Assembly: GCF_963676685.1 (NCBI RefSeq)
Contig: NC_092356.1
Span: 248,001 to 312,000, forward strand
Direction of reading: 5' to 3'
Source: Mytilus edulis
Taxonomy: Eukaryota
Length of the DNA: 64,000 nucleotides
The position numbers and the translations under genes were made by a program. This document shows, piece after piece, positions 1 through 64,000 of this stretch (within the stretch, counting starts at the first letter, position 1; every line of letters starts with the position of its first letter). Under the pieces are notes generated by a model, which ran no database searches, was not told the origin of the DNA, and saw only the letters and a list, made by a program, of their open reading frames with translations.

Positions 1-89
1 ATCAAACTAATTTGTACAGCATTAGAACAAACCGTACAAATCAAACTAATTTGTACAGCATTAGAACAAACCGTACAAATCAAACTAAT
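1..89 (+). repeat. 39-bp tandem repeat truncated by the window start, in gene A intron 2
   Basis: atcaaactaatttgtacagcattagaacaaaccgtacaa twice plus a partial copy. Confidence 0.85.
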
Positions 90-483
90 ATACTTTCTAT
101 TTGTTTTTCATCAAAATGATATTCTATTGAAAACAATTCTTCAAAAATATGAAAATCAAACTTACTTCACACAATAGTTATTATATAATTCACAATTTGT
201 GACCTTCTGATAATAGTGCAAAATTTACTGAGGTGAACTTTTTTTCTTCAAATATGGTGCTAGAGGTCGTCTAAAGTTGCAGTGAGGTGAGTGTTGGTTT
301 TTTTTTTGCTGTGCAAGTACTGATTTAGTGTCATAGAGGGATACCCCAAGTCCTTTGTTTTTCTATTATAGTTTTTTTCGCATTGTCTGTACTTATATTA
401 AAATTAATTAACATTTTTAAAACATGCTCTATTACAAACGTAGTTTCCGGTATCATGGCATGAAGAACAAATAATATATTTAC

Positions 484-549
484 CGATCTGACCGTCGCAC
501 ACAATATACTCGACACACGTGCTCTGGTAGTATGTTGTAGCTCTCTTGT
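484..549 (-). CDS. LRR gene A exon 2 (66 bp; NKRATTYYQSTCVEYIVCDGQIG); exon 3 presumably left of the window
   Basis: ttctatttcAG acceptor, G|GTAAAT donor, open phase 1-1 frame, homologous to exon 2 of the other paralogues. Confidence 0.88.
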
Positions 550-1033
550 CTGAAATAGAAAAATGATCGATGAAAAACCATTAATAGCCGATTTTAATTA
601 TTTCACTACTGCGTCACAAATATCATATGTAGACCAAAAAAAAACGAATTCTACGGTGACCTCTAACTTCTATATCATTTGTTGTCTGATGGAGAGTTGT
701 CTCATTGGCAATTATACTACATCTTCCAATTTTTATATGAATATTTGAAAGAGGGGATTCGCATTTCACATGATATACGATAGTTCCAGATTGGTTTTAC
801 CAAATGGACAGAAGTTTGCTACCGACGATCGCAATCCTATTGGGATGAGGTTCTGGTTGATGGTTAGTTTCTTGTGGCATACTTCTTCTATAACTTCAGA
901 CAAACAATGATACCAGTTTATCATGACGTTATGCCGTGGCTCTTTTTAAAATTACTAAATTAATATAAAAAAAAAAACATTCTCTTTTTGATATGTATAT
1001 ACATGAAAATAGAAGAATAAAATGAGAACTTAC

Positions 1034-1895
1034 TTAAATAATCAGCTGGGTCTTGACAAACAATATCCCCGCCAATGGTGATGTTATTTTCTTTAGAATA
1101 CTCTAAGAACCAGAGATACCCACACGTACAGAACCAACTGATTCCGTACAAATCCACGTGAGACAGGGCATCTAGACCTGTAAACATATTACCCTCAAGC
1201 TTGGTCATTATGTTGTCATTTAGAGAAATATACTTCAACTTTTTCAGAGCAGAAAACATGTCAGCTTGCAGCACCATTAAATGTGCACGTTCAAGGCGCA
1301 CTCGCTCCACTTCAAGCAAATTAAACAGAGCCCCGGTGGCCATTGTACTGCCTACGACTTGTGAGTTTATGATGGCGAATTCTCCGAGAGGATCACTGTA
1401 TTGTGCCATCTTTTTCACATTTAGTCCTTTGAAACCATCGGGATGCATGTTAGTGATGGATCCACCGGTAATATGAAACAAATTAACATCGCCAAACCCC
1501 GAAAACACGTCCGATGGAATCGATAGTAATCCACAATCAATAATCTTAACCTCGTCAATAAAGGAGAAATCAGTGAACGCAGCGCTGTCAAGGATTATAT
1601 CAGAGTTAGCATAGCATATCATATAAAGACTTGGAACATATTTTGAATCGAAGTTTCCCGTGTTGATACTCGTGAATCCAGAAAACGTGTTTGCTGCTAT
1701 TGTTCCAGATAGTTCTTCCAAAACTATCCGCTGTGGTTCTACGCTGTCAAAGTCAGCGTAAGCCAAAGGCAGAGACCAACTTCTTGCACTACAAGTGTAG
1801 AGAATTTGAGATGAATCGTAAGTACAGCCAACAGGAAGTGCAGACAACGGTGTCAGCGCACAGAAACATAAACACGCCACTATTGTGGAATACAT
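1034..1895 (-). CDS. LRR gene A exon 1: signal peptide, Cys cap, LRRs, LRRCT start
   Basis: ORF 960..1895; LRRs such as LKKLKYISLNDNIMTKLEGNMFTGL; WFCTCGYLW; donor TTAA|GTAAGT at 1034/1033, phase 1. Confidence 0.92.
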
Positions 1896-4800
1896 GTTTT
1901 GTCCTTTTCACTTCCTGATAGTTTTATAACAGATCCACATTTTATCATTCCATTGTGGGGTAAATACTGTGTATGAAGAATTCCTCCATTGATTTGGTTT
2001 AGTGTAATGATTTGGATTACCCGTTTATCCGATTACCATTTTAACCTACTATTTAATCATTTGAACATGCTTAGATTAAATGGTAATACACAATATTATT
2101 CTGGTAAATTGCTGTAACAACTTGTTTAAACTAGTGGGCGTCTTTCTATTTTCCTAGTTTGTAAAAAAAAAACCGAGTTGAACAAACTATGATCGCCCAT
2201 TATAGACAGTTGACCATTAATCTTTATAGCAAACAAAATCCTCAGATAAAGATAGAGGACTTTTTTACCAATTAAAAGAACCAAATAGTAAAACTAAACA
2301 AATCTAAATTTCGGGTAATTACCATAACCTAAAAGTTGAAATAGGAAGTTGTAAGGACAACCATAGCATATCAAGCAATCTTTAGAGTTGCAACAACGAT
2401 TTGTATATAAGATTATGAAAGTGTGGTTTGATCGCAAATGACATAGAAGTTAACAACTTACTACAAGCCTCCAACAATGAGCAAAACCAATGCCGTATAG
2501 TCAGCTGTAAAAGGCCCGAAAATGTCAAATGTAATTATCTCAACTGAGGAAGCTAACGGTCCTGTTTATATACAAATTTGACTGCTCCATAGGCTTACAT
2601 GCAAAACAGCTGATCTTTGAAAATTAAAAAATTAAAAATGCTACATAGAAAATTTGTTTCATGTTCATATCATGTATGTACTAATGTGAAATTGTGATTT
2701 AATCGAAAAAAAGAGGGTCATGCCATGAAGAATAAAAAGATACGTAATCCTGAAGTCAAAACATTTTTTTTCTACTTTCTGTTTGCTACTTTTACTAGGC
2801 CGCACCACTTCCAGTAAACATGATATCCTTTCACTTTCCTGGATTGATATCCTCCAAAAGATGCAAGATTTTTTTAAAGTCTATATATATGTTTCAATTC
2901 AGCATAAACCTATATTCAAACAGAAAAAATTGAGTTCAGAAAAAAAATCAGAAAAAAATGCACTATTTTGTTTCCCTCCATGTTGTAATACAAGACTGGT
3001 ACCAACAGTGTGCAAAAATCAAATACATCTATGATACACAGCAACAAACGACAACCACTGAATAACAGGCTCGGCGGGGTTAAATAAGTTTTAAGGCACC
3101 AATCCTCCATATACTGGGACAGTGGTGTATAATAGTAAAACATAAGAACAAACTATACAAATCAGTTGAAAAGGACTCAACCGCAAATAGAAAGCAGGAG
3201 GACATCAAACAAAACCACAAACCGGACGTGGCAGGGTATATTTACATCCTCACAACAAATAGGACACTAAGAAAATATCAGAAATTATTGCGGTTACTGA
3301 CAGCTAGTTCAAAGTCAATACAAATTATAAAGAAGCATGAATCTATGAATTAAATATCAATCCGTAAACTTCCGATCGTTTTAGTGTAAAGACGTCATTG
3401 TTGAAGTCCGTACTGAGATCTATACTTAATTTCTGTGTCATTTGGTCTCTTGTGGTGAGCTTTACTATTTGACATCATATCACATCTTCCTATTTTTATA
3501 TCAAAAAGTCAGAAAAACATGACCTTGTGCAATGCCAAGAAACAGGCATATTCCATGGCCATCAAATGTTGCATTGGCATAACTATGTTCTTTGTGATAC
3601 ATGTATGTTTAAACTTATAATTATTGACTTGTGTTAATACTGAGTTATACTTTGGGACTTTGCTTGAACCATTAAGGTGTAATTTGCGAATAGAATTATT
3701 ATTGATCTAATATTAAATTAAAGTACTTATTTTATCCTATTTTTTTTGGTTTAACAGAGTAGATCGCCAACTACCATACCACTTTAGTGATCGTCAAACA
3801 AATTTGACCAAGTTTTCTGCAACTAAACACCTTACTGTTGGAGCACTGATTTATTGCATATAGCTTAGTCTTTCTTCTTGTTTCCATTTTCTGCTTATAT
3901 TTCAATATCATCTTATTATCTACAGGACAGTCGTTTTTTTTGTTGTAGCGAAAGCGCCAACACTTCTGTACAGTTTGAAAACTAAATAGTAGTATAATGA
4001 AGTTCGATTCACTAAAAAGTTTTCTAAATGTTCAGTTGAATAAAACTTACGCAACTGACCTTGAAGCGATATCATAAAAACGGGTCCTTTTCTTTCGGGT
4101 GACGTACGTAGAATCCCGGTCGTGAGGTGGTCTATATACGTTATATATCATTTTAATTTGAATTCGGACAGGGGTAAAGCTCATAATCGTTATGTGTATA
4201 ATATGTGGTTTAAAACATCGATAATACAAGCGAACTGATTTTACAAATGAATCCTCTTTGAACGACAAAATTGGAAACCATGAAATCATCCTATGTTAAA
4301 GCATATTGTGGCCATCTGTTTGCAGCGCTTTTTTATCATGTTTATTTATTTAAATATTGATAAATAGAAATTATATCAGTTTGTGGATAAATTTTTTCAA
4401 AGTGGAAATGTTGACAAAATTTTATAGTGACGCTAACCTATATAGTATTTCGGATCGCCAAAATGATAAAAAAGAATATTTTATTGATATTTTGTTAACA
4501 AGTTTCAAATCTATATTTAATTTGATGGTTGTTGCAACATGTATGTTTTAGAGAAGCCGAAATCATCTACCACGGTGACCATAATTGAGAGAGGGCATAG
4601 ATATTTCAAGAACCAATAAATATGACATGATCTTGGGGCATTATTATCAAATGTTTTGTTTAAATGTGGCTCAATATTTTAAAACAGACATAGTAATCAC
4701 ATACATGTACATGTATATATAAGACATGCTAAAACAAAATCATAAACAAGTGAATCGACTAGCCGATATTAGAATCGTATTAGTTCTTAAAAACAATTTC

Positions 4801-5096
4801 TCAGACTGTTTCATTCTTCTTAATTTTATGTCATATTGATTTTCCAGTAATTGTGGCACCTGTGCATTTAGCGGCCATATTGATGAATCTACTGCATAAC
4901 TTGCCTATTTACATTGTCGGTGTGTGTGTTCGACCCCCGCACGTGACAGGAGCGTTCGACTCGAATCTTAATTGACAAGAGAACAGGTTATACTGCCAAA
5001 GGTCGTTGGTTATCGCCGAGCACTCCACATTTACCATCACGTTTTAGCTAAGTGGTGGCGTTAATACAAACAATTAATCACTCGGTCAGTGCATTA

Positions 5097-5490
5097 AGGA
5101 TGTACTTATGTGAGGTTTTGGAATAAGTGCCAAATGTTCGGACTCCTCAGTGTTTTTCCATACGATACAATGTAAAATATGTTGCCCCATAACACCTTGT
5201 TTTATCTTTCAACATAAGATTTAATATCTCATTAAAGGTCATTTACCAAAATTTAAGCAGATTCTTGATGTTCTTTCTTTTGATTTGACACCCACATAAT
5301 ACCAATGCAAATATAAGGTAAAAGACCGAGTCCGCCATATTTTATAAATTAAATATCTTGAAAAGGAGCTCAATGACCTATCAATATTTTTAGCTGATTT
5401 TGATCCTTAACTAATACTCTTCCAGTTTAAAGTATCAACTTTGAGTTCTTAATTTATTTAATTTTACCTTAGATCACCTAAGTACATCCC
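5097..5490. mobile_element. Probable MITE
   Basis: Inverted ends ggatgtactta / taagtacatcc flanked by TTA/TAA. Confidence 0.55.
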
Positions 5491-5778
5491 TAAACTGATG
5501 TTTATTTGAAGACGGGGATCGCAAAAAGCGTCTTTATACTGTTATCAAAAGATTAAAGAAAACAAATGTTTTGAAATTGCCATTTTGTTACTGAGGAAAA
5601 AAGTTAACAAATTACTTATAAATATTAACGACTGCAGGTGATCGACATGGCTTTCACGTAAAACTTAATTAAAGCTGCAAAACATTTCACTAGTAAACTT
5701 GTTAAAACCTAATACATTGCACTTTCCTTGTCCTAAGAGAAGTAACAACACTTGAATTCCAAACAGAATATAATTACA

Positions 5779-6135
5779 AACAAGAATGTGTTCATAGTAC
5801 ACGGATGCCCCACTCGCACTATAATTTCCCATGTTCAGTGGACCATGAAATTGGGGTAAAAACTATAATTTTGCATTAAAATTACAAAGATCATATCATG
5901 GGGAACATGTATACTAAGTGTCAAGTGGATTGGACTTTAACTTCATCAAAAACTACCTTGACCAAAAACATTAACCTGAAGTGGGACGAACGGACGCACA
6001 GACGAACGAACGGACGCACAGACGAACGAACGGACGCACAGACGAACGAACGGACGCACAGACGAACGAACGGAGGCACAGACCAGAAAACATACATGTA
6101 ATGCCCCTCTACTATCGTAGGTGGGGCATAAAACA
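5779..6135 (+). mobile_element. Helentron/DINE-like non-autonomous element with internal 20-bp repeat
   Basis: (acgaacggacgcacagacga)n and 3' hairpin atgcccc..ggggcat; related inverted copy at ~40690-40957. Confidence 0.6.
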
Positions 6136-6657
6136 TCTTGAATTAAAAACTGCAACAAATGGCAACGAACAAATACAAATAACATATACACATAGCTATA
6201 TAGACTGAGGTAGTTTCGAGAGTACTAAAATGTCGTTGATTGAAGAAAATATTTGTGATTTTCATGATCGTGAGAATTTGAATTCAAGGTTTTGACAAAA
6301 TCTGCATAAAGTCAATAAGAAAACAGTATTCTATTGAACTTTGATATTTCGCTTTTATCCAAACCCAAACCATGCAAATTAATACGCAACGAATGGATCA
6401 ACCTTATATTGTTCTGTATTTTTATTTGAATATTTATACTCAATATACATTAAACAATATGCTTTATTTTAAAAACACTCCGTCTCATTTACATGTGAAA
6501 CAAGAGGTAAATACATACAAAATACAATCACATACAATACAAGAAATAAGTAAAACAACTTAGAAATGATATATATTACAAATTACTTTACTTTATATTA
6601 AAATATTTTCGTTAACTTTGAAACGAATACTTTATAGCTGTACATGCACTTCGTTGA

Positions 6658-6959
6658 TTAAGCTTCTGTATCTATGGAATCCATGTTACTGATAGTAGCT
6701 CCTGTTTGTTTCCTAGGCAATGGACCAGCTTGTAACTCTTCTAAAGACGGCGGCTCTCGTTGATTGCTCGCAATTCTGTTTTGGCTCGTGTTCCTGCTAG
6801 GTGATTGTTCAGGTTTGTTTGGTTCTATGGTGTCACTGACTTGCCGCTTAGTGTGGATAATAAGACCAAGAGCTGCACATGAGATGACCAGTGTGATTAA
6901 CAAGAGGATGTAGTTGATCAGCTCGAACATACTCACACACGTACTACCAATAGCAATAC
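6658..6959 (-). CDS. LRR gene B exon 3: transmembrane helix and ~60-aa low-complexity cytoplasmic tail
   Basis: ctAG|GT acceptor in phase 1; GIAIGSTC then hydrophobic INYILLLITLVISCAALGLII then HTKRQ; TAA at 6658. Confidence 0.88.
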
Positions 6960-7469
6960 CTAGTATTACAAAAAGAAAATATTTGTGAGTGGTTTTAGAA
7001 AATAATTTATTACAAGTACCGACAAGTAATGACATAGTTCAACGTTATTTGATATAATAATACAAGCATTGATTCAGACTGGAGCGCACCTGACGCCTTC
7101 CACCTAAAAGAGTTCAGCAAATGTAACTGGAAGGTAAATTGTCTGCGATATTCTTGTTAAAATATAGATCTCTACGAGACCCAACCCAATCAATCAAAAT
7201 CAAATCGTGGATTAGTTTATCACCAACATTATCATCATGTCCAATCTTTTTTACCTTTATTAAGAGACTGATATTTTTTTAATCTTTCATCATGTTTTTC
7301 TTGCTTAGTAGTTGAAATAGTTCTTTGCTTGCTTTTAGTCTTGCAAGTAATATTTTAGAATATAGACACTACTTGACCTTGTTGTGTTATTTTGTTGTTG
7401 GGTTTTTGTACTATGGGTATATACCTAAAATCTGCTTTTATTAAAATTCATAGAACCCAAAGAGTTTAC

Positions 7470-7535
7470 CTGTTATTTTACCACACACCCCATCTGTCAC
7501 ACAAGTGTCCAAATTGTACTTTGTGGCACGTTTAT
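7470..7535 (-). CDS. LRR gene B exon 2 (66 bp; HKRATKYNLDTCVTDGVCGKITG)
   Basis: ctctttcAG acceptor, CAG|GTAAAC donor; supplies the fourth LRRCT cysteine. Confidence 0.88.
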
Positions 7536-7596
7536 CTGAAAGAGACAAGTAGCGATGACATATTTTACCAACAGTGGCAATGTACGTACATGCACT

Positions 7597-7760
7597 ATAG
7601 GATTAAACACATTTTTTCTAGAGGTTATTGATGTGTAAACCGGGGCGGTTAACTCACAAACTGAATAAAAGTCCGAAGGACTTTTATGTCAAGTTTGTGA
7701 GTTAGAGACCCGGTTTACACATCAATAACCTCTAGAAAAAATGTGTTTAATCCTTATAAT
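7597..7760. repeat. ~165-bp palindrome, probably the head of a non-autonomous element extending to ~8370
   Basis: aggattaaacacattttttctagaggttattgatgtgtaaaccggg mirrored around aaaagtccgaaggactttt. Confidence 0.85.
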
Positions 7761-8689
7761 TCTTCAGCCAAACATACGCGAATATTAATTTACATCATTG
7801 CTTTGATGGCTACTATATGTACCATCAGATGCACAATGTCATGTCGTAACTAAGGAGTACGCCGCCATCTTGACTTTCTATAAAAACTTAAATGTTCGAT
7901 AAATGCAACAGAATCTAAAATGAACTAGCACCTACCTCAAAAACTTCATTTTAATTAGATACTATCCGAATTTGAAGCGTACAAGTAACGAAATAATCTT
8001 TCGTCTGAAAGTTTTCAATCGTATGACGTCGTGTCTTGCCATGACGTACATTCGCCAAATCATTCGTGAAATTTCCCTGAATTTTATTTAAATTTTATTT
8101 TTATACATTTTCGAAGCTTTAGTGCATTTATTTTATTTCTTTTTTTGGGGTTATATATGCATTAGAATAGAAACAACTGTCATGCAATTGTTTTATAATC
8201 TCAACTTGCTGAAAATCCCAGTATCCCTGCAAGAATGTGTATCGCGCATGAATAGACTACAAAAGTAGTTTCGGAAACATGGTTTATCGAAGTGTAAACC
8301 AAGAGAAAAATTCTTCTTGACCAATCCAATTCAAGTATTTATAGATATGCAAATGATATAAGAATTATAATACCGTATTACTGCGTCAAGTGGGCACCGT
8401 GTGCTGACCATAATGTATTATCAGATTGATAATGTGTATCTATATCATATGCATTAAGGTAAATTATTTCTTTGTTGAATATAGATTATTTTTTTCTCTA
8501 ATGTGTGCTTAAAAGCAAATGTATGGTTTAACACATACTTAGCCGTACAATACAATAAAGTACCAGAACAACTTTGAAAACATACTTGCGTTCACCTGTT
8601 GGTGACCTTCTGCTGTTGGTTTTTTTTCTATGGTCGGGTTGTTGTCTCTTTGGTACATTCCCCATTTCCATTCTCAATTTTATTACGTA

Positions 8690-10800
8690 AACAACAGGGG
8701 TGCTTCATACAATGTCACGTACATTCGTAATCAACAGGAGTGCTACATACAATGACACTTACGTTTGTAATCAATAGGAGTGCTATAGACAATGTCACTT
8801 ACGTTTGTAATCAACAGGAGTGCTACAGACAATGTCTCTTACGTTCGTAATCAACAGGAGTGCTACAGACAATGTCTCTTACGTTCGTAATCAACAGGAG
8901 TGCTACAGACAGTGTCACTTACGTTCGTAATTAACAGGAGTGTTACATACAATGTCATTTGCGTTCGTAATCAACAGGATTTTTACAGATAATGTCACTT
9001 ACGTTCGTTATAACGTGGTGTGCTACATACAATGTCACTTACGTTCGTAATAACGTGGAGTGCTACATACAATGTCACTTACGTTCGTCATCAACAGGAG
9101 TGTTACAGATAATGTCACTAACGTTCGTAATCGACAGGAGTGCTACATACAATGTCACTTACATTCGTAATTAACAGGAGTGCTACAGACAACTTCACTT
9201 ACGTTCGTAATCAACAGGAGTCCTATAGACAATGTAACTTACGTTCTTAATCAACAGGAGTCCTATAGACAATGTCACTTACGTTCGTAATCAACAGTAG
9301 TACTATAGACCATGTCACTTACGTTCGTAATCAATAGGAGTGCCACGCACATTGTCTCTTACTATCCTAATCAACTGAAGTGCTTCAGAAAATGTCACTT
9401 ACGTTCGTAATCAATAGGAGTCCTATAGACAATGTAACTTACGTTCGTAATCAACAGGAGTCCTATAGACAATGTAACTTACGTTCTTAATCAACAGGAA
9501 TCCTATAGACAATGTAACTTACGTTCGTAATCAACAGGAGTCCTATAGACAATGTAACTTACGTTCTTAATCAACAGGAGTCCTATAGACAATGTCACTT
9601 ACGTTCGTAATCAACAGGAGCGTTCGTAATCAACAGGAGTCTTATAGACAATGTAACGTACGTTCGTAATCAACAGGAGTCCTATAGACAATGTCACTTA
9701 CGTTTGTAATCAACAGGAGTCCTATAGACAATGTCACTTACGTTTGCAATCAACAGGAGTCCTATAGACAATGTAACTTACGTTTGCAATCAACAGGAGT
9801 CCTATAGACAATGTCACTTACGTTCATAATCAATAGGCGTGCTATTGACAATGTCACTTACGTTCATAATCAACAGGCGTGCTACAGACTATGTCGCCAT
9901 TCATAGTGATATTGTTCTCTGACAAATAGTCCAAGAACCAGAGGTTTTCGCAGGAACAGTCCCAGCTGATGCCATACATATCTACTGAGGCAAGGCCAAA
10001 GACATTGGCAAACATGTTGTTTGGGATGGAGTGTTACAGATAATGTCACTTACGTTCGTTATAACGTGGTGTGCTACATACAATGTCACTTACGTTCGTA
10101 ATAACGTGGAGTGCTACATACCATGTCACTTACGTTCGTAATCAACAGGAGTGTTACAGATAATGTCACTAACGTTCGTAATCAACAGGAGTGCTACATA
10201 CAATGTCACTTACATTCGTAATCAACAGGAGTGCTACAGACAATTTCACTTACGTTCGTAATCAACAGGAGTCCTATAGACAATGTAACTTACGTTCTTA
10301 ATCAACAGGAGTCCTATAGACAATGTCACTTACGTTCGTAATCAACAGTAGTACTATAGACCATGTCACTTACGTTCGTAATCAATAGGAGTGCCACGCA
10401 CATTGTCTCTTACTATCCTAATCAACTGAAGTGCTTCAGAAAATGTCACTAACGTTCGTTATCAACAGGAGTCCTATAGACAATGTAACTTACGTTCGTA
10501 ATCAACAGGAGTCCTATAGACAATGTAACTTACGTTCTTAATCAACAGGAGTCCTATAGACAATGTTACTTACGTTCATAATCAACAGGAGTCTCATAGA
10601 CAATGTAACTTACGTTCGTAATCAACAGGAGTGCTATAGACAATGTCACTCACGTTTGTAATCAACAGGAGTCCTATAGACAATGTCAATTACGTTTGTA
10701 ATCAACAGGAGTCCTATAGACAATGTAACTTACGTTCGTAATCAACAGGAGTGCTATAGACAATGTCACTTACGTTCATAATCAACAGGCGTGCTACAGA
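8690..10800 (-). repeat. 40-bp minisatellite (~48 copies) in gene B intron 1; unit = last ~34 nt of exon 1 plus GTAAGT
   Basis: Unit caatgtcacttacgttcgtaatcaacaggagtgctacaga matches 10761-10800 across the exon/intron junction. Confidence 0.95.
9862..10029 (-). pseudogene. Duplicated 3' ~168 bp of gene B exon 1 embedded in the minisatellite
   Basis: Near-identical to 10774-10941 (four substitutions seen); no evident acceptor in front. Confidence 0.85.
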
Positions 10801-11650
10801 CTATGTCGCCATTCATAGTGATATTGTTCTCTGATAAATAGTCCAAGAACCAGAGGTTGTCGCAGGAACAGTCCCAGCTGATGCCATACATATCTACTGA
10901 GGCGAGGCCAAAGACATTGGCAAACATGTTGTTCGGGATGGTTGTAAATGTGTTATAGTTCAGGGAAGCATAATTTAACTTTGATAACGCATAGAACATG
11001 TCGGATGTTACTGTTGATAGGTGAGCGTTTTCAATCAGCACTCGTTCAATATTTGGCATATTAAACAATGCTCCGAACGCCAATGCACCGGACGTCAGCT
11101 CTGAGTTAATAATTGCGAACTCTCCCTTAGGATTCGGTACTGTTGTCATTCGATTTACGTTCAGGTTTTTGAAACTATCAGCCACCATATTAGAAATGGA
11201 TCCGCCTTGAATGTGGAATAGATTGACATCTCCAAAGTAAGAGAATGCTTCAACTGGAATGGATAGAATATCACAATTTAGAATTTCGACTTCTTCAACG
11301 TAACTGAAATCGGCAAACGCGTCTTTGTCCAAAATTAACTGCCCTCCGAAATAACACATGATATATAGGGCTGGCGCATAGTCTGGATCAAAAGTTGCTG
11401 TGTTAATACTACTGAATCCAGAAAATGCCGGTCCATTCGGTGCACTTGCTGAGATTTCGCCATCGACATCTTTCAGCATCAGTCTTTGCGGCTGCGCAGT
11501 TGTAAAGTCAGAAAATACAAGAGGCAAACTCCAACTTCTTGCGTTACAGGTGAATAAAATTGTCGATGCATCATATGTACAACCGGTAGGGTCCCCAGAT
11601 GCTGATGACAAAACATATATAACAAACAGAACACGAAAATGAAGACCCAT
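10774..11650 (-). CDS. LRR gene B exon 1; full CDS join 10774..11650, 7470..7535, 6658..6959 (414 aa)
   Basis: ORF 10766..11650 with signal peptide, LRRs and WDCSCDNLW; donor GAAC|GTAAGT, phase 1. Confidence 0.92.
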
Positions 11651-13884
11651 TGTTTTTTGTTATTAAATTATCTTACTATCTTCTGAGGCAATATTCCGCC
11701 ATATTGAAAGCAATACATTAAAAATTCATTTCTTTAAAGGTTAAGGTATAAACTATACATAAATCCAATTAAAGCCGATTAGATAAATATTGGCACAGTG
11801 GTAAAAGTAAAGTAATTTTGAATAATAAGGTCAAAAGATAATATTTAATAAAATATACACCTCAATACGAGAGATTAAATAAACAATAGAATCGTGTTGT
11901 TTCAGAATTAATTCAAAATTATTGTAGTTTTTCATGTACATTAACATGATTAAGTAGATAAACTCCTTATGTCGAAAATGACCTGTTTAGATATACATCC
12001 TAGTTATGGCTAGGAGTGACCTGTTTAGATATACATCCAAGTTATGGCTAGGAGTGACCTGTTTAGAAATACATCCAAGTTATGGCTAGTAGTTGTTATT
12101 CATTGTTATTAAATCACATTAAAGTTATTTCAAAAGTATGTATGGCATTACAGTACTGAAGTTGAAAAAGTAGGGGATTTGATTAGAAGATCGTAAAATG
12201 CAGACGCTCTGAGTCTCTGTGTTCGCCAATTCGTCACATGCAATTGGCCTTATAAAGTCTTTAGTTTTCTGTGTTGTGTCATGTGTTCTGTTATTGGTCT
12301 GTTTGTCCTTTTTTTGTTAGCCATGGCGTTGTCAGTTTTTTTCCAATTTATTAGTTTGACTGTCCCTCTTTTAAAAGAAACTCTATCTCGTCTTAAAATT
12401 GCTGTCTCTGAGATAATCTAGTCTTGGTTGTTTTTATCTTATTTTTATAGTATGTCTGATGTTGGCAAAACAAGTCGTAGATTTACTCTTTTGAATGGGA
12501 GCTACGTGTAGGTTGTGTTAAGCTTACTTTCATGTGTGGCGTGGATTATGCTCATTGTTGAAGGCTGAACAATGATCTAAAGTTACATTCAATAGTCTGT
12601 TTGTCTTGTAAAGATAATTGTGACATTTGCAATCATACCAAGTGTATAAAATATTTTTAAATTTGATATAACGTTTTTTGTAGTTATCTTCAGCTCAAAC
12701 TTTTTTCTCCAATGATTGATACATGTACTAAGTATTTTTTTGCAGATTGACAGAATTTGCTGTATTTCTAACTTAATAATTATCTATATTGCAAACAGTT
12801 TGTAATGAGGATGAATACAGTATCAGTAATGTCTCTCTATTGAAGAGGTTCCCCTTCATAAATCCTTTCATATTAATCAGAAAGGCTATTTAAAATAACG
12901 AGCGGAAAGAAGTTGCAACGGGATTTTAGCTAATGCCCTACAGTTGGATGTCTTATTGTGGCTAGAAAGGCTTATTTTTTTTTATATAAATAAGGCCGTT
13001 AGTTTTTCTCGTTTGAATTGTTTTACATTGTAACTTCGGGGCCTTTTATAGCTGACTATGTGGTATGGGCTTTGCTCATTGTTGAAGGCCGTACGGTGAC
13101 CGATTAAAGTTGTTAATTCATGTGTCATTATGGTAACTTGTAGAGAGTTATCTTATTGGCAATCATACCACATCTACTTTTTTATATGTATATATTTTTT
13201 TCAATGTAAAACAGTTGTTGACTGTGAAAACTAAAGGATGTATGATAAACGTATAAAACACCAAAAAAAAAATCAGCAAAACAAGATGCAGAAAAGATAT
13301 TGAAAAATTGATTTAAGATCACAGTTTTATTTAAGAAAATGGTTGTGTGGACTGCAAATCTCATGCTATCTAAGGACTCATTTCTAAATTTTATAGACGA
13401 GAACGTGTGTGATATTGGTGTAGAGATATACCGACAATTGTAAATAGTGTACATCGTTATACTTATTCTATTGGTGGTTGGATACTTTTAATTTATAACA
13501 GTCTACTAGTGAAAGGATATTCTTGACTTCATTCTGAAGGTGTGCTCATATTGGCAGAATGGACACAGAATACAGAATGCAGATGCCTTGAACTTGCAAA
13601 GTAGTAAAATCTGTAGACATATCTTTGAGTATTTTCTTTTTGCCCGTAAAACAACATCTTTTTTCAGTTTTTGAATGATAGCGTCATCTGCATTTAAAGT
13701 GCAAATTGCAAAAATCTTCAGCACGACATTTACCTAAAAATGTAAGAAAAATCAGTAAACCTGAGTTATTACCCCTGAAATAAAGCTTTTTCCACTAAAA
13801 GTTAAAACAGGTAAATTGCAAGAAAGATCAACAATACAAAGAGTAACGTTATTATATTACGTAACGATACTCATAATATAAAAA

Positions 13885-14570
13885 AAAGAAAAGATGTGGT
13901 ATGATTGCCAATGAGACAACTGTCCACAAGAGACATTAACAATTATAGGTCACCGTACGGCCTTCAACAATGAGCATACCCAAATCCGCATAGTCAGCTA
14001 TAAAAGGCCCCGATAAGACAATGTAAAACAATTCAAACGAGAAAACTAATGGCCTTATTTATATAAGAAAATGAACGAAAAACAAATATGTAACACATAA
14101 ATAAACGAGAACCACTAAATTACCGGCTCCTGACTTGGGACAGACACATACTACATAAATAATGTGGCGGGGTTAAACATGTTAGCGGGATCCCAACCCT
14201 CCCCCTAACCTGGGACAGTGGTATAACAGTACAACATAAGAACGAACTATAAAAACCAGTTGAAAAAGGCTTAACTCATCAGATGGACACAAATACAAGT
14301 GGACGCGGCCGGGTACTTATACATCCCGACACAAAAAGACACAATGAACAGATCTGAGAGTACTCGCAGTTATCTGACAGCTATATATATATAGCTAGTT
14401 CAAAGCCACTAACAACTAATAAAAAAATCATGCATCTTAGACTTAACTATCAATCCGTACACATCCAACATCCAATGGATTTAGTGTAAAGACGCTATAA
14501 ACAGCCAGACAAAAACATGACCTTGTGCAATGCCAAGTTACAGGTATCGACAGAGTGTAGATCCATGAAT
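13885..14570 (+). mobile_element. Long copy of the dominant dispersed repeat family (class unresolved); fragments at ~650-740, 2410-2570, 3030-3545, 12980-13185, 34555-34805, 43350-43915, 44215-44310, 46590-46850
   Basis: Recurrent aagatgtggtatgattgccaatgagacaact...gtcagctataaaaggcccc in both orientations. Confidence 0.75.
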
Positions 14571-14577
14571 ATGTATT

Positions 14578-14882
14578 TAAGGAATGACTGTAATATTTTT
14601 TCAGTCTATGAAGAAATAACATAAAAAATTTGGTGCAAACTGAATAACGCGCGTAGCGGGTTATTTAACAGTGTGAACCACATTTTTTATGTTATTTCGA
14701 ATAGACAGAATAAATATTACAGTCATTTCTTATAATTTAATTCTAAATTCCATTTTAAACCGTAGAAAACCATGAAAAATCGTTGATGACGTCACGGTCA
14801 CATGACTAAATTATGTCTATGGGCTCTTAACAAAATAACGTCAGCCAATCAAAAGACGCGTTACATCCAAAATTAAATTATA
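14578..14882 (+). mobile_element. Palindromic-head dispersed element; second copy at ~61555-61858
   Basis: Two near-identical ~300-bp copies with an internal inverted repeat around aataacgcgcgtagcgggttatt. Confidence 0.8.
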
Positions 14883-15007
14883 TGTATATAACATACTAGT
14901 AATATTTAGTTAGCTTTTAATTTACTGATAACAAAATCAATATTTATACCAATAAAACAATATTCAATGATCTTATTAAAGTATTGAATGGGTAACCTTT
15001 TAGCCAA

Positions 15008-16080
15008 GGTAGATACAAGTATCTTGTCTTAGGGAGGGATAAATCATACTTTGTAAAGAATCACTCTGATTCAAACAAAAAATTCTCTGAAACCGATATT
15101 ATCAAGATGCTTGATTTCTTGATTGACAACATATTTGTAACGTTCGGAGGACGTGTTTTTCAACAGACTGTCGGCATCCCAATGAGAACAAACTGTGCCC
15201 CTCTACTTGCCGACTTATTTCTTTATTGTTATGAGGCTGACTTCATGCAGGAACTTCTTAGGAAGAAAGATAAGAAGTTAGCAATATCCTTTAACTCTAC
15301 TTTCCGCTATATAGATGACGTTCTTTCACTAAACAATTCAACATTCGGTGACTATGTGGAACGCATCTATCCCATCGAATTGGAGATAAAGGATACTACA
15401 GATACAGTTAAGTCGGCTTCATATCTTGACTTACATCTAGAAATTGACAATGAGGGTCGGTTGAAAACAAAACTTTACGACAAAAGAGATGATTTCAGCT
15501 TTCCAATTGTGAACTTTCCATTTCTAAGTAGCAACATTCCAGCAGCACCTGCATACGGGGTATATATCTCCCAATTGATACGATATTCCCGTGCTTGCAT
15601 TTCCTATCATGATTTTCTTGATAGAGGGTTACTGCTCACAAGGAAGCTATTAAACCAAGAGTTCCAAATGGTGAAGTTGAAATCATCCCTTCGTAAATTT
15701 TACGGACGCCATCACGAGTTGGTTGACCGTTATGGAATAACCGTTTCACAAATGATATCGGATATGTTCTTTACGTCGTAACTACAATCCCCTTCCCTTT
15801 CATGAATGTGACCTACCGATTTAGACTATTTACCGGTTATGTAATCACATAAGCAACACGACGGGGCCACATGTGGAGCAGGATCTGCTTACCCTTCCGG
15901 AGCACCTGAGATCACCCCTAGTTTTTGGTGGGGTTCGTGTTGTTTATTCTTTAGTTTTCTATGTTGTGTCATGTGTACTATTGTTTTTCTGTTTGTCTTT
16001 TTCATTTTTAGCCATGGCGTTGTAAGTTTGTTTTAGATTTATGAGTTTGACTGTCCCTTTGGTATCTTTCGTCCCTCTTT
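15008..16080 (+). mobile_element. 5'-truncated Penelope-like retroelement: RT core/thumb (ORF 15107..15781) plus 3' tail
   Basis: QQTVGIPM(R)TNCAPLLADLFL, FRYIDDV, YLDL, LYDKRDDF, AYGVYISQLIRY motifs. Confidence 0.85.
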
Positions 16081-17162
16081 TTTTTAGAATAAGTTTATTT
16101 AAAGGAGCGACAAGTTTACATGGATCATTTCTAACGTTCGGGCACGGTTAACAACATTTCCGTAAAAATGAGGATGTGCTATCCCGTTTGAAAAAAGTTT
16201 TCTACAAGTACAACCAAACTTCAAAACCAAATCTTTATATCTATGGAAAAATTTAGTAAAAGTTTTAAGTAATTTATGGTAACAATATCCCTGGTTTAAT
16301 AATCAACCAGTAATACATAGATTGCGTTCCTAAGCATTTTGGAGATTGGTTCTTGTCGAGAAAAAAAAAGTACACTTGAAAAAATAACACAGTATCGACT
16401 CATTCCTCCAAAAATATCAAGTATACGAACAAAAATAGACCATATATATAGACTTGATACAGGCACAGACACTAAAGGTTTTAAATTTTGACCGACAAAG
16501 AGAATGCACAGGCTCTTAATGATATTAATGATATTTGAACGAAACAATAGAGCAACATTTGGCTTAAATATTGGCAAAACAAGGAGATATTTCAAGCTTT
16601 TTGACGGACAATATAATTTCACAGTTTTATCTTAAAAGTAGACCGTTAATAGATATATACAGATATTTGTTTCAACATTTTCAAGTTCGATGAGGAGAGG
16701 TCATCATTTATCTTTAACAATTTAAAGCTGCGTTGTTTTTGTGACTTTACCTAATATGGCTATGAGGGTCCTTTTAATTTTTTTGTCTTTCATATGAAAT
16801 AAGCAGATTTTGTTAGATTGCCAATGAAACAACTATCCGAAATAGTTTAAATGAAACTGATTTCAGCAACATTGCATGTCTATCCGTTCAGAATGTTTGG
16901 AACACTGACTGTACGTGTTGATATTGGACTAACCAGCACAATGATACAAACTGTTTGTTGCTGATATAAGGCCGACAAGGAGAGAAGGATTGTGGTTGTT
17001 TGTCCTGACAACTGTTGTCTCATAAGCTGTTTTGAGTTGTTGTAAATGTAATTAGTTGTAACCTCATTATGGTTTTTTTCTGTTTTTGGTTTTGTTTATT
17101 ATGTAATTAATTGTAACCTCAGTATGTTTTTCTCTGTTTGGGATTGATTCTTATATCTTTAA

Positions 17163-17840
17163 ATTTGAGAATGGAAATGGGGAATGTGTCAAAGAGACAA
17201 CAACCCGACCATAGAAAAAACAACAGTAGAAGGTCACCAATGGGTCTTCAATGTAGCGAGACATTCCCGCACTCGGAGGCGTCCTTCAGCTGGCCCCTAA
17301 ACAAATATGTACTACATTGTAGTTCAGTGATAATGAACGCCATACTAATTTCCGAATTGTACACAAGAAACTAAAATTAAAACATACAAGACTAACAAAG
17401 GCAAGAGGCTCCTGACTTAGGTTAAACATGTTTATGAGATCTCAACCCTCCCCCCTATACCTCTACCCAATGTAGAAAAGTAAACGCATAACAATACGCA
17501 CATTTAAAATTCAATTCAAGAGAAGTCCGAGTCTGATGTCAGAAGATGTAACCAAAGAAAATAAACAAAATGACAATAATACATAAATAACAACAGACTA
17601 CTAGCAGTTAACTGACATGCCAGCTCCAGACTTCAATTAAACTGATTGAAAGATTATGATTTCATCATATGAATATCAGGCACAATCCTTCCCGTTAGGG
17701 GTTTAGTATCATACCATCATAACATATATGTATTGAGAAGAAAATAACCCGTGTCATGCCAACAACTGGTTTTTTAATAAATGTGTTTAGTTCCGATGCA
17801 AATACCCTATAAGTGAATCAATATTAACGCCAAAATAAGC
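17163..17840 (+). mobile_element. Dispersed repeat family 2; near-identical 5' part at 57447-57783
   Basis: Shared aattgagaatggaaatggggaatg...gtccttcagctggcccctaaac. Confidence 0.75.
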
Positions 17841-18280
17841 AAAATAAACGCTGCTTTCTTTCTAAATTTCAGAAATGGTGTAATTTTCCCACGAGAACCC
17901 GTTTTAAGATCACATTTTAAAACTAATAAATTTCATAAAAAGGTTGAGAAAATGTCAATAACAACATAACACATTTTTACCATTTGGGAAATAAGTTGCA
18001 AATATGAAGGTATATATTTTATTAAATGCTTGAAACACTTGCAAATTGGTAAAAAATAGCTCCGTTGTATGTAATTTTTTGTAAAAAATCATTATGGGAT
18101 AGAAATTGTATTGAATGCCCCTAAATGCCCCTTTCATAATTTTCGACCCTTTTTATGTTTGATATTTAAATATGTGCATTAACTTTTGGATCTTGACCAC
18201 GTGTGAGACTTTTCTATATAACGGTAAAATTGGGAAATAAAATTATATAACGGGTATTTACGTTAATTTTGAAAACATAC

Positions 18281-18380
18281 NNNNNNNNNNNNNNNNNNNN
18301 NNNNNNNNNNNNNNNNNNNNNNNNNNNNNNNNNNNNNNNNNNNNNNNNNNNNNNNNNNNNNNNNNNNNNNNNNNNNNNNN
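18281..18380. other. Assembly gap (100 N, true size unknown)
   Basis: Run of 100 n. Confidence 0.99.
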
Positions 18381-20254
18381 TGACAATTTCTTTTGTGTTA
18401 TCATTGCTGGCAGGGGCGGATCCAGCCATTTATAAAAGGGGGATTCAAACCATATGTCCCCATTCAAATGCATTGATCGTCCAAAAAAAGGGTGGTTCCA
18501 ACCACGGACCCCCTCCCCTTTGATCCGCCACTGTCCAGCCTATCGTGACATGAAAGATGTACGCGTGCAGGAATGGGCGGGATAGAAAAGGGAGGGCTGA
18601 GAGTTATACAAGTTCATTCGATTCCAGATTGATAACATAAACATAGTAAGCTGGTTAGATATTAGTCAGTTTTATTTGTTGTATTACAGTTCCTGACTAA
18701 GTTCAACCTGTCGCTCCACTAATCCCGCACAAAGCTCTACAGTCTGATTGATTCGACAGTCTGGTGTATCCATAAGCTTCCAATGACTCTGAAACGCCTT
18801 GTAGCGTGTTCGACATATACCCGATACTCTGATACACGCAAATTCATTTATTTTTAAAGATTTTCTTCTTTCTGCTAGTGGTTTAGCTCTAAGTTGATTG
18901 CGCCTGTGGCGGTTAAAGAGGGGCGATTGACATGGATAATTTTTTTCCCGCTAAGATGACAAAATTCTGGGGAAATCGAACTCCAAACCTGGTCAATTGA
19001 AGGCAATAGGTTATACCGTTGGGCATCATTTTGGTGTCCTATATATGGAACCACTTCGAATAAATCTTATATGATTTTCTGTTGTCCACAATCCCCTATG
19101 TATGAATGCAATGTCCGCAAAGGTGGAGTTAAGGTGTAAATGCAAAGTCATTATGCAATGCTTTGAAACTCTGCAGGGATGTTCAACCGGTGAGTAGTGA
19201 GTCATATTTTACACAAACCTCTTATCGTTCTGAACATGCATGAAATATTTGCCACTGGACGTTAAGCAACCAACAATCAATCAATCACAAACCCCTTATA
19301 AAGAAAATACAATTGAGCTGAAACTGTTTAAATTAAGACAAAGTTGGAAGGAAATAAAGGAAGAAAATACATGCCTTCGCCGCTATATGACGGGAGTAAA
19401 TTTTCTAAACTATTATGCAACAAGTTTCAAGTTGAAATTGCATAAAAATCGTATTTTAGGTGTTTTAAAACATACCCCGTTAGATAAAAATTTAGGTGGC
19501 AAACAACTGGATCAAAATACATACACTCCTTTTGTTTGCTTTTTATAACTATATAAAAATAACCGTTACATATATATTCACGAGAAGGTATAAAACAGAT
19601 TATAATACTAGCTTTGATTATTTGTAAGGTCGTTTAAGGACTAGCCGAAGAATTCACACACTCCGCAATCCCCCCCCCCCCCCCCCCCCCCCCACCACCA
19701 CCACCATCTTCTGCTGCATTTACATGACCGTGACCCTCCCCCCACCATTTTTTTTTGCATTATTGTTTCTTGAAAAATATTATGGAATTTATTAATATCA
19801 ATTTCCTACATTTCTTATGGTACAAATGTCATTGAATATTCGTTCCATACGAATTGCCTCCAAAAGGATTAATGCAGTTTTCGAATCATATTCAATGTAT
19901 ACAGGTAATATAATTTGTGTTTTTATACAGTCCCCACATTTAAAATGTAATTTGTCAACCTCAGCGTCGTGAATATACCTTTTCGTAACGTGTCTAATAG
20001 CTAATAGGAAATAGTGTTGAAAGTTTGATTAAACACAATCAATGAATTAGTAAAACGGACGGGTATGCTTATAAGTCATACACTAACTGATAATCGGTTA
20101 TCGCGGGGACGAAACTTTTGGGGACATTCAATCATCTCTATTACCTTGATTAGTTATAAAATCAACAACAACACAAATCAGTTGATCATTCAGATCAGCA
20201 CATACCGGTATAAATAAACAATGGATTTTGAAAGAAACCAAAATCTAAATTTAC

Positions 20255-20311
20255 CTGAACAACTTGACACTGTAGCACAGGTCTCAGCGTAAAACTTTGT
20301 CGCCTTTTTAT
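20255..20311 (-). CDS. LRR gene C exon 2 (57 bp; DKKATKFYAETCATVSSCSG); no transmembrane exon found downstream
   Basis: tatttgtAG acceptor, CAG|GTAAAT candidate donor, homology to paralogous exon 2. Confidence 0.82.
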
Positions 20312-20710
20312 CTACAAATATACCAAGCATAATCATGTATCTAAAACTTCAAATATTGTTGTACCTGATTGACCGATCAACATTTTATGTTTCCAATTAT
20401 AATAAATTTTATATTTTAAATTAGTTGAAATATGTGCGCTTTTAGAGAGAACAAAAGTCTGATTTATCCAAGAACAGTTTTGAAAACACCCATTTCAGGC
20501 TTGTTTTTTCCTATTTCTAGACTACCTGAGTAAGAATCCAAACAGATAACAGGATATTGCAAGGTAAAATATATCTCTGTCAGTTAAAGCTCCGTCACTT
20601 TTTTAAACTGTGTTTAATTTTTTTTTACAAGTGCTGTTTTTTAAAGGTAAGGATAACACTTGAATTATTTAACAAAGTAAACGAATTTCATTTTTTAATA
20701 TAAAACATAC

Positions 20711-21632
20711 CTTGGTAACTAGCTGGTGTGTTACAGATTAAGTCAGACGGCAGTTTCACAGAGTTTTCACTAGAATACGTTAGGAAGTCTAAATTTGAAC
20801 ATGAACAGTCATATGCAAGTCCACCTAGGTCAATGGACGACAGACTTTTCATACTTGTGAAGAGATTACTCTCCAATGACGTAATAGAATTGTCGACCAG
20901 AGACATATAATTGAGCTGAGTTGTCAGACTAAACGCTGAAGCATCAATAGCTGTAACCCCAGCTTTTACTAATTGTATTGTTCGTATCGAAGTTTGTCCG
21001 TCGAACACACCTGCTGGTACTGTAGTTGGTGTAATCGAACAATCCTTTATTATAAGTTCTCCCTTAGGTTCAGCAACAGCAAGTGATTCAATCGTAACAG
21101 ATGTCAAAAAGTCTGTCGAATAAGACGCTATGGATCCGTGTTCAAAAATCAATGAGTTCAGACTTCCGAATGGCCCTAGAATGCCATTTGATAAGGACAC
21201 TATGTTACAATAAGAAAATTTAACTTCCTGTAGATAACTCATGTCGGTGAAGGTACTAGTTGTGAGAGTTATCGAACCTGACGTAGTACAGACTAGTTCA
21301 AGGTAAGCTGGGTAATTTCTGTCGAACGAACCGGAGGTAAAACTTGAGAATCCCGAAAATGCACTTCCGCTGGCTGGTAAGTTTCCGTTTAAATTCGTGA
21401 TCTTCAGTCTTTGTGGAAGAGGACTTGAAAACGCTGAGTAAGTCAAAGGTTCCGAGTAGCTTCCAAATACACAAGTATACACCCCTGTTGATGAATAGGC
21501 ACTGTCATAACTACAGCCAGTAGGAGATGTTTCATTTGTTATCTCAAACAATAAAGTAAAGAAGATAGCAAACGGAAAAATCTTACAATGCTTAAACATT
21601 TTAGACAACATAGATATAATAAAACATAACAT
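20711..21632 (-). CDS. LRR gene C exon 1 (true start may be a downstream ATG)
   Basis: ORF 20688..21632 with family motifs and YDCSCSNL; donor CAAG|GTATGT, phase 1. Confidence 0.9.
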
Positions 21633-23134
21633 AGAATCTGTTATTGTAATGTAAACTTATGGGTTTAATCCCTTTTATACAGTCTGCAATTTACTTGCAC
21701 TATAAATGCGATTAAACAAAACAAATAAATTAAGGATTAAGTATAGACGCCCTTTATGCATTTGGTTATTATATTTTGATTTTTTTATACCATTAGATGC
21801 ACGCTCACCTTAAAGACATTTAAAATTCAAAACGGCATGATAAATAAAGGCAACAGTAGTGAGTAGTATACCGCTGTTCGAAACTCATAAATCTATAAAG
21901 AAAAAAAACTAACCCGGGTTAAAAACTAACAGTTCCAATAAACTAATGATAACTGTTCCTGTAGTTTAGGTTTTTATAAAATAAATTTCTCATAAAAGTA
22001 TCTTTTATAAATTGATGAATACAAAGAGATTTCAAACTGGGTATTTTTAACTGAGTCAGCAGTCCAACAACTTAAAACAAATAAAATAAGAAATCTCTTA
22101 AAGCTGTTAATCTCCGTGAGTTTAGAAAAGAAATGAAGTTATGTTTAAAGATGTTCGCTACTTTTTTTTCAAAATAACAAGCTGATAAATACACTCATCA
22201 AAGATTCCAGGATTAAAAGAAATAAAACAAAATAAAAGAGAGAAAAATCAGGATCCTCTGGCCTTTGTTATTGTTGTATGTATATTTTTTTAATGTTAGT
22301 TCATTTATTTGTGTTGTATTTAGGGGCAAGCCGAGGACTACTACCGGGTTCGGAATTTTTCTCGTTTTTTTTCAAGACCCATTGGTGGCCTTCGGCTGTT
22401 ATCTGCTCTATGGCGTGCTTGTCCCAACTATAGTAATCATTTAAATGTAAATGTAGCTAGGAAGAATGAGTATTCTGGGAGAGCAATCATTAGGAGATTT
22501 AAAAAAAGACATATTTAAATAGATCTTAGTTCAACTCAATTATGTTTATGAAATACTTGCGGATAGACAATGTTAGCCACTTTTTATTATATTAACTCAT
22601 CCACATAATATCATTAGAAAATTGTAATATGGTGAGACAAGCACAGGTCTAACACTGGTACATGCAACGAGTCAGTTTTCTTCCACCTAAATACCACTAT
22701 TTGATTTGGTTAATTATTAGTAGTAACTGTAACAAAATTAAATTTAGTTTACAGTTAGTTTATTGTACATGGACTGGTTTCAACAGAAAGATTCTGAAAG
22801 CAGAAAGAAAGTGGGCACCTTACAAACAACACGGCTTTATTAGATGTCAATACGAATACTAAAACATAGGTACTTTCATTTTTTCACATACCCGCGTGTG
22901 TTCTAGTATTAACTAAAAGTATTGTTTTTCTGTTTGTCTTTTTCATTTTTAGCCATGGTGTTGTCAGTTTGTTTTAGATTTATGAGTTTGACTGTCCCTT
23001 TGGTATCTTTCGTTCCTCTTTTTGTACTGATTGATATTTTAGCTTTATATTTTAATTGATTGTTGTTAGCTTTGAACTATATATTTCTGTCAGTTAACGT
23101 ACTGCGAATACTCTCAGATCTGTACTTAATGACA

Positions 23135-23768
23135 TTGTTTGTTGTTACGGATGGTGGTGGATATATACCCTGGAACGCCCTGTCTGTGTATTTGTTTGTT
23201 GTTACGGATGGTGGTGGATATATAACCTGTAACGCCCTGTCTGTGTATTTGTTTGTTGTTACGGATGGTGGTGGATATATAACCTGTAACGCCCTGTCTG
23301 TGTATTTGTTTGTTGTTACGGATGGTGGTGGATATATAACCTGTAACGCCCTGTCTGTGTATTTGTTTGTTGTTACGGATGGTGGTGGATATATAACCTG
23401 TAACGCCCTGTCTGTGTATTTGTTTGTTGTTACGGATGGTGGTGGATATATAACCTGTAACGCCCTGTCTGTGTATTTGTTTGTTGTTACGGATGGTGGT
23501 GGATATATAACCTGTAACGCCCTGTCTGTGTATTTGTTTGTTGTTACGGATGGTGGTGGATATATAACCTGTAACGCCCTGTCTGTGTATTTGTTTGTTG
23601 TTACGGATGGTGGTGGATATATAACCTGTAACGCCCTGTCTGTGTATTTGTTTGTTGTTTCGGATGGTGGTGGATATATAACCTGTAACGCCCTGTCTGT
23701 GTATTTGTTTGTTGTTACGGATGGTGGTGGATATATAACCTGTAACGCCCTGTCTGTGTATTTGTTTG
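23135..23768 (+). repeat. 57-bp minisatellite, ~11 near-identical copies, inside a dispersed repeat
   Basis: Unit tgtttgttgttacggatggtggtggatatataacctgtaacgccctgtctgtgtatt. Confidence 0.95.
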
Positions 23769-24294
23769 GTGTTTTTCTTTGTATCGATCTAATGAGGTAA
23801 ACCTTTTTCAACTGATTTTTATATTATGTTGTAATGGTGTGCTGTTGCAACACTGATCCAGGCTGGCGGAGGGTTGAGTGCTCACAGACATGTTTAACAC
23901 TGTCACATTCTGAGTGTGTTTCAGTCTATTGGGGAGTCTTGTCAAATCAGAATCATAAATATTTCGTGAAGCCGAGTCACCTTATTTGTTACTAGAGACC
24001 AAATAACATTAGCCGAGTAGTCAGCATGAATTATCATATTTTATAAATTAACTGTTTAGTATAAAAAATTTGAATTTGTGAAATACTAAGGGTGCATTTC
24101 TTTCTAACCACAATTTTGTAAACGTTGTGTGGTGTTTGTTGTTGTTTCCTAAACGCGACAAAAGTAGAAACAAATACATCGTTTAATCAGTGTTTACTGA
24201 CCCTGTTTGAACTTTCAATAATGCATGCATATGTTGTTGGTAAACATACTTTTTTTACAAACGTAGAAACAAATACATCGTTAAATCAGGTTGA

Positions 24295-24790
24295 AGATAT
24301 TCCCGTGCTTGCATTTCCTATCATAGATAGAGGGTTGCTGCTCACAAGGAATCTATTAAACCAAGAGTTCCAAATGGTGAAGGTGTAAGCATTCCTTCGT
24401 AAATTTTACGAACGCCATCACGAGTTGGTTGACCGTTATGGAATAACTGTTTCACAGACGATATCGGATATGCTCCTTACGTCGTAACTACAATCCCCTT
24501 CCCTTTCATGAATGTGACCTACCAAATTAGACTATTTACCGGATTTGTTATCACATAAGCAACACGACGGGTGCCCCATGTGGAGCAGGATTTGCTTACC
24601 TTTCCGGAGCACCTGAAAACACCCCTAGTTTTTGGTGGGGTTCGTGTTGTTTATTCTTTAGTTTTCTATGCAATGTCATGTGTACTATTGTTTGTCTGAT
24701 TGTCTTTTTCAGTTTTAGCCATGGCGTTGTCAGTTTATTTTCGATTTATGAGTTTGACTGTCCCTTTAATATCTTTCGTCCTTCTTTTCA
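24295..24790 (+). mobile_element. Shorter decayed copy of the same Penelope-like element 3' end
   Basis: High similarity to 15583-16080 with indels and stops. Confidence 0.85.
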
Positions 24791-25066
24791 ACAAATGTAG
24801 CGTTTGTACTTACAAACGATAAACGACAAACTGTAGACGCATTTCTAGCTAGTGCATAGTTTGTCAAAATTTACGTTAACTTTGCAAACGTATGTTAGAA
24901 ACAAATCATCAAAACATGTGCGGACTTAGCCGTTTGGATCGTTTGTGTTAGAAAGAAATGCACTCTAAAGCTTTTCTACCTCATGAATAGAATACCTTTT
25001 GGAATTTTGGTCCTCAATGCTCTTCAACTTTGTACTTTATTTGGCCTTTTTAAATTTTTTGAATTC

Positions 25067-25112
25067 GAGCGTCACTGATGAGTCTTTTGTATACGAAACG
25101 CGCGTCTGGTGT
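25067..25112 (+). ncRNA. Minimal type I hammerhead ribozyme motif in a repeat fragment
   Basis: cgtca-CTGATGA-gtcttttgtatac-GAAA-cgcgcGTC-tggtg: conserved core boxes, helix I cgtca/tggtg, palindromic helix III; helix II carries a mismatch. Confidence 0.7.
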
Positions 25113-25958
25113 AAATACAAAATTGAATATGATGAGTTTATTATACAGAAGTTACAAACTTCACAAATAATACACGATGTTCTTAAAGTATAGATTATGG
25201 ATACTGACGTTATTAATTGTCTTAATATCGTGAGGGCGAGCTGGACTCAAAAAAAAAATGAAAATAAATCACTGAGGCCAGGACTGGACTAGAACTATAT
25301 TATTCTTTTATTTGTCCTTTTGAATTACTGTAAATCTACTGCGTAGTCTGTTTTTTTTTTTTAGATATCCATTAAACGAGACTCTGTACTTATTTATCCC
25401 TCATTGTGTTATTGTTCTCACCATTTTTGCATTCTTGTCTTTCAGTTTTGCTTATGTAGTTTGTCTTTATGCCATGTTGTGTTTCTGTGATGCATACATG
25501 TTTGACGTGGTTCTGTACTTATACATCCCGTCATTGAGTTATTGTTCTATTATAATTTTTGTATTCTTGTCTTTCATTTTTTGCTAATGTGCTTTGTCTA
25601 TTTGTCTTTTTGTAAGTCTTCTTTGTTACATATTTGTTTGTTTTTATAGTGATTAAGATAACAACACAATGTTGGGTGCTGTACCCCTATTTTTGATATT
25701 TGTACCTGTTATGTGCTGGACATTATCCAATAAATAGTATATTTATGTTGGATATCAAGCAATGACTTCTAATCTGCATTAAAAATATTTAATATGTTAA
25801 AACGTTTTCCATAAAACATTTTATTTGTGTTTAATGACGTACAGAAAATTCCAAGCATCTATTTGTTAAGCAATTGTATACAGTGTATATGTTTTAACAA
25901 CAATTTAGGACAGGCTTCAAACAGCAAACTCAGGTATCTATCGGTTAATCAATATTTG

Positions 25959-26215
25959 TTACACCCAACCATCTACTTGTGACGATCTCAATGGTGGTTT
26001 CTGACCAGATGCCCCGCCCTTCTTCAGTGCATTCTGTACACGTGCCCAGGAGCTATTTCTCTTTTTCTCCAGATTTTCTTTGGCAATGACCAGTTTCCTT
26101 CTGACGTAACATATGATAACAAGTGCTACGATAGCTATCACCATGGTAACAGCTAGGATACAGTAACTGACAATCTCGATAATAGTCATACATATGGTTG
26201 GACCCAGGGTTATAC
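25959..26215 (-). CDS. LRR gene D exon 3: transmembrane helix and basic cytoplasmic tail
   Basis: tttcAG|GT acceptor; GITLGPTIC..IVSYCILAVTMVIAIVALVIICYVRRK; extends ORF 25959..26189. Confidence 0.9.
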
Positions 26216-26638
26216 CTGAAATATATGTTGATTGATATTATTTCATTTTGATAATTCACTGGGATGACGTATACCACTTGGTATTCATGGAATAAATCTA
26301 TGATCTATAGAAGACAAATTTCTGGTAGGTACTTTACTTTATTTATCGCAAACAAATGTCGACAAATTTATAAAGCAATTTGACCAACGTGATCAAATGC
26401 AATTGTTTTGAATACAGAAGATTGTTTATGGTTTAAATTCGTGGTTTATGATTAATCGACCAGAGATCAACCCTGGTCTTGTGTTGGTGTTCTAGTTGTC
26501 CATGTTAAGTTCTCATGTAGAGTTATGTAGAATGTGTTGATCCTTTTTTCGTTTTTTTTTCTGGCCACGAGGTAGTTGGTTTTTCTTCGCCTTATGCATT
26601 TGGATCGTTCCTTTTGTATATTTAAACGTCCTACTCAC

Positions 26639-26704
26639 CTGGTAAATCTCCACAAGCGTTTGCAGTGTCACACATCTCGTCATAATACTTGGAAGCTTTC
26701 TTGT
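26639..26704 (-). CDS. LRR gene D exon 2 (66 bp; NKKASKYYDEMCDTANACGDLPG)
   Basis: ttttcAG acceptor and CAG|GTGAGT donor, phase 1-1. Confidence 0.9.
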
Positions 26705-27809
26705 CTGAAAAACATATAGCCTTGCCAATTATAAAGGAATACTAGTAGTACAGTAGGATTCGAATTTTTAGCATACACACAAAACTTAAAAGAGAGTTTT
26801 GTTTCATTTTTTTTTTTATTTACCAAATGAGCAATGAGTGAAGCCCTTTTGAATGTAACCAGTATTAAATTTAATAAAGCGGAACCTTGCAGTGACTAAC
26901 CTTAAAGGTGATAGTTTTTATTTTGTTTCGTTTTGAAGGCATCACTTTGACTTTCAGATGAAGTACAGCATCCCGAACTTCCAAGAGTTAAACATAATAC
27001 TAAAATTATGTACTATTCCCCTCCTTTCACTTGGGTCTTTCTCATGATTCAATTTGGCCGCTATTCATGTGTATTGATACTGGTAACATTTTCCAAATTA
27101 CATGTGTGTCTCTATGAGATGAAACATGCATAACTGTAGTTATCATATCTTCGAATCATTACGTATAAAAACAAATTATCTATGAATATTAGTTATCTCC
27201 CCAAAAGAGGCGTGGCTTGTAAAACAGATGCATTTACAAGTGTAACCTACATTTACAAAATGTACATTTTTTGATTGAGTTAAGTCTGCCAATTGATATT
27301 TTATCGTATGTTTTTCTTTGTTGTGATGTTATGCTATTGTTTCAGAAAAAGGGAGAAGGTTTGGATCCATTAAAACGTTTAATCCCGCTGCAAATGTTTG
27401 CACCTGTCCTAAGTCAGGAATCTGATGTACAGTAGTTGTCGTTTGTTTATGTAATATATACGTGTTTCTCGTTTCTCGTTTTGTTTATATAGATTAGACC
27501 GTTGGTTTTCCCGTTTGAATGGTTTTACACTAGTAATTTTGGGGCCCTTTATAGCTTGTTGTTCGGTGTGAGCTAAGGCTCCGTGTTGAAGGCCGTACTT
27601 TAACCTATAATGGTTTACTTTTTAAATTGTTATTTGTATGGAGAGTTGTCTCATTGGCACTCACACCACATCTTCCTATATCTATTGACCTATAACATGT
27701 ATAATGGTTTACTTTTCCAAATTGGTATTTGAAATGAGAGTTGTCTCATTGGCACCCATACCACATCTTCCTATATATTTATACAATTTTCATTATAATA
27801 TATACGTAC

Positions 27810-28686
27810 TCTGATATTCAGCAGGTGTACCGCAAATGATTCCTGATGGTAAGGCTATACCATTGGTTGTGGCATGAGTGAGGATCCATAAGTTATCGCA
27901 CGTGCATTCAAACGGGATACCATCTAGATCAAGGGAAGATAATCCCGCTAGTGTGCTAATCAAAGCAGTTTCTATCTTTGTTATCCCAGCATTGCCAGCA
28001 AATGACAAAGACGTCAACGCTGTATTCTGAGCGAACAGTGCATCATCAACTGAAGTCAGTCCAATGTTGTCGAATCTTATTGATTTGACAAGAGTCTGTC
28101 CATCAAGCATACCAACCGGGATTTGATTACCGGAAACCACTGTGTTCTTTATGACAAATTCGGCGGTCGGGACGGGAACGTCCAGTTTTTCTATAGATAG
28201 ACCCGTAAGAATATTAGATGCTAGTGTGTTCACTGAACCTCCTTCAATCCAGAGAGAGTTAAGTGTTACTAAGTTTGAGAAAACACTAGAAGGAAGCGAC
28301 TGAATGTCACAGTTACTTATTTTTAGTTCTTGAAGATAACTCATGCTCGAAAATAAAGCTTGTGAAATCGTAAGTGTTCCTCCAGAACTACAAATAACTT
28401 GTAAGCTTGCAGCATAATCAAGATCAATCAAATTAGCAGCGTACGATGAAAAGCCTGAGAAAGTGTTTGTTGGTAAAGTGCCGCTTACAGCATTGATGAT
28501 AAGACGCTGTGGATACGGATCAGTGAACCCGGTAAAGGTAAGTGGTGCTGTGTAACTTCCGAATGTACACGTATAGATACCTGTTGATGAATCTGTACTG
28601 TCGTACGTACATCCGGTAGGCTGTGCACTATACACATATCCGATGTACGTTGTACATAAGTACACAAACACTTCTACAATTTTCAT
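27810..28686 (-). CDS. LRR gene D exon 1; full CDS join 27810..28686, 26639..26704, 25959..26215 (399 aa)
   Basis: ORF 27793..28686; PFECTCDNLW LRRCT; donor CAGA|GTACGT, phase 1. Confidence 0.92.
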
Positions 28687-29617
28687 CTTGTTTTAATAAA
28701 GTTCAAATTTAAACACTATTCTGCAGCATGAATCAGACTATGATGGTCTACATTTTAACGAAAACAATCACATTTCTTATTTCAGCTGGGTCACAAAATT
28801 ATGTTGAACTTTTAGTTCCAATTTTTTTTCTATTTAATCTTTTGATCGTTATAAATGTTATCAACTGTGACTAATATGTATTACAGGTTCAAATATTGGT
28901 GTATTACAAAATATGGATTAGAACTTAATAAGATCTAACAAAAATAAATATTAAATCTTTTAGAGACCAACCTAAAGATGTCCTACATTCGAAGCTAGAA
29001 AATACAATTTAACAAATAGTAATAGGATTAGATATAAGTAATATAAAATAATCAAGTGTTAACTTAAAGGTATTATTAATTATTAAGAAACATATCAAAA
29101 TATGATTGAGTTAGTATGTCTCATTGGGGTTGAAGCGTGTCGCGGAATTGGCCAATATTTTTGTAAGCGTGACACGTGAATGTCAGCTTGTGCTTAAAAA
29201 AACAAAAGAAGGCAGGACGCGAGGAATTACAAGCGTTATTATAACAGTGATAAGCAGGATACGGAAATCTGACAAAACAATAAGCAGATTCAGGGATCAC
29301 ACCGTTCAAATATTACTGGAGGACAAAAACCACAAACATAGTCAGCAGATTCAGGGATCACACCGTTCAAATATTACTGGAGGAAAAAAACAATAAGCAG
29401 ATCAGTCAGGGATCACACCGTTCTAATATGACTGAGGGACAAAAACCACAAAAAATACAGATACTGATACAGCGACAAATATTCTTTACATTTTTTTACA
29501 TAGCAGAATTTTATCTAGGTAAACAAACATAAAGAACCTTCAATAAAACAGTATTTCAAATTTCAAATACAAGTAATATTACTAAACAAACATCGCCAGC
29601 ATTTTATCTCATTAATG

Positions 29618-32600
29618 CAGTGATGTGGAAGGATTTTTTCAGTATGGGCCCTGGGCCCCCAAAAACAATATTTAATGGGCCATTTTGAGATTTAATGGGC
29701 CTTGTTGTCAAATGAATGGGCCATTGATTTATAACAACAACAAAAAACCAAAAATGTATGTTTCAGCAAAAAGGTACTAACCTTGTGATTCTAATTTGCA
29801 TTGTCTCTTTGCTTTTGTAAATTCAATGATAATTTAAGTCTTAGTTCATGCTGATATATTTATGTTTTTTGTGAAAAAGACTAAATAAAGGCAACAGTAG
29901 TATACCGCTGTTCAAAACTCATAAATCCATGGACAAATAACAAAATCGGGGTAACAAACTAAAACCGAGGGAAAAGCATTAAATATAAGAGAACAACGAC
30001 ATAACACTAAAATGTAACACACATAGACAAAATCCCACGAGAATAACAAATATAACATATATATATAACATCAAAACCAAATACATGAAATTGGATAGAC
30101 AAGTACCGTGACACGTCTTATCGCAATGTGAATTTACACTCAAAAATAAGAGAAAACAAACGACACAACGTTATAATGTAATACACACAGAAACGAACTA
30201 TAATATAATAATATATAATATATATACTAACATTGTATTTGTTCATCATATGATCATATGTCTCTTTGCTTTTGTAAATTCAATAATTTAGGTCTAGACT
30301 AACTTTTATTATTTAGAGAAGACATCATAACATGATGAAACTTAATTAAATAAACATCAATTATCAAACAATATAGTACAATACAACAATGTGCAAGTAA
30401 CAACATCATAGAAATAGTATCACAATAAAATTAAACAGATAAACACCATATCTGTATTAAATACTGGATAAAACTGAGACTAGAGCTTTCAACATTGTTT
30501 ATGTTAATAATAGCAGCCTATAATTAGCTGATCTAGACATATAAGTTTAGGTTAATTGACTAGAATATTAAGATCTTGATTTCAAGAGTCTTCTTTTTTT
30601 CTTGTGCCACCTTTCAAGTGAGGATTTAAAGTTATGGTGTGCCAAACCCTTGCCATGCATTTTTATTCTTATAAGTTTGTCACACTGTTCGTGATTGAGA
30701 CAGTTCCTTTTTGGGGTCAGTATTTGATTTTGAATAGAAAATGTCCTTTCACAGTCAGCAGTGTGTAAAGGAATAATAAGGGATATCTGTGCCAGCTTAA
30801 TGCTGTTGGGTAGATCTTCTGTGTGATGTACAGTCAGAAGTTGCCACAGATGCTTCATTCTATCTACTGGATATTTGAGTGATTTTACAATTAGCTTTGC
30901 CTCCCTCCATTCTTTCAATACAATATCTATATCAAATATGGGGGCAGAGACTTTTCCTTTATGGACCAACTAATAATAGATTATAGATGTAGTAGTTAGC
31001 AACTAGTCTCATATTAATTGTTTTCATTTGATTTGGCAATCATATAAAAAAAAACAAATGTTAAATGGTCAATGATGGCCATCATACAGAAATATTATTT
31101 GGTCAAAACAACAATTACTTTGTCAAGTACATACCTTTGCAACAGCAACATCAAGGTCTTTCTTTTGTAAGGTTAAGCATAACTTCGACACTATCGGTAG
31201 TACATCCATCAGCATATAAGTGATATATATAAAACTAGTTGTTGCCATTTTTTTTAATAAGCCATTTGCCTTTGGGTCCTTTGATGCTTGCCTTTTATGG
31301 AAGTATGAAATGAGAGCATCAAGACTACGATAAACCGCCTGCACAGCCTCAAAACAGGATAACCATCTGACAGCATGTATCTCTTTGCATTTTAATATTG
31401 GTAAATTTAGTACTGACTGTACTTCATGTAATTCACCTTCTCTTGTTGGGAAAGCTTTGAAGTAATAAAATACAGAAGTCCACCATTTCTGATAATGTTT
31501 CATTAATTGAACACCTTCTGCTGCTTGGCTTGTACAAAGGGCTAATCTATGAGCCATACAATGAATGTGTATCATATGTGGGTTTAATTCCATCAACCAC
31601 CCTTTAACACCCTTATCAGACCCTGACATTACAGTTGCTCCATCAGAGCCAAAACCTATTAGTTTGTCATTAGTAATGTTGTGTTTTGCCATTTCCTCTA
31701 TAATAACCGAGGTCAAACCTTCACCAGTTCCATCGGAGTAAGATTTATCCCGTAGGATTACAGTTTCAGGAATTGATGTTTCTGGGTCAATAATCCTTGC
31801 ATTAATGGTAATCTTTTTATTGTTAGAAGTGTCAGTGCTTTCATCTGCTAGAATGGTAACATAAGGCGATTTTGAAATTTTTTCATCAATCTCTGATTCA
31901 ATTTCCAAATCAATGGCAGCAAGGATTTCTGTAGCCGAATAATAACTTTCGTAATTAATTCTGTCATTGAATTTTAAGTTTTCAAGTTTAGTGACTCCTA
32001 CTTTTTTCAAAAAATTAATCATTGATTCATATTTATTAAGAGGCAAATCTTCTGAAGCTAACCAATAAACTGCCATCATTGCAAGAATTATGGCTTAATC
32101 CTCAGCACTGTCGAGTTTGTTACATGATTTAGTAAATTCTTGCTGATGTATTGGTGTTGATATTGCTTGTTTGTGGTCAGGTGTCTCTTGATGTCTAGAC
32201 ATAGTACTTGTTTTGAATGTTGTGCAGACTAATGCAAGGTAATTTTTCTTCCCAGCCTTTTGACAAGATTTGCAATACATTTTCGTGCCATCATACAAAA
32301 GCCAGGGCCATAACTTTTCCCAAACAGGGTGATATTTGCGGGAATCTTTATTTACAGCAGTAGTACTAGTACCTTCACCGGGATCGTCGTGTTTGTTGTC
32401 ATGTTCAACTTCATTTGGGTCTTCGTCGACCGCCATACTTTCCTCAGTAATGTCCGTATCTGTGTTGGGCGTTTGAGACAACTCCTCTGCATTTTCTGAA
32501 TTATTGTTTTTATCCCGACCAACAAAAGAAAGTAATGTTTTTTGTCCAGGCAAAACAACAATTCGCTGTTTCTTTGGAGGCATGTTTACAAATTTTAAAA

Positions 32601-33084
32601 ATAAACCAAAGACCAAAAAGTTGACAAGGACAGTTAAGCGCCTTTTTATAGAGACAATTTCGATATTTTAATAAAAAGCCCCCGGGTCAATTGAAATTAT
32701 AGGGAGTTTGATTTAAATTTTTTAATTTGTAAAAATTTCTACTCTTTACAAGCCAACTTTTACAGATTTAAAGTTGTTTGCTTTGAAATATTTAAAATAT
32801 TCTTGATTATGTTTTATTTTGTAAATCAGATATACCACATGTTGTTATCGTGGACATAAATCAAAACGCCCGAGACGACTCGAAAATGTTATGGTGCTCC
32901 TATCTTTGGAGCAAAACACAACACCGTTTTGGACACAAATCATGGCGACACGAAACTTTCAAACACAATCGGAAATTCAACTTGCGATGTCTAAACGAAG
33001 CAAAAATATTGTGCGCCACTCCGGCGCTGGCATACGTGACTCTATGCGCAATGGGCGCATGGCGCTCGACTTTCCCGATCACTG
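29618..33084 (-). mobile_element. hAT-superfamily DNA transposon, ~3.47 kb
   Basis: Imperfect TIRs CAGTGATGTGGAAGG / CAGTGATCGGGAAAG; ttaatg on both flanks; internal transposase. Confidence 0.85.
30568..32616 (-). pseudogene. Defective ZNF862-like hAT transposase
   Basis: TTF-type Zn finger (WPWL..MYCKSC..H..H), LADESTD, GFGSDGA, HCMAHRLAL, VRWLS, and dimerisation motif PLHTADCERTFS; in-frame TAA at 32095 between two same-frame ORFs. Confidence 0.88.
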
Positions 33085-33823
33085 TTAATGATCATTGTGA
33101 AAAGAAATTGCAATACATTTTAAATAGAAATAATCCGTTACAAAAAATGATAAGTCTCAGACTGATTCCCGATCATTTAACAAATTGCCCTTTATTGACG
33201 ACTTTTATTTGTTTTTTTTAATTTTTGGCTTATATCTGAAAAAAACTGTAATAGATAGACAAAACGTAAATAAGCAAAAATGATCAGCAAGACAAGATCT
33301 ACACATTATATATTTTTATAGATAAACAAACCGTCAGTTCACTCCTCATATAAGACTAAATAAGATGGAATAGGCTTTGAATTAATTTAGCTATCTCTCT
33401 CTTAGCGAGTGTTCTCAGATCTGTACTTTGTGTCTTCTTTGTTCTTGTGAGGAATGCATACATTCCCTAGCATGTCATGTCTGCTTTTTTAAGATGTTTT
33501 CTACATTGTATAAATCGAGGAAATTAAGCCCTTTTCAACTGATGTTATAGTGTGTTCTTATTGTGTATAGCTACAAAACAGCCACGGATCAGGGAAGGCG
33601 CCTTTTTAAAATGTCTAACCAACATTATTTGTATGTCTGTTAAAAATCAGGATCCTGTAGTGCATCGGTTGTAATTGGTTTATATCTGTCATATTTATCC
33701 GCTAGTTTGCACATTTGCATAGCTTTATATTTTTTTTTATGTCGGGCTTTTTATAACTACAGATCGTCGAGGTCCTACGGTTGCCCTTAATTGTTAACAT
33801 TCGCTTCGAACTTTGACCTTGGG

Positions 33824-34554
33824 TTGATAAGTGTGTGGCTGACATATCCTTACTTGTTTATATGGTCTTTGATTGATAAGTGTGTGGCTGACATATCCTT
33901 ACTTGTTTATATGGTCTTTGATTGATAAGTGTGTGGCTGACATATCCTTACTTGTTTATATGGTCTTTGATTGATAAGTGTGTGGCTGACATATCCTTAC
34001 TTGTTTATATGGTCTTTGATTGATAAGTGTGTGGCTGACATATCCTTACTTGTTTATATGGTCTTTGATTGATAAGTGTGTGGCTGACATATCCTTACTT
34101 GTTTATATGGTCTTTGATTGATAAGTGTGTGGCTGACACATCCTTACTTGTTTATATGGTCTTTGATTGATAAGTGTGTGGCTGACATATCCTTACTTGT
34201 TTATATGGTCTTTGATTGATAAGTGTGTGGCTGACATATCCTTACTTGTATATATGGTCTTTGATTGATAAGTGTGTGGCTGACATATCCTTACTTGTTT
34301 ATATGGTCTTTGATTGATAAGTGTGTGGCTGACATATCCTTACTTGTTTATATGGTCTTTGATTGATAAGTGTGTGGCTGACATATCCTTACTTGTTTAT
34401 ATGGTCTTTGATTGATAAGTGTGTGGCTGACATATCCTTACTTGTTTATATGGTCTTTGATTGATAAGTGTGTGGCTGATATATCCTTACTTGTTTATAT
34501 GGTCTTTGATTGATAAGTGTGTGGCTGACATATCCTTTCTTGTTTATATGGTCT
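33824..34554 (+). repeat. 49-bp minisatellite, ~15 copies
   Basis: Unit ttgataagtgtgtggctgacatatccttacttgtttatatggtctttga. Confidence 0.95.
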
Positions 34555-35198
34555 CCTGTAATTCAGTGGTTGTTGTTTGTTTATCATCATGTGTTACATA
34601 TTTGTTTTTCGTTCATTTTTTTTTACATTAATAAGGCCGTTAGTTTTCTCGTTTAAATTGTTTTACATTGTCTTATCGGGGCCTTTTATAGCTGACTATG
34701 CGGTATGGGCTTTGCGATGACCTATAAATGTTAATTTCTGTGTCATTTTGGTCTTTTGTGGATAGTTGTCTCATTGGCAATCATACCACATCTTCTTTTT
34801 TATATTTGATTGGTAAGTGTGTGGCTGATACTATGACATTAACAAATTTAGATGAAACACGAGGTTCAGTAATTCAATGGTTGTTACGTTCTGTAACATT
34901 TATTCTTATTTTGATTTAGTGTTCGTTTGTTTTAAAACTGTCTAGAATATAGAATTATATTGAGAAATGAAATGTGACATTGAAATGCATCGTGGTTGCT
35001 TTCATGCAATCAAAAGTACGTATTGTTATAAACTAGACTTCTAAATCATGATAAAACATTTAAAATTTCACCTTTTAATAATCAATGGAAAAAAATCATA
35101 AGTTACCAATTTTATAATAAAAGAAATAAAGTTTTCGCCAATGGATAATCTGAAACGTCTGTATCTTTTACAGGTATCATTGGATTAAAATTTGATAT

Positions 35199-35419
35199 CT
35201 AAGTCCATGCATTTGAATCTCTTTTCTCCCTTCTTCCTCCTTTTCTCTTCTCTTTCCTCTGGTTTCCGTTTCTGCCATTGTCTTGCTTCGCTCTCAGTGT
35301 GCTGCGACGTAGATATATTACCAGTATAAGAGCAACGATACCAAATATCAGACACACAAATGTCACACAGTAACAGATCAACTGGAATAAACCAATACAA
35401 GAGCCGCCGACTACTATTC
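35199..35419 (-). CDS. LRR gene E exon 3: transmembrane helix and highly basic tail (alternative acceptor at 35475)
   Basis: ttttatAG|GA; GIVVGGSCIGLFQLICYCVTFVCLIFGIVALILVIYLRR; TAG at 35199. Confidence 0.85.
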
Positions 35420-35493
35420 CTATAAAATATAAATCAACTGGAATAAACCAATACAAGAGCCGCCGACTACTATTCCTATAAAATATAAATCAA
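35377..35493 (-). repeat. 56-bp direct duplication covering the exon 3 acceptor of gene E
   Basis: atcaactggaataaaccaatacaagagccgccgactactattcctataaaatataa occurs twice, offset 56. Confidence 0.93.
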
Positions 35494-35700
35494 TAATACA
35501 CATGTTAAGTCAAGTTCATTGGTGGACGTCATGACAACGAAAGCGGTTTATTACACCACGTGAATAAATTCCTATAGAACACAGACAAAATAGTTCTAAT
35601 ATAATTATAATATATGTTTAATCAAATATGTTTTAGAACATAATTTTACTGCAACTAATTGTATTCAGTCTCCAAATCGTTCCTGCAAATGTTCAATTTG

Positions 35701-36303
35701 TATGGCGCGGAATCAGGGTCAAAAATACTTATTTACGTATAAACATAATTATTTCTGTATATACGGAATTCGATTTATGTATATACGTAAATCGAATTCC
35801 GTATATACGTTAATCGAATTCTGTATATACAGAAATAATTACGTATATACGTAAATTGAATTCTGTATATACATAAATCGAATTCCGTATATACAGAAAT
35901 AATTATGTATATACGTAAATATACAGAAATAATTATGTATATACGAAATTCGATTTACGTATATACGAAATTCAATTAACGTATATACAGAACTCGATTT
36001 ACGTATATACGTAAATCGAATTCCGTATATACAGAAATACTATCTTTCTGTCTTTACATAAATATTTCTGTATATACGGAATTATTTCTGTATATACGTA
36101 ATTCGATTTCTGTATATACGTTATTCGATTTCTGTGTATACGGAATTAATTTTGTATATACGTAATTCTATTTCTGTGTATACGGAATTATTTCTGTATA
36201 TACATAATTGGATTAACGTATATACGTAATTAGTTTTGTATATACGTAAATCGAATTATGTATATACACAAAGAAGTATTTTTGACCCTGATTCCGCGCC
36301 ATA
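35701..36303. mobile_element. Foldback/MITE in gene E intron 2
   Basis: Perfect 30-bp inverted ends tatggcgcggaatcagggtcaaaaatactt; interior of ~21-bp subrepeats in both orientations. Confidence 0.88.
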
Positions 36304-36747
36304 AATTTGGGTTCCGATTATCTACAGAATTAGGTGAACTCTATTTCTTACTATCATACCAGAACGTTGGCATGGTATCGTGTAACAAGTAACATGATTT
36401 GCAATTAATTTAAACAAAAGACATTCTCTGCCTATTAATTAACTAAGGGATCTTTTGCTGAGTGTTCATGTCTCCCTGTGATTTACGATGACGAAAAATT
36501 AATACATACTCATGTTGGTTTTGTCAAGTGCACGTACAGTGTCGGATTAACGGCATGAATAAATAACTGTTTTCATTCTTTCCATTACAAAAAAAAACCA
36601 GAAATGAAACAAATAAATATAAAGTAAAATCATTCGTGTAATACAATAAATTTAGAGGCAAACAAGTTTCGTCTCCGTCACAAGTACAAAAAAGTTAAAA
36701 TGTATATTAAAGATGAAAATGATATATAAAATAAAACGAAGTCTTAC

Positions 36748-36813
36748 CCATTTCTCCATTGCATGCATCAGTTGAGGTTGCAAACGCCTGTGCCCAAACT
36801 GCTAAACTTTTAT
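36748..36813 (-). CDS. LRR gene E exon 2 (66 bp; YKSLAVWAQAFATSTDACNGEMG)
   Basis: cttccAG acceptor, TGG|GTAAGA donor; same length and phase as paralogous exons. Confidence 0.82.
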
Positions 36814-37219
36814 CTGGAAGTAGTAATCACACATCTTGAATATTTCATAACAATTGGTTTGTGTTGTTGTATTCTGAAGTACTGATATTCTGAAGTACTG
36901 TATTCTGAAGTACTGATTTTCCATGGGGTCTAGTATTTTTGTGATTTTACTTTTTACTACAGTCATTATGACCTTGTTTTCAATATTGATCTTGTGCACC
37001 GTAATTGATTGATTGATTGATTGCTTGTTGTTTGCCTAACGTCGACGGTTATACTCTTTGTTTGATAGATTTAAAAGACAAAGATTACTTTGGATTCGTT
37101 ATTCGAATATTTGAATGACATGACACACTCGTTAACTTACGCTATTCAACGGATTCGAGTGACATAATAATATCACATAATACTAACTTCATTTGACAGA
37201 ATCAAACTATACGCTATGC

Positions 37220-37952
37220 ACTTGATTACTTACACCTAGGCTAGAAATGACAGCTGTTTCATCAAAAGTGATGTTATTTGTAACAGTGTAATTATAATAC
37301 AGAGTGATAACTTACATTGGTCAGCAGCCGGAGTGAAACAAACAGCTGCTCTATCAAAATGATGCTATTGGCTACAGTATAATCATAATATTCAGTGATA
37401 TATATAACTTACTTGTTCAGTAGCCGGAATGCAACACACAGCTGCTCCATCAAAAGTGATGTTACTGCTACAGTGTAATCATAATACAAAGTGATAACTT
37501 GCATTGTTGAGCAGCTGAAATGGAACAGACAGCTGCTCTGTCAAAAGTGATGTTATTGGCTACAGTATAATCATAATACCAAGTAATAACTTACATTGTT
37601 CAGCAGCTAGAGTGGAACAGACAGCTGCTCTGTCAAAAGTGATGTTATTGGCTACAGTATAATCATAATACCAAGTGATAACTTGCATTGTTCAGCAGCT
37701 GGAGTGGAACAGACAGCTGCTCTGTCAAAAGTGATGTTATTGGCTACAGTATAATCATAATACCAAGTGATAACTTACTTGTTCAGCAGCCGGAGAGGAA
37801 CACACAGCTGCTCTGTCAAAAGTGATGTTATTGGCTACAATATAATCATAATACCAAGTGATAACTTACATTGTTCAGCAGCTGGAGTTGAACAAACAGC
37901 TGCTCCGTCAAAAGTGATGTTATTGGCTACAGTGTAATCATAATACCAAGTG
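37220..37952 (-). repeat. ~92-bp tandem repeat (7 intronic copies plus the real junction) in gene E intron 1; unit = exon 1 end plus donor
   Basis: acttac/acttgc recurs at 37228, 37310, 37407, 37497, 37589, 37681, 37773, 37864. Confidence 0.93.
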
Positions 37953-38725
37953 GTACTGGTATCTGTACAGTCCAAAGGAGCACCGTGTAAATTGATGTAC
38001 AGTAACGCCAATGTTGTATCAAATATAGTACTCGGGAGTGTTGTGATCTGATTGTTAGCCAAAGACAGATACACGAGGGCTGTGTTACTGCTAAACCACG
38101 CTGCATCAACAGATGTCAAGCCTAGATTCTCCAAGTAAATGAATTTAATATTCGTTAGTGGATCAAAGAATGTCGAGGGAAATGTTCCTGGTGTTAGTAC
38201 TACGTTCTTAATGCTCAATTCTCCTCTTGGACTTGCTGTTGTTGATATTGGTGTGATGTCCAGGCTTGTGAAGGTGCCAGCATCAATGGTTGATAGTGTT
38301 CCGCCACTGATCGATACCTTGTTTGCCGTTCCCAGACTATTAAACATACTGGCAATCAAAGAAGTAGTACAATCTTTGATAAAAACCTCCTCAAAATACC
38401 CGAGATCACCGAACGTCCCTGTAGAAAACGTAAGTGATCCTGTACATAGGAACTGAAGAGTTGCCGGGTAATCAGAGTTAACACCACTAAATGCGCTGAA
38501 ACCGCTAAATGTTCCCGCGGAAACTGTACCACTGGCGCTGTAGATGGTTAGCCTCTGTGGCTCAGAATCCGTGAATCCAGCGAAACTGATAGATCCACCG
38601 ATACTTGTCATGTCGCACGTGTAATGAATGATAGAGCTATCAGAACTATCCCCTGTACATCCGGTAGGTGTTGCTGCATCACCATTGTAGATACAAAACA
38701 TCAGAATGGTTAAAAAAAGTGCCAT
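37870..38725 (-). CDS. LRR gene E exon 1; full CDS join 37870..38725, 36748..36813, 35199..35419 (380 aa)
   Basis: ORF 37835..38725; LRR LVYLSLANNQITTLPSTIF; donor CAAT|GTAAGT, phase 1. Confidence 0.92.
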
Positions 38726-40031
38726 ATTCCTGATTGTCTCTCTAATTTTCTTATTTTCTGTCCGCCATTTTTTTTCTCAAAATAACAACGATCTTAATTC
38801 CTAATCTTTGATCCTATAAAACTGGTTAATATTATATAGACATATAACGGTTGTACTTTAATGTAGCATTTTACAATTAACAAAAATATATTTAATCTGG
38901 ATTATTAAGAATATTTATTCTTTAATCGTGACAAAATAGTATTTGCTCTAATAAAGAATAAACCCTGGTATGCACTAAAGTATTGTTTTATTGTAAGCTG
39001 TTCAACATCTACGTAGTGGCAAATATTACATGCTTATTGAAACGGTACGATCTAAATACTTTGAAAGATCCATTGAAATCAAAAAGTAAACAAACAAAAA
39101 TAATGATACTTCACCTCTAAATATAACGAGTATTGCATCGTTAAAAAGAGAAGAAATGAATTTTGTAGAAACAAATGAAGAACAATGTTTGGGCCAAATA
39201 GTAAGCCGAAAAAAGTTTACAAAACACCTAAAGATCGAACAAGAATTGGGGACTACTTATATAAGACAATACCTCAGCTTGTTGACCTTGCACATGACAG
39301 TATCCTAGCAACACATTACTCTGGCAATGGTAGTTCAAAGCTGGCTCTGCTCAAGAATATTCCGTAAGAGTAAATGCATCTGTAAATGACAGAAGCCTAA
39401 AAACATGATTGTAACCCAGCAAGGAATCTTGTTATTACAATGTGATATAAAATATGAAGACCCAAATAAACATTGTCTACAAGCTCTGATCATTGTTTCC
39501 GGATCAAAAGAATAATTTTACGATGCCATGTTTTTTGCCTGTGATTGTTTAAGACGTTTTTTTTCTAAATTAATAGCTTTCAGTAAATGCAACGAATATC
39601 AAATGGTCATAATCTAACATGGGTAGGATGGCGTATTTTGCCTGCGTGGCATCATCAGTGTGATTTATTCTTTCTTAATAAATCTGTTACATTTGAATTC
39701 GTTATAACGAGGGTAAATATATTTTTGCAGAACTTATATTCAGCATTCCTCTAAATTAATAAAACGAGATATATAGTACATATAATTTACACAACATTAA
39801 AACGACACATAAACCTAAAGACATCTATATATGTATATATCTACAGAACATCGTGGCATTCAGTGTCATTTTTTTTTTCATTTTATAAATCAAAAAATAT
39901 AGAAGGAAAGTGTTCATTGTAATAATTTATCTCTACCAAATGTTAATTTACATTTTCTAGTTCAAAGTTCACGAATCTCGTCAGTGTATGTGTATGTAAC
40001 AATCTTGGTGTTTGGTCCTTTAAAGAAACAA

Positions 40032-41391
40032 CTAGAACACACCCGCGAAATCGCGGGCATATACAGCTTGTAAACTGTTGTAGGATGAATCTTTGTAAAA
40101 GATATTATGTCTGGAGAATTTCATAAAAGGTACCAAAAGCCCTCTCGCTTTTTTCCAAACTCCGTTATTTGTTTCCTTTCTGTTATATACAATTCTTTCG
40201 TGTTTCTGGCCTCAGACCACAATTATTCTTTTCCATTGCTACAATGCATTTTTTGGTAAAAGTCAAATTAAATTTAAAATGCACCGCTTCAAATAAATGA
40301 AACTGCTTATAAACCATTATTATTCTTATAAAATATGCTTCTAGGACAATCCATCAGAGCTTTTCCTTTTGAGAACCCTATTAACATGCCAATGGTAGGA
40401 TTTGAATCTCGTACAAATGACTAAGGCTCATTTGAGGGTGGTCGGAGGGGTCCTGATCAAGAAATCCCGGGCTTAAAATTATGAAATCCCGAGGTGTGTT
40501 TTTTAATGAAATTCATATCCCGATATCCCGAAATTCATAAAAAATATTCCCGCATCCCGTTGAAGGACCAATCCCGAAATCCCGAGCTTAAAAACACCCG
40601 ATCCTGACGTCCCGAATAAATCCTCCCTCCCTCTAATTTCATTTTGGCCAAATCACTACTTTCACTTTCAACAATACATTTTGTGTAACCATTTATGGGC
40701 ATTATGTGTTCTAGTCTGTGAGTCCGTTCGTTCGTTCGTCCGTCCTCGTCGGTCCCGCTTCATGTTAAAGTTTTTGTTGAAGTTTTTGATGAAGTTGAAG
40801 TCGAACCAACTCGAAACTTAGAAAATATGTTCCCTATGATATGATCTTACTAATTTTATTGCCAAATTAGAGATTTTACCCCATTTCACGGTCCACTAAA
40901 CATTATAGAAAATGATAGTGCCGATGTGGCATCCGTATACTATGGACACATTCTTGTTTCCACATGTTTTATTTATTTCAATATATATGCATCTGTTATG
41001 ACCCCTTTGATAGTAAATATTTCAGAAAACAGTAGACAGAATACAGAGAGTCTATATATTCTTGCGATCTAAAAACCATGATATGGACAACGCTCTGATT
41101 GGCTTATTTATTTTTCATTTTTGTAATCTATCATACGATTGGTTGTTCTTGTCCATCTTTAAAACCGGAAGTCTTATTTATGACTAAAAGTCAGTCTGAT
41201 GACGGAAACAATATCCGGACACCTATTTTGTCGTTTTTCTTCCAAAATAACTCAATCTGAATAATCATAAGAATGGATGACAAATGCGACTATGCATATT
41301 ACATAAGGAACACAGAGACATGGTGATTAATTTATTGTGGAAGGAAGAGAAGCGACACACAAAATGAGGTCTTCTCGTTTAATAGTATAGA
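40032..41391 (-). mobile_element. Non-autonomous Helitron with nested insertions
   Basis: Minus strand starts A|TCTATACTA and ends with hairpin cccgcgatttcgcggg then CTAG|T. Confidence 0.8.
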
Positions 41392-41787
41392 TTTGTACTA
41401 CTGGTGGCCTGTTGACAAGGCTACTATTCTGGTTCCCTTTTCGAGAGGCAGTTTAAATGCCCCTCCTTTCATTCGACCCACTTTGTAGAACCCACCTTTA
41501 TGTAATTTCTCAGGATTAATTTTTTCTCGTCTTGAATATATGCCTGAACTTCTAGACTATAATTCAATAAATGGATCAACCGATTTGTAGAAATGTGTGT
41601 GTGTGATCATAAGTAGGCAGAGCATATTTAAAGACAATTTTCAAATATTTATTAACATTTAACTGTCGCAATCAATTGTGTACATTCAACGAGAATAATA
41701 TAGTGTTTTTATAATGTCTCTGCTACCATCCCTTACGTATGGGCGGAGCTTAGGTCTCTGATACCATCCCTTACGCATAGGTCTCTG

Positions 41788-42044
41788 CTACCATCCCTTT
41801 CGCATGGGCGGAGCTGTCGATGCAGGGGGTCTCTGACCACCCCCACCTCCATGTAGAAGAGCTTGTTGAACTTTCATCCATGCAATATTCCTCTTTTTCA
41901 TCAGTCTTTCTCTGTCAGTAATCAGATCTCGTCTAACATGGCATACGATTGCTAAAGCTAAAGCTCCAATAATTAAGGTAAACAACAATACTGCATACGC
42001 TATTATATTGTATAATATAAAACATTCCACTCCCCAACGGAAAC
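41788..42044 (-). CDS. LRR gene F exon 3: transmembrane helix and basic cytoplasmic tail
   Basis: ttgcAG|GT; GFRWGVEC..IIAYAVLLFTLIIGALALAIVCHVRR; tail homologous to gene D. Confidence 0.9.
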
Positions 42045-42489
42045 CTGCAATACACAATTTAGATCCACTGACATTAAATACATTTTGTCGGGGGGGGGGG
42101 GGGGGGGGGAATATGACATGAATATAATTATTTAACTAAAAATGTTTTTTTTCTACTGTATATACAAGTTGATTTTTAGTTTGTGTTTGAATGAAATACA
42201 TGCATCTCTCCTTTATCTTTTTTTATTGTGTGTTGAGTATCTCATTGAGGTTATACTTTGCACTTCTTACATGTTTTATAATATGATTTAGACGAAACAA
42301 TGTTTGGCTATACTACTAGTTTGGCGGGGTTTATATATGTTAAAAAAATCAATGACCACTTACTTAAAAAGAAAGAACAATTTGAAAGTTATATTTCTAC
42401 ACATTAATCCAAATACCTGAAGTTCAAAATTCAGCATGTTGCTTTTAAAGAAAAAGGAAAGGAAGTCAGCTTTTTCTTAATAACTAAGT

Positions 42490-43266
42490 CTTCCTAAGTT
42501 TTGCCCTTCGTATTACTATGATCGGGGATTATAATATATTGACCTCTGCCGTTCTAGAGCAGTGGCTCGAAGTTTATCTTTTCGCCTTCTGTAATTCTAA
42601 GATCGGGGATTTTAAGAGTTTACTTACCTTAAGTTTGCTCCCCGAATATGATGCACAGGGGTTCAACGTTTTAACAATGCCCTACGTGTTCAAAGATTCG
42701 GGGATTTCAACTTTCACTTGTGTCCTCTGTGGAGCAAAGATAGGGGTTCAAACTTTTACGTGATACAAGAGTCGGTAATTTTGATGTTTACTTTTGCCCT
42801 CCGTGATACAAGTGCCAAAAAATGTATATGGGATTTAAATCTTTACATTTTCCTGCCCTCTGTGATACAGGGATCAGGGATGAGGACTTTTACCTTTGCC
42901 CTCCGTAATGAGGGATCAGGGAATAAGACTTTTACCTTTGCCCTCTGTGATAAGGGATCAGGGATTAAGACTTTTACATTTGCCCTCGGTGATAAGGGAT
43001 CAGAGATAAAGAAGTCTACCTTTGCCCACCGTGGAAAGGGATCAGGGATTAAGACTTTTACCTTTGCCCTCTGTGATACAGGGATTAGGACTTTTATCTT
43101 TGCCCTCCGTGATACAGGGGTTATGGATCAGGGATTAAGACTTTTACCTTTGCCCTCCGTGATACAGGGATCAGGGATTAAGATTTTTACCTATGCACTC
43201 CGTTATATAGGGATAAGGGATTAAGATTTTTACCTTTGCCCTCTGTGATACAAGGATCAGGGATTT
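42490..43266 (-). repeat. 42-43-bp tandem repeat in gene F intron 2; unit = exon 2 end plus donor, decaying leftwards
   Basis: tacctttgccctc(c/t)gtgata..ggatcagggattaagacttt repeated; matches 43224-43266. Confidence 0.9.
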
Positions 43267-43302
43267 CACATTCTTTGATGTAGTATTCTTTTCCTGTCCT
43301 TT
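43234..43302 (-). CDS. LRR gene F exon 2 (69 bp; KRTGKEYYIKECEIPDPCITEGKG)
   Basis: ttctattgacAG acceptor, AAG|GTAAAA donor, two conserved cysteines. Confidence 0.87.
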
Positions 43303-44331
43303 CTGTCAATAGAAAACAATAAACATTAACATATATAGTGTTACATATTTTGTCTTAGATGCATGACTTTTTTGTTAGTTGTTAGTGGCTTTGAACTAGC
43401 TGTCAGTAACTGCGAGTACTCTCAGTTCTGTACTTAGTGTCTTTTTGTTGTTGGGATGTACAAGTACCCGGCCACGTCCACTTGTATTAGTAGTATTTTT
43501 ATTTTTGTCCATCTGATGAGTTTTTAACTGATTTTTATAGTTCGTTCTTATGTTGTACTGTTACACGACTGTCCCAGGTTAAGGGAGGTTTGGATCCCGC
43601 TAACATGTTTAACCCCGCCACATTATGTATGTATGTGCCTAACCCTAGTCAGGAGCCTGTAATTCAGTGGTTGTCCTTTGTGTATGTGTTACATATTTGT
43701 TGTTCGTTCATTTTTTGTACATGAATTATGCCTTTATTTTCTATTTTGAATTATTTTACATTGTCATGTCGGGGTCTTTTATAGCTGACTATGCGGTATG
43801 TGTTTTTTTTCCTCATTGTCGAAGGCCATACGGTGACCTATTTATACTTGTGTCATTTGATCTCTTGTGGTGAACTGTCTTATTGGCAATCATACCACAT
43901 CTTCTTATTTATATATAATTACGTTGACTATTACAAATTATTCAATTCAAATTAATTTACATATTATTCAATACAAAATAATTTACATATTATTCAATTC
44001 AAATTAATTTACATAATACAGTTAAGTTGTTGGTTTTTTTTTTTTAATTTATCAAATAAAGAGAGAAATCTTGAGATAAGTTGAATTATAAAGAATAGAG
44101 GTCAATTAGGTGTTTTAGTATCCAATACAACTTTGTTGAATAAAAATGTTTATCATCACCCCCACCCCCCCCCCCCCCCCCCTCCCCCCTAAAAAAACCA
44201 AACAAACAAACTAAGGTCGTACGGTGACCTATAGTTGTTAATTTCTGTGTCATTTTGGTCTCTTGTGGAGAGTTGTCTCATTGGCAATCATACCACATCT
44301 TTTTTTTTTTTTTATAAACAAATATATTTAC

Positions 44332-45211
44332 TTTCATACAGCGCTGGTGTGGTACATGTATAGCCGGTCTCTATATCGTATCCGCTCGCATTCGCCGTAT
44401 TGACGATCCAGATATTTTCACACGAACAATTCCATTCAGTTCCCATCAAGTTCACACTCGATAGTAGGTCAATGCCATCAAAGATCGTGGAGGAAATCTC
44501 GGTAAATGCATTGTACTGTAGTGAAATCTTCTCTAGTAAAGTATTCTGAGAAAAATCATCTGCTCTTACGACGGTTAGTCCGAGGTTGTCAAGTACTACA
44601 CTGACTAAATTAGTCTGTGAGTACAATAGTCCTTGTGGTAAAGTTGTACTAGGTAATGTAACACCAATCATAGCTAGTTCACCTTTCGGATCTGGAACGG
44701 TGGTTAGCTTCTGTATATCGAGTCCGGTAAAGGCGTCATTAGCCAGAGTGGTCAATGAGCCACCGTACACCAAGAAGTAATTGAGTGAACCTATGGCTGA
44801 GAAAGCCGATGACGTAAACCCACTGCTGATAACACAGTTGATAATTGATAGTTCCTGGAGGTACGACATCCCGGTAAATGTTCCCGAGAATAAAAGTAGG
44901 GTGCCACCTGTAGAGCAGCGTATTTCTAGAGACGCGGGATAATCGGGATCAAGTGTTCCCATTCCAGAAAAACCGGAAAAAGTCGATGTTGGGTTACTAG
45001 CAGGTAGTTGTCCATGTACATTATAAATCTTCATCCTTTGTGGGATCGGACTAGAGAAGGATGAATACGACAAAGGAAGAGAGACCGATGGATAATCACA
45101 TTCGTATACCCCTCGGGCTGAACCATCGGTATCAACGTAAGTACATCCAGATTGTGCTGCGCCATTAACCATCACAGCGCCACACATCAATATTACTAAT
45201 AACATCAACAT
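44332..45211 (-). CDS. LRR gene F exon 1; full CDS join 44332..45211, 43234..43302, 41788..42044 (401 aa)
   Basis: ORF 44312..45211; WNCSCENIW; donor GAAA|GTAAAT, phase 1. Confidence 0.92.
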
Positions 45212-47646
45212 TTTAAATTGTTGTGATATCGTTACGGAATAATTTTACATTCGCACCTTCATTTTCTAAAATAGGCTGATATCGGATCTATACTGTAAAT
45301 ATTGAACAACTTCTATTAAAACATGTTAATCCTTTATTATCGCCTTAATCCTTTAATCCATAAGTGTAAGTTAGTTTTTCAATTATGGAAACAAGTAATT
45401 TAAGTCTAATATTTATTATGTTTGGGACATTATATTAATGAAGATTACCTGACATTTTATAGAGATGTGTGCATCAAGCCTCCGGGTTGCACATCATTCT
45501 TCGATATTTTTCCCGTAAAAATCCATAAATATGAATCATGATAATCAGTTTTTCCGAGAACACAGTTATCAGCCTGTAATGATTGGTACAAATGTATATA
45601 GTTCCTTAAATGGAGGCAATTGGCACAATGGTAGTATTCAAATGAAGATGTGCTTCAGACTATCGTTTTAAAAAATGAAATGTTTAGATTTAGTTAGGCA
45701 ACATTGAATCAATGATGGTCATTGACTTTGAAAAGTTATCGGAAATAATTATACCTGTGTTCTGTTTGATGATTACACAGCTTGGAGCTTTGTGAAGAGT
45801 ATAATATACACACATATGGAACATCAGAGTTTTTTGAAGGTTTATAGACGGGGGACGAAAGGTGACGAGGTTAGCTAACTTGACGCTTCGTGTCAGACCA
45901 GCTAAAATTTCACCATGAACATTGAATTTAATGAAACTAATATATATAACATTTCACTGATAAATAATTCAGACGATTCTCCTTGCTCGTATTAGTATGT
46001 AACCACTCACCCCATTTAGTTGTTCATGGGTCTACTAGTGACTACGCTTTGCGTTCCAAAATAGTTTTTTTTGTGATATCACCTCTTTCGTTTAAGAAAT
46101 TCATCAAGACAAATTTAACAACTGCTTTTAGAACATGGAAGTATTTCGTTACCACAAATTACTTATAACCTTTAATAGATTTTTTCATAGAAAAACATTG
46201 GGGTTTGAAAGTTTTCATTACTATAAGAAATCGTTTCGCAATATAAATGTGTAAAGTGATGTTGTTTATAAAGTCAGTAAATTTAGACTACGATCAGTGT
46301 AAACTTGTCAACCCTTTAAATAAGCTTATTTTAATACATTATCCCTTAACTACTGTGATCAGATCGTTAGATATTGTGTCTATTGGTAAACATATTGATT
46401 TCGTAATAAATAAATTAAAACAGTCATGATTACTAAATAGCATTGCTTTACAGTTATTACCATTAATTACACGTATCGCTACTTATATCTTGCCATCGCA
46501 CAAAATCATGTTTTCTCTGACTGTTTATGACTTTTTTTCACTAAGTTCATTGAATGTATTCAAATTGATATTTTAGTCTTGGATACATATAAAAAAGAAG
46601 ATGTGGTATGATTCCCAATGAGACAACTGTCCACAAGAGACCAAAATGACAAATACATAAACAACTATAGGTCACCATACAGCCTTCAACAATGAGCAAA
46701 GCTCATACCGCATATTCAGCTATAAAAAGCCCCGATATGACAATGTAAAACAATTCAAACGAGAAAACTAACGGCCTTATTTATATAAAAAAAAATGAAC
46801 GAAAAAAAAAATATGTAACACATAAACAAACGACAAACACTGAATTACATGTATTTTTTAGTTGTAATTTGCGTTGAAGATGTAACTGTGAGATTTCTCA
46901 AATCGGTAATTTGTGTTTAAATATTTTTGTGAGAGATGCTTTTTTTTTGTGTTCTGTGTAAAACTGATGAGTGAAACTTTTGTCAACTGATTTTTAAATG
47001 GGTGTCAAAAGAAAACACAATTGATTCCAATGAGAAAGCCGATTTTTTGTTGAAAAGTTAACTGTTTAATGAACATACCACTACATCATGTTAAAACATA
47101 ATTCTGTATCTGTTATTATAATTCTGAATGAAACTTTCAAAATCCGGGTTTGGTTAACAGAACAGAGAATAATGGGCTCCAAAATTTGTTGATGTCCCCC
47201 CACCCCCCTCCCCCGCTGTCATTACCCTGTTTATACTTGTTTTTATTGCTTGAGAAACTCGGGAGTAACCGGTGAAAACCACCGACCTACGACAGGAAAA
47301 ATGTCAATCCTAGTCTATACGGAATAATGTGTAAAAAAAAAAAAAACGAGTAGAGAGAAAAAGGGAGCTAGAATACTACAGCATCGAGACACTCAACGGT
47401 TACAATTGACTGCTAGTACTGTATAAAATGCGTTTCTCGTTTATTTTATTTTCAATATAAATAAGAAGATGTGGTATTTATGCCTATGAGACAACTCTCT
47501 GTCCAAATCACATTGTATAAAAATCAAGCTATAAATGGCGGTTTGCTTTATTTTTCGTGGTCTCTTTAAATCTTGTGATTTTATCTATCGTTTCACTCGA
47601 TACGTTAATGTCTCCACTTGAAATATATCCGTGTACATGTGCATAA

Positions 47647-48107
47647 TCATTGTCCGTTTGCCATTGAAAATTCTAAATCCGTTTTTGATTTGTTACTCCT
47701 TTCATTTGTCGTGTAACTATTTCCCAAAGGAGCAATTTTGTCTGCTTTAATTTCTTTATTCAAATCATCTTTTTCCAGATCAGAATTGTTTGGAAGATCA
47801 AAATGCTTTATCTCGTTCGGGAATGAAAATCTCTTCCTCATCGCTTTCTTAATTGGAGGCAATTTAAATCCGTTTACTCCTGTCGAAGCTGGTGGAATCA
47901 TATTGACCACACCTTTGTAAAGGGAGTCTTGTACTTTAATCCAAGCGTTCTTTTTCTTCTGCTCTAGTCGGAATTTTGGCATAGCAATATGAAGTCGGGT
48001 GTTAAGGTACAGATAAATGGCCGTCAATGTCACGAGTAAACTACCACACGTAACAACATATCCAAACACTTGGAAAATCGTATGACATCGTGGGTCTGCA
48101 TTTATAC
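47647..48107 (-). CDS. LRR gene G exon 3: transmembrane helix and extended (~115 aa) cytoplasmic tail
   Basis: ttttttcAG|GT inside ORF 47647..48336; GINADPRC..VFGYVVTCGSLLVTLTAIYLYL; KKKNAWIKVQDSL matches tails of D and F. Confidence 0.88.
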
Positions 48108-48134
48108 CTGAAAAAATAGATATTGAAAATTGTA

Positions 48135-48560
48135 CATCAAAGATACCAGAGGGACATTGAAACTCATAGATCGAAGATAAAATGCCAAAAATACATGCAA
48201 ACAAACAAACCGTTGTACACAAGAAACGACATAGAAAACTAAATACTAAGCAACACGAAACCCACCAACAGCTGGGGTTATTCCAGGTGCTTCCGGAAGG
48301 GTAAGCAGATTCTGATCCACTTTTAGCATCCGTCATGTTGCTGATGTTATTACAAACCCGGTATATTGTGTATTTTGGTAGGTCACATGTGTGTAAAGGG
48401 AACGGGAGCGTCTGGCGTATATACTAAATTTAGTCCTGGTATCTATGATGAGTTTATTTATAGTTACGACATTTATAAGAAGCATATGCGATATCATCTG
48501 AGAAAAGTATATTCCATAACGGTAAACCGTCCGTAAAATTTACGAAGGGATGATTTCAAG
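48135..48560 (-). mobile_element. Diverged inverted copy of the Penelope-like 3' end in gene G intron 2
   Basis: ccaggtgcttccggaagggtaagcagatt is the reverse-complement counterpart of ~15882-15910. Confidence 0.7.
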
Positions 48561-49396
48561 CAAAATTGGGAGACACATACTCCGTTTGCTGGCGCTGCTT
48601 ACATGTTGGACAGTCGTTATCCATTCGTTTGATGGGTTTGAGTTTTTGATTAGGGACTTTCCGTTTTGAATTTTCCTGGAAGGTTCAGTAGTTTTGTGAT
48701 TAATTATTTAGTGATAGCACATCATATGTATAGCGGAAAGCAAAGTTAAAGGATATTGCTCATTTCTTTTTTTCTTCCTATGGAACAAGACGACAAGAAG
48801 AGGGTCATATTTGGTTCCTATGGGAATGTCGATATTTTGTTAAAAAAGCACTTCCTCCAAACGAATATGTTAATCTAGAAATCAAGTATCTTGATAATAT
48901 CAGTGTCGGAGAACTTTTTTTTGAATTAGATCGATTTTTTATAAAGAAGGATTTATCGACAAGATACATTAGTTGTATCTAAATTGGCCTTTTTATCAAA
49001 CAATGCAATACCAACTCTTTGTGTTTAAGCTTGGAATGGGGAATACATGTGTACAGTGTGGAATGGGGAATACATGTGTACAGTGTGGAATGGGGAATAC
49101 ATGTGTACAGCAAGTCAAATGTTTTAACACGCGTGTTCTATAAAGTTTGGCACAACAAACTACATATTAAAAAGTAACATCTTGTAAACACTATGATATG
49201 TTGGGTTTAATGCTCTTGTGATATCAAGATTCCAGATCGGGGTGGCCACTGATATTTATTTGTGAACACTGAATTCGGTAACTATTAGTAACATGCATTC
49301 TCAACATTTCATTGAAGAACAAACGTTCTAACAATATCTACTAAAATTATTTAGTGTTTGAATGAAAAACATTCCATATATTTAGATTATACTGAC

Positions 49397-49459
49397 CTGG
49401 GATGTTCCCACAAGGATCATACGGACAGTTTTCATCTTGGAATATTGTCGCTCTTTGTA
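49397..49459 (-). CDS. LRR gene G exon 2 (63 bp; LQRATIFQDENCPYDPCGNIPG)
   Basis: cattacAG acceptor, CAG|GTCAGT donor, phase 1-1. Confidence 0.88.
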
Positions 49460-50177
49460 CTGTAATGATATAAATAATTTATTTCAATTTTTACTGTCAT
49501 TAAACATGTACAATGTTTGAGGCAATTCAACACTTAGCCTTGGCTTTCTTGTATATCAATTTAAAAAAAAAAACTAATCTTAAACTTGGTACATGTGGGG
49601 TGAATATCAATATTAAAACTGTAAAAATTGTTCGATAAAACTTCGTTTTCTTCTTGTACAGGTGCCGAAACACTATCCAACAAAGAGAAAGGAAAAAACT
49701 TTGAGGTTCATAGTTCGCCGGAAGAAGTGAAAAACTGTAGTATTTCCAAACAACCAAAGCAGGTATTTAGACCAGATACATGTTAATATTAAACAACAAA
49801 AAATCATTACAAATAGTATCAACAGGTCAAATTAACATAAAAGTACGATTTGAGAGTACTCGCAGTTACTGACAGCTAGTTAAAAGGAAAAAAAAAACAC
49901 AATTAATAATATAAAAAAAAAACATGCGTCAGAGACTAAAATCAACTAAAACACATATCAAGGATCTAGTATTTTAACATCATGGACAGTCAAAGAAGAC
50001 ATGACTTGTGCAATGCCAAGAAATAAATGTATCGCCAGGCAGTAGGATAGTCTGGAATTTACCTCTTTATAGAAAGAAAATGAACGTGTGTGTGTCTTAA
50101 AACATCCCGTTTGAAAAGAATACAAAAGTTTTTACAATTATATATAAAGATGACCCGCTAGTGGAGTATGTACTTAC

Positions 50178-51072
50178 AATTATATGACGAAGGCTCGCCA
50201 CAGACAACTGCTCCAACTATACTGATGTTGTGTTCAACTGAATAATCAAGAAACCAAACATTAGAACAACTACAATTCAAGGGGACATCACTCAAGTCTA
50301 GAAACATCAGCGCATCTAATCCAGAAAATATGTTATTTGGAAGCTCTTGAAAATTGTTTCCTGCAATACTTAAGTTACGGACTAATGTATTTTGGGAGAA
50401 CATATTGGCTTCTATAGAATCCAGGCCAGTGTTTTTCAGCATGATTGTTGTTACCGTTGTCAAAGGATTTAGAAAACCAGATGCGAGCTCTCCAGTATTG
50501 ATGGGAGAGTTATAGATTATGAATGTCCCTAGTGGAGTAGGTGAACTAGACCTTGCAACATTTAATCCATTCAGACTGTTGGTGTTGGTAGCTCCAATAG
50601 AACCTCCTTCAATCTTGAAATAATTCAACGTTCCGAAATCGGAGAAAACGCTATCAGGCAAGTCGGATATAACACAATTTGTCATATAGAATTCCTGGAT
50701 GTAATCCATACCCGCAAACGTTCCGGCACTTATATCCAATGTTCCGCCATTAACACATTCGATTTCTAACAACGTAGGATAGTCAGTATCGACTGTTCCT
50801 GTATTGAATGAACTGAATCCAGAAAACGAGGGAGAACTTAACGATCCTGATACGTTATAGATCCGGATTCTTTGTGGATCGGGAGAGGAGAAATCTGTCA
50901 TTACAAGGGGAAACGATACAGAATTAAACTCGCAATCAAAACGACCAATTAAACTGGCTGTGTCGTCCAAAGCACACCCTGTTGGAGCTCCACTAAGTGC
51001 AAACTTGAATAAGTTGAAAAAATCAAAAATCAAACAGAAAAAAATCCTGAAAATTTTTTTTGAACACATCAT
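50178..51072 (-). CDS. LRR gene G exon 1; full CDS join 50178..51072, 49397..49459, 47647..48107 (472 aa)
   Basis: ORF 50158..51072; PLNCSCSNVW; donor AATT|GTAAGT, phase 1. Confidence 0.92.
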
Positions 51073-52476
51073 AGAAAAAGTTTCAAAAACACTTTTAACA
51101 AATATTAAATTAAATTGTCTTGTTCAAACTAAACATTAAATTTTAAGACTGTCAGGAGGTTTGGAATATTTTCAATAAAACGTCATAGTTCGTGAAAGTT
51201 GATATTAAGACTTTATTTTATGCTAGATATATTTCTATACTGTTAAAATATTTTTAAAGCAGATCAAAACTTCTTTCATCTATAACAAGCAAAAAATTAT
51301 GATTAAAATATTATACACGTAAACATTCATAAATAAATGATAGTCCATCCATAGTTTTTTTTATAATTTGTTGCTCATTTTTAATCTTAAAAAGTAAGAT
51401 TTATTATTATCATCTACATGAAGATGACGTCCTGCATGGTCTTACAATCAAGTGGAATATTGCTCCATGTCGAATGCCTTACTGTAACTCTTAGAGGGAT
51501 ACTTTTTTTATATATTTTTCTGTAATTCCATTTTTTAATGGATGTATAGTTAAAATTTTTGTTAAGGGGCCAGCTGAAGCCTGCCGCCGGGTGTGTGATT
51601 TTTCGCTGTGTTGATGACCAATTGGTTACCTCGGCTGTTTTCTTATCTGTAGTCTGGCTTTTGTCTCATTGACACATTCCTTATTTCCATTCTCAATTTT
51701 ATTGTCACTTGACAAATAACCAGTGACAAATATTTCATTTGTATTCAGGACGATCTTCAGTCTATATCCGAATATATTTTTTATATATCTATGAAATAAT
51801 CTGTGTAATTTTTGTGTCTGGCAAAATATCTTTTATTAAAGGTTGTGTTATAGTATAAGTAGTACACGATAAGGGAAATAACTCTTGTCTGCTTATATTT
51901 GCTGTACGTGTTACCCGATTTCGGGTTAAGCGGGTTAGATACTTACATGTAAATAGGTTAACACCTATATTAGAATAAGGCAGTATTAACGGGCCGTATT
52001 AACATTGATATAACCTCTTCATAGGACAAAGAGTGACAAATTGAATCGGCAGTTCACACTCAAGAAAATATTCTAGTGCACTAGAAATGGTAAAATAAAT
52101 GAAATAAAAAATGTTTATAACTATGGTTTAGTAAAGGAACTTTTTTTCTATATTTGAATTCTTCGATAAGTTATTCTATAAATATATTTTTTTTTAGAAT
52201 ACACAATCTACCGAATAATAAACATGCCGATGTTTATATAGTGTCACGATCTTTGAATTAAATTTATATAAGACTAACTAATTAAATATTATGGCCAAAA
52301 GATTAAGTTTCATATTGGGTCAATAAAGAATTAAATGATCAAGGGGCTTTAACTTTATAAAAATTTAGGCCATGCTATAAAGTAGAAGCTTAATTTATTA
52401 TAAAATACAGTTTATCTGAATTATATAACCCATAAACATACATATTTCATATCATTATCTGCTCACCTGGATCTTA

Positions 52477-52735
52477 GGCAGCAACCATTTGATTTTCTGG
52501 GGGGGGCTATGGTTTTTTTTGGAAAAAAAAGTTTGTTTCCAGTTTTTGGAGAAAAAAATAATTTGTTTTTGATTCTGAGAAAAAAAAATTGTTTGTTTCA
52601 CCCTCAGCTGCCACTATATGTAATGCTAAAATTGAAAGAAAAAAATTGTTTTCGACTTGCCGCGAAAAAAAAGTTTGCACAGAAAAAAAAACCATAGCCC
52701 CCCCCCCCCCCCCAGAAAATCAAATGGTTGCTGCC
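52477..52735. mobile_element. PIF/Harbinger-type MITE
   Basis: TIR ggcagcaaccatttgattttctggggggg; TTA on both flanks. Confidence 0.85.
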
Positions 52736-53498
52736 TTAGGGCTAGTGTAACCTTTCGAGATCAATTGGCGTCCGTCATGCATGTTTGTCCGTTTACTTTG
52801 ATAAAAACTTTCTACATTTGTATTTATGAAACACTGAACTGCCACAATCAACCTTGGGATAATAAGAGTTCAAAAATATGTCCGATGAATAAACCGTCCA
52901 ACCTACGTGGCCAATCAGATTAAACATAGACCTTAATAGTAAAATGCTAAATAATATTGTCTATTAAAATGTATGTTGAAAACCGTTATAGAAATGGAAA
53001 TCTGACTGGGCGAAAGTTTTCGATATGTCGTCAAGATCTACATATTTCTAAAAAAAAAAAAAAAAAAATACAAGACAACTACTTACAGGATTGATTGCCC
53101 TGAAATACTTACAATTTAGGAGATAACTGTATTGTATTTTAAGCTCTGTCGACATCAATTGGGGATTTGATGGTCGCAAATGATTACTGGCGACGCATTA
53201 GCGGAGACAGTAAACACCATTTGCGACCATCAAATCCCCAATTGATGCCGTCGGAGCTTAAAATACGATATTGTTATCTCCATTCTAATGAAACTGACAG
53301 AAAACAACGTTAAAATATGTATTTAAAATCTGTCATATGCCATCTGCGCTTGCGCGTACGTCCAATGGCACGCCATGTAAATACATGACGTTTTCCAATC
53401 AAAATGAACGTTACAAACGTTGTTGCATTAGAATGTACAAGAATTGTATTGTTTTTAGATAAATATTATCTTGCAAACTATAATAATATAGAGAGAGA

Positions 53499-53680
53499 GA
53501 AACTTTGGGTCAAATATGACCAGCATTGCATGATGAAATTTAGGGTTAAATATGACCAGCATTGAATGATGAAACTTTGGGTCAAATATGACCAGCATTG
53601 CATGATGAAATTTAGGGTTAAATATGACCAGCATTGAATGATGAAACTTTGGGTCAAATATGACCAGCATTGACTGATGA
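53499..53680 (+). repeat. 36-bp tandem repeat, 5 copies with alternating variants
   Basis: gatgaaa(c/t)tt(t/a)gggt(c/t)aaatatgaccagcattg. Confidence 0.9.
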
Positions 53681-56007
53681 TGTTTCCAATTATTTCTTTT
53701 TTGTTTGCATTTTTGTTCCAAATTTAGCATGTGTAGTAGAAATTGTATCTACAAAATCAATCTATCAGAAATTGTTTTTCTCAATCTCTGTTAAATAACA
53801 TTGCATCATCAAATTCATTACCATGCAGAAAGGTTTGAGGGATTCAAATGAAGCTATATTACATATTTTTTGTTACGTAGTAATCGAAAAAAAAAAATAA
53901 CTGAGTAGTGTTGTTATACTGTTTGCTGGCTTTAAGTAGATATCAACCATATGATTGATATAATTGTTGAATAGAGCAATGCATCCGTCACATATATAAC
54001 TTTATTACACTGATTGGTATTTTGTCTCGCATATACATGTATGAAATATTAGCCACTGGACATTAAGCAGCAACAAAAAGTTATTCAATCTATAGATATA
54101 AGAAGATGAGGTATAAGAGACAATGAGACAACTCTCCATCCAAGTCATAATTTGTAAAAAGTGTAGACCATTATTGGTCAAAGTACGGCATTCAACGCGG
54201 ATCATTGGTTTAACCGAACAACTAGCTATTAAGGGCCCAAAAATTACAGACTATTTTTTATGAAATCGAGAAACGAGAAACAAATTATGACCCACATCAA
54301 TAAACGACAACCACCTGACTTGGGAAAGGTGCAAACAAATGCAGCGTGTTTAAACGTTTTAACAGGCGCCAACCTTCACCCTTACATGAAAGGGTAGCAT
54401 AACATTTCGACATGGAAAGTAATATTGCTAGATGTTGTGTGAAAGTCGTAATGTTTTGTGATAACGTTAGATAAGAAAATAAAACGAGGTTGCTTCCCTT
54501 GGTAAATTGACCCTTTACCAATCAATCCGGCGTAGAGGACGCCTTTAACTGATCCAGATTATAAAGTGTGACGTGTTGAAGATAGAGCTCTTAATTCTTC
54601 TAAAAATCAATTATAACAACTAATATAAAAATAAGCAATGTATAATCATAATGAAACAACTATCCACGAGAGTCCAAATGACATATAATAGGTCACCGTA
54701 CGGTACAAACTCCCCGGCAGTTCCAGTTCCGATCCGCATACGGGCCCGAATACTACTCTACACTAAGGAGTAAAGGAAAAAGGTTCCGGAACGGAAACGA
54801 TCACTGTACGGAGTTTGCGTACGGTACTGGCCGTCAAAAATGAGAAAAATCCATACTGCACTGTCGGCTATTTCAAAGGTCCCGGAACGACAAAAGCAAA
54901 ACAACTTAAAGCAGAAAACCAACCGCCTGATTTAAATAAAGAAACAATTATACACCTAGATTATTTTTTACTTAACACTCATGACACTGATGCAAGTCTT
55001 TTAATACCAGTATGCGTAATTATACTGCAATCAGCTATTTTACTATACAGATAAAGCTATACGTATAAACGTTAGCTTTATACGTCAATGACCTCAACTC
55101 ACCTATAAGCCCCGCCTACTTACAACGTCACGTCACAACCATGACAACATGTAGTAACAATGGTCAAACTTTTATGAATTTAAACCTGTTATGTCTTCAA
55201 ATTGGTAATTTATATACCATGTTTATCAAATGTTATTAATTAAATTCATTTTCCCTTTCTAATTCCTTAAATTGTCAATGCTTACCGCCTAGACTACGCT
55301 CATAGGGAAATACCCCAAAATGGTACCCCAAGGGGGAAATTCCAAACACTTTTTTTTAATAATGTTTGTTTCATATTTTTATTATTTTTTTATTTTTTTA
55401 TCGATTTCAGTATAAAAACAATATACGTATAGTGTCTTGAAATATGAAATTTATTTGTATTCGGCACGAAACGGGAAAATGCTCGGTAGAACCTCGCATT
55501 TTCCCGTTTCTAAGCCTCATACAAATAAATTTCATATTTCAAGACACTATACGTATATTGTCTAATTATACTGTACAGGTTTAACTTATATCATTTGATG
55601 ATATTTTTCAACCTCATTAAAAAGTAAAATCACAAAAATACTGAACTCCGAGGAAAATTCATAAAGGAAAGTCCCCAATCAAATGGCAAAATCAAATAAC
55701 AAAACACATCAAACGATAAATGGACAACAACTGTCATATTCCTGACTTGGTACAGGCGTTTTCAAATGTAGAAAATGGTTGATTGAACCTGGTTGTATAG
55801 CGCTAAACCTCTCACTTGTATGAAAGTTGTTGTAAATGAAGTTCAGGTTTTCGGTTGCGGGGTTTTCTCGCTGTGTTGAAGCCCCGTTGATGGCCTTGTG
55901 CTCTTTGGTACGGTTGTTGTCTCTTCGACACATTCCCCATTTCCGGTCTCAATTGCATGTCAAATATAATAAATTCTAGTTGTACATAAACTTTATTCCC
56001 CTAAAGA

Positions 56008-56138
56008 CTAAGGAGTTAAATCTAATGATTCTGGGTTGGTAAATATTCCCCATCTCTTCTTTCCTATATAATATTTCCTGTACCATCCAAAGCCTACTGT
56101 CCTGGCTAGAAGCCATAGTTTACATTTTACACTGACAT
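56008..56138 (-). CDS. Gene H terminal coding exon (DVSVKCKLWLLARTVGFGWYRKYYIGKKRWGIFTNPESLDLTP*)
   Basis: tttttcAG acceptor in phase 1, open to TAG at 56008. Confidence 0.72.
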
Positions 56139-56571
56139 CTGAAAAATAATAACATTAACAAGTTTTAATTGTGAAATAAGAGTACAATCATAATTACAAT
56201 TTGTCTGTATAAGAGATGGCCACGTTCTCTACAAGTTAAGAACCTAATGATTCCGCACGTGGGTATACATGTAGTTGAGAGGCAAACTTTCAGTCATCTT
56301 CAAATATCCTCATTTTCCAGTGGCAGTGCTATTTTTGCAGATCTTCATCCCGGACAACCTCTATATATATATATATATGTATATGTGTTATTTGAGTCCA
56401 TATCTTCTCCATATATTCCTTGTTAATTTGTGCTCGTCCTGAACATGCATGAATTATTTGCCACTTCACACAAACAGAAATAATGAACAAATAAAAAGCT
56501 CAATAGTTTGCTTCGAACGAAAATTAAAAAAACAAATGTTTAAAAAAAAATGAATTAAGGTTTATCCATAC

Positions 56572-56658
56572 CTTGCTTCTCTTTAATAACTCCATGTTCA
56601 TTTACTTTGTAACTTGAAGATAATATGTGTTTACAGTTAGAGGAAGAGAAAATCCGTC
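56572..56658 (-). CDS. Gene H exon (GRIFSSSNCKHILSSSYKVNEHGVIKEKQ)
   Basis: tttatAG acceptor, AAG|GTATGG donor, phase 1-1. Confidence 0.72.
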
Positions 56659-57026
56659 CTATAAATAAATCTTATATTAGAACCAGTAAATATATCATTT
56701 CGATACTATCTCTTGCATAGCAAAACGGTTAACTATTATATTCATGAGTTGCGTCGGATAGAAATCGACTTAAAACATGCAAATAAATATCAAAATATAT
56801 GTTAACTAATTTTGTGGGTTGACAAAAATCTCTATACACAGTCTGTAGCTGTTTGAAAATTGATGCAATGTACAAATACCCTCAAATCAGACCAACATCC
56901 ATCTTTAATTTTGTAGTTCAAATTGAATGTCACAAAATCAATCAAAGTATTAGCAATGGACATGTACATGCGTGCACTTACATTAGGCCGATTTCTATCT
57001 GACGCAGCTCATAGAGTGTATGTAAA

Positions 57027-57817
57027 ATTATTACAGGCAGCATACACAAATTATTACAGGCAGCATACACAAATTATTACAGGCAGTATACACACATTAT
57101 TACAGGCAGTATATACACATTATTACAGGCAGTATACACACATTATTACAGGCAGTATACACACATTATTACAGGCAGTATACACACATTATTACAGGCA
57201 GTATACACAAATTATTACAGGAGGCAGTATACACACATTATTACAGGCAGTATACACAAATTATTACAGGCAGTATACACAAATTATTACAGGAAGTATA
57301 CACAAATTGTTACAGGCAGTATACACACATTATAACAGGCAGTATACACACATTATAACAGGCAGTATACACACATTATTACAGGCAGTATACACACATT
57401 ATTACAGGCAGTATAGGTAGTAAACACAAATTATTACAGGCAGTATAAAATTGAGAATGGAAATGGGGAATGCGTCAAAGAGACAACAACCCGACCAAAT
57501 AAAAAACAACAGCAGAGGGTCACCAACAGGTCTTCAATGTAGCGAGAAATTCCCGCACCCGGAGGCGTCCTTCAGCTGGCCCCTAAACAAATATATACTA
57601 GTCCAGTGATAATGAACGCCATACTAATTTCCAAATTGTACACAAGAAACTAAAATTAAAATAATACAAGACTAACAAAGGCCAGAGGCTCCTGACTTGG
57701 GACAGGCGCAAAAATGCGGCGGGGTTAAACATGTTTGTGAGATCTCAACCCTCCCCCTATACCTCTAACCAATGTAGAAAAGTATACACACATTATTACA
57801 GGCAGTATACACAAATT
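57027..57817 (+). repeat. 23-bp minisatellite interrupted by a dispersed-repeat insertion (57447-57783)
   Basis: Unit attattacaggcagtatacacac resumes after the insertion. Confidence 0.9.
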
Positions 57818-58244
57818 ATCGACGATCTCCTGATTGCTGCTCCACATTGACTCAGCTGCTAGCTGGATAAGTCTGATGGTAAAAACCAAGTACAAAACGG
57901 AAGGGATCCAGCTTAGAGAACAACCATTTAACTTCAAGGGGAATGTGTTGTGGTTGCTTTGATTTTAATCTGAGTCAGAACGTTTCGGCGAAAAGCACTT
58001 TTTCTTTTTATAGTTTTTCGACGCTATCAATCACATTTTAACACTTTTAAAGGTATGGGGAAAATCTTGATTCAGAATTTTTTGTTCATAATTGACCACA
58101 CTTTTTTTCTTCATCATGTTGAGGTCCCCCTTTCTTTCTCTTGAAATTAAATTGGCGCTCACTTACATAGATACACACTGAAATTAGAGATGAACAAACT
58201 AAAATTAGTCTTGTATGACATTACAGTTGAATTAAATTGCTTAC

Positions 58245-58353
58245 CATAGCTAGAGTTCAGGAATATAATTTCAATTTCATCGTCACTTCTGAGTTTACGA
58301 TGTAAAATGGTGGGTTGAAGATGAAACAAGTATCCCCAATTTGTAAATGTCGT
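58245..58353 (-). CDS. Gene H exon (TTFTNWGYLFHLQPTILHRKLRSDDEIEIIFLNSSY)
   Basis: cttgcAG acceptor, ATG|GTAAGC donor, phase 0-1; within ORF 58159..58359. Confidence 0.75.
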
Positions 58354-58863
58354 CTGCAAGATTGAACAAGGTAAAATTAAGAGTTAGACGCCATTACATT
58401 ATACGAATAATTCAAAACCTCAAAGCATGCAAATAATGGGTTTTCTGACATCCTAACATATATTTGATTCGACGTTTATAAGTACGTTAATTGAGATACG
58501 GTATACCCAGTAGTGTTGCATATGTCCATCCGTTCAAAAAGTCCTTGTGGTTTTGTTCATTTTCAAGTAAAGAGATGTTTGGTTAACGTCTTAATGTTAT
58601 TATTAAAAAAAAAATAAAAAAAGAAATAAAAAAAATACTAAAAATAAGTTTTCCTTGAATATTATCTTCTTAAACTTCATCAAAGGCTATAAGACAGTCA
58701 AATTTATATTATGTGGAATCATTTTTTTTGAAAGGGCCTAAACAGAACACTTTAATCCGTCTCGGGTCAATTTTCTATTGGACAATGATTGATACTTATT
58801 GGAAACAGAAACAAATCATTACTACTTATAAAATAAACCAATGAAAATAATTCAGATTCTTAC

Positions 58864-58972
58864 CGTGGATTTTATGACAGGAAATTTGTATATATCGCTG
58901 TAATATTTGTAGATGTTATCTGATATATCTCCTTTCCAATATGAATTGAGTGTGTTTTCTACTATCTCGTGT
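58864..58972 (-). CDS. Gene H exon (HEIVENTLNSYWKGDISDNIYKYYSDIYKFPVIKST)
   Basis: ttttgtAG acceptor, ACG|GTAAGA donor, phase 2-0. Confidence 0.75.
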
Positions 58973-60278
58973 CTACAAAATATCGGACAAGACACTATAT
59001 TAAGTTGTGTAGGTTACTATTAGTTACATAGAGTGCTAGTAACATAATACGGTATATATGGGGTCAGTAAATACCATATGGAATTTACTAACCCCATATA
59101 TATACCGTTTTACGTCACTAACAGGCTTTATATATATGTAACGAATTTTTCTTAGTAAACTAGTGACCCGGTTATCAAAATAAGCAAGTCTTCAATACTG
59201 TTAGCATGAAGAAACTACTTCCGTAAATCCTACAAAAACAGATGCCAACAATAACATCTTGTTAGGTTTAAATGTGTTTTATGAATTTATTTCAATCTTA
59301 ATCATCAATTTCTTTGTCTGTTTAAACCTTTAAGATGTTTTCTAAGTACCGTTTTCGTTTTTAAAAATGACGTAACATCACTACTATTAACCGTGTGTGA
59401 AATAAGCCCCTCCTCCCTTCTAACCTAATATGGAATATAAAGGGACGTAACACCACTACTAACCGTGTATGAAATAAGCCCCGCCTCCCTACTAAGCTAA
59501 TATGAAATATGTCGGTCTCCACGCTCACGCTTTTAACCAATCACATTCCTAGAAATGTATTTATATAGGAGATAAGATAAATATTTATCCTGCAATACAC
59601 AAATAAACTTTTGATTTCTTGACAGCTACCACCAGTTCTTGTACAAATCAAGTGCCCATTGCCTTGCTTAACTTTTGAGGAAACTGCAATATTATTAAGA
59701 TTGCTTAACTAAGGCTAATTCAGATAATTTTAGAGCTCTCTCTGCTGTCCGCATTTAATTAACAATTTGTATTCGGTAAAAAGTTCGCAAGAGCTTATGT
59801 TTGAATTGTTAACTTTATGTACGTGTACCAAATCAAAATAAAACTTTCGTATTTATATTCGTTTCGAAACGTACCATAGTAATACATTCTAGATACATGT
59901 ATATATGATATTAAAGAAAAAATAAAATACGAGACTAACAAAGGTCAGAGGCTCCTGACTTAAGACAAGTGTAAATATACGAGAGGATCAAACAGGATTT
60001 GTGATATTTCAACCCCCTTTTCCTCTAGCGAATGTAGAATAAACAAACACACAGCAATACACGCAGTAAAACCAAGTTTAATCTTTTTAATGACTTTTAT
60101 AGAGATATTGCAAACTATTCACTTTTTTAATCTCTTTAAAGCTTTCTGCGCTCTTTATTTGCATTCATAATCAAAGCTATTGTAATAATACAGCATATAA
60201 CCTTGACTCATACTGTTCATGCATAGTTACTGTATCATTTCAACATTAATAGTATATATAAAAAGACTTGATATTTAC

Positions 60279-60385
60279 TTGCTGTCTAATTTGCAGGTGC
60301 ACAATATAGTTTTTAAGTTGATATGGATACTGTTCATTTGATCCTTCGTTCTTCTTAGAATCTGTTCCTGTATAATGTTAGCGAG
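60279..60385 (-). CDS. Gene H exon (LANIIQEQILRRTKDQMNSIHINLKTILCTCKLDS)
   Basis: ccccttttcAG acceptor, AA|GTAAAT donor, phase 0-2. Confidence 0.72.
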
Positions 60386-60859
60386 CTGAAAAGGGGAAAC
60401 GTGTATAACTCACATGTAAACTATCATTTAGTTGAAATCAAAAACTCAATTAATCACGATTAACTTACTATTTGATTGAATTTCTGCTTCTTTTTTTAAA
60501 GAATCTGCAGAGTTGCGAAGAATGTAGTGATTTCATGGTCACAATTATGCATGTTGCATTGTATTATATTTCGATTCCTTATTCAGAGTGAGCGGATCGA
60601 GCCATTGGTGTATGTGAATGTAATGCGAACGCATGATACTTTATAATTCCTCCGTGGTAATTAGTTTCAAATTTCACTACCCCAGCGTTACAAACTTTTT
60701 CTTTATTTTTTTCCCGGTGTATGTATCCCTCCGCGGTTTGTTGAGTTTCCAATAAATGGATTTAGGCTCGCGATATTTTGGGCATTTGGATTACACATTT
60801 CGCAGAGAAATGTTATGATCAACAATGGTAAGTGTACCGAAAATAACGTAGAAATAAAA

Positions 60860-61322
60860 CCTCACAATGTGTATACAAACCCCGATAGTCTGTACGAACC
60901 TTCGATATTTCACCATATAACAAGACCCGATAGTCTGTACGAACCTTTGATATTTCACCATATAACAATGTGTATACAATACCCGATAGTCTGTACGAAC
61001 CTTCGATATTTCACCATATAACAATGTGTATACAATACCCGATAGTCTGTACGAACCTTTGATATTTCACCATATAACAATGTGTATACAATACCCGATA
61101 GTCTGTATGAACCTTCGATATTTCACCATATAACAATGTGTATACAATACCCGATAGTCTGTACGAACCTTTGATATTTCACCATATAACAATGTGTATA
61201 CAATACCCGATAGTCTGTATGAACCTTTGATATTTCACCACATAACAATGTGTCGAAAACCCTATACTCGATATGAACGTTCGATATTTTTCACCAGCTC
61301 ACAATGTGTAGAAAACCAGATA
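60860..61322 (-). repeat. 56-bp variant of the same donor-containing repeat, distal block
   Basis: Shares cgatagtct.tacgaaccttcgatatttcacc with the 54-bp unit; period 56 (61000, 61056, ...). Confidence 0.9.
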
Positions 61323-61869
61323 CTGTGGATTCGTTATTAATCGTTGGATACCTAATTTCGTGTATTTCGTGGGTACAGATGAAGCTTGAAATAAAATAGT
61401 CAACGAATTACATATTTTCTATAGGCTTATATACACCCAATGGCAAAACCACGAAATTTAATATCCACGAGCATGTAAGTTAACACAAATCTACAGTTAA
61501 TGTAGTAGTTACAAACCTTCGATATTTCCCCCTAGCAACATTTTGTAATTAAGGATTATGACTGCAATATTTTTTTCTGTCTTTGAAGAAATAACATAAA
61601 AAAATTGGTGCACACTGATGAATAACGCGCGTAGCGGGTTATTTAACAGTGTACACCACATTTTTATGTTATTTCGAATAGACAGAAAAAATATTACAGT
61701 CATTTCTTATAATTTAATTTTAAATTCAATTTCAAACCGTAGAAAAAACATGAAAAAACGTTGATGACGTCACGGTCACATGACTAAATTATGTATATGG
61801 GCTGATCCAAAATAACGTCAGCCAATCAGAAGACGCGTTACATCCAAAATTAAATTATTCATATGTAGC

Positions 61870-62393
61870 AACCTATACGAACCTTCGATATTTAACTACT
61901 TACATTGTAACCTTGTGTAAAACAACACCCGATAGTCTATTCAAATCTTTGATACTTTACCTCCTCACCATGTTTTAAAAACCCGATAGTCGATATTAAC
62001 CTTCGATATTTCACAAAACCACCATGTTTAGAAAACCCGAAAGTCTATATTAACCTTCGATATTTCACAAAACCACCATGTTTAGAAAACTCGATAGTCT
62101 ATACGAACCTTCGATATTTCACAAAACCACCATGTTTAGAAAACCCGATAGTCGATATTAACCTTCGATATTTCACAAAACCACCATGTTTAGAAAACCC
62201 GAAAGTCTATATTAACCTTCGATATTTCACAAAACCACCATGTTTAGAAAACTCGATAGTCTATACGAACCTTCGATATTTCACAAAACCACCATGTTTA
62301 GAAAACCCGATAGTCGATATTAACCTTCGATATTTCACAAAACCACCATGTTTAGAAAACTCGATAGTCTATACGAACCTTCGATATTTCACC
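61870..62393 (-). repeat. 54-bp tandem repeat spanning the donor of gene H exon 62379..62594, with 162-bp higher-order period
   Basis: ccttcgatatttcac recurs every 54 bp from 62000 to 62378. Confidence 0.92.
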
Positions 62394-62594
62394 TCCTAAC
62401 TCTTCAAACTCCGACATGACTTTCTCCATTTTCTTCAATTCTTTGCTGTCTTTTGATTTCAAGGTTTGTAATTTTTTGGCAAGAAATCTTTCTTCTACTA
62501 CTTTGTATACGTTTAATCCGGGCTCTTTATTTTTTTCGAGATTACGTGTACTTCCCTCGCATAAGCCCAAATCCCTCCGTACAGCTCCAAATTT
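62379..62594 (-). CDS. Gene H (unknown product) internal exon, helical/charged; 3' part joins 62379..62594, 60279..60385, 58864..58972, 58245..58353, 56572..56658, 56008..56138
   Basis: gatAG acceptor, AAG|GTTCGT donor, 216 bp phase 0-0; six exons chain in one open frame with junction phases 0, 2, 0, 1, 1. Confidence 0.75.
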
Positions 62595-63348
62595 CTATCA
62601 TATATAAATAGAAAATAAGTATTTATCAGTTCAATAGTTTTATTCTATTCTATTCATACATTTAACGTTTTTCCCGGCCCCAATACCAATCAAAATTATT
62701 AGGCAAAAGTTATCATTACTACATTTGTAATATTATTATGTCATCTTTTTACATTAACAATACACCTCTTATAAACCCTTTCAGATATTTCACAAAAGAT
62801 ATACTAAGTACAATGTAGGTAATTTGTGGATCATTGTCATGTCAGTATCTGCTTGTAGTCCTCTGTTAATTTGTGGATCATTGTCATTTTCATTATTTCC
62901 TTCTGTTGCTTATTCTAACAAAAGACTCGAATTTATTTTTTACCTATATTTACTCTGCATTCTGCTGTGTTTTTTTTTTTCTGTTTTCATTCTCTATTCA
63001 ACATATACATGTATAACTGTATGATGAGGGCAAACTTTAAATATAAGCAACATATTCCGATATTACATGTATAAGTATACGTATCGAGCAAAGGAAGGCG
63101 TCACAAATTCGTGAAACAAATTGAAAGAAATAAAAACAAAGTAAAAATAAAGCAATATCAGCGAGTAAAGACAGAAAAAGAATTATCGAAAATAAAGATC
63201 AATTTGGTGATACATAAGAAATAAAGGATATGGTGCATCAATCCATTACAAAAAATCAGCTGATGCACAGTCAACACAAAAACAAATAAGTCATGATTAA
63301 TCCTTTTTACTATTAATTACTAGTATATGTTGCGACGTATAATGGTGA

Positions 63349-64000
63349 ACAGAAGTTTTGGGAAAAGATCAGTATGTATAATGGTAAAGGGACACTTATC
63401 ACTTTGGCACACAGAAGTTTTGGGAAAAGATCAGTATGTATAACTGTAACGGACACTTACAACTTTGGCACACAGAAGTTTTGGGAAAAGAACAGTATGT
63501 ATAACGGTAAACGAACACTTACCACTTTGGCACACAGAAGTTTTGGGAAAAGATCAGTATGTATAACGGTAAACGAACACTTACCACTTTGGCACACAGA
63601 AGTTTTGGGAAAAGATCAGTATGTATAATGGTAAACGGACACTTACCACTTTGGCACACAGAAGTTTTGGGAAAAGATCAGTATGTATAACGGTAAACGA
63701 ACACTTACCACTTTGGCACACAGAAGTTTTGGGAAAAGATCAGTATGTATAACGGTAAACGAACACTTACCACTTTGGCACACAGAAGTTTTGGGAAAAG
63801 ATCAGTATGTATAATGGTAAACGGACACTTACCACTTTGGCACACAGAAGTTTTGGGAAAAGATCGGTATGTATAACGGTAAACGGATACTTACCACTTA
63901 AGCACACAGAAATGTTGGGAAAAGATCAGTATGTATAACGGTAAACTGACACTTACCACTTTGGGACACAGAAGTTTTGGGAAAAGATCAGTTTGTATAA
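63349..64000 (-). repeat. 62-bp tandem repeat (~10 copies, truncated by window edge) with GTG|GTAAGT in most units
   Basis: Unit gaagttttgggaaaagatcagtatgtataacggtaaacgaacacttaccactttggcacaca. Confidence 0.92.

What the first reader, a model, noticed from the sequence alone, without database searches (positions are those of the whole stretch)
484..51072. Seven-member cluster of diverged TIR-less LRR receptor-like genes with their own juxtamembrane and tail motifs
Seen: seven co-oriented paralogues with open exon frames, strongly diverged LRR ectodomains on a fixed scaffold, an extra membrane-proximal cysteine pair split over exons 2 and 3, and (in the five complete genes) one TM helix and a short tail with no TIR or kinase domain. 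Established: LRR ectodomains capped by Cys-rich LRRNT/LRRCT form the ligand-binding part of Toll-like receptors and agnathan VLRs. Inference: this is a lineage-expanded recognition-receptor repertoire (immune, self/non-self or adhesion) that signals through a partner. I cannot assign it to a named family.
Basis: partly seen in the sequence, partly recalled or inferred. Interest (0 to 1): 0.82.

Follow-up and report, generated by a model that had tools for sequence, protein, structure and literature searches.

The report
Mussel tandem cluster of LRR membrane proteins
Seven neighbouring mussel genes (ten in the whole cluster) encode small cell-surface proteins with a leucine-rich-repeat outer part, one membrane helix and a short tail; they belong to an unnamed family shared by molluscs and an annelid, and nothing tested marks them as a fast-evolving immune repertoire.

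Summary
Seven co-oriented minus-strand paralogues have the same three-exon plan with GT-AG introns in phase 1. Exon 1 carries the signal peptide, N-cap, eight LRR rungs and most of the LRRCT. Exon 2 has 19-23 codons. Exon 3 carries the TM helix and tail. Five genes are complete in the window. g1's exon 3 lies 0.5-0.9 kb outside it. No exon 3 was found for g3, and the N gap lies 1.9 kb downstream of g3's exon 2. RNA contigs from three studies show both junctions of g4 exactly.

The genome appears to be Mytilus edulis. It holds ten such genes, all in one ~104-kb array. The family also occurs in scallops (again clustered), oysters, ark shells, clams, gastropods and the annelid Owenia. Public records give its members assorted automatic names.

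There is no TIR, kinase or other domain. The closest folds are ordinary capped LRR ectodomains (Nogo receptor, LINGO, LRRTM, Slitrk, VLR).

The "lineage-expanded repertoire" reading is only partly supported. Copies are old (54% identity or less) and most have stable orthologues. Variability is not concentrated on the concave face, and a few transcript variants are mostly synonymous. The best reading is an unnamed eLRR-only receptor or co-receptor family. Its hallmarks are a disulfide-closed juxtamembrane hairpin and, in many members, a C-terminal GW motif. Function is inferred. Interest is modest.

The parts
1034..1895 (-). g1 exon 1: signal peptide, N-cap, LRRs, LRRCT up to the third Cys. Subfamily A.
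   Evidence: ORF; alignment; phase-1 GT donor at 1033
484..549 (-). g1 exon 2: fourth LRRCT Cys plus the first stalk Cys. Exon 3 lies outside the window at about -948..-540.
   Evidence: AG/GT borders; TM exon found in L011
10774..11650 (-). g2 exon 1. Subfamily A.
7470..7535 (-). g2 exon 2
6658..6959 (-). g2 exon 3: second stalk Cys, TM helix, 65-residue divergent tail, stop codon
20711..21632 (-). g3 exon 1. 89% identical to a 302-aa M. californianus protein that also has no TM in its model.
20255..20311 (-). g3 exon 2, with a good GT donor after it. No exon 3 was found downstream.
18281..18380 (.). Assembly gap (N) in the stretch where g3's last exon could lie. It touches no modelled exon. 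Not filled.
27810..28686 (-). g4 exon 1
   Evidence: junction 26704>27810 seen in RNA contigs of three studies
26639..26704 (-). g4 exon 2
25959..26215 (-). g4 exon 3: stalk Cys, TM helix, canonical tail (KKRNSSWARVQNALKKGG..GQKPP...GWV), stop codon
   Evidence: identical to the tail of P0001
37870..38725 (-). g5 exon 1. Has CTD in place of the CxC motif.
36748..36813 (-). g5 exon 2. Lacks the fourth LRRCT Cys but keeps the stalk Cys.
35199..35419 (-). g5 exon 3: stalk Cys, TM helix, basic tail ending NAWT. The acceptor is duplicated 56 bp upstream.
44332..45211 (-). g6 exon 1. Groups with scallop P0010/P0014.
43234..43302 (-). g6 exon 2. Its end overlaps a 42-bp tandem array.
41788..42044 (-). 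g6 exon 3: stalk Cys, TM helix, canonical tail ending KGW
50178..51072 (-). g7 exon 1
49397..49459 (-). g7 exon 2
47647..48107 (-). g7 exon 3: stalk Cys, TM helix, long tail that keeps the KKKNAWIKVQ motif

Best explanation
The window holds seven of the ten genes of a single tandem array. The genome appears to be Mytilus edulis, on contig C13, ~195-299 kb, all genes on one strand. They belong to an unnamed, old family of extracellular-LRR-only type I membrane proteins found in molluscs and at least one annelid.

Each protein has these parts, in order:
- a signal peptide;
- a one-disulfide N-cap;
- eight LRR rungs;
- a four-cysteine LRRCT whose last cysteine lies on exon 2;
- a roughly 20-residue hairpin closed by one further disulfide that spans the exon 2/3 junction and sits directly on the membrane;
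- one TM helix followed by a basic stop-transfer stretch;
- a 36-128-residue tail with no known domain.

The ancestral-type tail reads KK-x-N-x-S/A-W-x-K-V-Q-x-A-L/M ... G-Q-K/R-P-P ... G-W-x at the C-terminus. g4 and g6 keep it, g7 keeps part of it, and so do scallop, oyster and ark-shell members. The other paralogues carry replaced tails.

Shown: gene structure, transcription and splicing of g4, family range, absence of TIR, kinase and other domains, and the co-occurrence pattern of the cysteines.

Inferred: the solenoid, held close to the membrane, binds an extracellular or same-membrane partner. The signal is passed on by a cytosolic or membrane partner that recognises the tail motifs, as in other eLRR-only adhesion or co-receptor proteins. 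Paralogues with different ectodomain surfaces and different tails would then have different ligands and outputs.
For: Gene models and frames.

Splicing of g4: seen in contigs of three studies, and a true stranded RNA run covers exons only, from the expected strand.

Public model: the 399-aa P0001 is 98.5% identical to the g4 model.

Genome count: ten genes, all on C13, minus strand. The contig length of 75,045,669 equals that of an M. edulis RefSeq protein's contig.

Family range: Pecten, Ylistrum (four members on one 253-kb contig), Mizuhopecten, Ostrea, Tegillarca, Mya, Dreissena, Mactra, Haliotis, Babylonia and Owenia.

Structure: the AF2 model has pLDDT 82.7, with an LRR solenoid, a short beta-hairpin at 315-325 and a helix at 326-380.

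Cysteines: the pairs are present or lost together.

Tail motif and GW end: seen across taxa.

Domains: none in the tails. PDB profile matches end at the LRRCT.

Fold neighbours: capped eLRR receptors.

Known class: eLRR-only single-pass proteins act as adhesion or guidance receptors (PMC9710760).
Against: No functional datum exists for any member. No paper was found that treats the family.

The tail and TM are on average less conserved than the ectodomain (0.21 and 0.25 vs 0.33 pairwise identity). A single shared intracellular partner therefore cannot hold for all paralogues.

The disulfide pairing is inferred from co-occurrence only.

Tissue and condition of expression are unknown because run identities are coded.

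g3 may be a secreted or truncated form.
Confidence: 0.6

Rival explanations
1. One reading: a diversifying recognition repertoire (immune or self/non-self). Duplication and positive selection on the ligand-binding face would generate many specificities, comparable to expanded bivalve TLRs or to scallop LRR-only pattern-recognition proteins.
For: The paralogues share only ~33% ectodomain identity on an invariant scaffold.

The central concave positions x5 and x7 are near saturation in most rungs.

Subfamily A expanded independently in mussels and in scallops.

An M. coruscus / M. californianus member (P0166/P0082) has no orthologue in this assembly, which could be presence/absence variation.

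Scallop LRR-only proteins are reported to bind PAMPs (PMC5877582).
Against: There are only ten genes, and none is recent: the closest pair is 54% identical.

Six window genes have stable orthologues.

The concave face as a whole is no more variable than the convex face (p=0.84), and it has an invariant charged stripe (R61, E120; E176 nearly so).

The listed g4 transcript variants are six synonymous against one changed codon.

The g4 transcript is present in about 14 RNA-like runs of at least 7 studies, which suggests common rather than rare induced expression.
Confidence: 0.17
2. A cis-acting auxiliary subunit. The short, membrane-hugging LRR domain, the TM helix and the basic juxtamembrane stretch would associate in the same membrane with a channel or receptor and tune it. 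The vertebrate comparators (LRRC26-type BK gamma subunits, GPIb-beta/GPIX in the GPIb-IX complex) are cited from my own knowledge and were not tested.
For: There is no stalk between the LRRCT and the membrane beyond a 20-residue disulfide hairpin.

A basic cluster follows the TM directly, and the TM is strongly similar in a subset of members across phyla: g2, Tegillarca, Pecten, Ostrea and Owenia.

Size and architecture match that class.
Against: The TM is not conserved family-wide (0.25 mean identity).

No sequence or fold match to such subunits ranked among the best hits, although GPIb-alpha appears at rank 48 among generic LRR hits.

No partner is known.
Confidence: 0.15
3. Decaying or non-functional copies: the array is a graveyard of pseudogenes or an annotation artefact.
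For: g3 lacks a detectable last exon.

Tandem arrays of exon-end plus donor sit in g2, g5 and g6.

Transposon remnants lie between the genes.
Against: All seven exon-1 frames are open over ~300 codons with all scaffold cysteines kept.

The five in-window models are intact.

g4 is transcribed and spliced.

Orthologues are conserved across species and phyla.
Confidence: 0.03

Closest known systems
eLRR-only ('LRR-only') single-pass membrane proteins, e.g. the C. elegans lron family/DMA-1 and vertebrate LRRTMs (PMC9710760)
   Same: Both have a signal peptide, a capped LRR ectodomain as the only extracellular domain, one TM helix and a short tail with no domain. They are presumed adhesion or receptor proteins that need partners.
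   Different: No orthology is shown; similarity is the generic LRR kind (E about 1e-12 to 1e-24). This family has its own disulfide-closed juxtamembrane hairpin and a GW C-terminus. It lacks the LRRTM-type C-terminal PDZ ligand (recalled from my own knowledge).
Toll-like receptors and 'LRR-only TLR-like' proteins (PMC8609888)
   Same: Both have a single-cysteine-cluster type ectodomain (LRRs plus a membrane-proximal LRRCT) and a TM helix. TLR3 and TLR13 ectodomains are among the best sequence hits. One oyster member carries the automatic name 'toll-like receptor 13'.
   Different: There is no TIR domain in any member. The ectodomain has 8 rungs, against 20 or more in TLRs. The paper itself does not count such proteins as TLRs.
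Nogo receptor (RTN4R/RTN4RL2), LINGO-1, NGL, Slitrk and LRRTM2 ectodomains
   Same: These are the best fold matches (Foldseek E 5e-8 to 1e-5, TM-score to target 0.55-0.75). Rung number and caps are similar.
   Different: RTN4R is GPI-anchored, and LINGO and NGL carry an Ig domain (both from my own knowledge). Here there is a TM helix with a tail and no Ig or FN3 domain. Sequence identity is 14-21%.
Agnathan variable lymphocyte receptors
   Same: Both have a small capped LRR solenoid with a similar number of rungs. VLR-A and VLR-B are among the top sequence hits.
   Different: In this family the whole LRR domain is encoded in one germline exon, with no flanking cassette arrays. There are ten fixed genes. 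The protein has a TM helix and a cytoplasmic tail.
Scallop LRR-only proteins CfLRRop-1 to -6 (PMC5877582)
   Same: They are molluscan proteins with LRRs as the only domain, proposed as pattern-recognition receptors.
   Different: They are described as having 1-4 LRR motifs. Nothing shows that they share the stalk, TM or tail hallmarks.

Membership tests
Toll-like receptor | Cytoplasmic TIR domain | tested here: not met
   Pfam scans of all seven exon-1 products, five exon-3 products and five full-length homologues found no TIR even at E<=1. The proteins end 36-128 residues after the TM, at a stop whose position is conserved.
Toll-like receptor | LRR ectodomain with LRRCT next to a single TM helix | tested here: met
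eLRR-only single-pass proteins (a class, not a clade) | LRRs are the only extracellular domain; one TM helix; tail without a domain | tested here: met
   Class definition taken from PMC9710760.
Variable lymphocyte receptor | Incomplete germline gene completed from flanking LRR cassettes | tested here: not met
   Each gene has the complete N-cap-to-LRRCT domain in one open exon. The whole genome holds ten loci and no cassette arrays.
FLRT / LINGO / LRIG / AMIGO / NGL (automatic names given to some homologues) | FN3 or Ig domain between the LRRCT and the TM | tested here: not met
   Only 20-45 residues lie between the LRRCT and the TM. No Ig or FN3 Pfam hit.
Nogo receptor (reticulon-4 receptor) | GPI anchor in place of a TM helix and tail (from my own knowledge) | tested here: not met
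   A hydrophobic helix is followed by a basic stretch and a 36-128-residue hydrophilic tail.
This unnamed mollusc/annelid family | Ten-cysteine pattern: N-cap pair, two solenoid Cys, four LRRCT Cys, two stalk Cys | tested here: met
   Met in g2, g4, g6 and g7. g1 and g3 are met as far as their sequence goes. g5 lacks one LRRCT pair.
This unnamed mollusc/annelid family | PQR-L rung 1, FSGF, and D-x-[DN]-Y motifs in the first rungs | tested here: met
   These are invariant or nearly invariant columns.
This unnamed mollusc/annelid family | C-terminal G/A-W-x end | tested here: inconclusive
   Present in g4 (GWV), g6 (GW) and g5 (AWT), and in many homologues including Owenia. Absent in g2 and g7 and in the three members outside the window.
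BK-channel gamma subunits (LRRC26 type) / GPIb-IX subunits | Orthology or a specific similarity of TM and juxtamembrane segments | not tested
   No sequence of these was at hand from a tool. They did not appear among the 60 best PDB sequence hits. GPIb-alpha ranks 48 by fold.

The most novel reading that the evidence does not exclude
These TIR-less LRR membrane proteins would be one half of a split receptor. [quoted passage not shown] The conserved tail helix and the C-terminal GW motif would be the docking site. That would define a spiralian-wide signalling module not yet described.
Probability: 0.07. Interest if true: 0.72.

Novelty: new member of a known kind. Interest (0 to 1): 0.3.

Why it matters
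Bivalves are known for very large innate-immune gene families, and any LRR cluster is easily read as part of that. This cluster is different. It is a small, old, syntenic family kept from annelids to molluscs, and databases label it by chance resemblance (TLR13, FLRT1-like, slit-like, PLA2-inhibitor-like).

Defining the family by its cysteine pattern, its three-exon plan and its tail motifs would correct those labels. It would also give a tractable set of ten genes for asking what a domain-less LRR receptor signals through in spiralians. The practical value is for annotation and hypothesis building. No long-standing question is settled by it.

Tried and rejected
Dead ends.
- A word search with the stalk/TM/tail part of a scallop member found only scallop proteins.
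- The protein-atlas look-up of the P0001 tail gave no usable hit. The whole-domain look-up gave only generic LRR clusters.
No orthologous DNA could be fetched, so no dN/dS was run.
- Paper searches by topic and by six gene identifiers found no treatment of the family.
- g3's last exon was sought by tblastn and by an exon-3 HMM in 11651-20254, and genome-wide with P0166. Nothing was found.
- The alternative end of the M. californianus g3 orthologue (…NKLLK) is not encoded in the window.
- Rfam found nothing on the highly covered repeat in g4's intron 1.
- The exhaustive profile search was swamped by giant multi-LRR proteins. Only about 45 single-stretch hits of 240-560 aa among the best 150 look like family members.

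Ideas rejected.
- A specially conserved TM helix. This holds for a subset only; mean identity is 0.25 against 0.33 for the LRRs.
- A hypervariable concave face.
- A PDZ-ligand reading of the C-terminus. The last residue varies (V, I, A, N, G, D, T or none) while the G-W before it is kept.
- The weak Sec31 and WBP-1 Pfam hits in tails, which are far below the cut-offs.

No complex prediction was run, because no specific pair is claimed to bind.

Full report
**What is in the sequence**

The window is AT-rich (GC 0.31-0.37). It carries seven minus-strand ORFs of 294-314 codons. They align over their whole length at 32-35% identity, with g1/g2 at 53%, and have 30 invariant columns. Pfam sees only LRR families in them (LRR_8, LRR_5, LRR_4).

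Each ORF runs a few codons past a GT donor that sits at the same codon and phase in all seven. Downstream of each I found a 57-69-nt exon 2 bounded by AG and GT. For five genes I also found an exon 3 that opens with AG and runs to a stop.

All introns are GT-AG and phase 1. The five in-window models give proteins of 414 (g2), 399 (g4), 380 (g5), 401 (g6) and 472 (g7) residues.

I joined the exons only inside local scripts, for the frame check, alignments and trees. Searches used single exons by reference, or public proteins that the tools returned. The fold was made from the public protein P0001, not from a joined window model.

**The gap**

The N run at 18281-18380 lies 1.87 kb downstream of g3's exon-2 donor (20255) and 6.6 kb upstream of g2's start codon. 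No modelled exon touches it, so none of the models depends on continuity or frame across it.

It does leave g3 open-ended. In the other genes intron 2 is 0.4-1.3 kb. No exon-3-like sequence occurs in the read letters between g3 and g2, by tblastn or by an HMM of exon 3, nor anywhere in the genome. The M. californianus orthologue of g3 (P0004, 89% identical) is also modelled without a TM.

**Transcription**

The g4 region (25900-28750) was laid on three contig sets from different studies and on one raw RNA run. The joint 26704>27810 is present in all three contig sets. The joint 26215>26639 is present in two. Both have CT..AC ends on the + strand, which is GT..AG on the gene's strand, exactly as modelled.

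The stranded raw run covers exons only, at low depth, with all first mates on the + strand. This fits a minus-strand mRNA. About 14 RNA-like runs from at least 7 studies hold roughly the exonic share of the words (0.34-0.50, against an exon share of 0.42).

The public M. galloprovincialis protein P0001 (399 aa) matches the g4 model at 98.5% with no gaps.

**Anatomy of the protein**

The order of parts is as follows.
- A signal peptide.
- An N-cap hairpin with one disulfide (P-x-G-C ... Y-x-C).
- Eight LRR rungs. The first carries an invariant P-Q-R-L, followed by F-S-G-F and D-x-[DN]-Y.
- An LRRCT (C-x-C ... C-x-x-P).
- Exon 2: [DN]-K-[KR]-A-T-x-Y-Y-x3-C-x5-7-C-x3-4-G.
- Exon 3: [IV]-x-x-G-x-x-C, then the TM helix about eight residues later, a basic stretch, and the tail.

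The AlphaFold model of P0001 (20-row alignment, pLDDT 82.7, pTM 0.70) shows the solenoid. It also shows a short beta-hairpin at 315-325 and one long helix from 326 to 380. That helix is the TM continued into the tail's SSWARVQNALKK segment.

Counting cysteines across 35 members supports the pairing. The second Cys of C-x-C and the first Cys of exon 2 are both present in 30 members and both absent in one (g5). The second Cys of exon 2 and the Cys of exon 3 are both present in 26 and both absent in 2, never one alone in full models. The first pair is therefore the ordinary LRRCT disulfide, split by intron 1. The pairing itself is inferred.

Two further invariant cysteines sit inside the solenoid, at rung 2 position 6 and rung 3 position 9. 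Whether they are bonded is unknown.

**Tails**

No Pfam family reaches its cut-off in any exon 3 or in full-length homologues. A PDB profile search matches nothing beyond the LRRCT.

g4 and g6 carry a tail that recurs almost letter for letter in Pecten, Ylistrum, Tegillarca and Ostrea: KK-x-N-x-[SA]-W-x-K-V-Q-x-A-[LM] ... G-Q-[KR]-P-P ... G-W-[VI]. g7 keeps its first half.

A G/A-W-x C-terminus is wider still. It appears in Mya, in the annelid Owenia and in several unnamed sequences.

The other paralogues have unrelated tails. These are g2, g5 apart from its ...NAWT end, g1, and the three members outside the window.

On average the TM and tail are less conserved than the ectodomain.

**Size and age of the family**

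The genome (1.37 Gb) has ten matching loci and no more. This holds with g4's exon 1 at E<1e-10 and with P0166 at E<1e-5. All are on contig C13, minus strand, between about 195 and 299 kb. The three extra members and g1 have TM exons of their own.

The contig length of 75,045,669 equals that recorded for an M. edulis RefSeq protein of this family. The window therefore appears to come from the M. edulis chromosome-level assembly.

Named relatives occur in other Mytilus species and in these genera: Pecten, Ylistrum, Mizuhopecten, Ostrea, Tegillarca, Mya, Dreissena, Mactra, the gastropods Haliotis and Babylonia, and the annelid Owenia.

Their automatic names are a random sample of LRR proteins: TLR13, FLRT1-like, slit-like, reticulon-4-receptor-like, PLA2-inhibitor-like, platelet glycoprotein V-like, LINGO-like. 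Four Ylistrum members of both subfamilies share one 253-kb contig, so the clustered state predates the mussel-scallop split.

Trees (quick IQ-TREE searches with SH-aLRT support, the careful search did not finish) show two subfamilies.
- Subfamily A holds g1, g2 and the three upstream genes. It expanded on the mussel side, next to a parallel scallop expansion.
- Subfamily B holds g3-g7 and consists of old lineages. g6 groups with scallop P0010/P0014 (support 99 in the first tree, 83 in the second). g3 and g4 are sisters.
- Each of g1, g3, g4, g5, g6 and g7 pairs, at support 95-100, with a 63-70% identical protein from another unnamed assembly (89% for g3, from M. californianus).
- No recent copies exist.
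- One lineage seen in M. coruscus and M. californianus (P0166/P0082, sister to g3, with a TM) has no orthologue in this assembly. Loss, presence/absence variation or the gap could explain it.

**Test of the repertoire idea**

I assigned LRR registers to the eight rungs and compared column entropy among the ten paralogues.
- Concave positions 3, 5, 7 and 8: 1.75 bits.
- Convex and lateral surface positions: 1.83 bits (Mann-Whitney p=0.84 against concave).
- Core positions: 1.17 bits (p<0.001 against both).

Positions 5 and 7 are near saturation in most rungs. Position 3 carries invariant charged residues (R61 and E120; E176 nearly so), and N143 is invariant. The surface is therefore free to vary everywhere except a conserved stripe. 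That fits old paralogues with different partners and a shared contact. It does not single out the binding face.

The exonic transcript variants listed for g4 are six synonymous against one changed codon. This is a small sample and eight more were not shown.

**Comparison with known families**

By sequence, the best solved relatives are LRRC15, TLR13/TLR3 ectodomains, ALS, LRRTM, VLRs, LGR4, NGLs and Slit. By fold they are LINGO-1, Nogo receptors, NGL-3, LRRTM2, Slitrk, Toll, VLR-based repebodies, Slit2 and GPIb-alpha.

All of these matches are generic for capped extracellular LRRs, at 14-21% identity. The defining features of TLR, VLR, FLRT/LINGO/NGL and Nogo receptor are not met (see the membership rows).

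The family fits the descriptive class of eLRR-only single-pass proteins (PMC9710760). It also fits "LRR-only TLR-like" in the loose sense of PMC8609888. Scallop LRR-only proteins reported as PAMP binders (PMC5877582) could not be compared, for lack of sequences.

**Verdict**

It is unsupported on "lineage-expanded repertoire".

This is an uncharacterised but publicly annotated, old spiralian family of small LRR membrane proteins, kept as a tandem array. It is novel as a family definition, not as a kind. Interest is modest.

Noticed in passing
window 8686-10807; 37262-37952; 42854-43265; 35377-35493: Tandem arrays are seeded from exon ends. There are about 53 copies of a 40-bp unit holding the last codons of g2 exon 1 plus its GTAAGT donor. 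There are 7.5 copies of a 92-bp unit over the end of g5 exon 1, and about 10 copies of a 42-bp unit over the end of g6 exon 2. A 56-bp duplication covers g5's exon-3 acceptor. Three of seven genes share this odd habit.
   Followed up: partly
window 27244-27819 (g4 intron 1): This stretch has enormous depth in every RNA data set (up to ~80,000 summed contig depth; 500+ raw reads per bin on both strands), with many variants and loose ends. It looks like a very abundant, transcribed interspersed repeat. There is no Rfam match.
   Followed up: partly
window 30568-32616, minus strand: Three consecutive ORFs form a hAT-type transposase remnant between g4 and g5: a zinc finger (PF25431), DUF4371, and the hAT dimerisation domain (E 1e-9).
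   Followed up: yes
window 15107-15781, plus strand: A 224-codon ORF has a reverse-transcriptase-like ...FRYIDDV... motif but no Pfam hit at E<=0.01. A related fragment lies near 24345-24745 (84-89% identical at the peptide level). It is probably a decayed retroelement.
   Followed up: partly
genome G000, C13:195429-221001 (outside the window): Three further family members, all subfamily A and all on the minus strand, each have a TM exon and an unrelated long acidic or basic tail. One corresponds to the public 447-aa model P0078, in which exon 2 is skipped.
   Followed up: partly
P0009 / P0010 (Pecten maximus isoforms X2 / X1): The two isoforms share the ectodomain and exon 2 but use alternative last exons. 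These have different pre-TM, TM and tail sequences; one has the canonical tail and the other ends ...LRWI. Alternative TM/tail exons may be a family trait.
   Followed up: no
P0166 / P0082 versus G000: A TM-bearing sister lineage of g3 is present in M. coruscus and M. californianus but has no orthologue in this assembly; the best hit is g3 itself at 58%. Loss, presence/absence variation, or sequence hidden in the gap at 18281-18380 are all possible.
   Followed up: partly
window 47647-48423, minus strand: The open frame continues 316 nt upstream of g7's exon-3 acceptor through a Cys- and Phe-rich hydrophobic stretch. An ATG ORF of 229 codons starts at 48336. There is no Pfam hit and it is not part of the homology-based model.
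   Followed up: no
window 23135-23773; 33824-34554; 57027-57415; 60920-64000: Several clean minisatellites (57 bp x 11, 49 bp x 15, 23 bp x 17, 54-62 bp x 6-10) lie in introns and in the gene-free 13 kb beyond g7.
   Followed up: no

Follow-up and report, generated by a model that had tools for sequence, protein, structure and literature searches.

A donor-spanning minisatellite in intron 1 of an LRR membrane protein gene of Mytilus edulis

Gene B and the array in its first intron

The stretch analysed here (the window) comprises 64,000 nt of Mytilus edulis DNA. A tandem cluster of 10 LRR genes, all on one strand, extends over window positions 960-51123 and G000:C13:197360-299003, and each of these genes has a phase-1 intron directly after the C-terminal cap. 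A search of G000 at E 1e-10 gave no matches to the cluster genes outside the cluster. Between the LRR genes are open frames at 14996-15781 (+) and 30568-32667 (-), which we take, by eye, to resemble part of a reverse transcriptase and a transposase of the cut-and-paste type. Upstream of the gene considered below, at 13004-14045, inverted repeat arms of 121 nt stand 800 nt apart, possibly a non-autonomous transposon.

One of the cluster genes, gene B, lies on the minus strand and has three exons. Coding exon 1 (11650-10774, 877 nt) encodes a hydrophobic N-terminus, LRRs and the C-terminal cap and ends in phase 1. After an intron of 3238 nt comes exon 2 (7535-7470, 66 nt), whose acceptor is ttttcag at 7536, and the coding part of exon 3 (6959-6658) encodes a transmembrane stretch and a cytoplasmic tail. 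The product is an LRR membrane protein of 414 aa, identical to M. edulis P0002. Using Pfam, LRR_8 was found in exon 1 above the cut-off (E 4.8e-07). The sole transmembrane stretch occupies about residues 321-352, with windows starting at 321-334 exceeding hydropathy 1.8, and the hydrophobic N-terminus, judged by eye, is likely a signal peptide. Gene B thus fits LRR single-pass membrane proteins, in which the LRRs are followed by one transmembrane stretch. Five database models of 414 aa from four Mytilus species (M. edulis, M. galloprovincialis, M. trossulus (2) and M. californianus) all have the junction of gene B, and the exon 1/intron 1 boundary is backed by orthologous proteins and one RNA contig.

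Intron 1 carries a minisatellite, reported by TRF at 8686-10807 with a period of 40 and a score of 1526. The authentic donor of gene B (AAC/GTAAGT, intron bases at 10768-10773) is its first donor position. The initial annotation had described about 48 tandem copies of the exon end plus GTAAGT, and we counted 48 donor positions, 40 nt apart, including the authentic one. GT is present at 47/48, GTAAGT at 36/48 and the 9-mer AAC/GTAAGT at 34/48; at the spare positions GT is kept in 46/47 and the full 9-mer in 33/47. The unit consists of 34 exon nt and 6 intron nt, and the seed unit begins at 10807, 34 nt within exon 1. The unit had also been called almost exactly the exon end, which holds for the consensus (30/34 bases identical) but not for single units, since the 46 full units match the exon end at 74-91% (mean 82%). 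A DNA search of G000 gave at least 21 matches, every one at the gene B locus.

The array is not a single run, because a 168-nt copy of the exon 1 end, missed in the initial annotation, interrupts it. This duplicate (10029-9862) is identical to the exon end at 164/168 bases and has its own GTAAGT donor at 9861. Block 1 (10034-10773) holds 19 donor positions in 40-nt units. Block 2 (8686-9861) holds 29; it is collinear with block 1 but extends beyond it in a distal tail, and it includes a 19-nt partial unit at about 9621-9603. Since the two blocks align unit by unit, 912 nt were duplicated after the array arose. At the far end, the last unit is truncated by an interspersed repeat (8590-8686, minus strand), which is common (70 matches across 59 of 141 pieces).

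In DNA run X11 a loose end of 28 letters carries the junction of the 912-nt duplication, and we therefore rejected an assembly artefact as its source; X11 may be related to the assembly source, so that this junction is not independent proof. In DNA run X1 one contig over exon 1 lacked the duplication junction. Neither absence nor array length can be read from contigs, so this gives a weak hint that the duplication is polymorphic between individuals.

We compared the conservation of the spare donors with that of the rest of the unit. Over 45 units, the number of distinct variant letters per site was 1.17 in the donor hexamer vs 1.29 elsewhere, and a pooled count over arrays, with rough unit parsing and two arrays left out, gave no protection of GT. 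Selection on the spare donors was not seen in these two counts, the hexamer varying like the remainder of the unit. Ranked by frequency, no 6-nt window of the unit is better kept than the donor hexamer (0.95 vs 0.90, rank 1/40, with near ties), which we read as no signal because the units of an array are not independent.

Donor-spanning arrays in paralogues and unrelated genes

Donor-spanning arrays are present in 2/10 cluster paralogues (B, 40 nt; E, 92 nt), and 8/10 are without one. The minisatellite of paralogue E (37262-37952, minus strand, 7.5 copies) covers an exon end at 37870, and the intron is homologous to that of gene B. The array of E is independent of that of gene B, and the two unit lengths are unrelated. 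In a mussel orthologue of 82% identity, the one outgroup locus from a metagenome scan, the array is absent from the 144 available intron nt.

A TRF survey covered 1.464 Mb of G000, made up of 600 kb of interior sequence, 600 kb near contig starts and 264 kb around the window, and gave 244 arrays with a period of at least 20 and at least 3 copies. Nine of these were accepted as donor-spanning, in unrelated genes including CARD, FMO and SMG1: the arrays of B and E, one each in the CARD gene, L020, the FMO gene and L152, and three in the SMG1 gene. A script had flagged 20 donor rows, from which 8 arrays were kept and the others dropped by eye for implausible translations; the CARD array was added by eye. 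Pfam supports the exons at 6/9.

The array of the CARD gene (L032:4251-9788, G000:C13:172251-177788) repeats a 60-nt unit about 92 times at the end of the first coding exon. Since the unit keeps the reading frame and its first copies lack stops, spare donors there could add residues, not a stop. The gene for SMG1, the NMD kinase, has arrays with units of 138, 119 and 89 nt at L136:5855-6543, L137:1303-2609 and L137:6756-7708, over about 12 kb, with Pfam matches for 2/3 exons. The FMO array (L040:4267-4821) is Pfam-supported, and a further donor-spanning array lies at L152:5053-6065. At the edge of the window, 63349-64000 (minus strand) belongs to a 62-nt array, of which it is the distal part; the array spans the donor of a probable exon that lies outside the window (L020:3476-3372) and has no Pfam match. 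In the L020 gene this apparent donor-spanning array (L020:1442-3410) seems to be accompanied by an acceptor-side array of 64 nt (L020:4128-4993) at the neighbouring exon. Further acceptor-side candidates were seen at L098:7535-8133, L021:6286-6731 and L065:4125-4438. With candidates at L020, L021, L098 and L065, none of which has a Pfam match above the cut-off, a donor-only polarity in which spare donors are tolerated and spare acceptors are not is not supported. A genome-wide enrichment of the donor motif in minisatellites was rejected, GTAAGT occurring in 1/74 interior arrays vs 3.4 in shuffles.

In the local 264 kb, about 20% of bases fall in minisatellites, vs 11% in the interior samples. 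About 1% of bases belong to unit seeds, and chance alone should therefore catch about 1% of donors. By rough extrapolation, mussel donor-spanning arrays likely number hundreds to thousands genome-wide.

All nine arrays have exon-rich units. Intron sequence makes up 0.03-0.37 of the unit, or 4-26 nt, at unit lengths of 40-138 nt, and a search for intron-rich units gave no convincing case. If breakpoints were uniform, an intron share of at most 0.37 in 8/8 arrays (B left out) would be expected, by hand calculation, about 4 times in 10,000, a figure for which the threshold was set post hoc, three cases come from one gene and the exons were called by eye. The GC content of arrays is 36.6% vs 32.5% in other DNA, and this higher GC could favour exon-rich seeds.

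Splicing across the array and the products of spare donors

Reading past the authentic donor continues CGT AAG TGA, that is, ...DYE R K stop, and the immediate in-frame stop noted in the initial annotation is thus confirmed. With any downstream donor and the correspondingly extended exon 1, the stop falls no less than 98 nt upstream of the exon 2/3 junction and ahead of the sole transmembrane stretch. Since it precedes both the last junction and the transmembrane stretch, a spare donor would yield either a target of NMD or a soluble ectodomain. M. coruscus P0030, considered here as a protein sequence, likewise ends close after DYE (DYESK). Six window paralogues hit a stop 5-24 codons into the homologous intron, and a nearby stop is thus not peculiar to the array.

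The RNA sample consisted of low-depth contigs from five runs, compared with exon 1; such contigs drop rare isoforms and give no isoform shares. The boundary was crossed in 1/5 runs, and the contigs of X16-X19 fell short of it. In the polyA run X15, a contig of depth 2.9 joins the 10774 donor to exon 2, past the entire array as it stands in the window. It equals the true exon end at 130/130 bases, 2 of which differ in the duplicate, and beyond exon 1, 18/19 loose letters equal exon 2 bases 5-23; the contig reaches only 23 nt onto exon 2, under the 31-nt bridge threshold. The earlier proposal that downstream donors lead to an ectodomain-only or NMD product therefore stands as conditional logic but not as to actual use, the sole RNA contig using 10774. 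RNA structure masking the spare donors was rejected as well, as in the one 240-nt stretch folded z was -1.12 and 22/200 shuffles folded equally well.

Comparison with known boundary repeats and explanations of the array

Minisatellites whose first monomer lies over an exon-intron boundary are described for F7, IFI6, CBS, LMNB2 and PDGF in the accessible text of PMC1557585. Like these and like the boundary copies called 'mirages' in amphioxus, the array of gene B has a first monomer that spans the real boundary and a donor consensus that is repeated in the intron. The 37-bp VNTR in intron 7 of human F7 also repeats identical donors in the intron, but comprises 5-9 units, each made up of 4 exon and 33 intron nt, compared with 48 positions and 34 exon plus 6 intron nt in gene B (PMC1557585, accessible text). 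The exon/intron pattern of the unit is thus opposite, and gene B, unlike F7, has a nested exon-end duplication. Nearest to the gene B array in size are the 31-bp VNTR of CBS intron 13, the repeat of IFI6 (6-16) intron 2, and the 100-bp LMNB2 and 81-bp PDGF repeats, in which the donor is given as repeated 10-25 times (PMC1557585, PMC5188458, accessible parts).

The amphioxus mirages, in Adh3, BflGb6 and BflGb9, are minisatellite-like boundary copies on donor and acceptor sides; the available portion of PMC3087553 reports RT-PCR that suggests normal splicing and proposes a route to new exons and introns. Like the gene B array they are tandem boundary copies in a marine invertebrate, although amphioxus belongs to a different phylum and, going by that portion, length and somatic instability are demonstrated for the amphioxus mirages only. 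In young human paralogues, exon-intron boundaries bear internal tandem repeats that differ among tandem paralogues, as here, and the part of PMC2812944 at hand describes transcripts that support altered gene structure, whereas gene B is without such support. An abalone repeat is, from the accessible part of PMC6905558, an ordinary intronic repeat. Literature searches of papers open without subscription found none on mussel boundary minisatellites. The gene B array is a large case of a described class of repeat, for which human and lancelet genes provide the known examples.

We consider the array to be a near-neutral minisatellite that arose by slippage and unequal exchange and that splicing steps over by way of the first donor, with a rough probability of 0.78. 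The sole RNA fragment uses the first signal, from which the array is likely an ordinary drifting repeat. The initial 40-nt duplication was most likely primed by the microhomology GACAT, which is seen at exon -34 and intron +7. The array would then have grown as units and blocks were duplicated, in a region that is rich in repeats and close to a contig end. The most upstream donor would be preferred, as in human F7, for which mutagenesis reported in the accessible text of PMC1557585 showed spare donors to be functional and yet to be outcompeted by the one farthest upstream. Transcripts leaking to spare donors would contain the stop and likely be cleared by NMD, which would make the array tolerable, not useful; going by F7 and general NMD rules, tolerance would follow from the dominance of the first donor and the decay of leaked products. 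Against this near-neutral reading stand the RNA depth of 2.9, the use of spare donors in IFI6 and CBS, the first rank of the donor hexamer, P0029 (see below) and the exon-rich units, which plain random slippage does not predict.

Alternatively, as the initial annotation had proposed and much as in CBS, the array may act as a length-dependent rheostat, in which spare donors used at a low rate give NMD targets or a soluble 294-aa ectodomain and longer alleles lower the amount of membrane receptor. The 33 spare donors with the real 9-mer and the stop ahead of the transmembrane stretch would suit this, and the accessible parts of PMC5188458 and PMC1557585 report that CBS repeat number tracks enzyme activity and that CBS and IFI6 also use the two nearest spare donors. 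None is seen used in gene B, on very thin RNA data; the sole junction seen is that of the first donor, the variant count shows no extra conservation of spare donors, F7, LMNB2 and PDGF use the real donor alone as far as the accessible text of PMC1557585 goes, and most cluster paralogues do without an array. We therefore regard the rheostat as unlikely. Should array length in fact tune soluble vs membrane receptor within a tandem LRR cluster, a surface protein would be under a simple heritable control. The gene B array alone matters little; the mussel arrays as a set are natural tests of donor choice among dozens of identical donors, for which few genes have been tested.

It is a long shot that mussel exon-end minisatellites arise through duplication anchored at the 5' splice site and not through random slippage, a reading prompted by the end of the repeat at 4-26 nt into the intron in all nine arrays, regardless of unit length. 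Germline tandem duplication would then be linked to the assembly of spliceosomes on nascent RNA, and gene B, with its nested copy of the exon end, would be a snapshot of a new exon forming.

Quite improbable is the birth of an exon at gene B itself, in which the duplicate exon end would be spliced as a cassette and repeat the LRR C-terminal cap in frame. A 123-nt in-frame exon (9984-9862) is possible, running from an AG acceptor at 9984 with a pyrimidine-rich tract to the donor at 9861, but the array offers 74 in-frame AG-to-donor options, so that one such candidate is no surprise. The same AG is unused within exon 1, and the X15 RNA contig skips the duplicate. P0029, an M. edulis model of 471 aa, has 57 extra residues that equal the duplicate, including its D-to-E change, and the duplication junction is present in X11. 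The junctions in the window able to yield P0029 are, however, all non-canonical, GT-AC at best, and P0029 is therefore probably a modelling error. False junctions between repeats are a known type of annotation error (PMC10632439, accessible part), and boundary arrays mislead gene models, as P0029 may show.

U1 snRNP is abundant, and the transcripts of one gene cannot titrate it. The initially suggested U1 snRNP sink, with 47 sites on the nascent RNA of one gene, is thus implausible, and a U1 guard against intronic polyadenylation is very improbable: the U1 sites are dense and an AATAAA at 8684 comes right after the last unit, but array-less paralogues have the same gene plan, the AATAAA belongs to the interspersed repeat, and four more are found in the gene B intron.

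Follow-up and report, generated by a model that had tools for sequence, protein, structure and literature searches.

In primate CEACAMs, a stop codon within a CEACAM1-type transmembrane (TM) exon can create a GPI signal, as outlined in PMC5856374, and splicing of the 3′ end of NRXN3 at splice site 5 yields either a TM or a tail-less surface protein by way of an in-frame stop, in the outline given in PMC6429815. Splice sites can also be multiplied by tandem repeats: the VNTR in intron 7 of F7 repeats the donor, and only the first donor is reported as used in the summary of PMC1557585. Choice between neighboring acceptors has been treated with a scanning model that favors the first AG downstream of the branch point (in the main statement of PMC1431707), and a human reporter library, as summarized in 10.1101/392605, found order to be decisive for identical donors and not for identical acceptors. 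Here we describe gene E of Mytilus edulis, where the acceptor of a TM exon has been duplicated in tandem. The gene lies on the minus strand of a 64,000-nucleotide stretch of the genome (the window; NC_092356.1, positions 248,001 to 312,000), and positions below are those of the window unless another reference is given. Its parts are as follows.

37870..38725, minus strand: coding part of exon 1, with putative signal peptide and LRR ectodomain, ending in phase 1 (translation; Pfam LRR_8, E 8.9e-08; structure model)
37262..37952, minus strand: 92-bp tandem array of 7.5 copies in which the 3′ end of exon 1 recurs together with its donor; the first copy holds the native one (TRF)
36748..36813, minus strand: exon 2, 66 nt, encoding the end of the LRRCT cap and Cys303 (translation, family alignment)
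35701..36303, no strand assigned: MITE-like insertion within intron 2, bounded by terminal inverted repeats and flanked by a target-site duplication of 6 bp (sequence, and empty site in DNA runs)
35502..35514, minus strand: two A residues, −35 and −30 relative to acceptor 1, as candidates for the native branch point, outside the duplicate (consensus match only)
35433..35493, minus strand: upstream copy of the 56-bp unit, with acceptor 1 (exon start 35475), leading to the predicted 325-aa tail-less form (repeat and translation)
35437..35439, minus strand: third AG (exon start 35437), in the TM frame, which would yield 386 aa (frame check, matrix)
35377..35432, minus strand: downstream copy of the 56-bp unit, with acceptor 2 (exon start 35419); the TAG at 35420-35422 is the stop of the short form (repeat and translation)
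35199..35419, minus strand: coding part of exon 3 in the 380-aa form, with juxtamembrane Cys315, a TM helix at about 321-344, a basic tail, a Trp-containing terminal motif and the stop
34899..34904, minus strand: nearest AATAAA poly(A)-signal candidate past the stop (motif only)

The earlier note on this DNA, made from its letters alone, had reported a perfect 56-bp duplication that provides two identical acceptors, and alignment of the copies together with TRF bore this out. Two 56-nt copies, 100% identical, lie in tandem at 35377-35432 and 35433-35488 (span 35377-35488) across the TM-exon acceptor, in a region that is a single-copy locus in its own genome. TRF extends the array to 35377-35493 (2.1 copies, i.e. 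5 nt of microhomology), and this 5-nt extension of the match to 35493 reads TTGAT on the gene strand, with one occurrence in the intron and one in the exon. From the presence of TTGAT at both ends, the usual signature of slippage between short repeats, we infer how the duplicate probably formed. Joining exon 1 (38725-37870) and exon 2 (36813-36748) on the minus strand to the acceptor at 35475 gives a protein of 325 aa that ends GIVVGGSCIGLFQLIYIL, its stop being the TAG of the second acceptor, and joining the same two exons to the acceptor at 35419 gives the 380-aa TM protein. Both products had been predicted in the earlier note, and each equals a database model letter for letter. Two points had been overlooked by its author. 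The third AG, with exon start 35437, also restores the TM frame. Further, the identity between the acceptors at 35475 and 35419 is limited to 18 intron and 43 exon bases, and since the 43 exon bases after each acceptor are the same, shorter overhangs map to either site: 35475 and 35419 can be told apart only by reads that cover 44 or more bases of exon 3. Several other routes through the region were discarded. The remaining AGs near exon 3, at 35571 and 35381, give frameshifted products; NAGNAG-like sites at 35469, 35466, 35413 and 35410 reach acceptor matrix scores of just −6.2 to 0.9; and all later donors of the 92-bp array run into a stop after 296 codons. A micro-intron within the duplicate was set aside on inspection of the sequence, as the GTs 5 and 8 nt past acceptor 1 break the frame and the GT at 21 nt leaves 35 nt.

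Gene E belongs to a cluster of ten same-strand, tandem, three-exon LRR-TM paralogues (G000:C13, approximately 195000-299000), the nine others being 33-40% identical to it. Exon 3 with its TM segment is identifiable in 9/10 cluster genes, and a full TM helix with tail is present in 22 of 39 relatives, which were hand-picked as short family-like matches (38 from among the 150 matches listed, plus P0005). The other 17 stop at the boundary of exon 1 or exon 2 or shortly past it and resemble unspliced read-through; a few of these have hydrophobic ends. Judged by these counts in cluster and relatives, the TM form is the ancestral or usual state of a bivalve-wide type I LRR family. Its named relatives come from scallops, oyster and clam (modelled in Pecten, Ylistrum, Mizuhopecten, Ostrea and Mya) under inconsistent database names, and the LRR-TM family of the cluster appears to be uncharacterised. 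The 380-aa form has the layout of an extracellular LRR type I membrane protein, with a capped LRR ectodomain, one TM helix and a cytoplasmic tail; Pfam gave no match to a TIR domain and the tail has 36 residues, which sets it apart from Toll-like receptors. A Trp lies within the last four residues of the tail in 12 of the 22 full-length relatives, and this tail is missing from the short form. In the AlphaFold model (mean pLDDT 84.1), a hydrophobic helix at residues 2-11, in the putative signal peptide, is followed by a beta-rich solenoid; residues 289-297 form a helix and 308-317 a hairpin, and a long helix begins at 318. Foldseek matched it to generic extracellular LRRs (Slitrk2, Toll, Slit2, Nogo receptor), with a best E of 1.3e-06, TM-scores by query of at most 0.50 and 12-22% identity among the matches listed, and ESM Atlas returned generic LRR clusters only. 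One LRRCT cysteine pair (380-aa residues 255 and approximately 298) that most relatives retain is absent from gene E and its orthologues, and Cys303 and Cys315 are both retained in 17/22 full-length relatives. Elsewhere in the cluster, the paralogue at 21656-20254 has exons 1 and 2 and no TM exon 3 was found for it, which may sit in the N run at 18281-18380 or be lost; the paralogue at 11659-10769 has the 3′ part of its exon 1 repeated at 10030-9857, within its donor array. Two frames between paralogues, 30571-32667 on the minus strand (split by a stop) and 14996-15778 on the plus strand, resemble what we take to be a hAT-type transposase and a reverse-transcriptase fragment, respectively.

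The earlier note had named raw reads and other individuals as places to look for the duplication, and we found it in four public DNA runs, out of 24 runs listed, from four studies with the organism labels A, A, B and C (three labels). A contig of 55 nt running from copy to copy (the junction, 35408-35462) and a 61-nt contig of the collapsed repeat were each present in 4/4 runs. Relative to flanking sequence, depth across the four runs was 0.83-1.26 for the junction contig and 1.66-2.52 for the repeat contig, where 1 and 2 are expected of a two-copy homozygote and 0.5 and 1.5 of a heterozygote; every run looks homozygous by this rough measure, which uses contig depth only and in which samples may be pools. 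One run, X1, shows no differences from the window in long pieces and is possibly the source of the window; setting X1 aside, the duplication is present in 3/3 runs from three studies. Unrelated contigs of X1 and X4 contain a 33-nt match (3 differences), which we took as chance. An assembly artefact or a private allele, as the 100% identity of the copies could hint, is almost certainly the wrong account of the duplication: the junction contig occurs at approximately single-copy depth in 4/4 runs from four studies, and the gene model of a second species, described below, requires the duplicate. The MITE-like insertion, 226 nt upstream of acceptor 1, is polymorphic, with an empty site in X4 and both states in X1, so the duplication is found on haplotypes with and without it. 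Together with X4 substitutions 45 and 62 bases away from the duplication, this means that the duplication is not brand new. Metagenome contigs were searched for outgroup or mussel DNA that could show the unduplicated ancestral state; neither a protein profile nor a 20-nt pattern recovered any locus (0 each). That all samples carry the duplication is compatible with drift in an ancestor that tolerated the leak, and equally with selection.

The same runs bear on whether the TM exon is still in service. Across the four runs no variants fall in 35199-35493, and the adjoining 299 bases (34900-35198) hold 9 substitution and 4 indel sites; the intron has 4 substitutions. For the 221 bases that would be UTR if the gene made the short form only, the invariance has p = 0.036, 0.007 or 0.0008 for 6 substitutions, 9 events or 13 events, the conservative count of 6 omitting 3 substitutions from a contig of doubtful origin; the test could weaken if the flanking variants predate the duplication or recombined onto it. 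The suggestion that the duplication might simply be a loss-of-function allele is weakened by this lack of variants in the TM exon past the short stop, as well as by the homozygous-like depth across three labels.

Both isoforms of M. edulis are already modelled in RefSeq, and the short one in a second species as well. The 380-aa protein is identical to XP_071146770.1 (M. edulis, isoform X1), and the 325-aa protein is identical to XP_071146771.1 (M. edulis) and to XP_076086773.1 (M. galloprovincialis, LOC143057355). The last three residues of the M. galloprovincialis 325-aa model need the duplicate copy; the M. edulis models may derive from the same assembly as the window. Models of the TM form exist for M. 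trossulus (two loci), M. californianus, M. coruscus and M. galloprovincialis (VDI39018.1), and at the M. galloprovincialis RefSeq locus the short model is the only one listed. Among 4 candidates, none was a short transcript-derived fragment of the C-terminus. No paper naming any of six accessions or locus ids was found in the literature, though supplementary tables of mussel transcriptome papers could list the isoforms, and searches of titles and the starts of abstracts with combined terms returned nothing on gene E or its family. The duplication is real and common to the mussel samples, and the isoforms it separates are present in databases and were not found in print by our literature search.

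Because 43 exon bases are identical after both acceptors, the RefSeq models are not proof of acceptor use, and the short model could be an artefact of read mapping. Aligners tend to prefer the shorter intron. This leads to a reading in which splicing goes to acceptor 2 alone, leaving the first copy as inert intron, and in which ambiguous mapping produced the 325-aa model. The invariant TM exon is what that reading would predict, and the duplicate holds what a working site would need, a branch-point-like TTGAT, a tract and an AG. We nonetheless think it improbable, as acceptor 1 is the stronger by context and as the 380-aa model to be expected at the M. galloprovincialis RefSeq locus is absent among 8 cluster members.

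The context of the two sites differs in the way the earlier note had described, with the native upstream intron retained by the first acceptor. Three branch-point-like motifs (−35, −30 and −15) precede acceptor 1, which also has an AG-free zone of 94 nt; of these motifs acceptor 2 keeps just the one at −15, and its AG-free zone measures 16 nt. On an acceptor matrix trained on 15 other acceptors of the cluster, which range from 1.4 to 11.8, acceptor 1 scores 8.1, acceptor 2 scores 7.3 and the AG with exon start 35437 scores 7.8. At the level of sequence, then, the exon has two acceptors (8.1 and 7.3), one of which reaches a stop before the TM helix is complete. Under the scanning model acceptor 1 would be favored. 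A branch point within the first copy would lead instead to 35437 or 35419, restoring the TM frame in either case. Since acceptor 1 has the better branch-point context, yet the TM exon is without variants, both forms are likely made.

An extreme version of this preference would have acceptor 1 used almost exclusively; the duplication would then be close to a null allele, carried to high frequency by drift in a cluster of ten redundant genes. It is acceptor 1 alone that has the native branch-point candidates and the 94-nt AG-free zone, the scanning model (as stated in outline in PMC1431707) points the same way, nine paralogues lie alongside, and the M. galloprovincialis RefSeq locus is listed with a 325-aa model only. 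We consider this doubtful nevertheless. The TM exon past the stop is invariant between variable flanks, a 380-aa isoform is modelled in M. edulis, and two downstream AGs each restore the TM frame. Redundancy is itself questionable, because the paralogues are just 33-40% identical and the orthologue has been kept at 64-76% identity in relatives.

The reading we prefer, in which we place about as much confidence as doubt, is that both forms are made and that the 325-aa form is what a copying slip left behind as a tolerated by-product, not a regulated isoform. The 56-bp duplication would have arisen by microhomology-mediated slippage between the 5-base repeats. Acceptor 1 would be the favored site, as sole holder of the −30 and −35 branch-point candidates and of the 94-nt AG-free zone, and splicing would go often enough to acceptor 2, which has a branch-point candidate of its own at −15, or to the AG at 35437, which is in frame, for the TM form to stay constrained. 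The short mRNA would be spared decay, its stop being in the last coding exon, and the short protein, with a whole ectodomain but without a full TM helix or cytoplasmic tail, would meet one of three fates, namely release, degradation in the ER or perhaps attachment by a GPI anchor, none of which shows a sign of having been selected. The idea that the duplication builds in a regulated switch found no support. Tandem arrays cover 12,877 of the 107,000 cluster bases (12%) and overlap 4/33 mapped splice sites (P = 0.57); as this overlap is at chance level, the acceptor duplication appears as one accident among several of its kind, and none of our observations calls for design or regulation. Several points speak against our preferred reading. 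The lone short model at the M. galloprovincialis RefSeq locus is what almost exclusive splicing to acceptor 1 would give, the 16-nt AG-free zone and close branch-point candidate of acceptor 2 leave it the poorer site under scanning, and the apparent fixation across three labels, like the passing of a GPI rule by the short tail described below, is in keeping with selection.

We next consider what the short protein may become. The 325-aa form has the full ectodomain and ends 18 residues into exon 3, ahead of the strongly hydrophobic part (19-residue hydropathy of 1.99 at the short-form end versus 3.03). Its stop lies in the last coding exon, approximately 518 bases before the nearest AATAAA. An mRNA whose stop is in the last exon generally escapes decay, and the short mRNA is likely to do so if there is no intron in the UTR. 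The earlier note had seen in the tail a resemblance to a GPI-anchor signal, and this stood in part. The tail combines Ala297-Thr-Ser, a 7-residue polar spacer and an uncharged 19-residue end with a mean hydropathy of 1.99, for a pro-peptide of 28 aa, and so passes a rule that we made ourselves after the sequence was known. Under the same rule 1/22 relatives cut at the same column pass and 21/22 fail, these controls being without the three read-through residues. The approach to the omega site does not fit such a signal: residue 297 ends a predicted helix (289-297), the 11 preceding residues have a mean hydropathy of 0.53, and no flexible polar linker is found there. By our own rule, a GPI signal in the short tail is plausible.

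If such a signal works, the short form could have a function of its own, as a GPI-anchored isoform or a secreted decoy, and the second mode of attachment could be the reason why the duplication spread, as with primate CEACAMs. We regard this as unlikely. Its attractions are the Ala297-Thr-Ser site, polar spacer and uncharged tail that 21/22 relatives cannot match under the rule, the homozygous-like depth of the duplication in all runs, and the precedent of primate CEACAMs, where a TM-exon stop creates the GPI signal (as outlined in PMC5856374). Moreover, the second LRRCT cysteine pair is missing from gene E, so that a cut at 297 would take away Cys303 and Cys315, which presumably pair, at once and leave an even number of mature cysteines. 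Set against these are the post hoc nature of the rule and the position of residue 297 at the end of predicted helix 289-297 rather than in a flexible linker. The omega site and the cysteine loss are also present in the TM-only models of M. californianus and M. coruscus, and would thus predate any short form. Hydrophobic ends are readily produced by AT-rich read-through (P0008, P0005), and horse CEACAMs with a TM-exon stop showed no GPI signal in the account of PMC5856374. The boldest version, a young dual-anchor gene in which one slip supplied its own stop and exposed an omega site that was already there, giving a signalling TM form and a GPI-anchored or shed decoy that selection fixed across the species complex, seems to us improbable.

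What the locus offers depends on which of these readings applies. If both forms are made, it is a natural experiment on the choice between acceptors whose cores, of 18 intron and 43 exon bases, do not differ, and a view of the first origin of a tail-less receptor isoform, with the TM-only models of related mussels for comparison. If the short form is GPI-anchored, gene E would be an invertebrate parallel of the primate CEACAM switch with the TM form still present, and if the dual-anchor reading is true, it would record how a TM-to-GPI isoform pair is born, at a stage that can be dated. If it is just a leak or a loss, it is an ordinary case of the tandem-duplication load of mussels, and the 325-aa RefSeq model may be a mapping artefact.

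By analogy with described systems, gene E may be a further case of the TM/tail-less splice pairs exemplified by NRXN3, with an unusually clear origin. As at splice site 5 of NRXN3, splicing at the 3′ end would lead to a TM or a tail-less surface protein through an in-frame stop; NRXN3, as presented in PMC6429815, has a dedicated stop-bearing exon and measured isoform ratios, whereas gene E would draw the choice from a young tandem duplicate and is not known to be regulated. As in the primate CEACAMs of PMC5856374, in outline, the early TM-exon stop leaves a hydrophobic stub without a charged cytoplasmic border. Unlike them, gene E takes its stop from a duplicated acceptor and keeps an intact TM exon available in the same gene; its protein is an LRR rather than an Ig protein, and GPI addition is here a prediction only. 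The ectodomain resembles those of Slitrk, SALM, NgR and Toll/TLR proteins in its LRR solenoid and LRRCT-like cap, and the relatives of gene E share a single TM helix and short tail; unlike those proteins, gene E has no TIR or Ig domain, and its structural matches are generic. Intron gain by segmental duplication, as sketched in PMC3265369, differs in that gene E cannot form an intron, there being no suitable donor within the 56 nt. The F7 case, to the extent summarized in PMC1557585, is similar in that a tandem repeat copies a splice site, and differs in that gene E duplicates an acceptor, of which the first copy is the truncating one. The 92-bp donor array of gene E (37262-37952, 7.5 copies) is the closer counterpart, and tandem arrays that likewise begin at a donor, with the native donor first, are present in the paralogue at 11659-10769 (8686-10807, 40 bp x 53) and at exon 2 of the paralogue at 45244 (42854-43265, 42 bp x 9.7). 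In all three donor arrays of the cluster the native site comes first, the same harmless layout as that outlined for F7 in PMC1557585.
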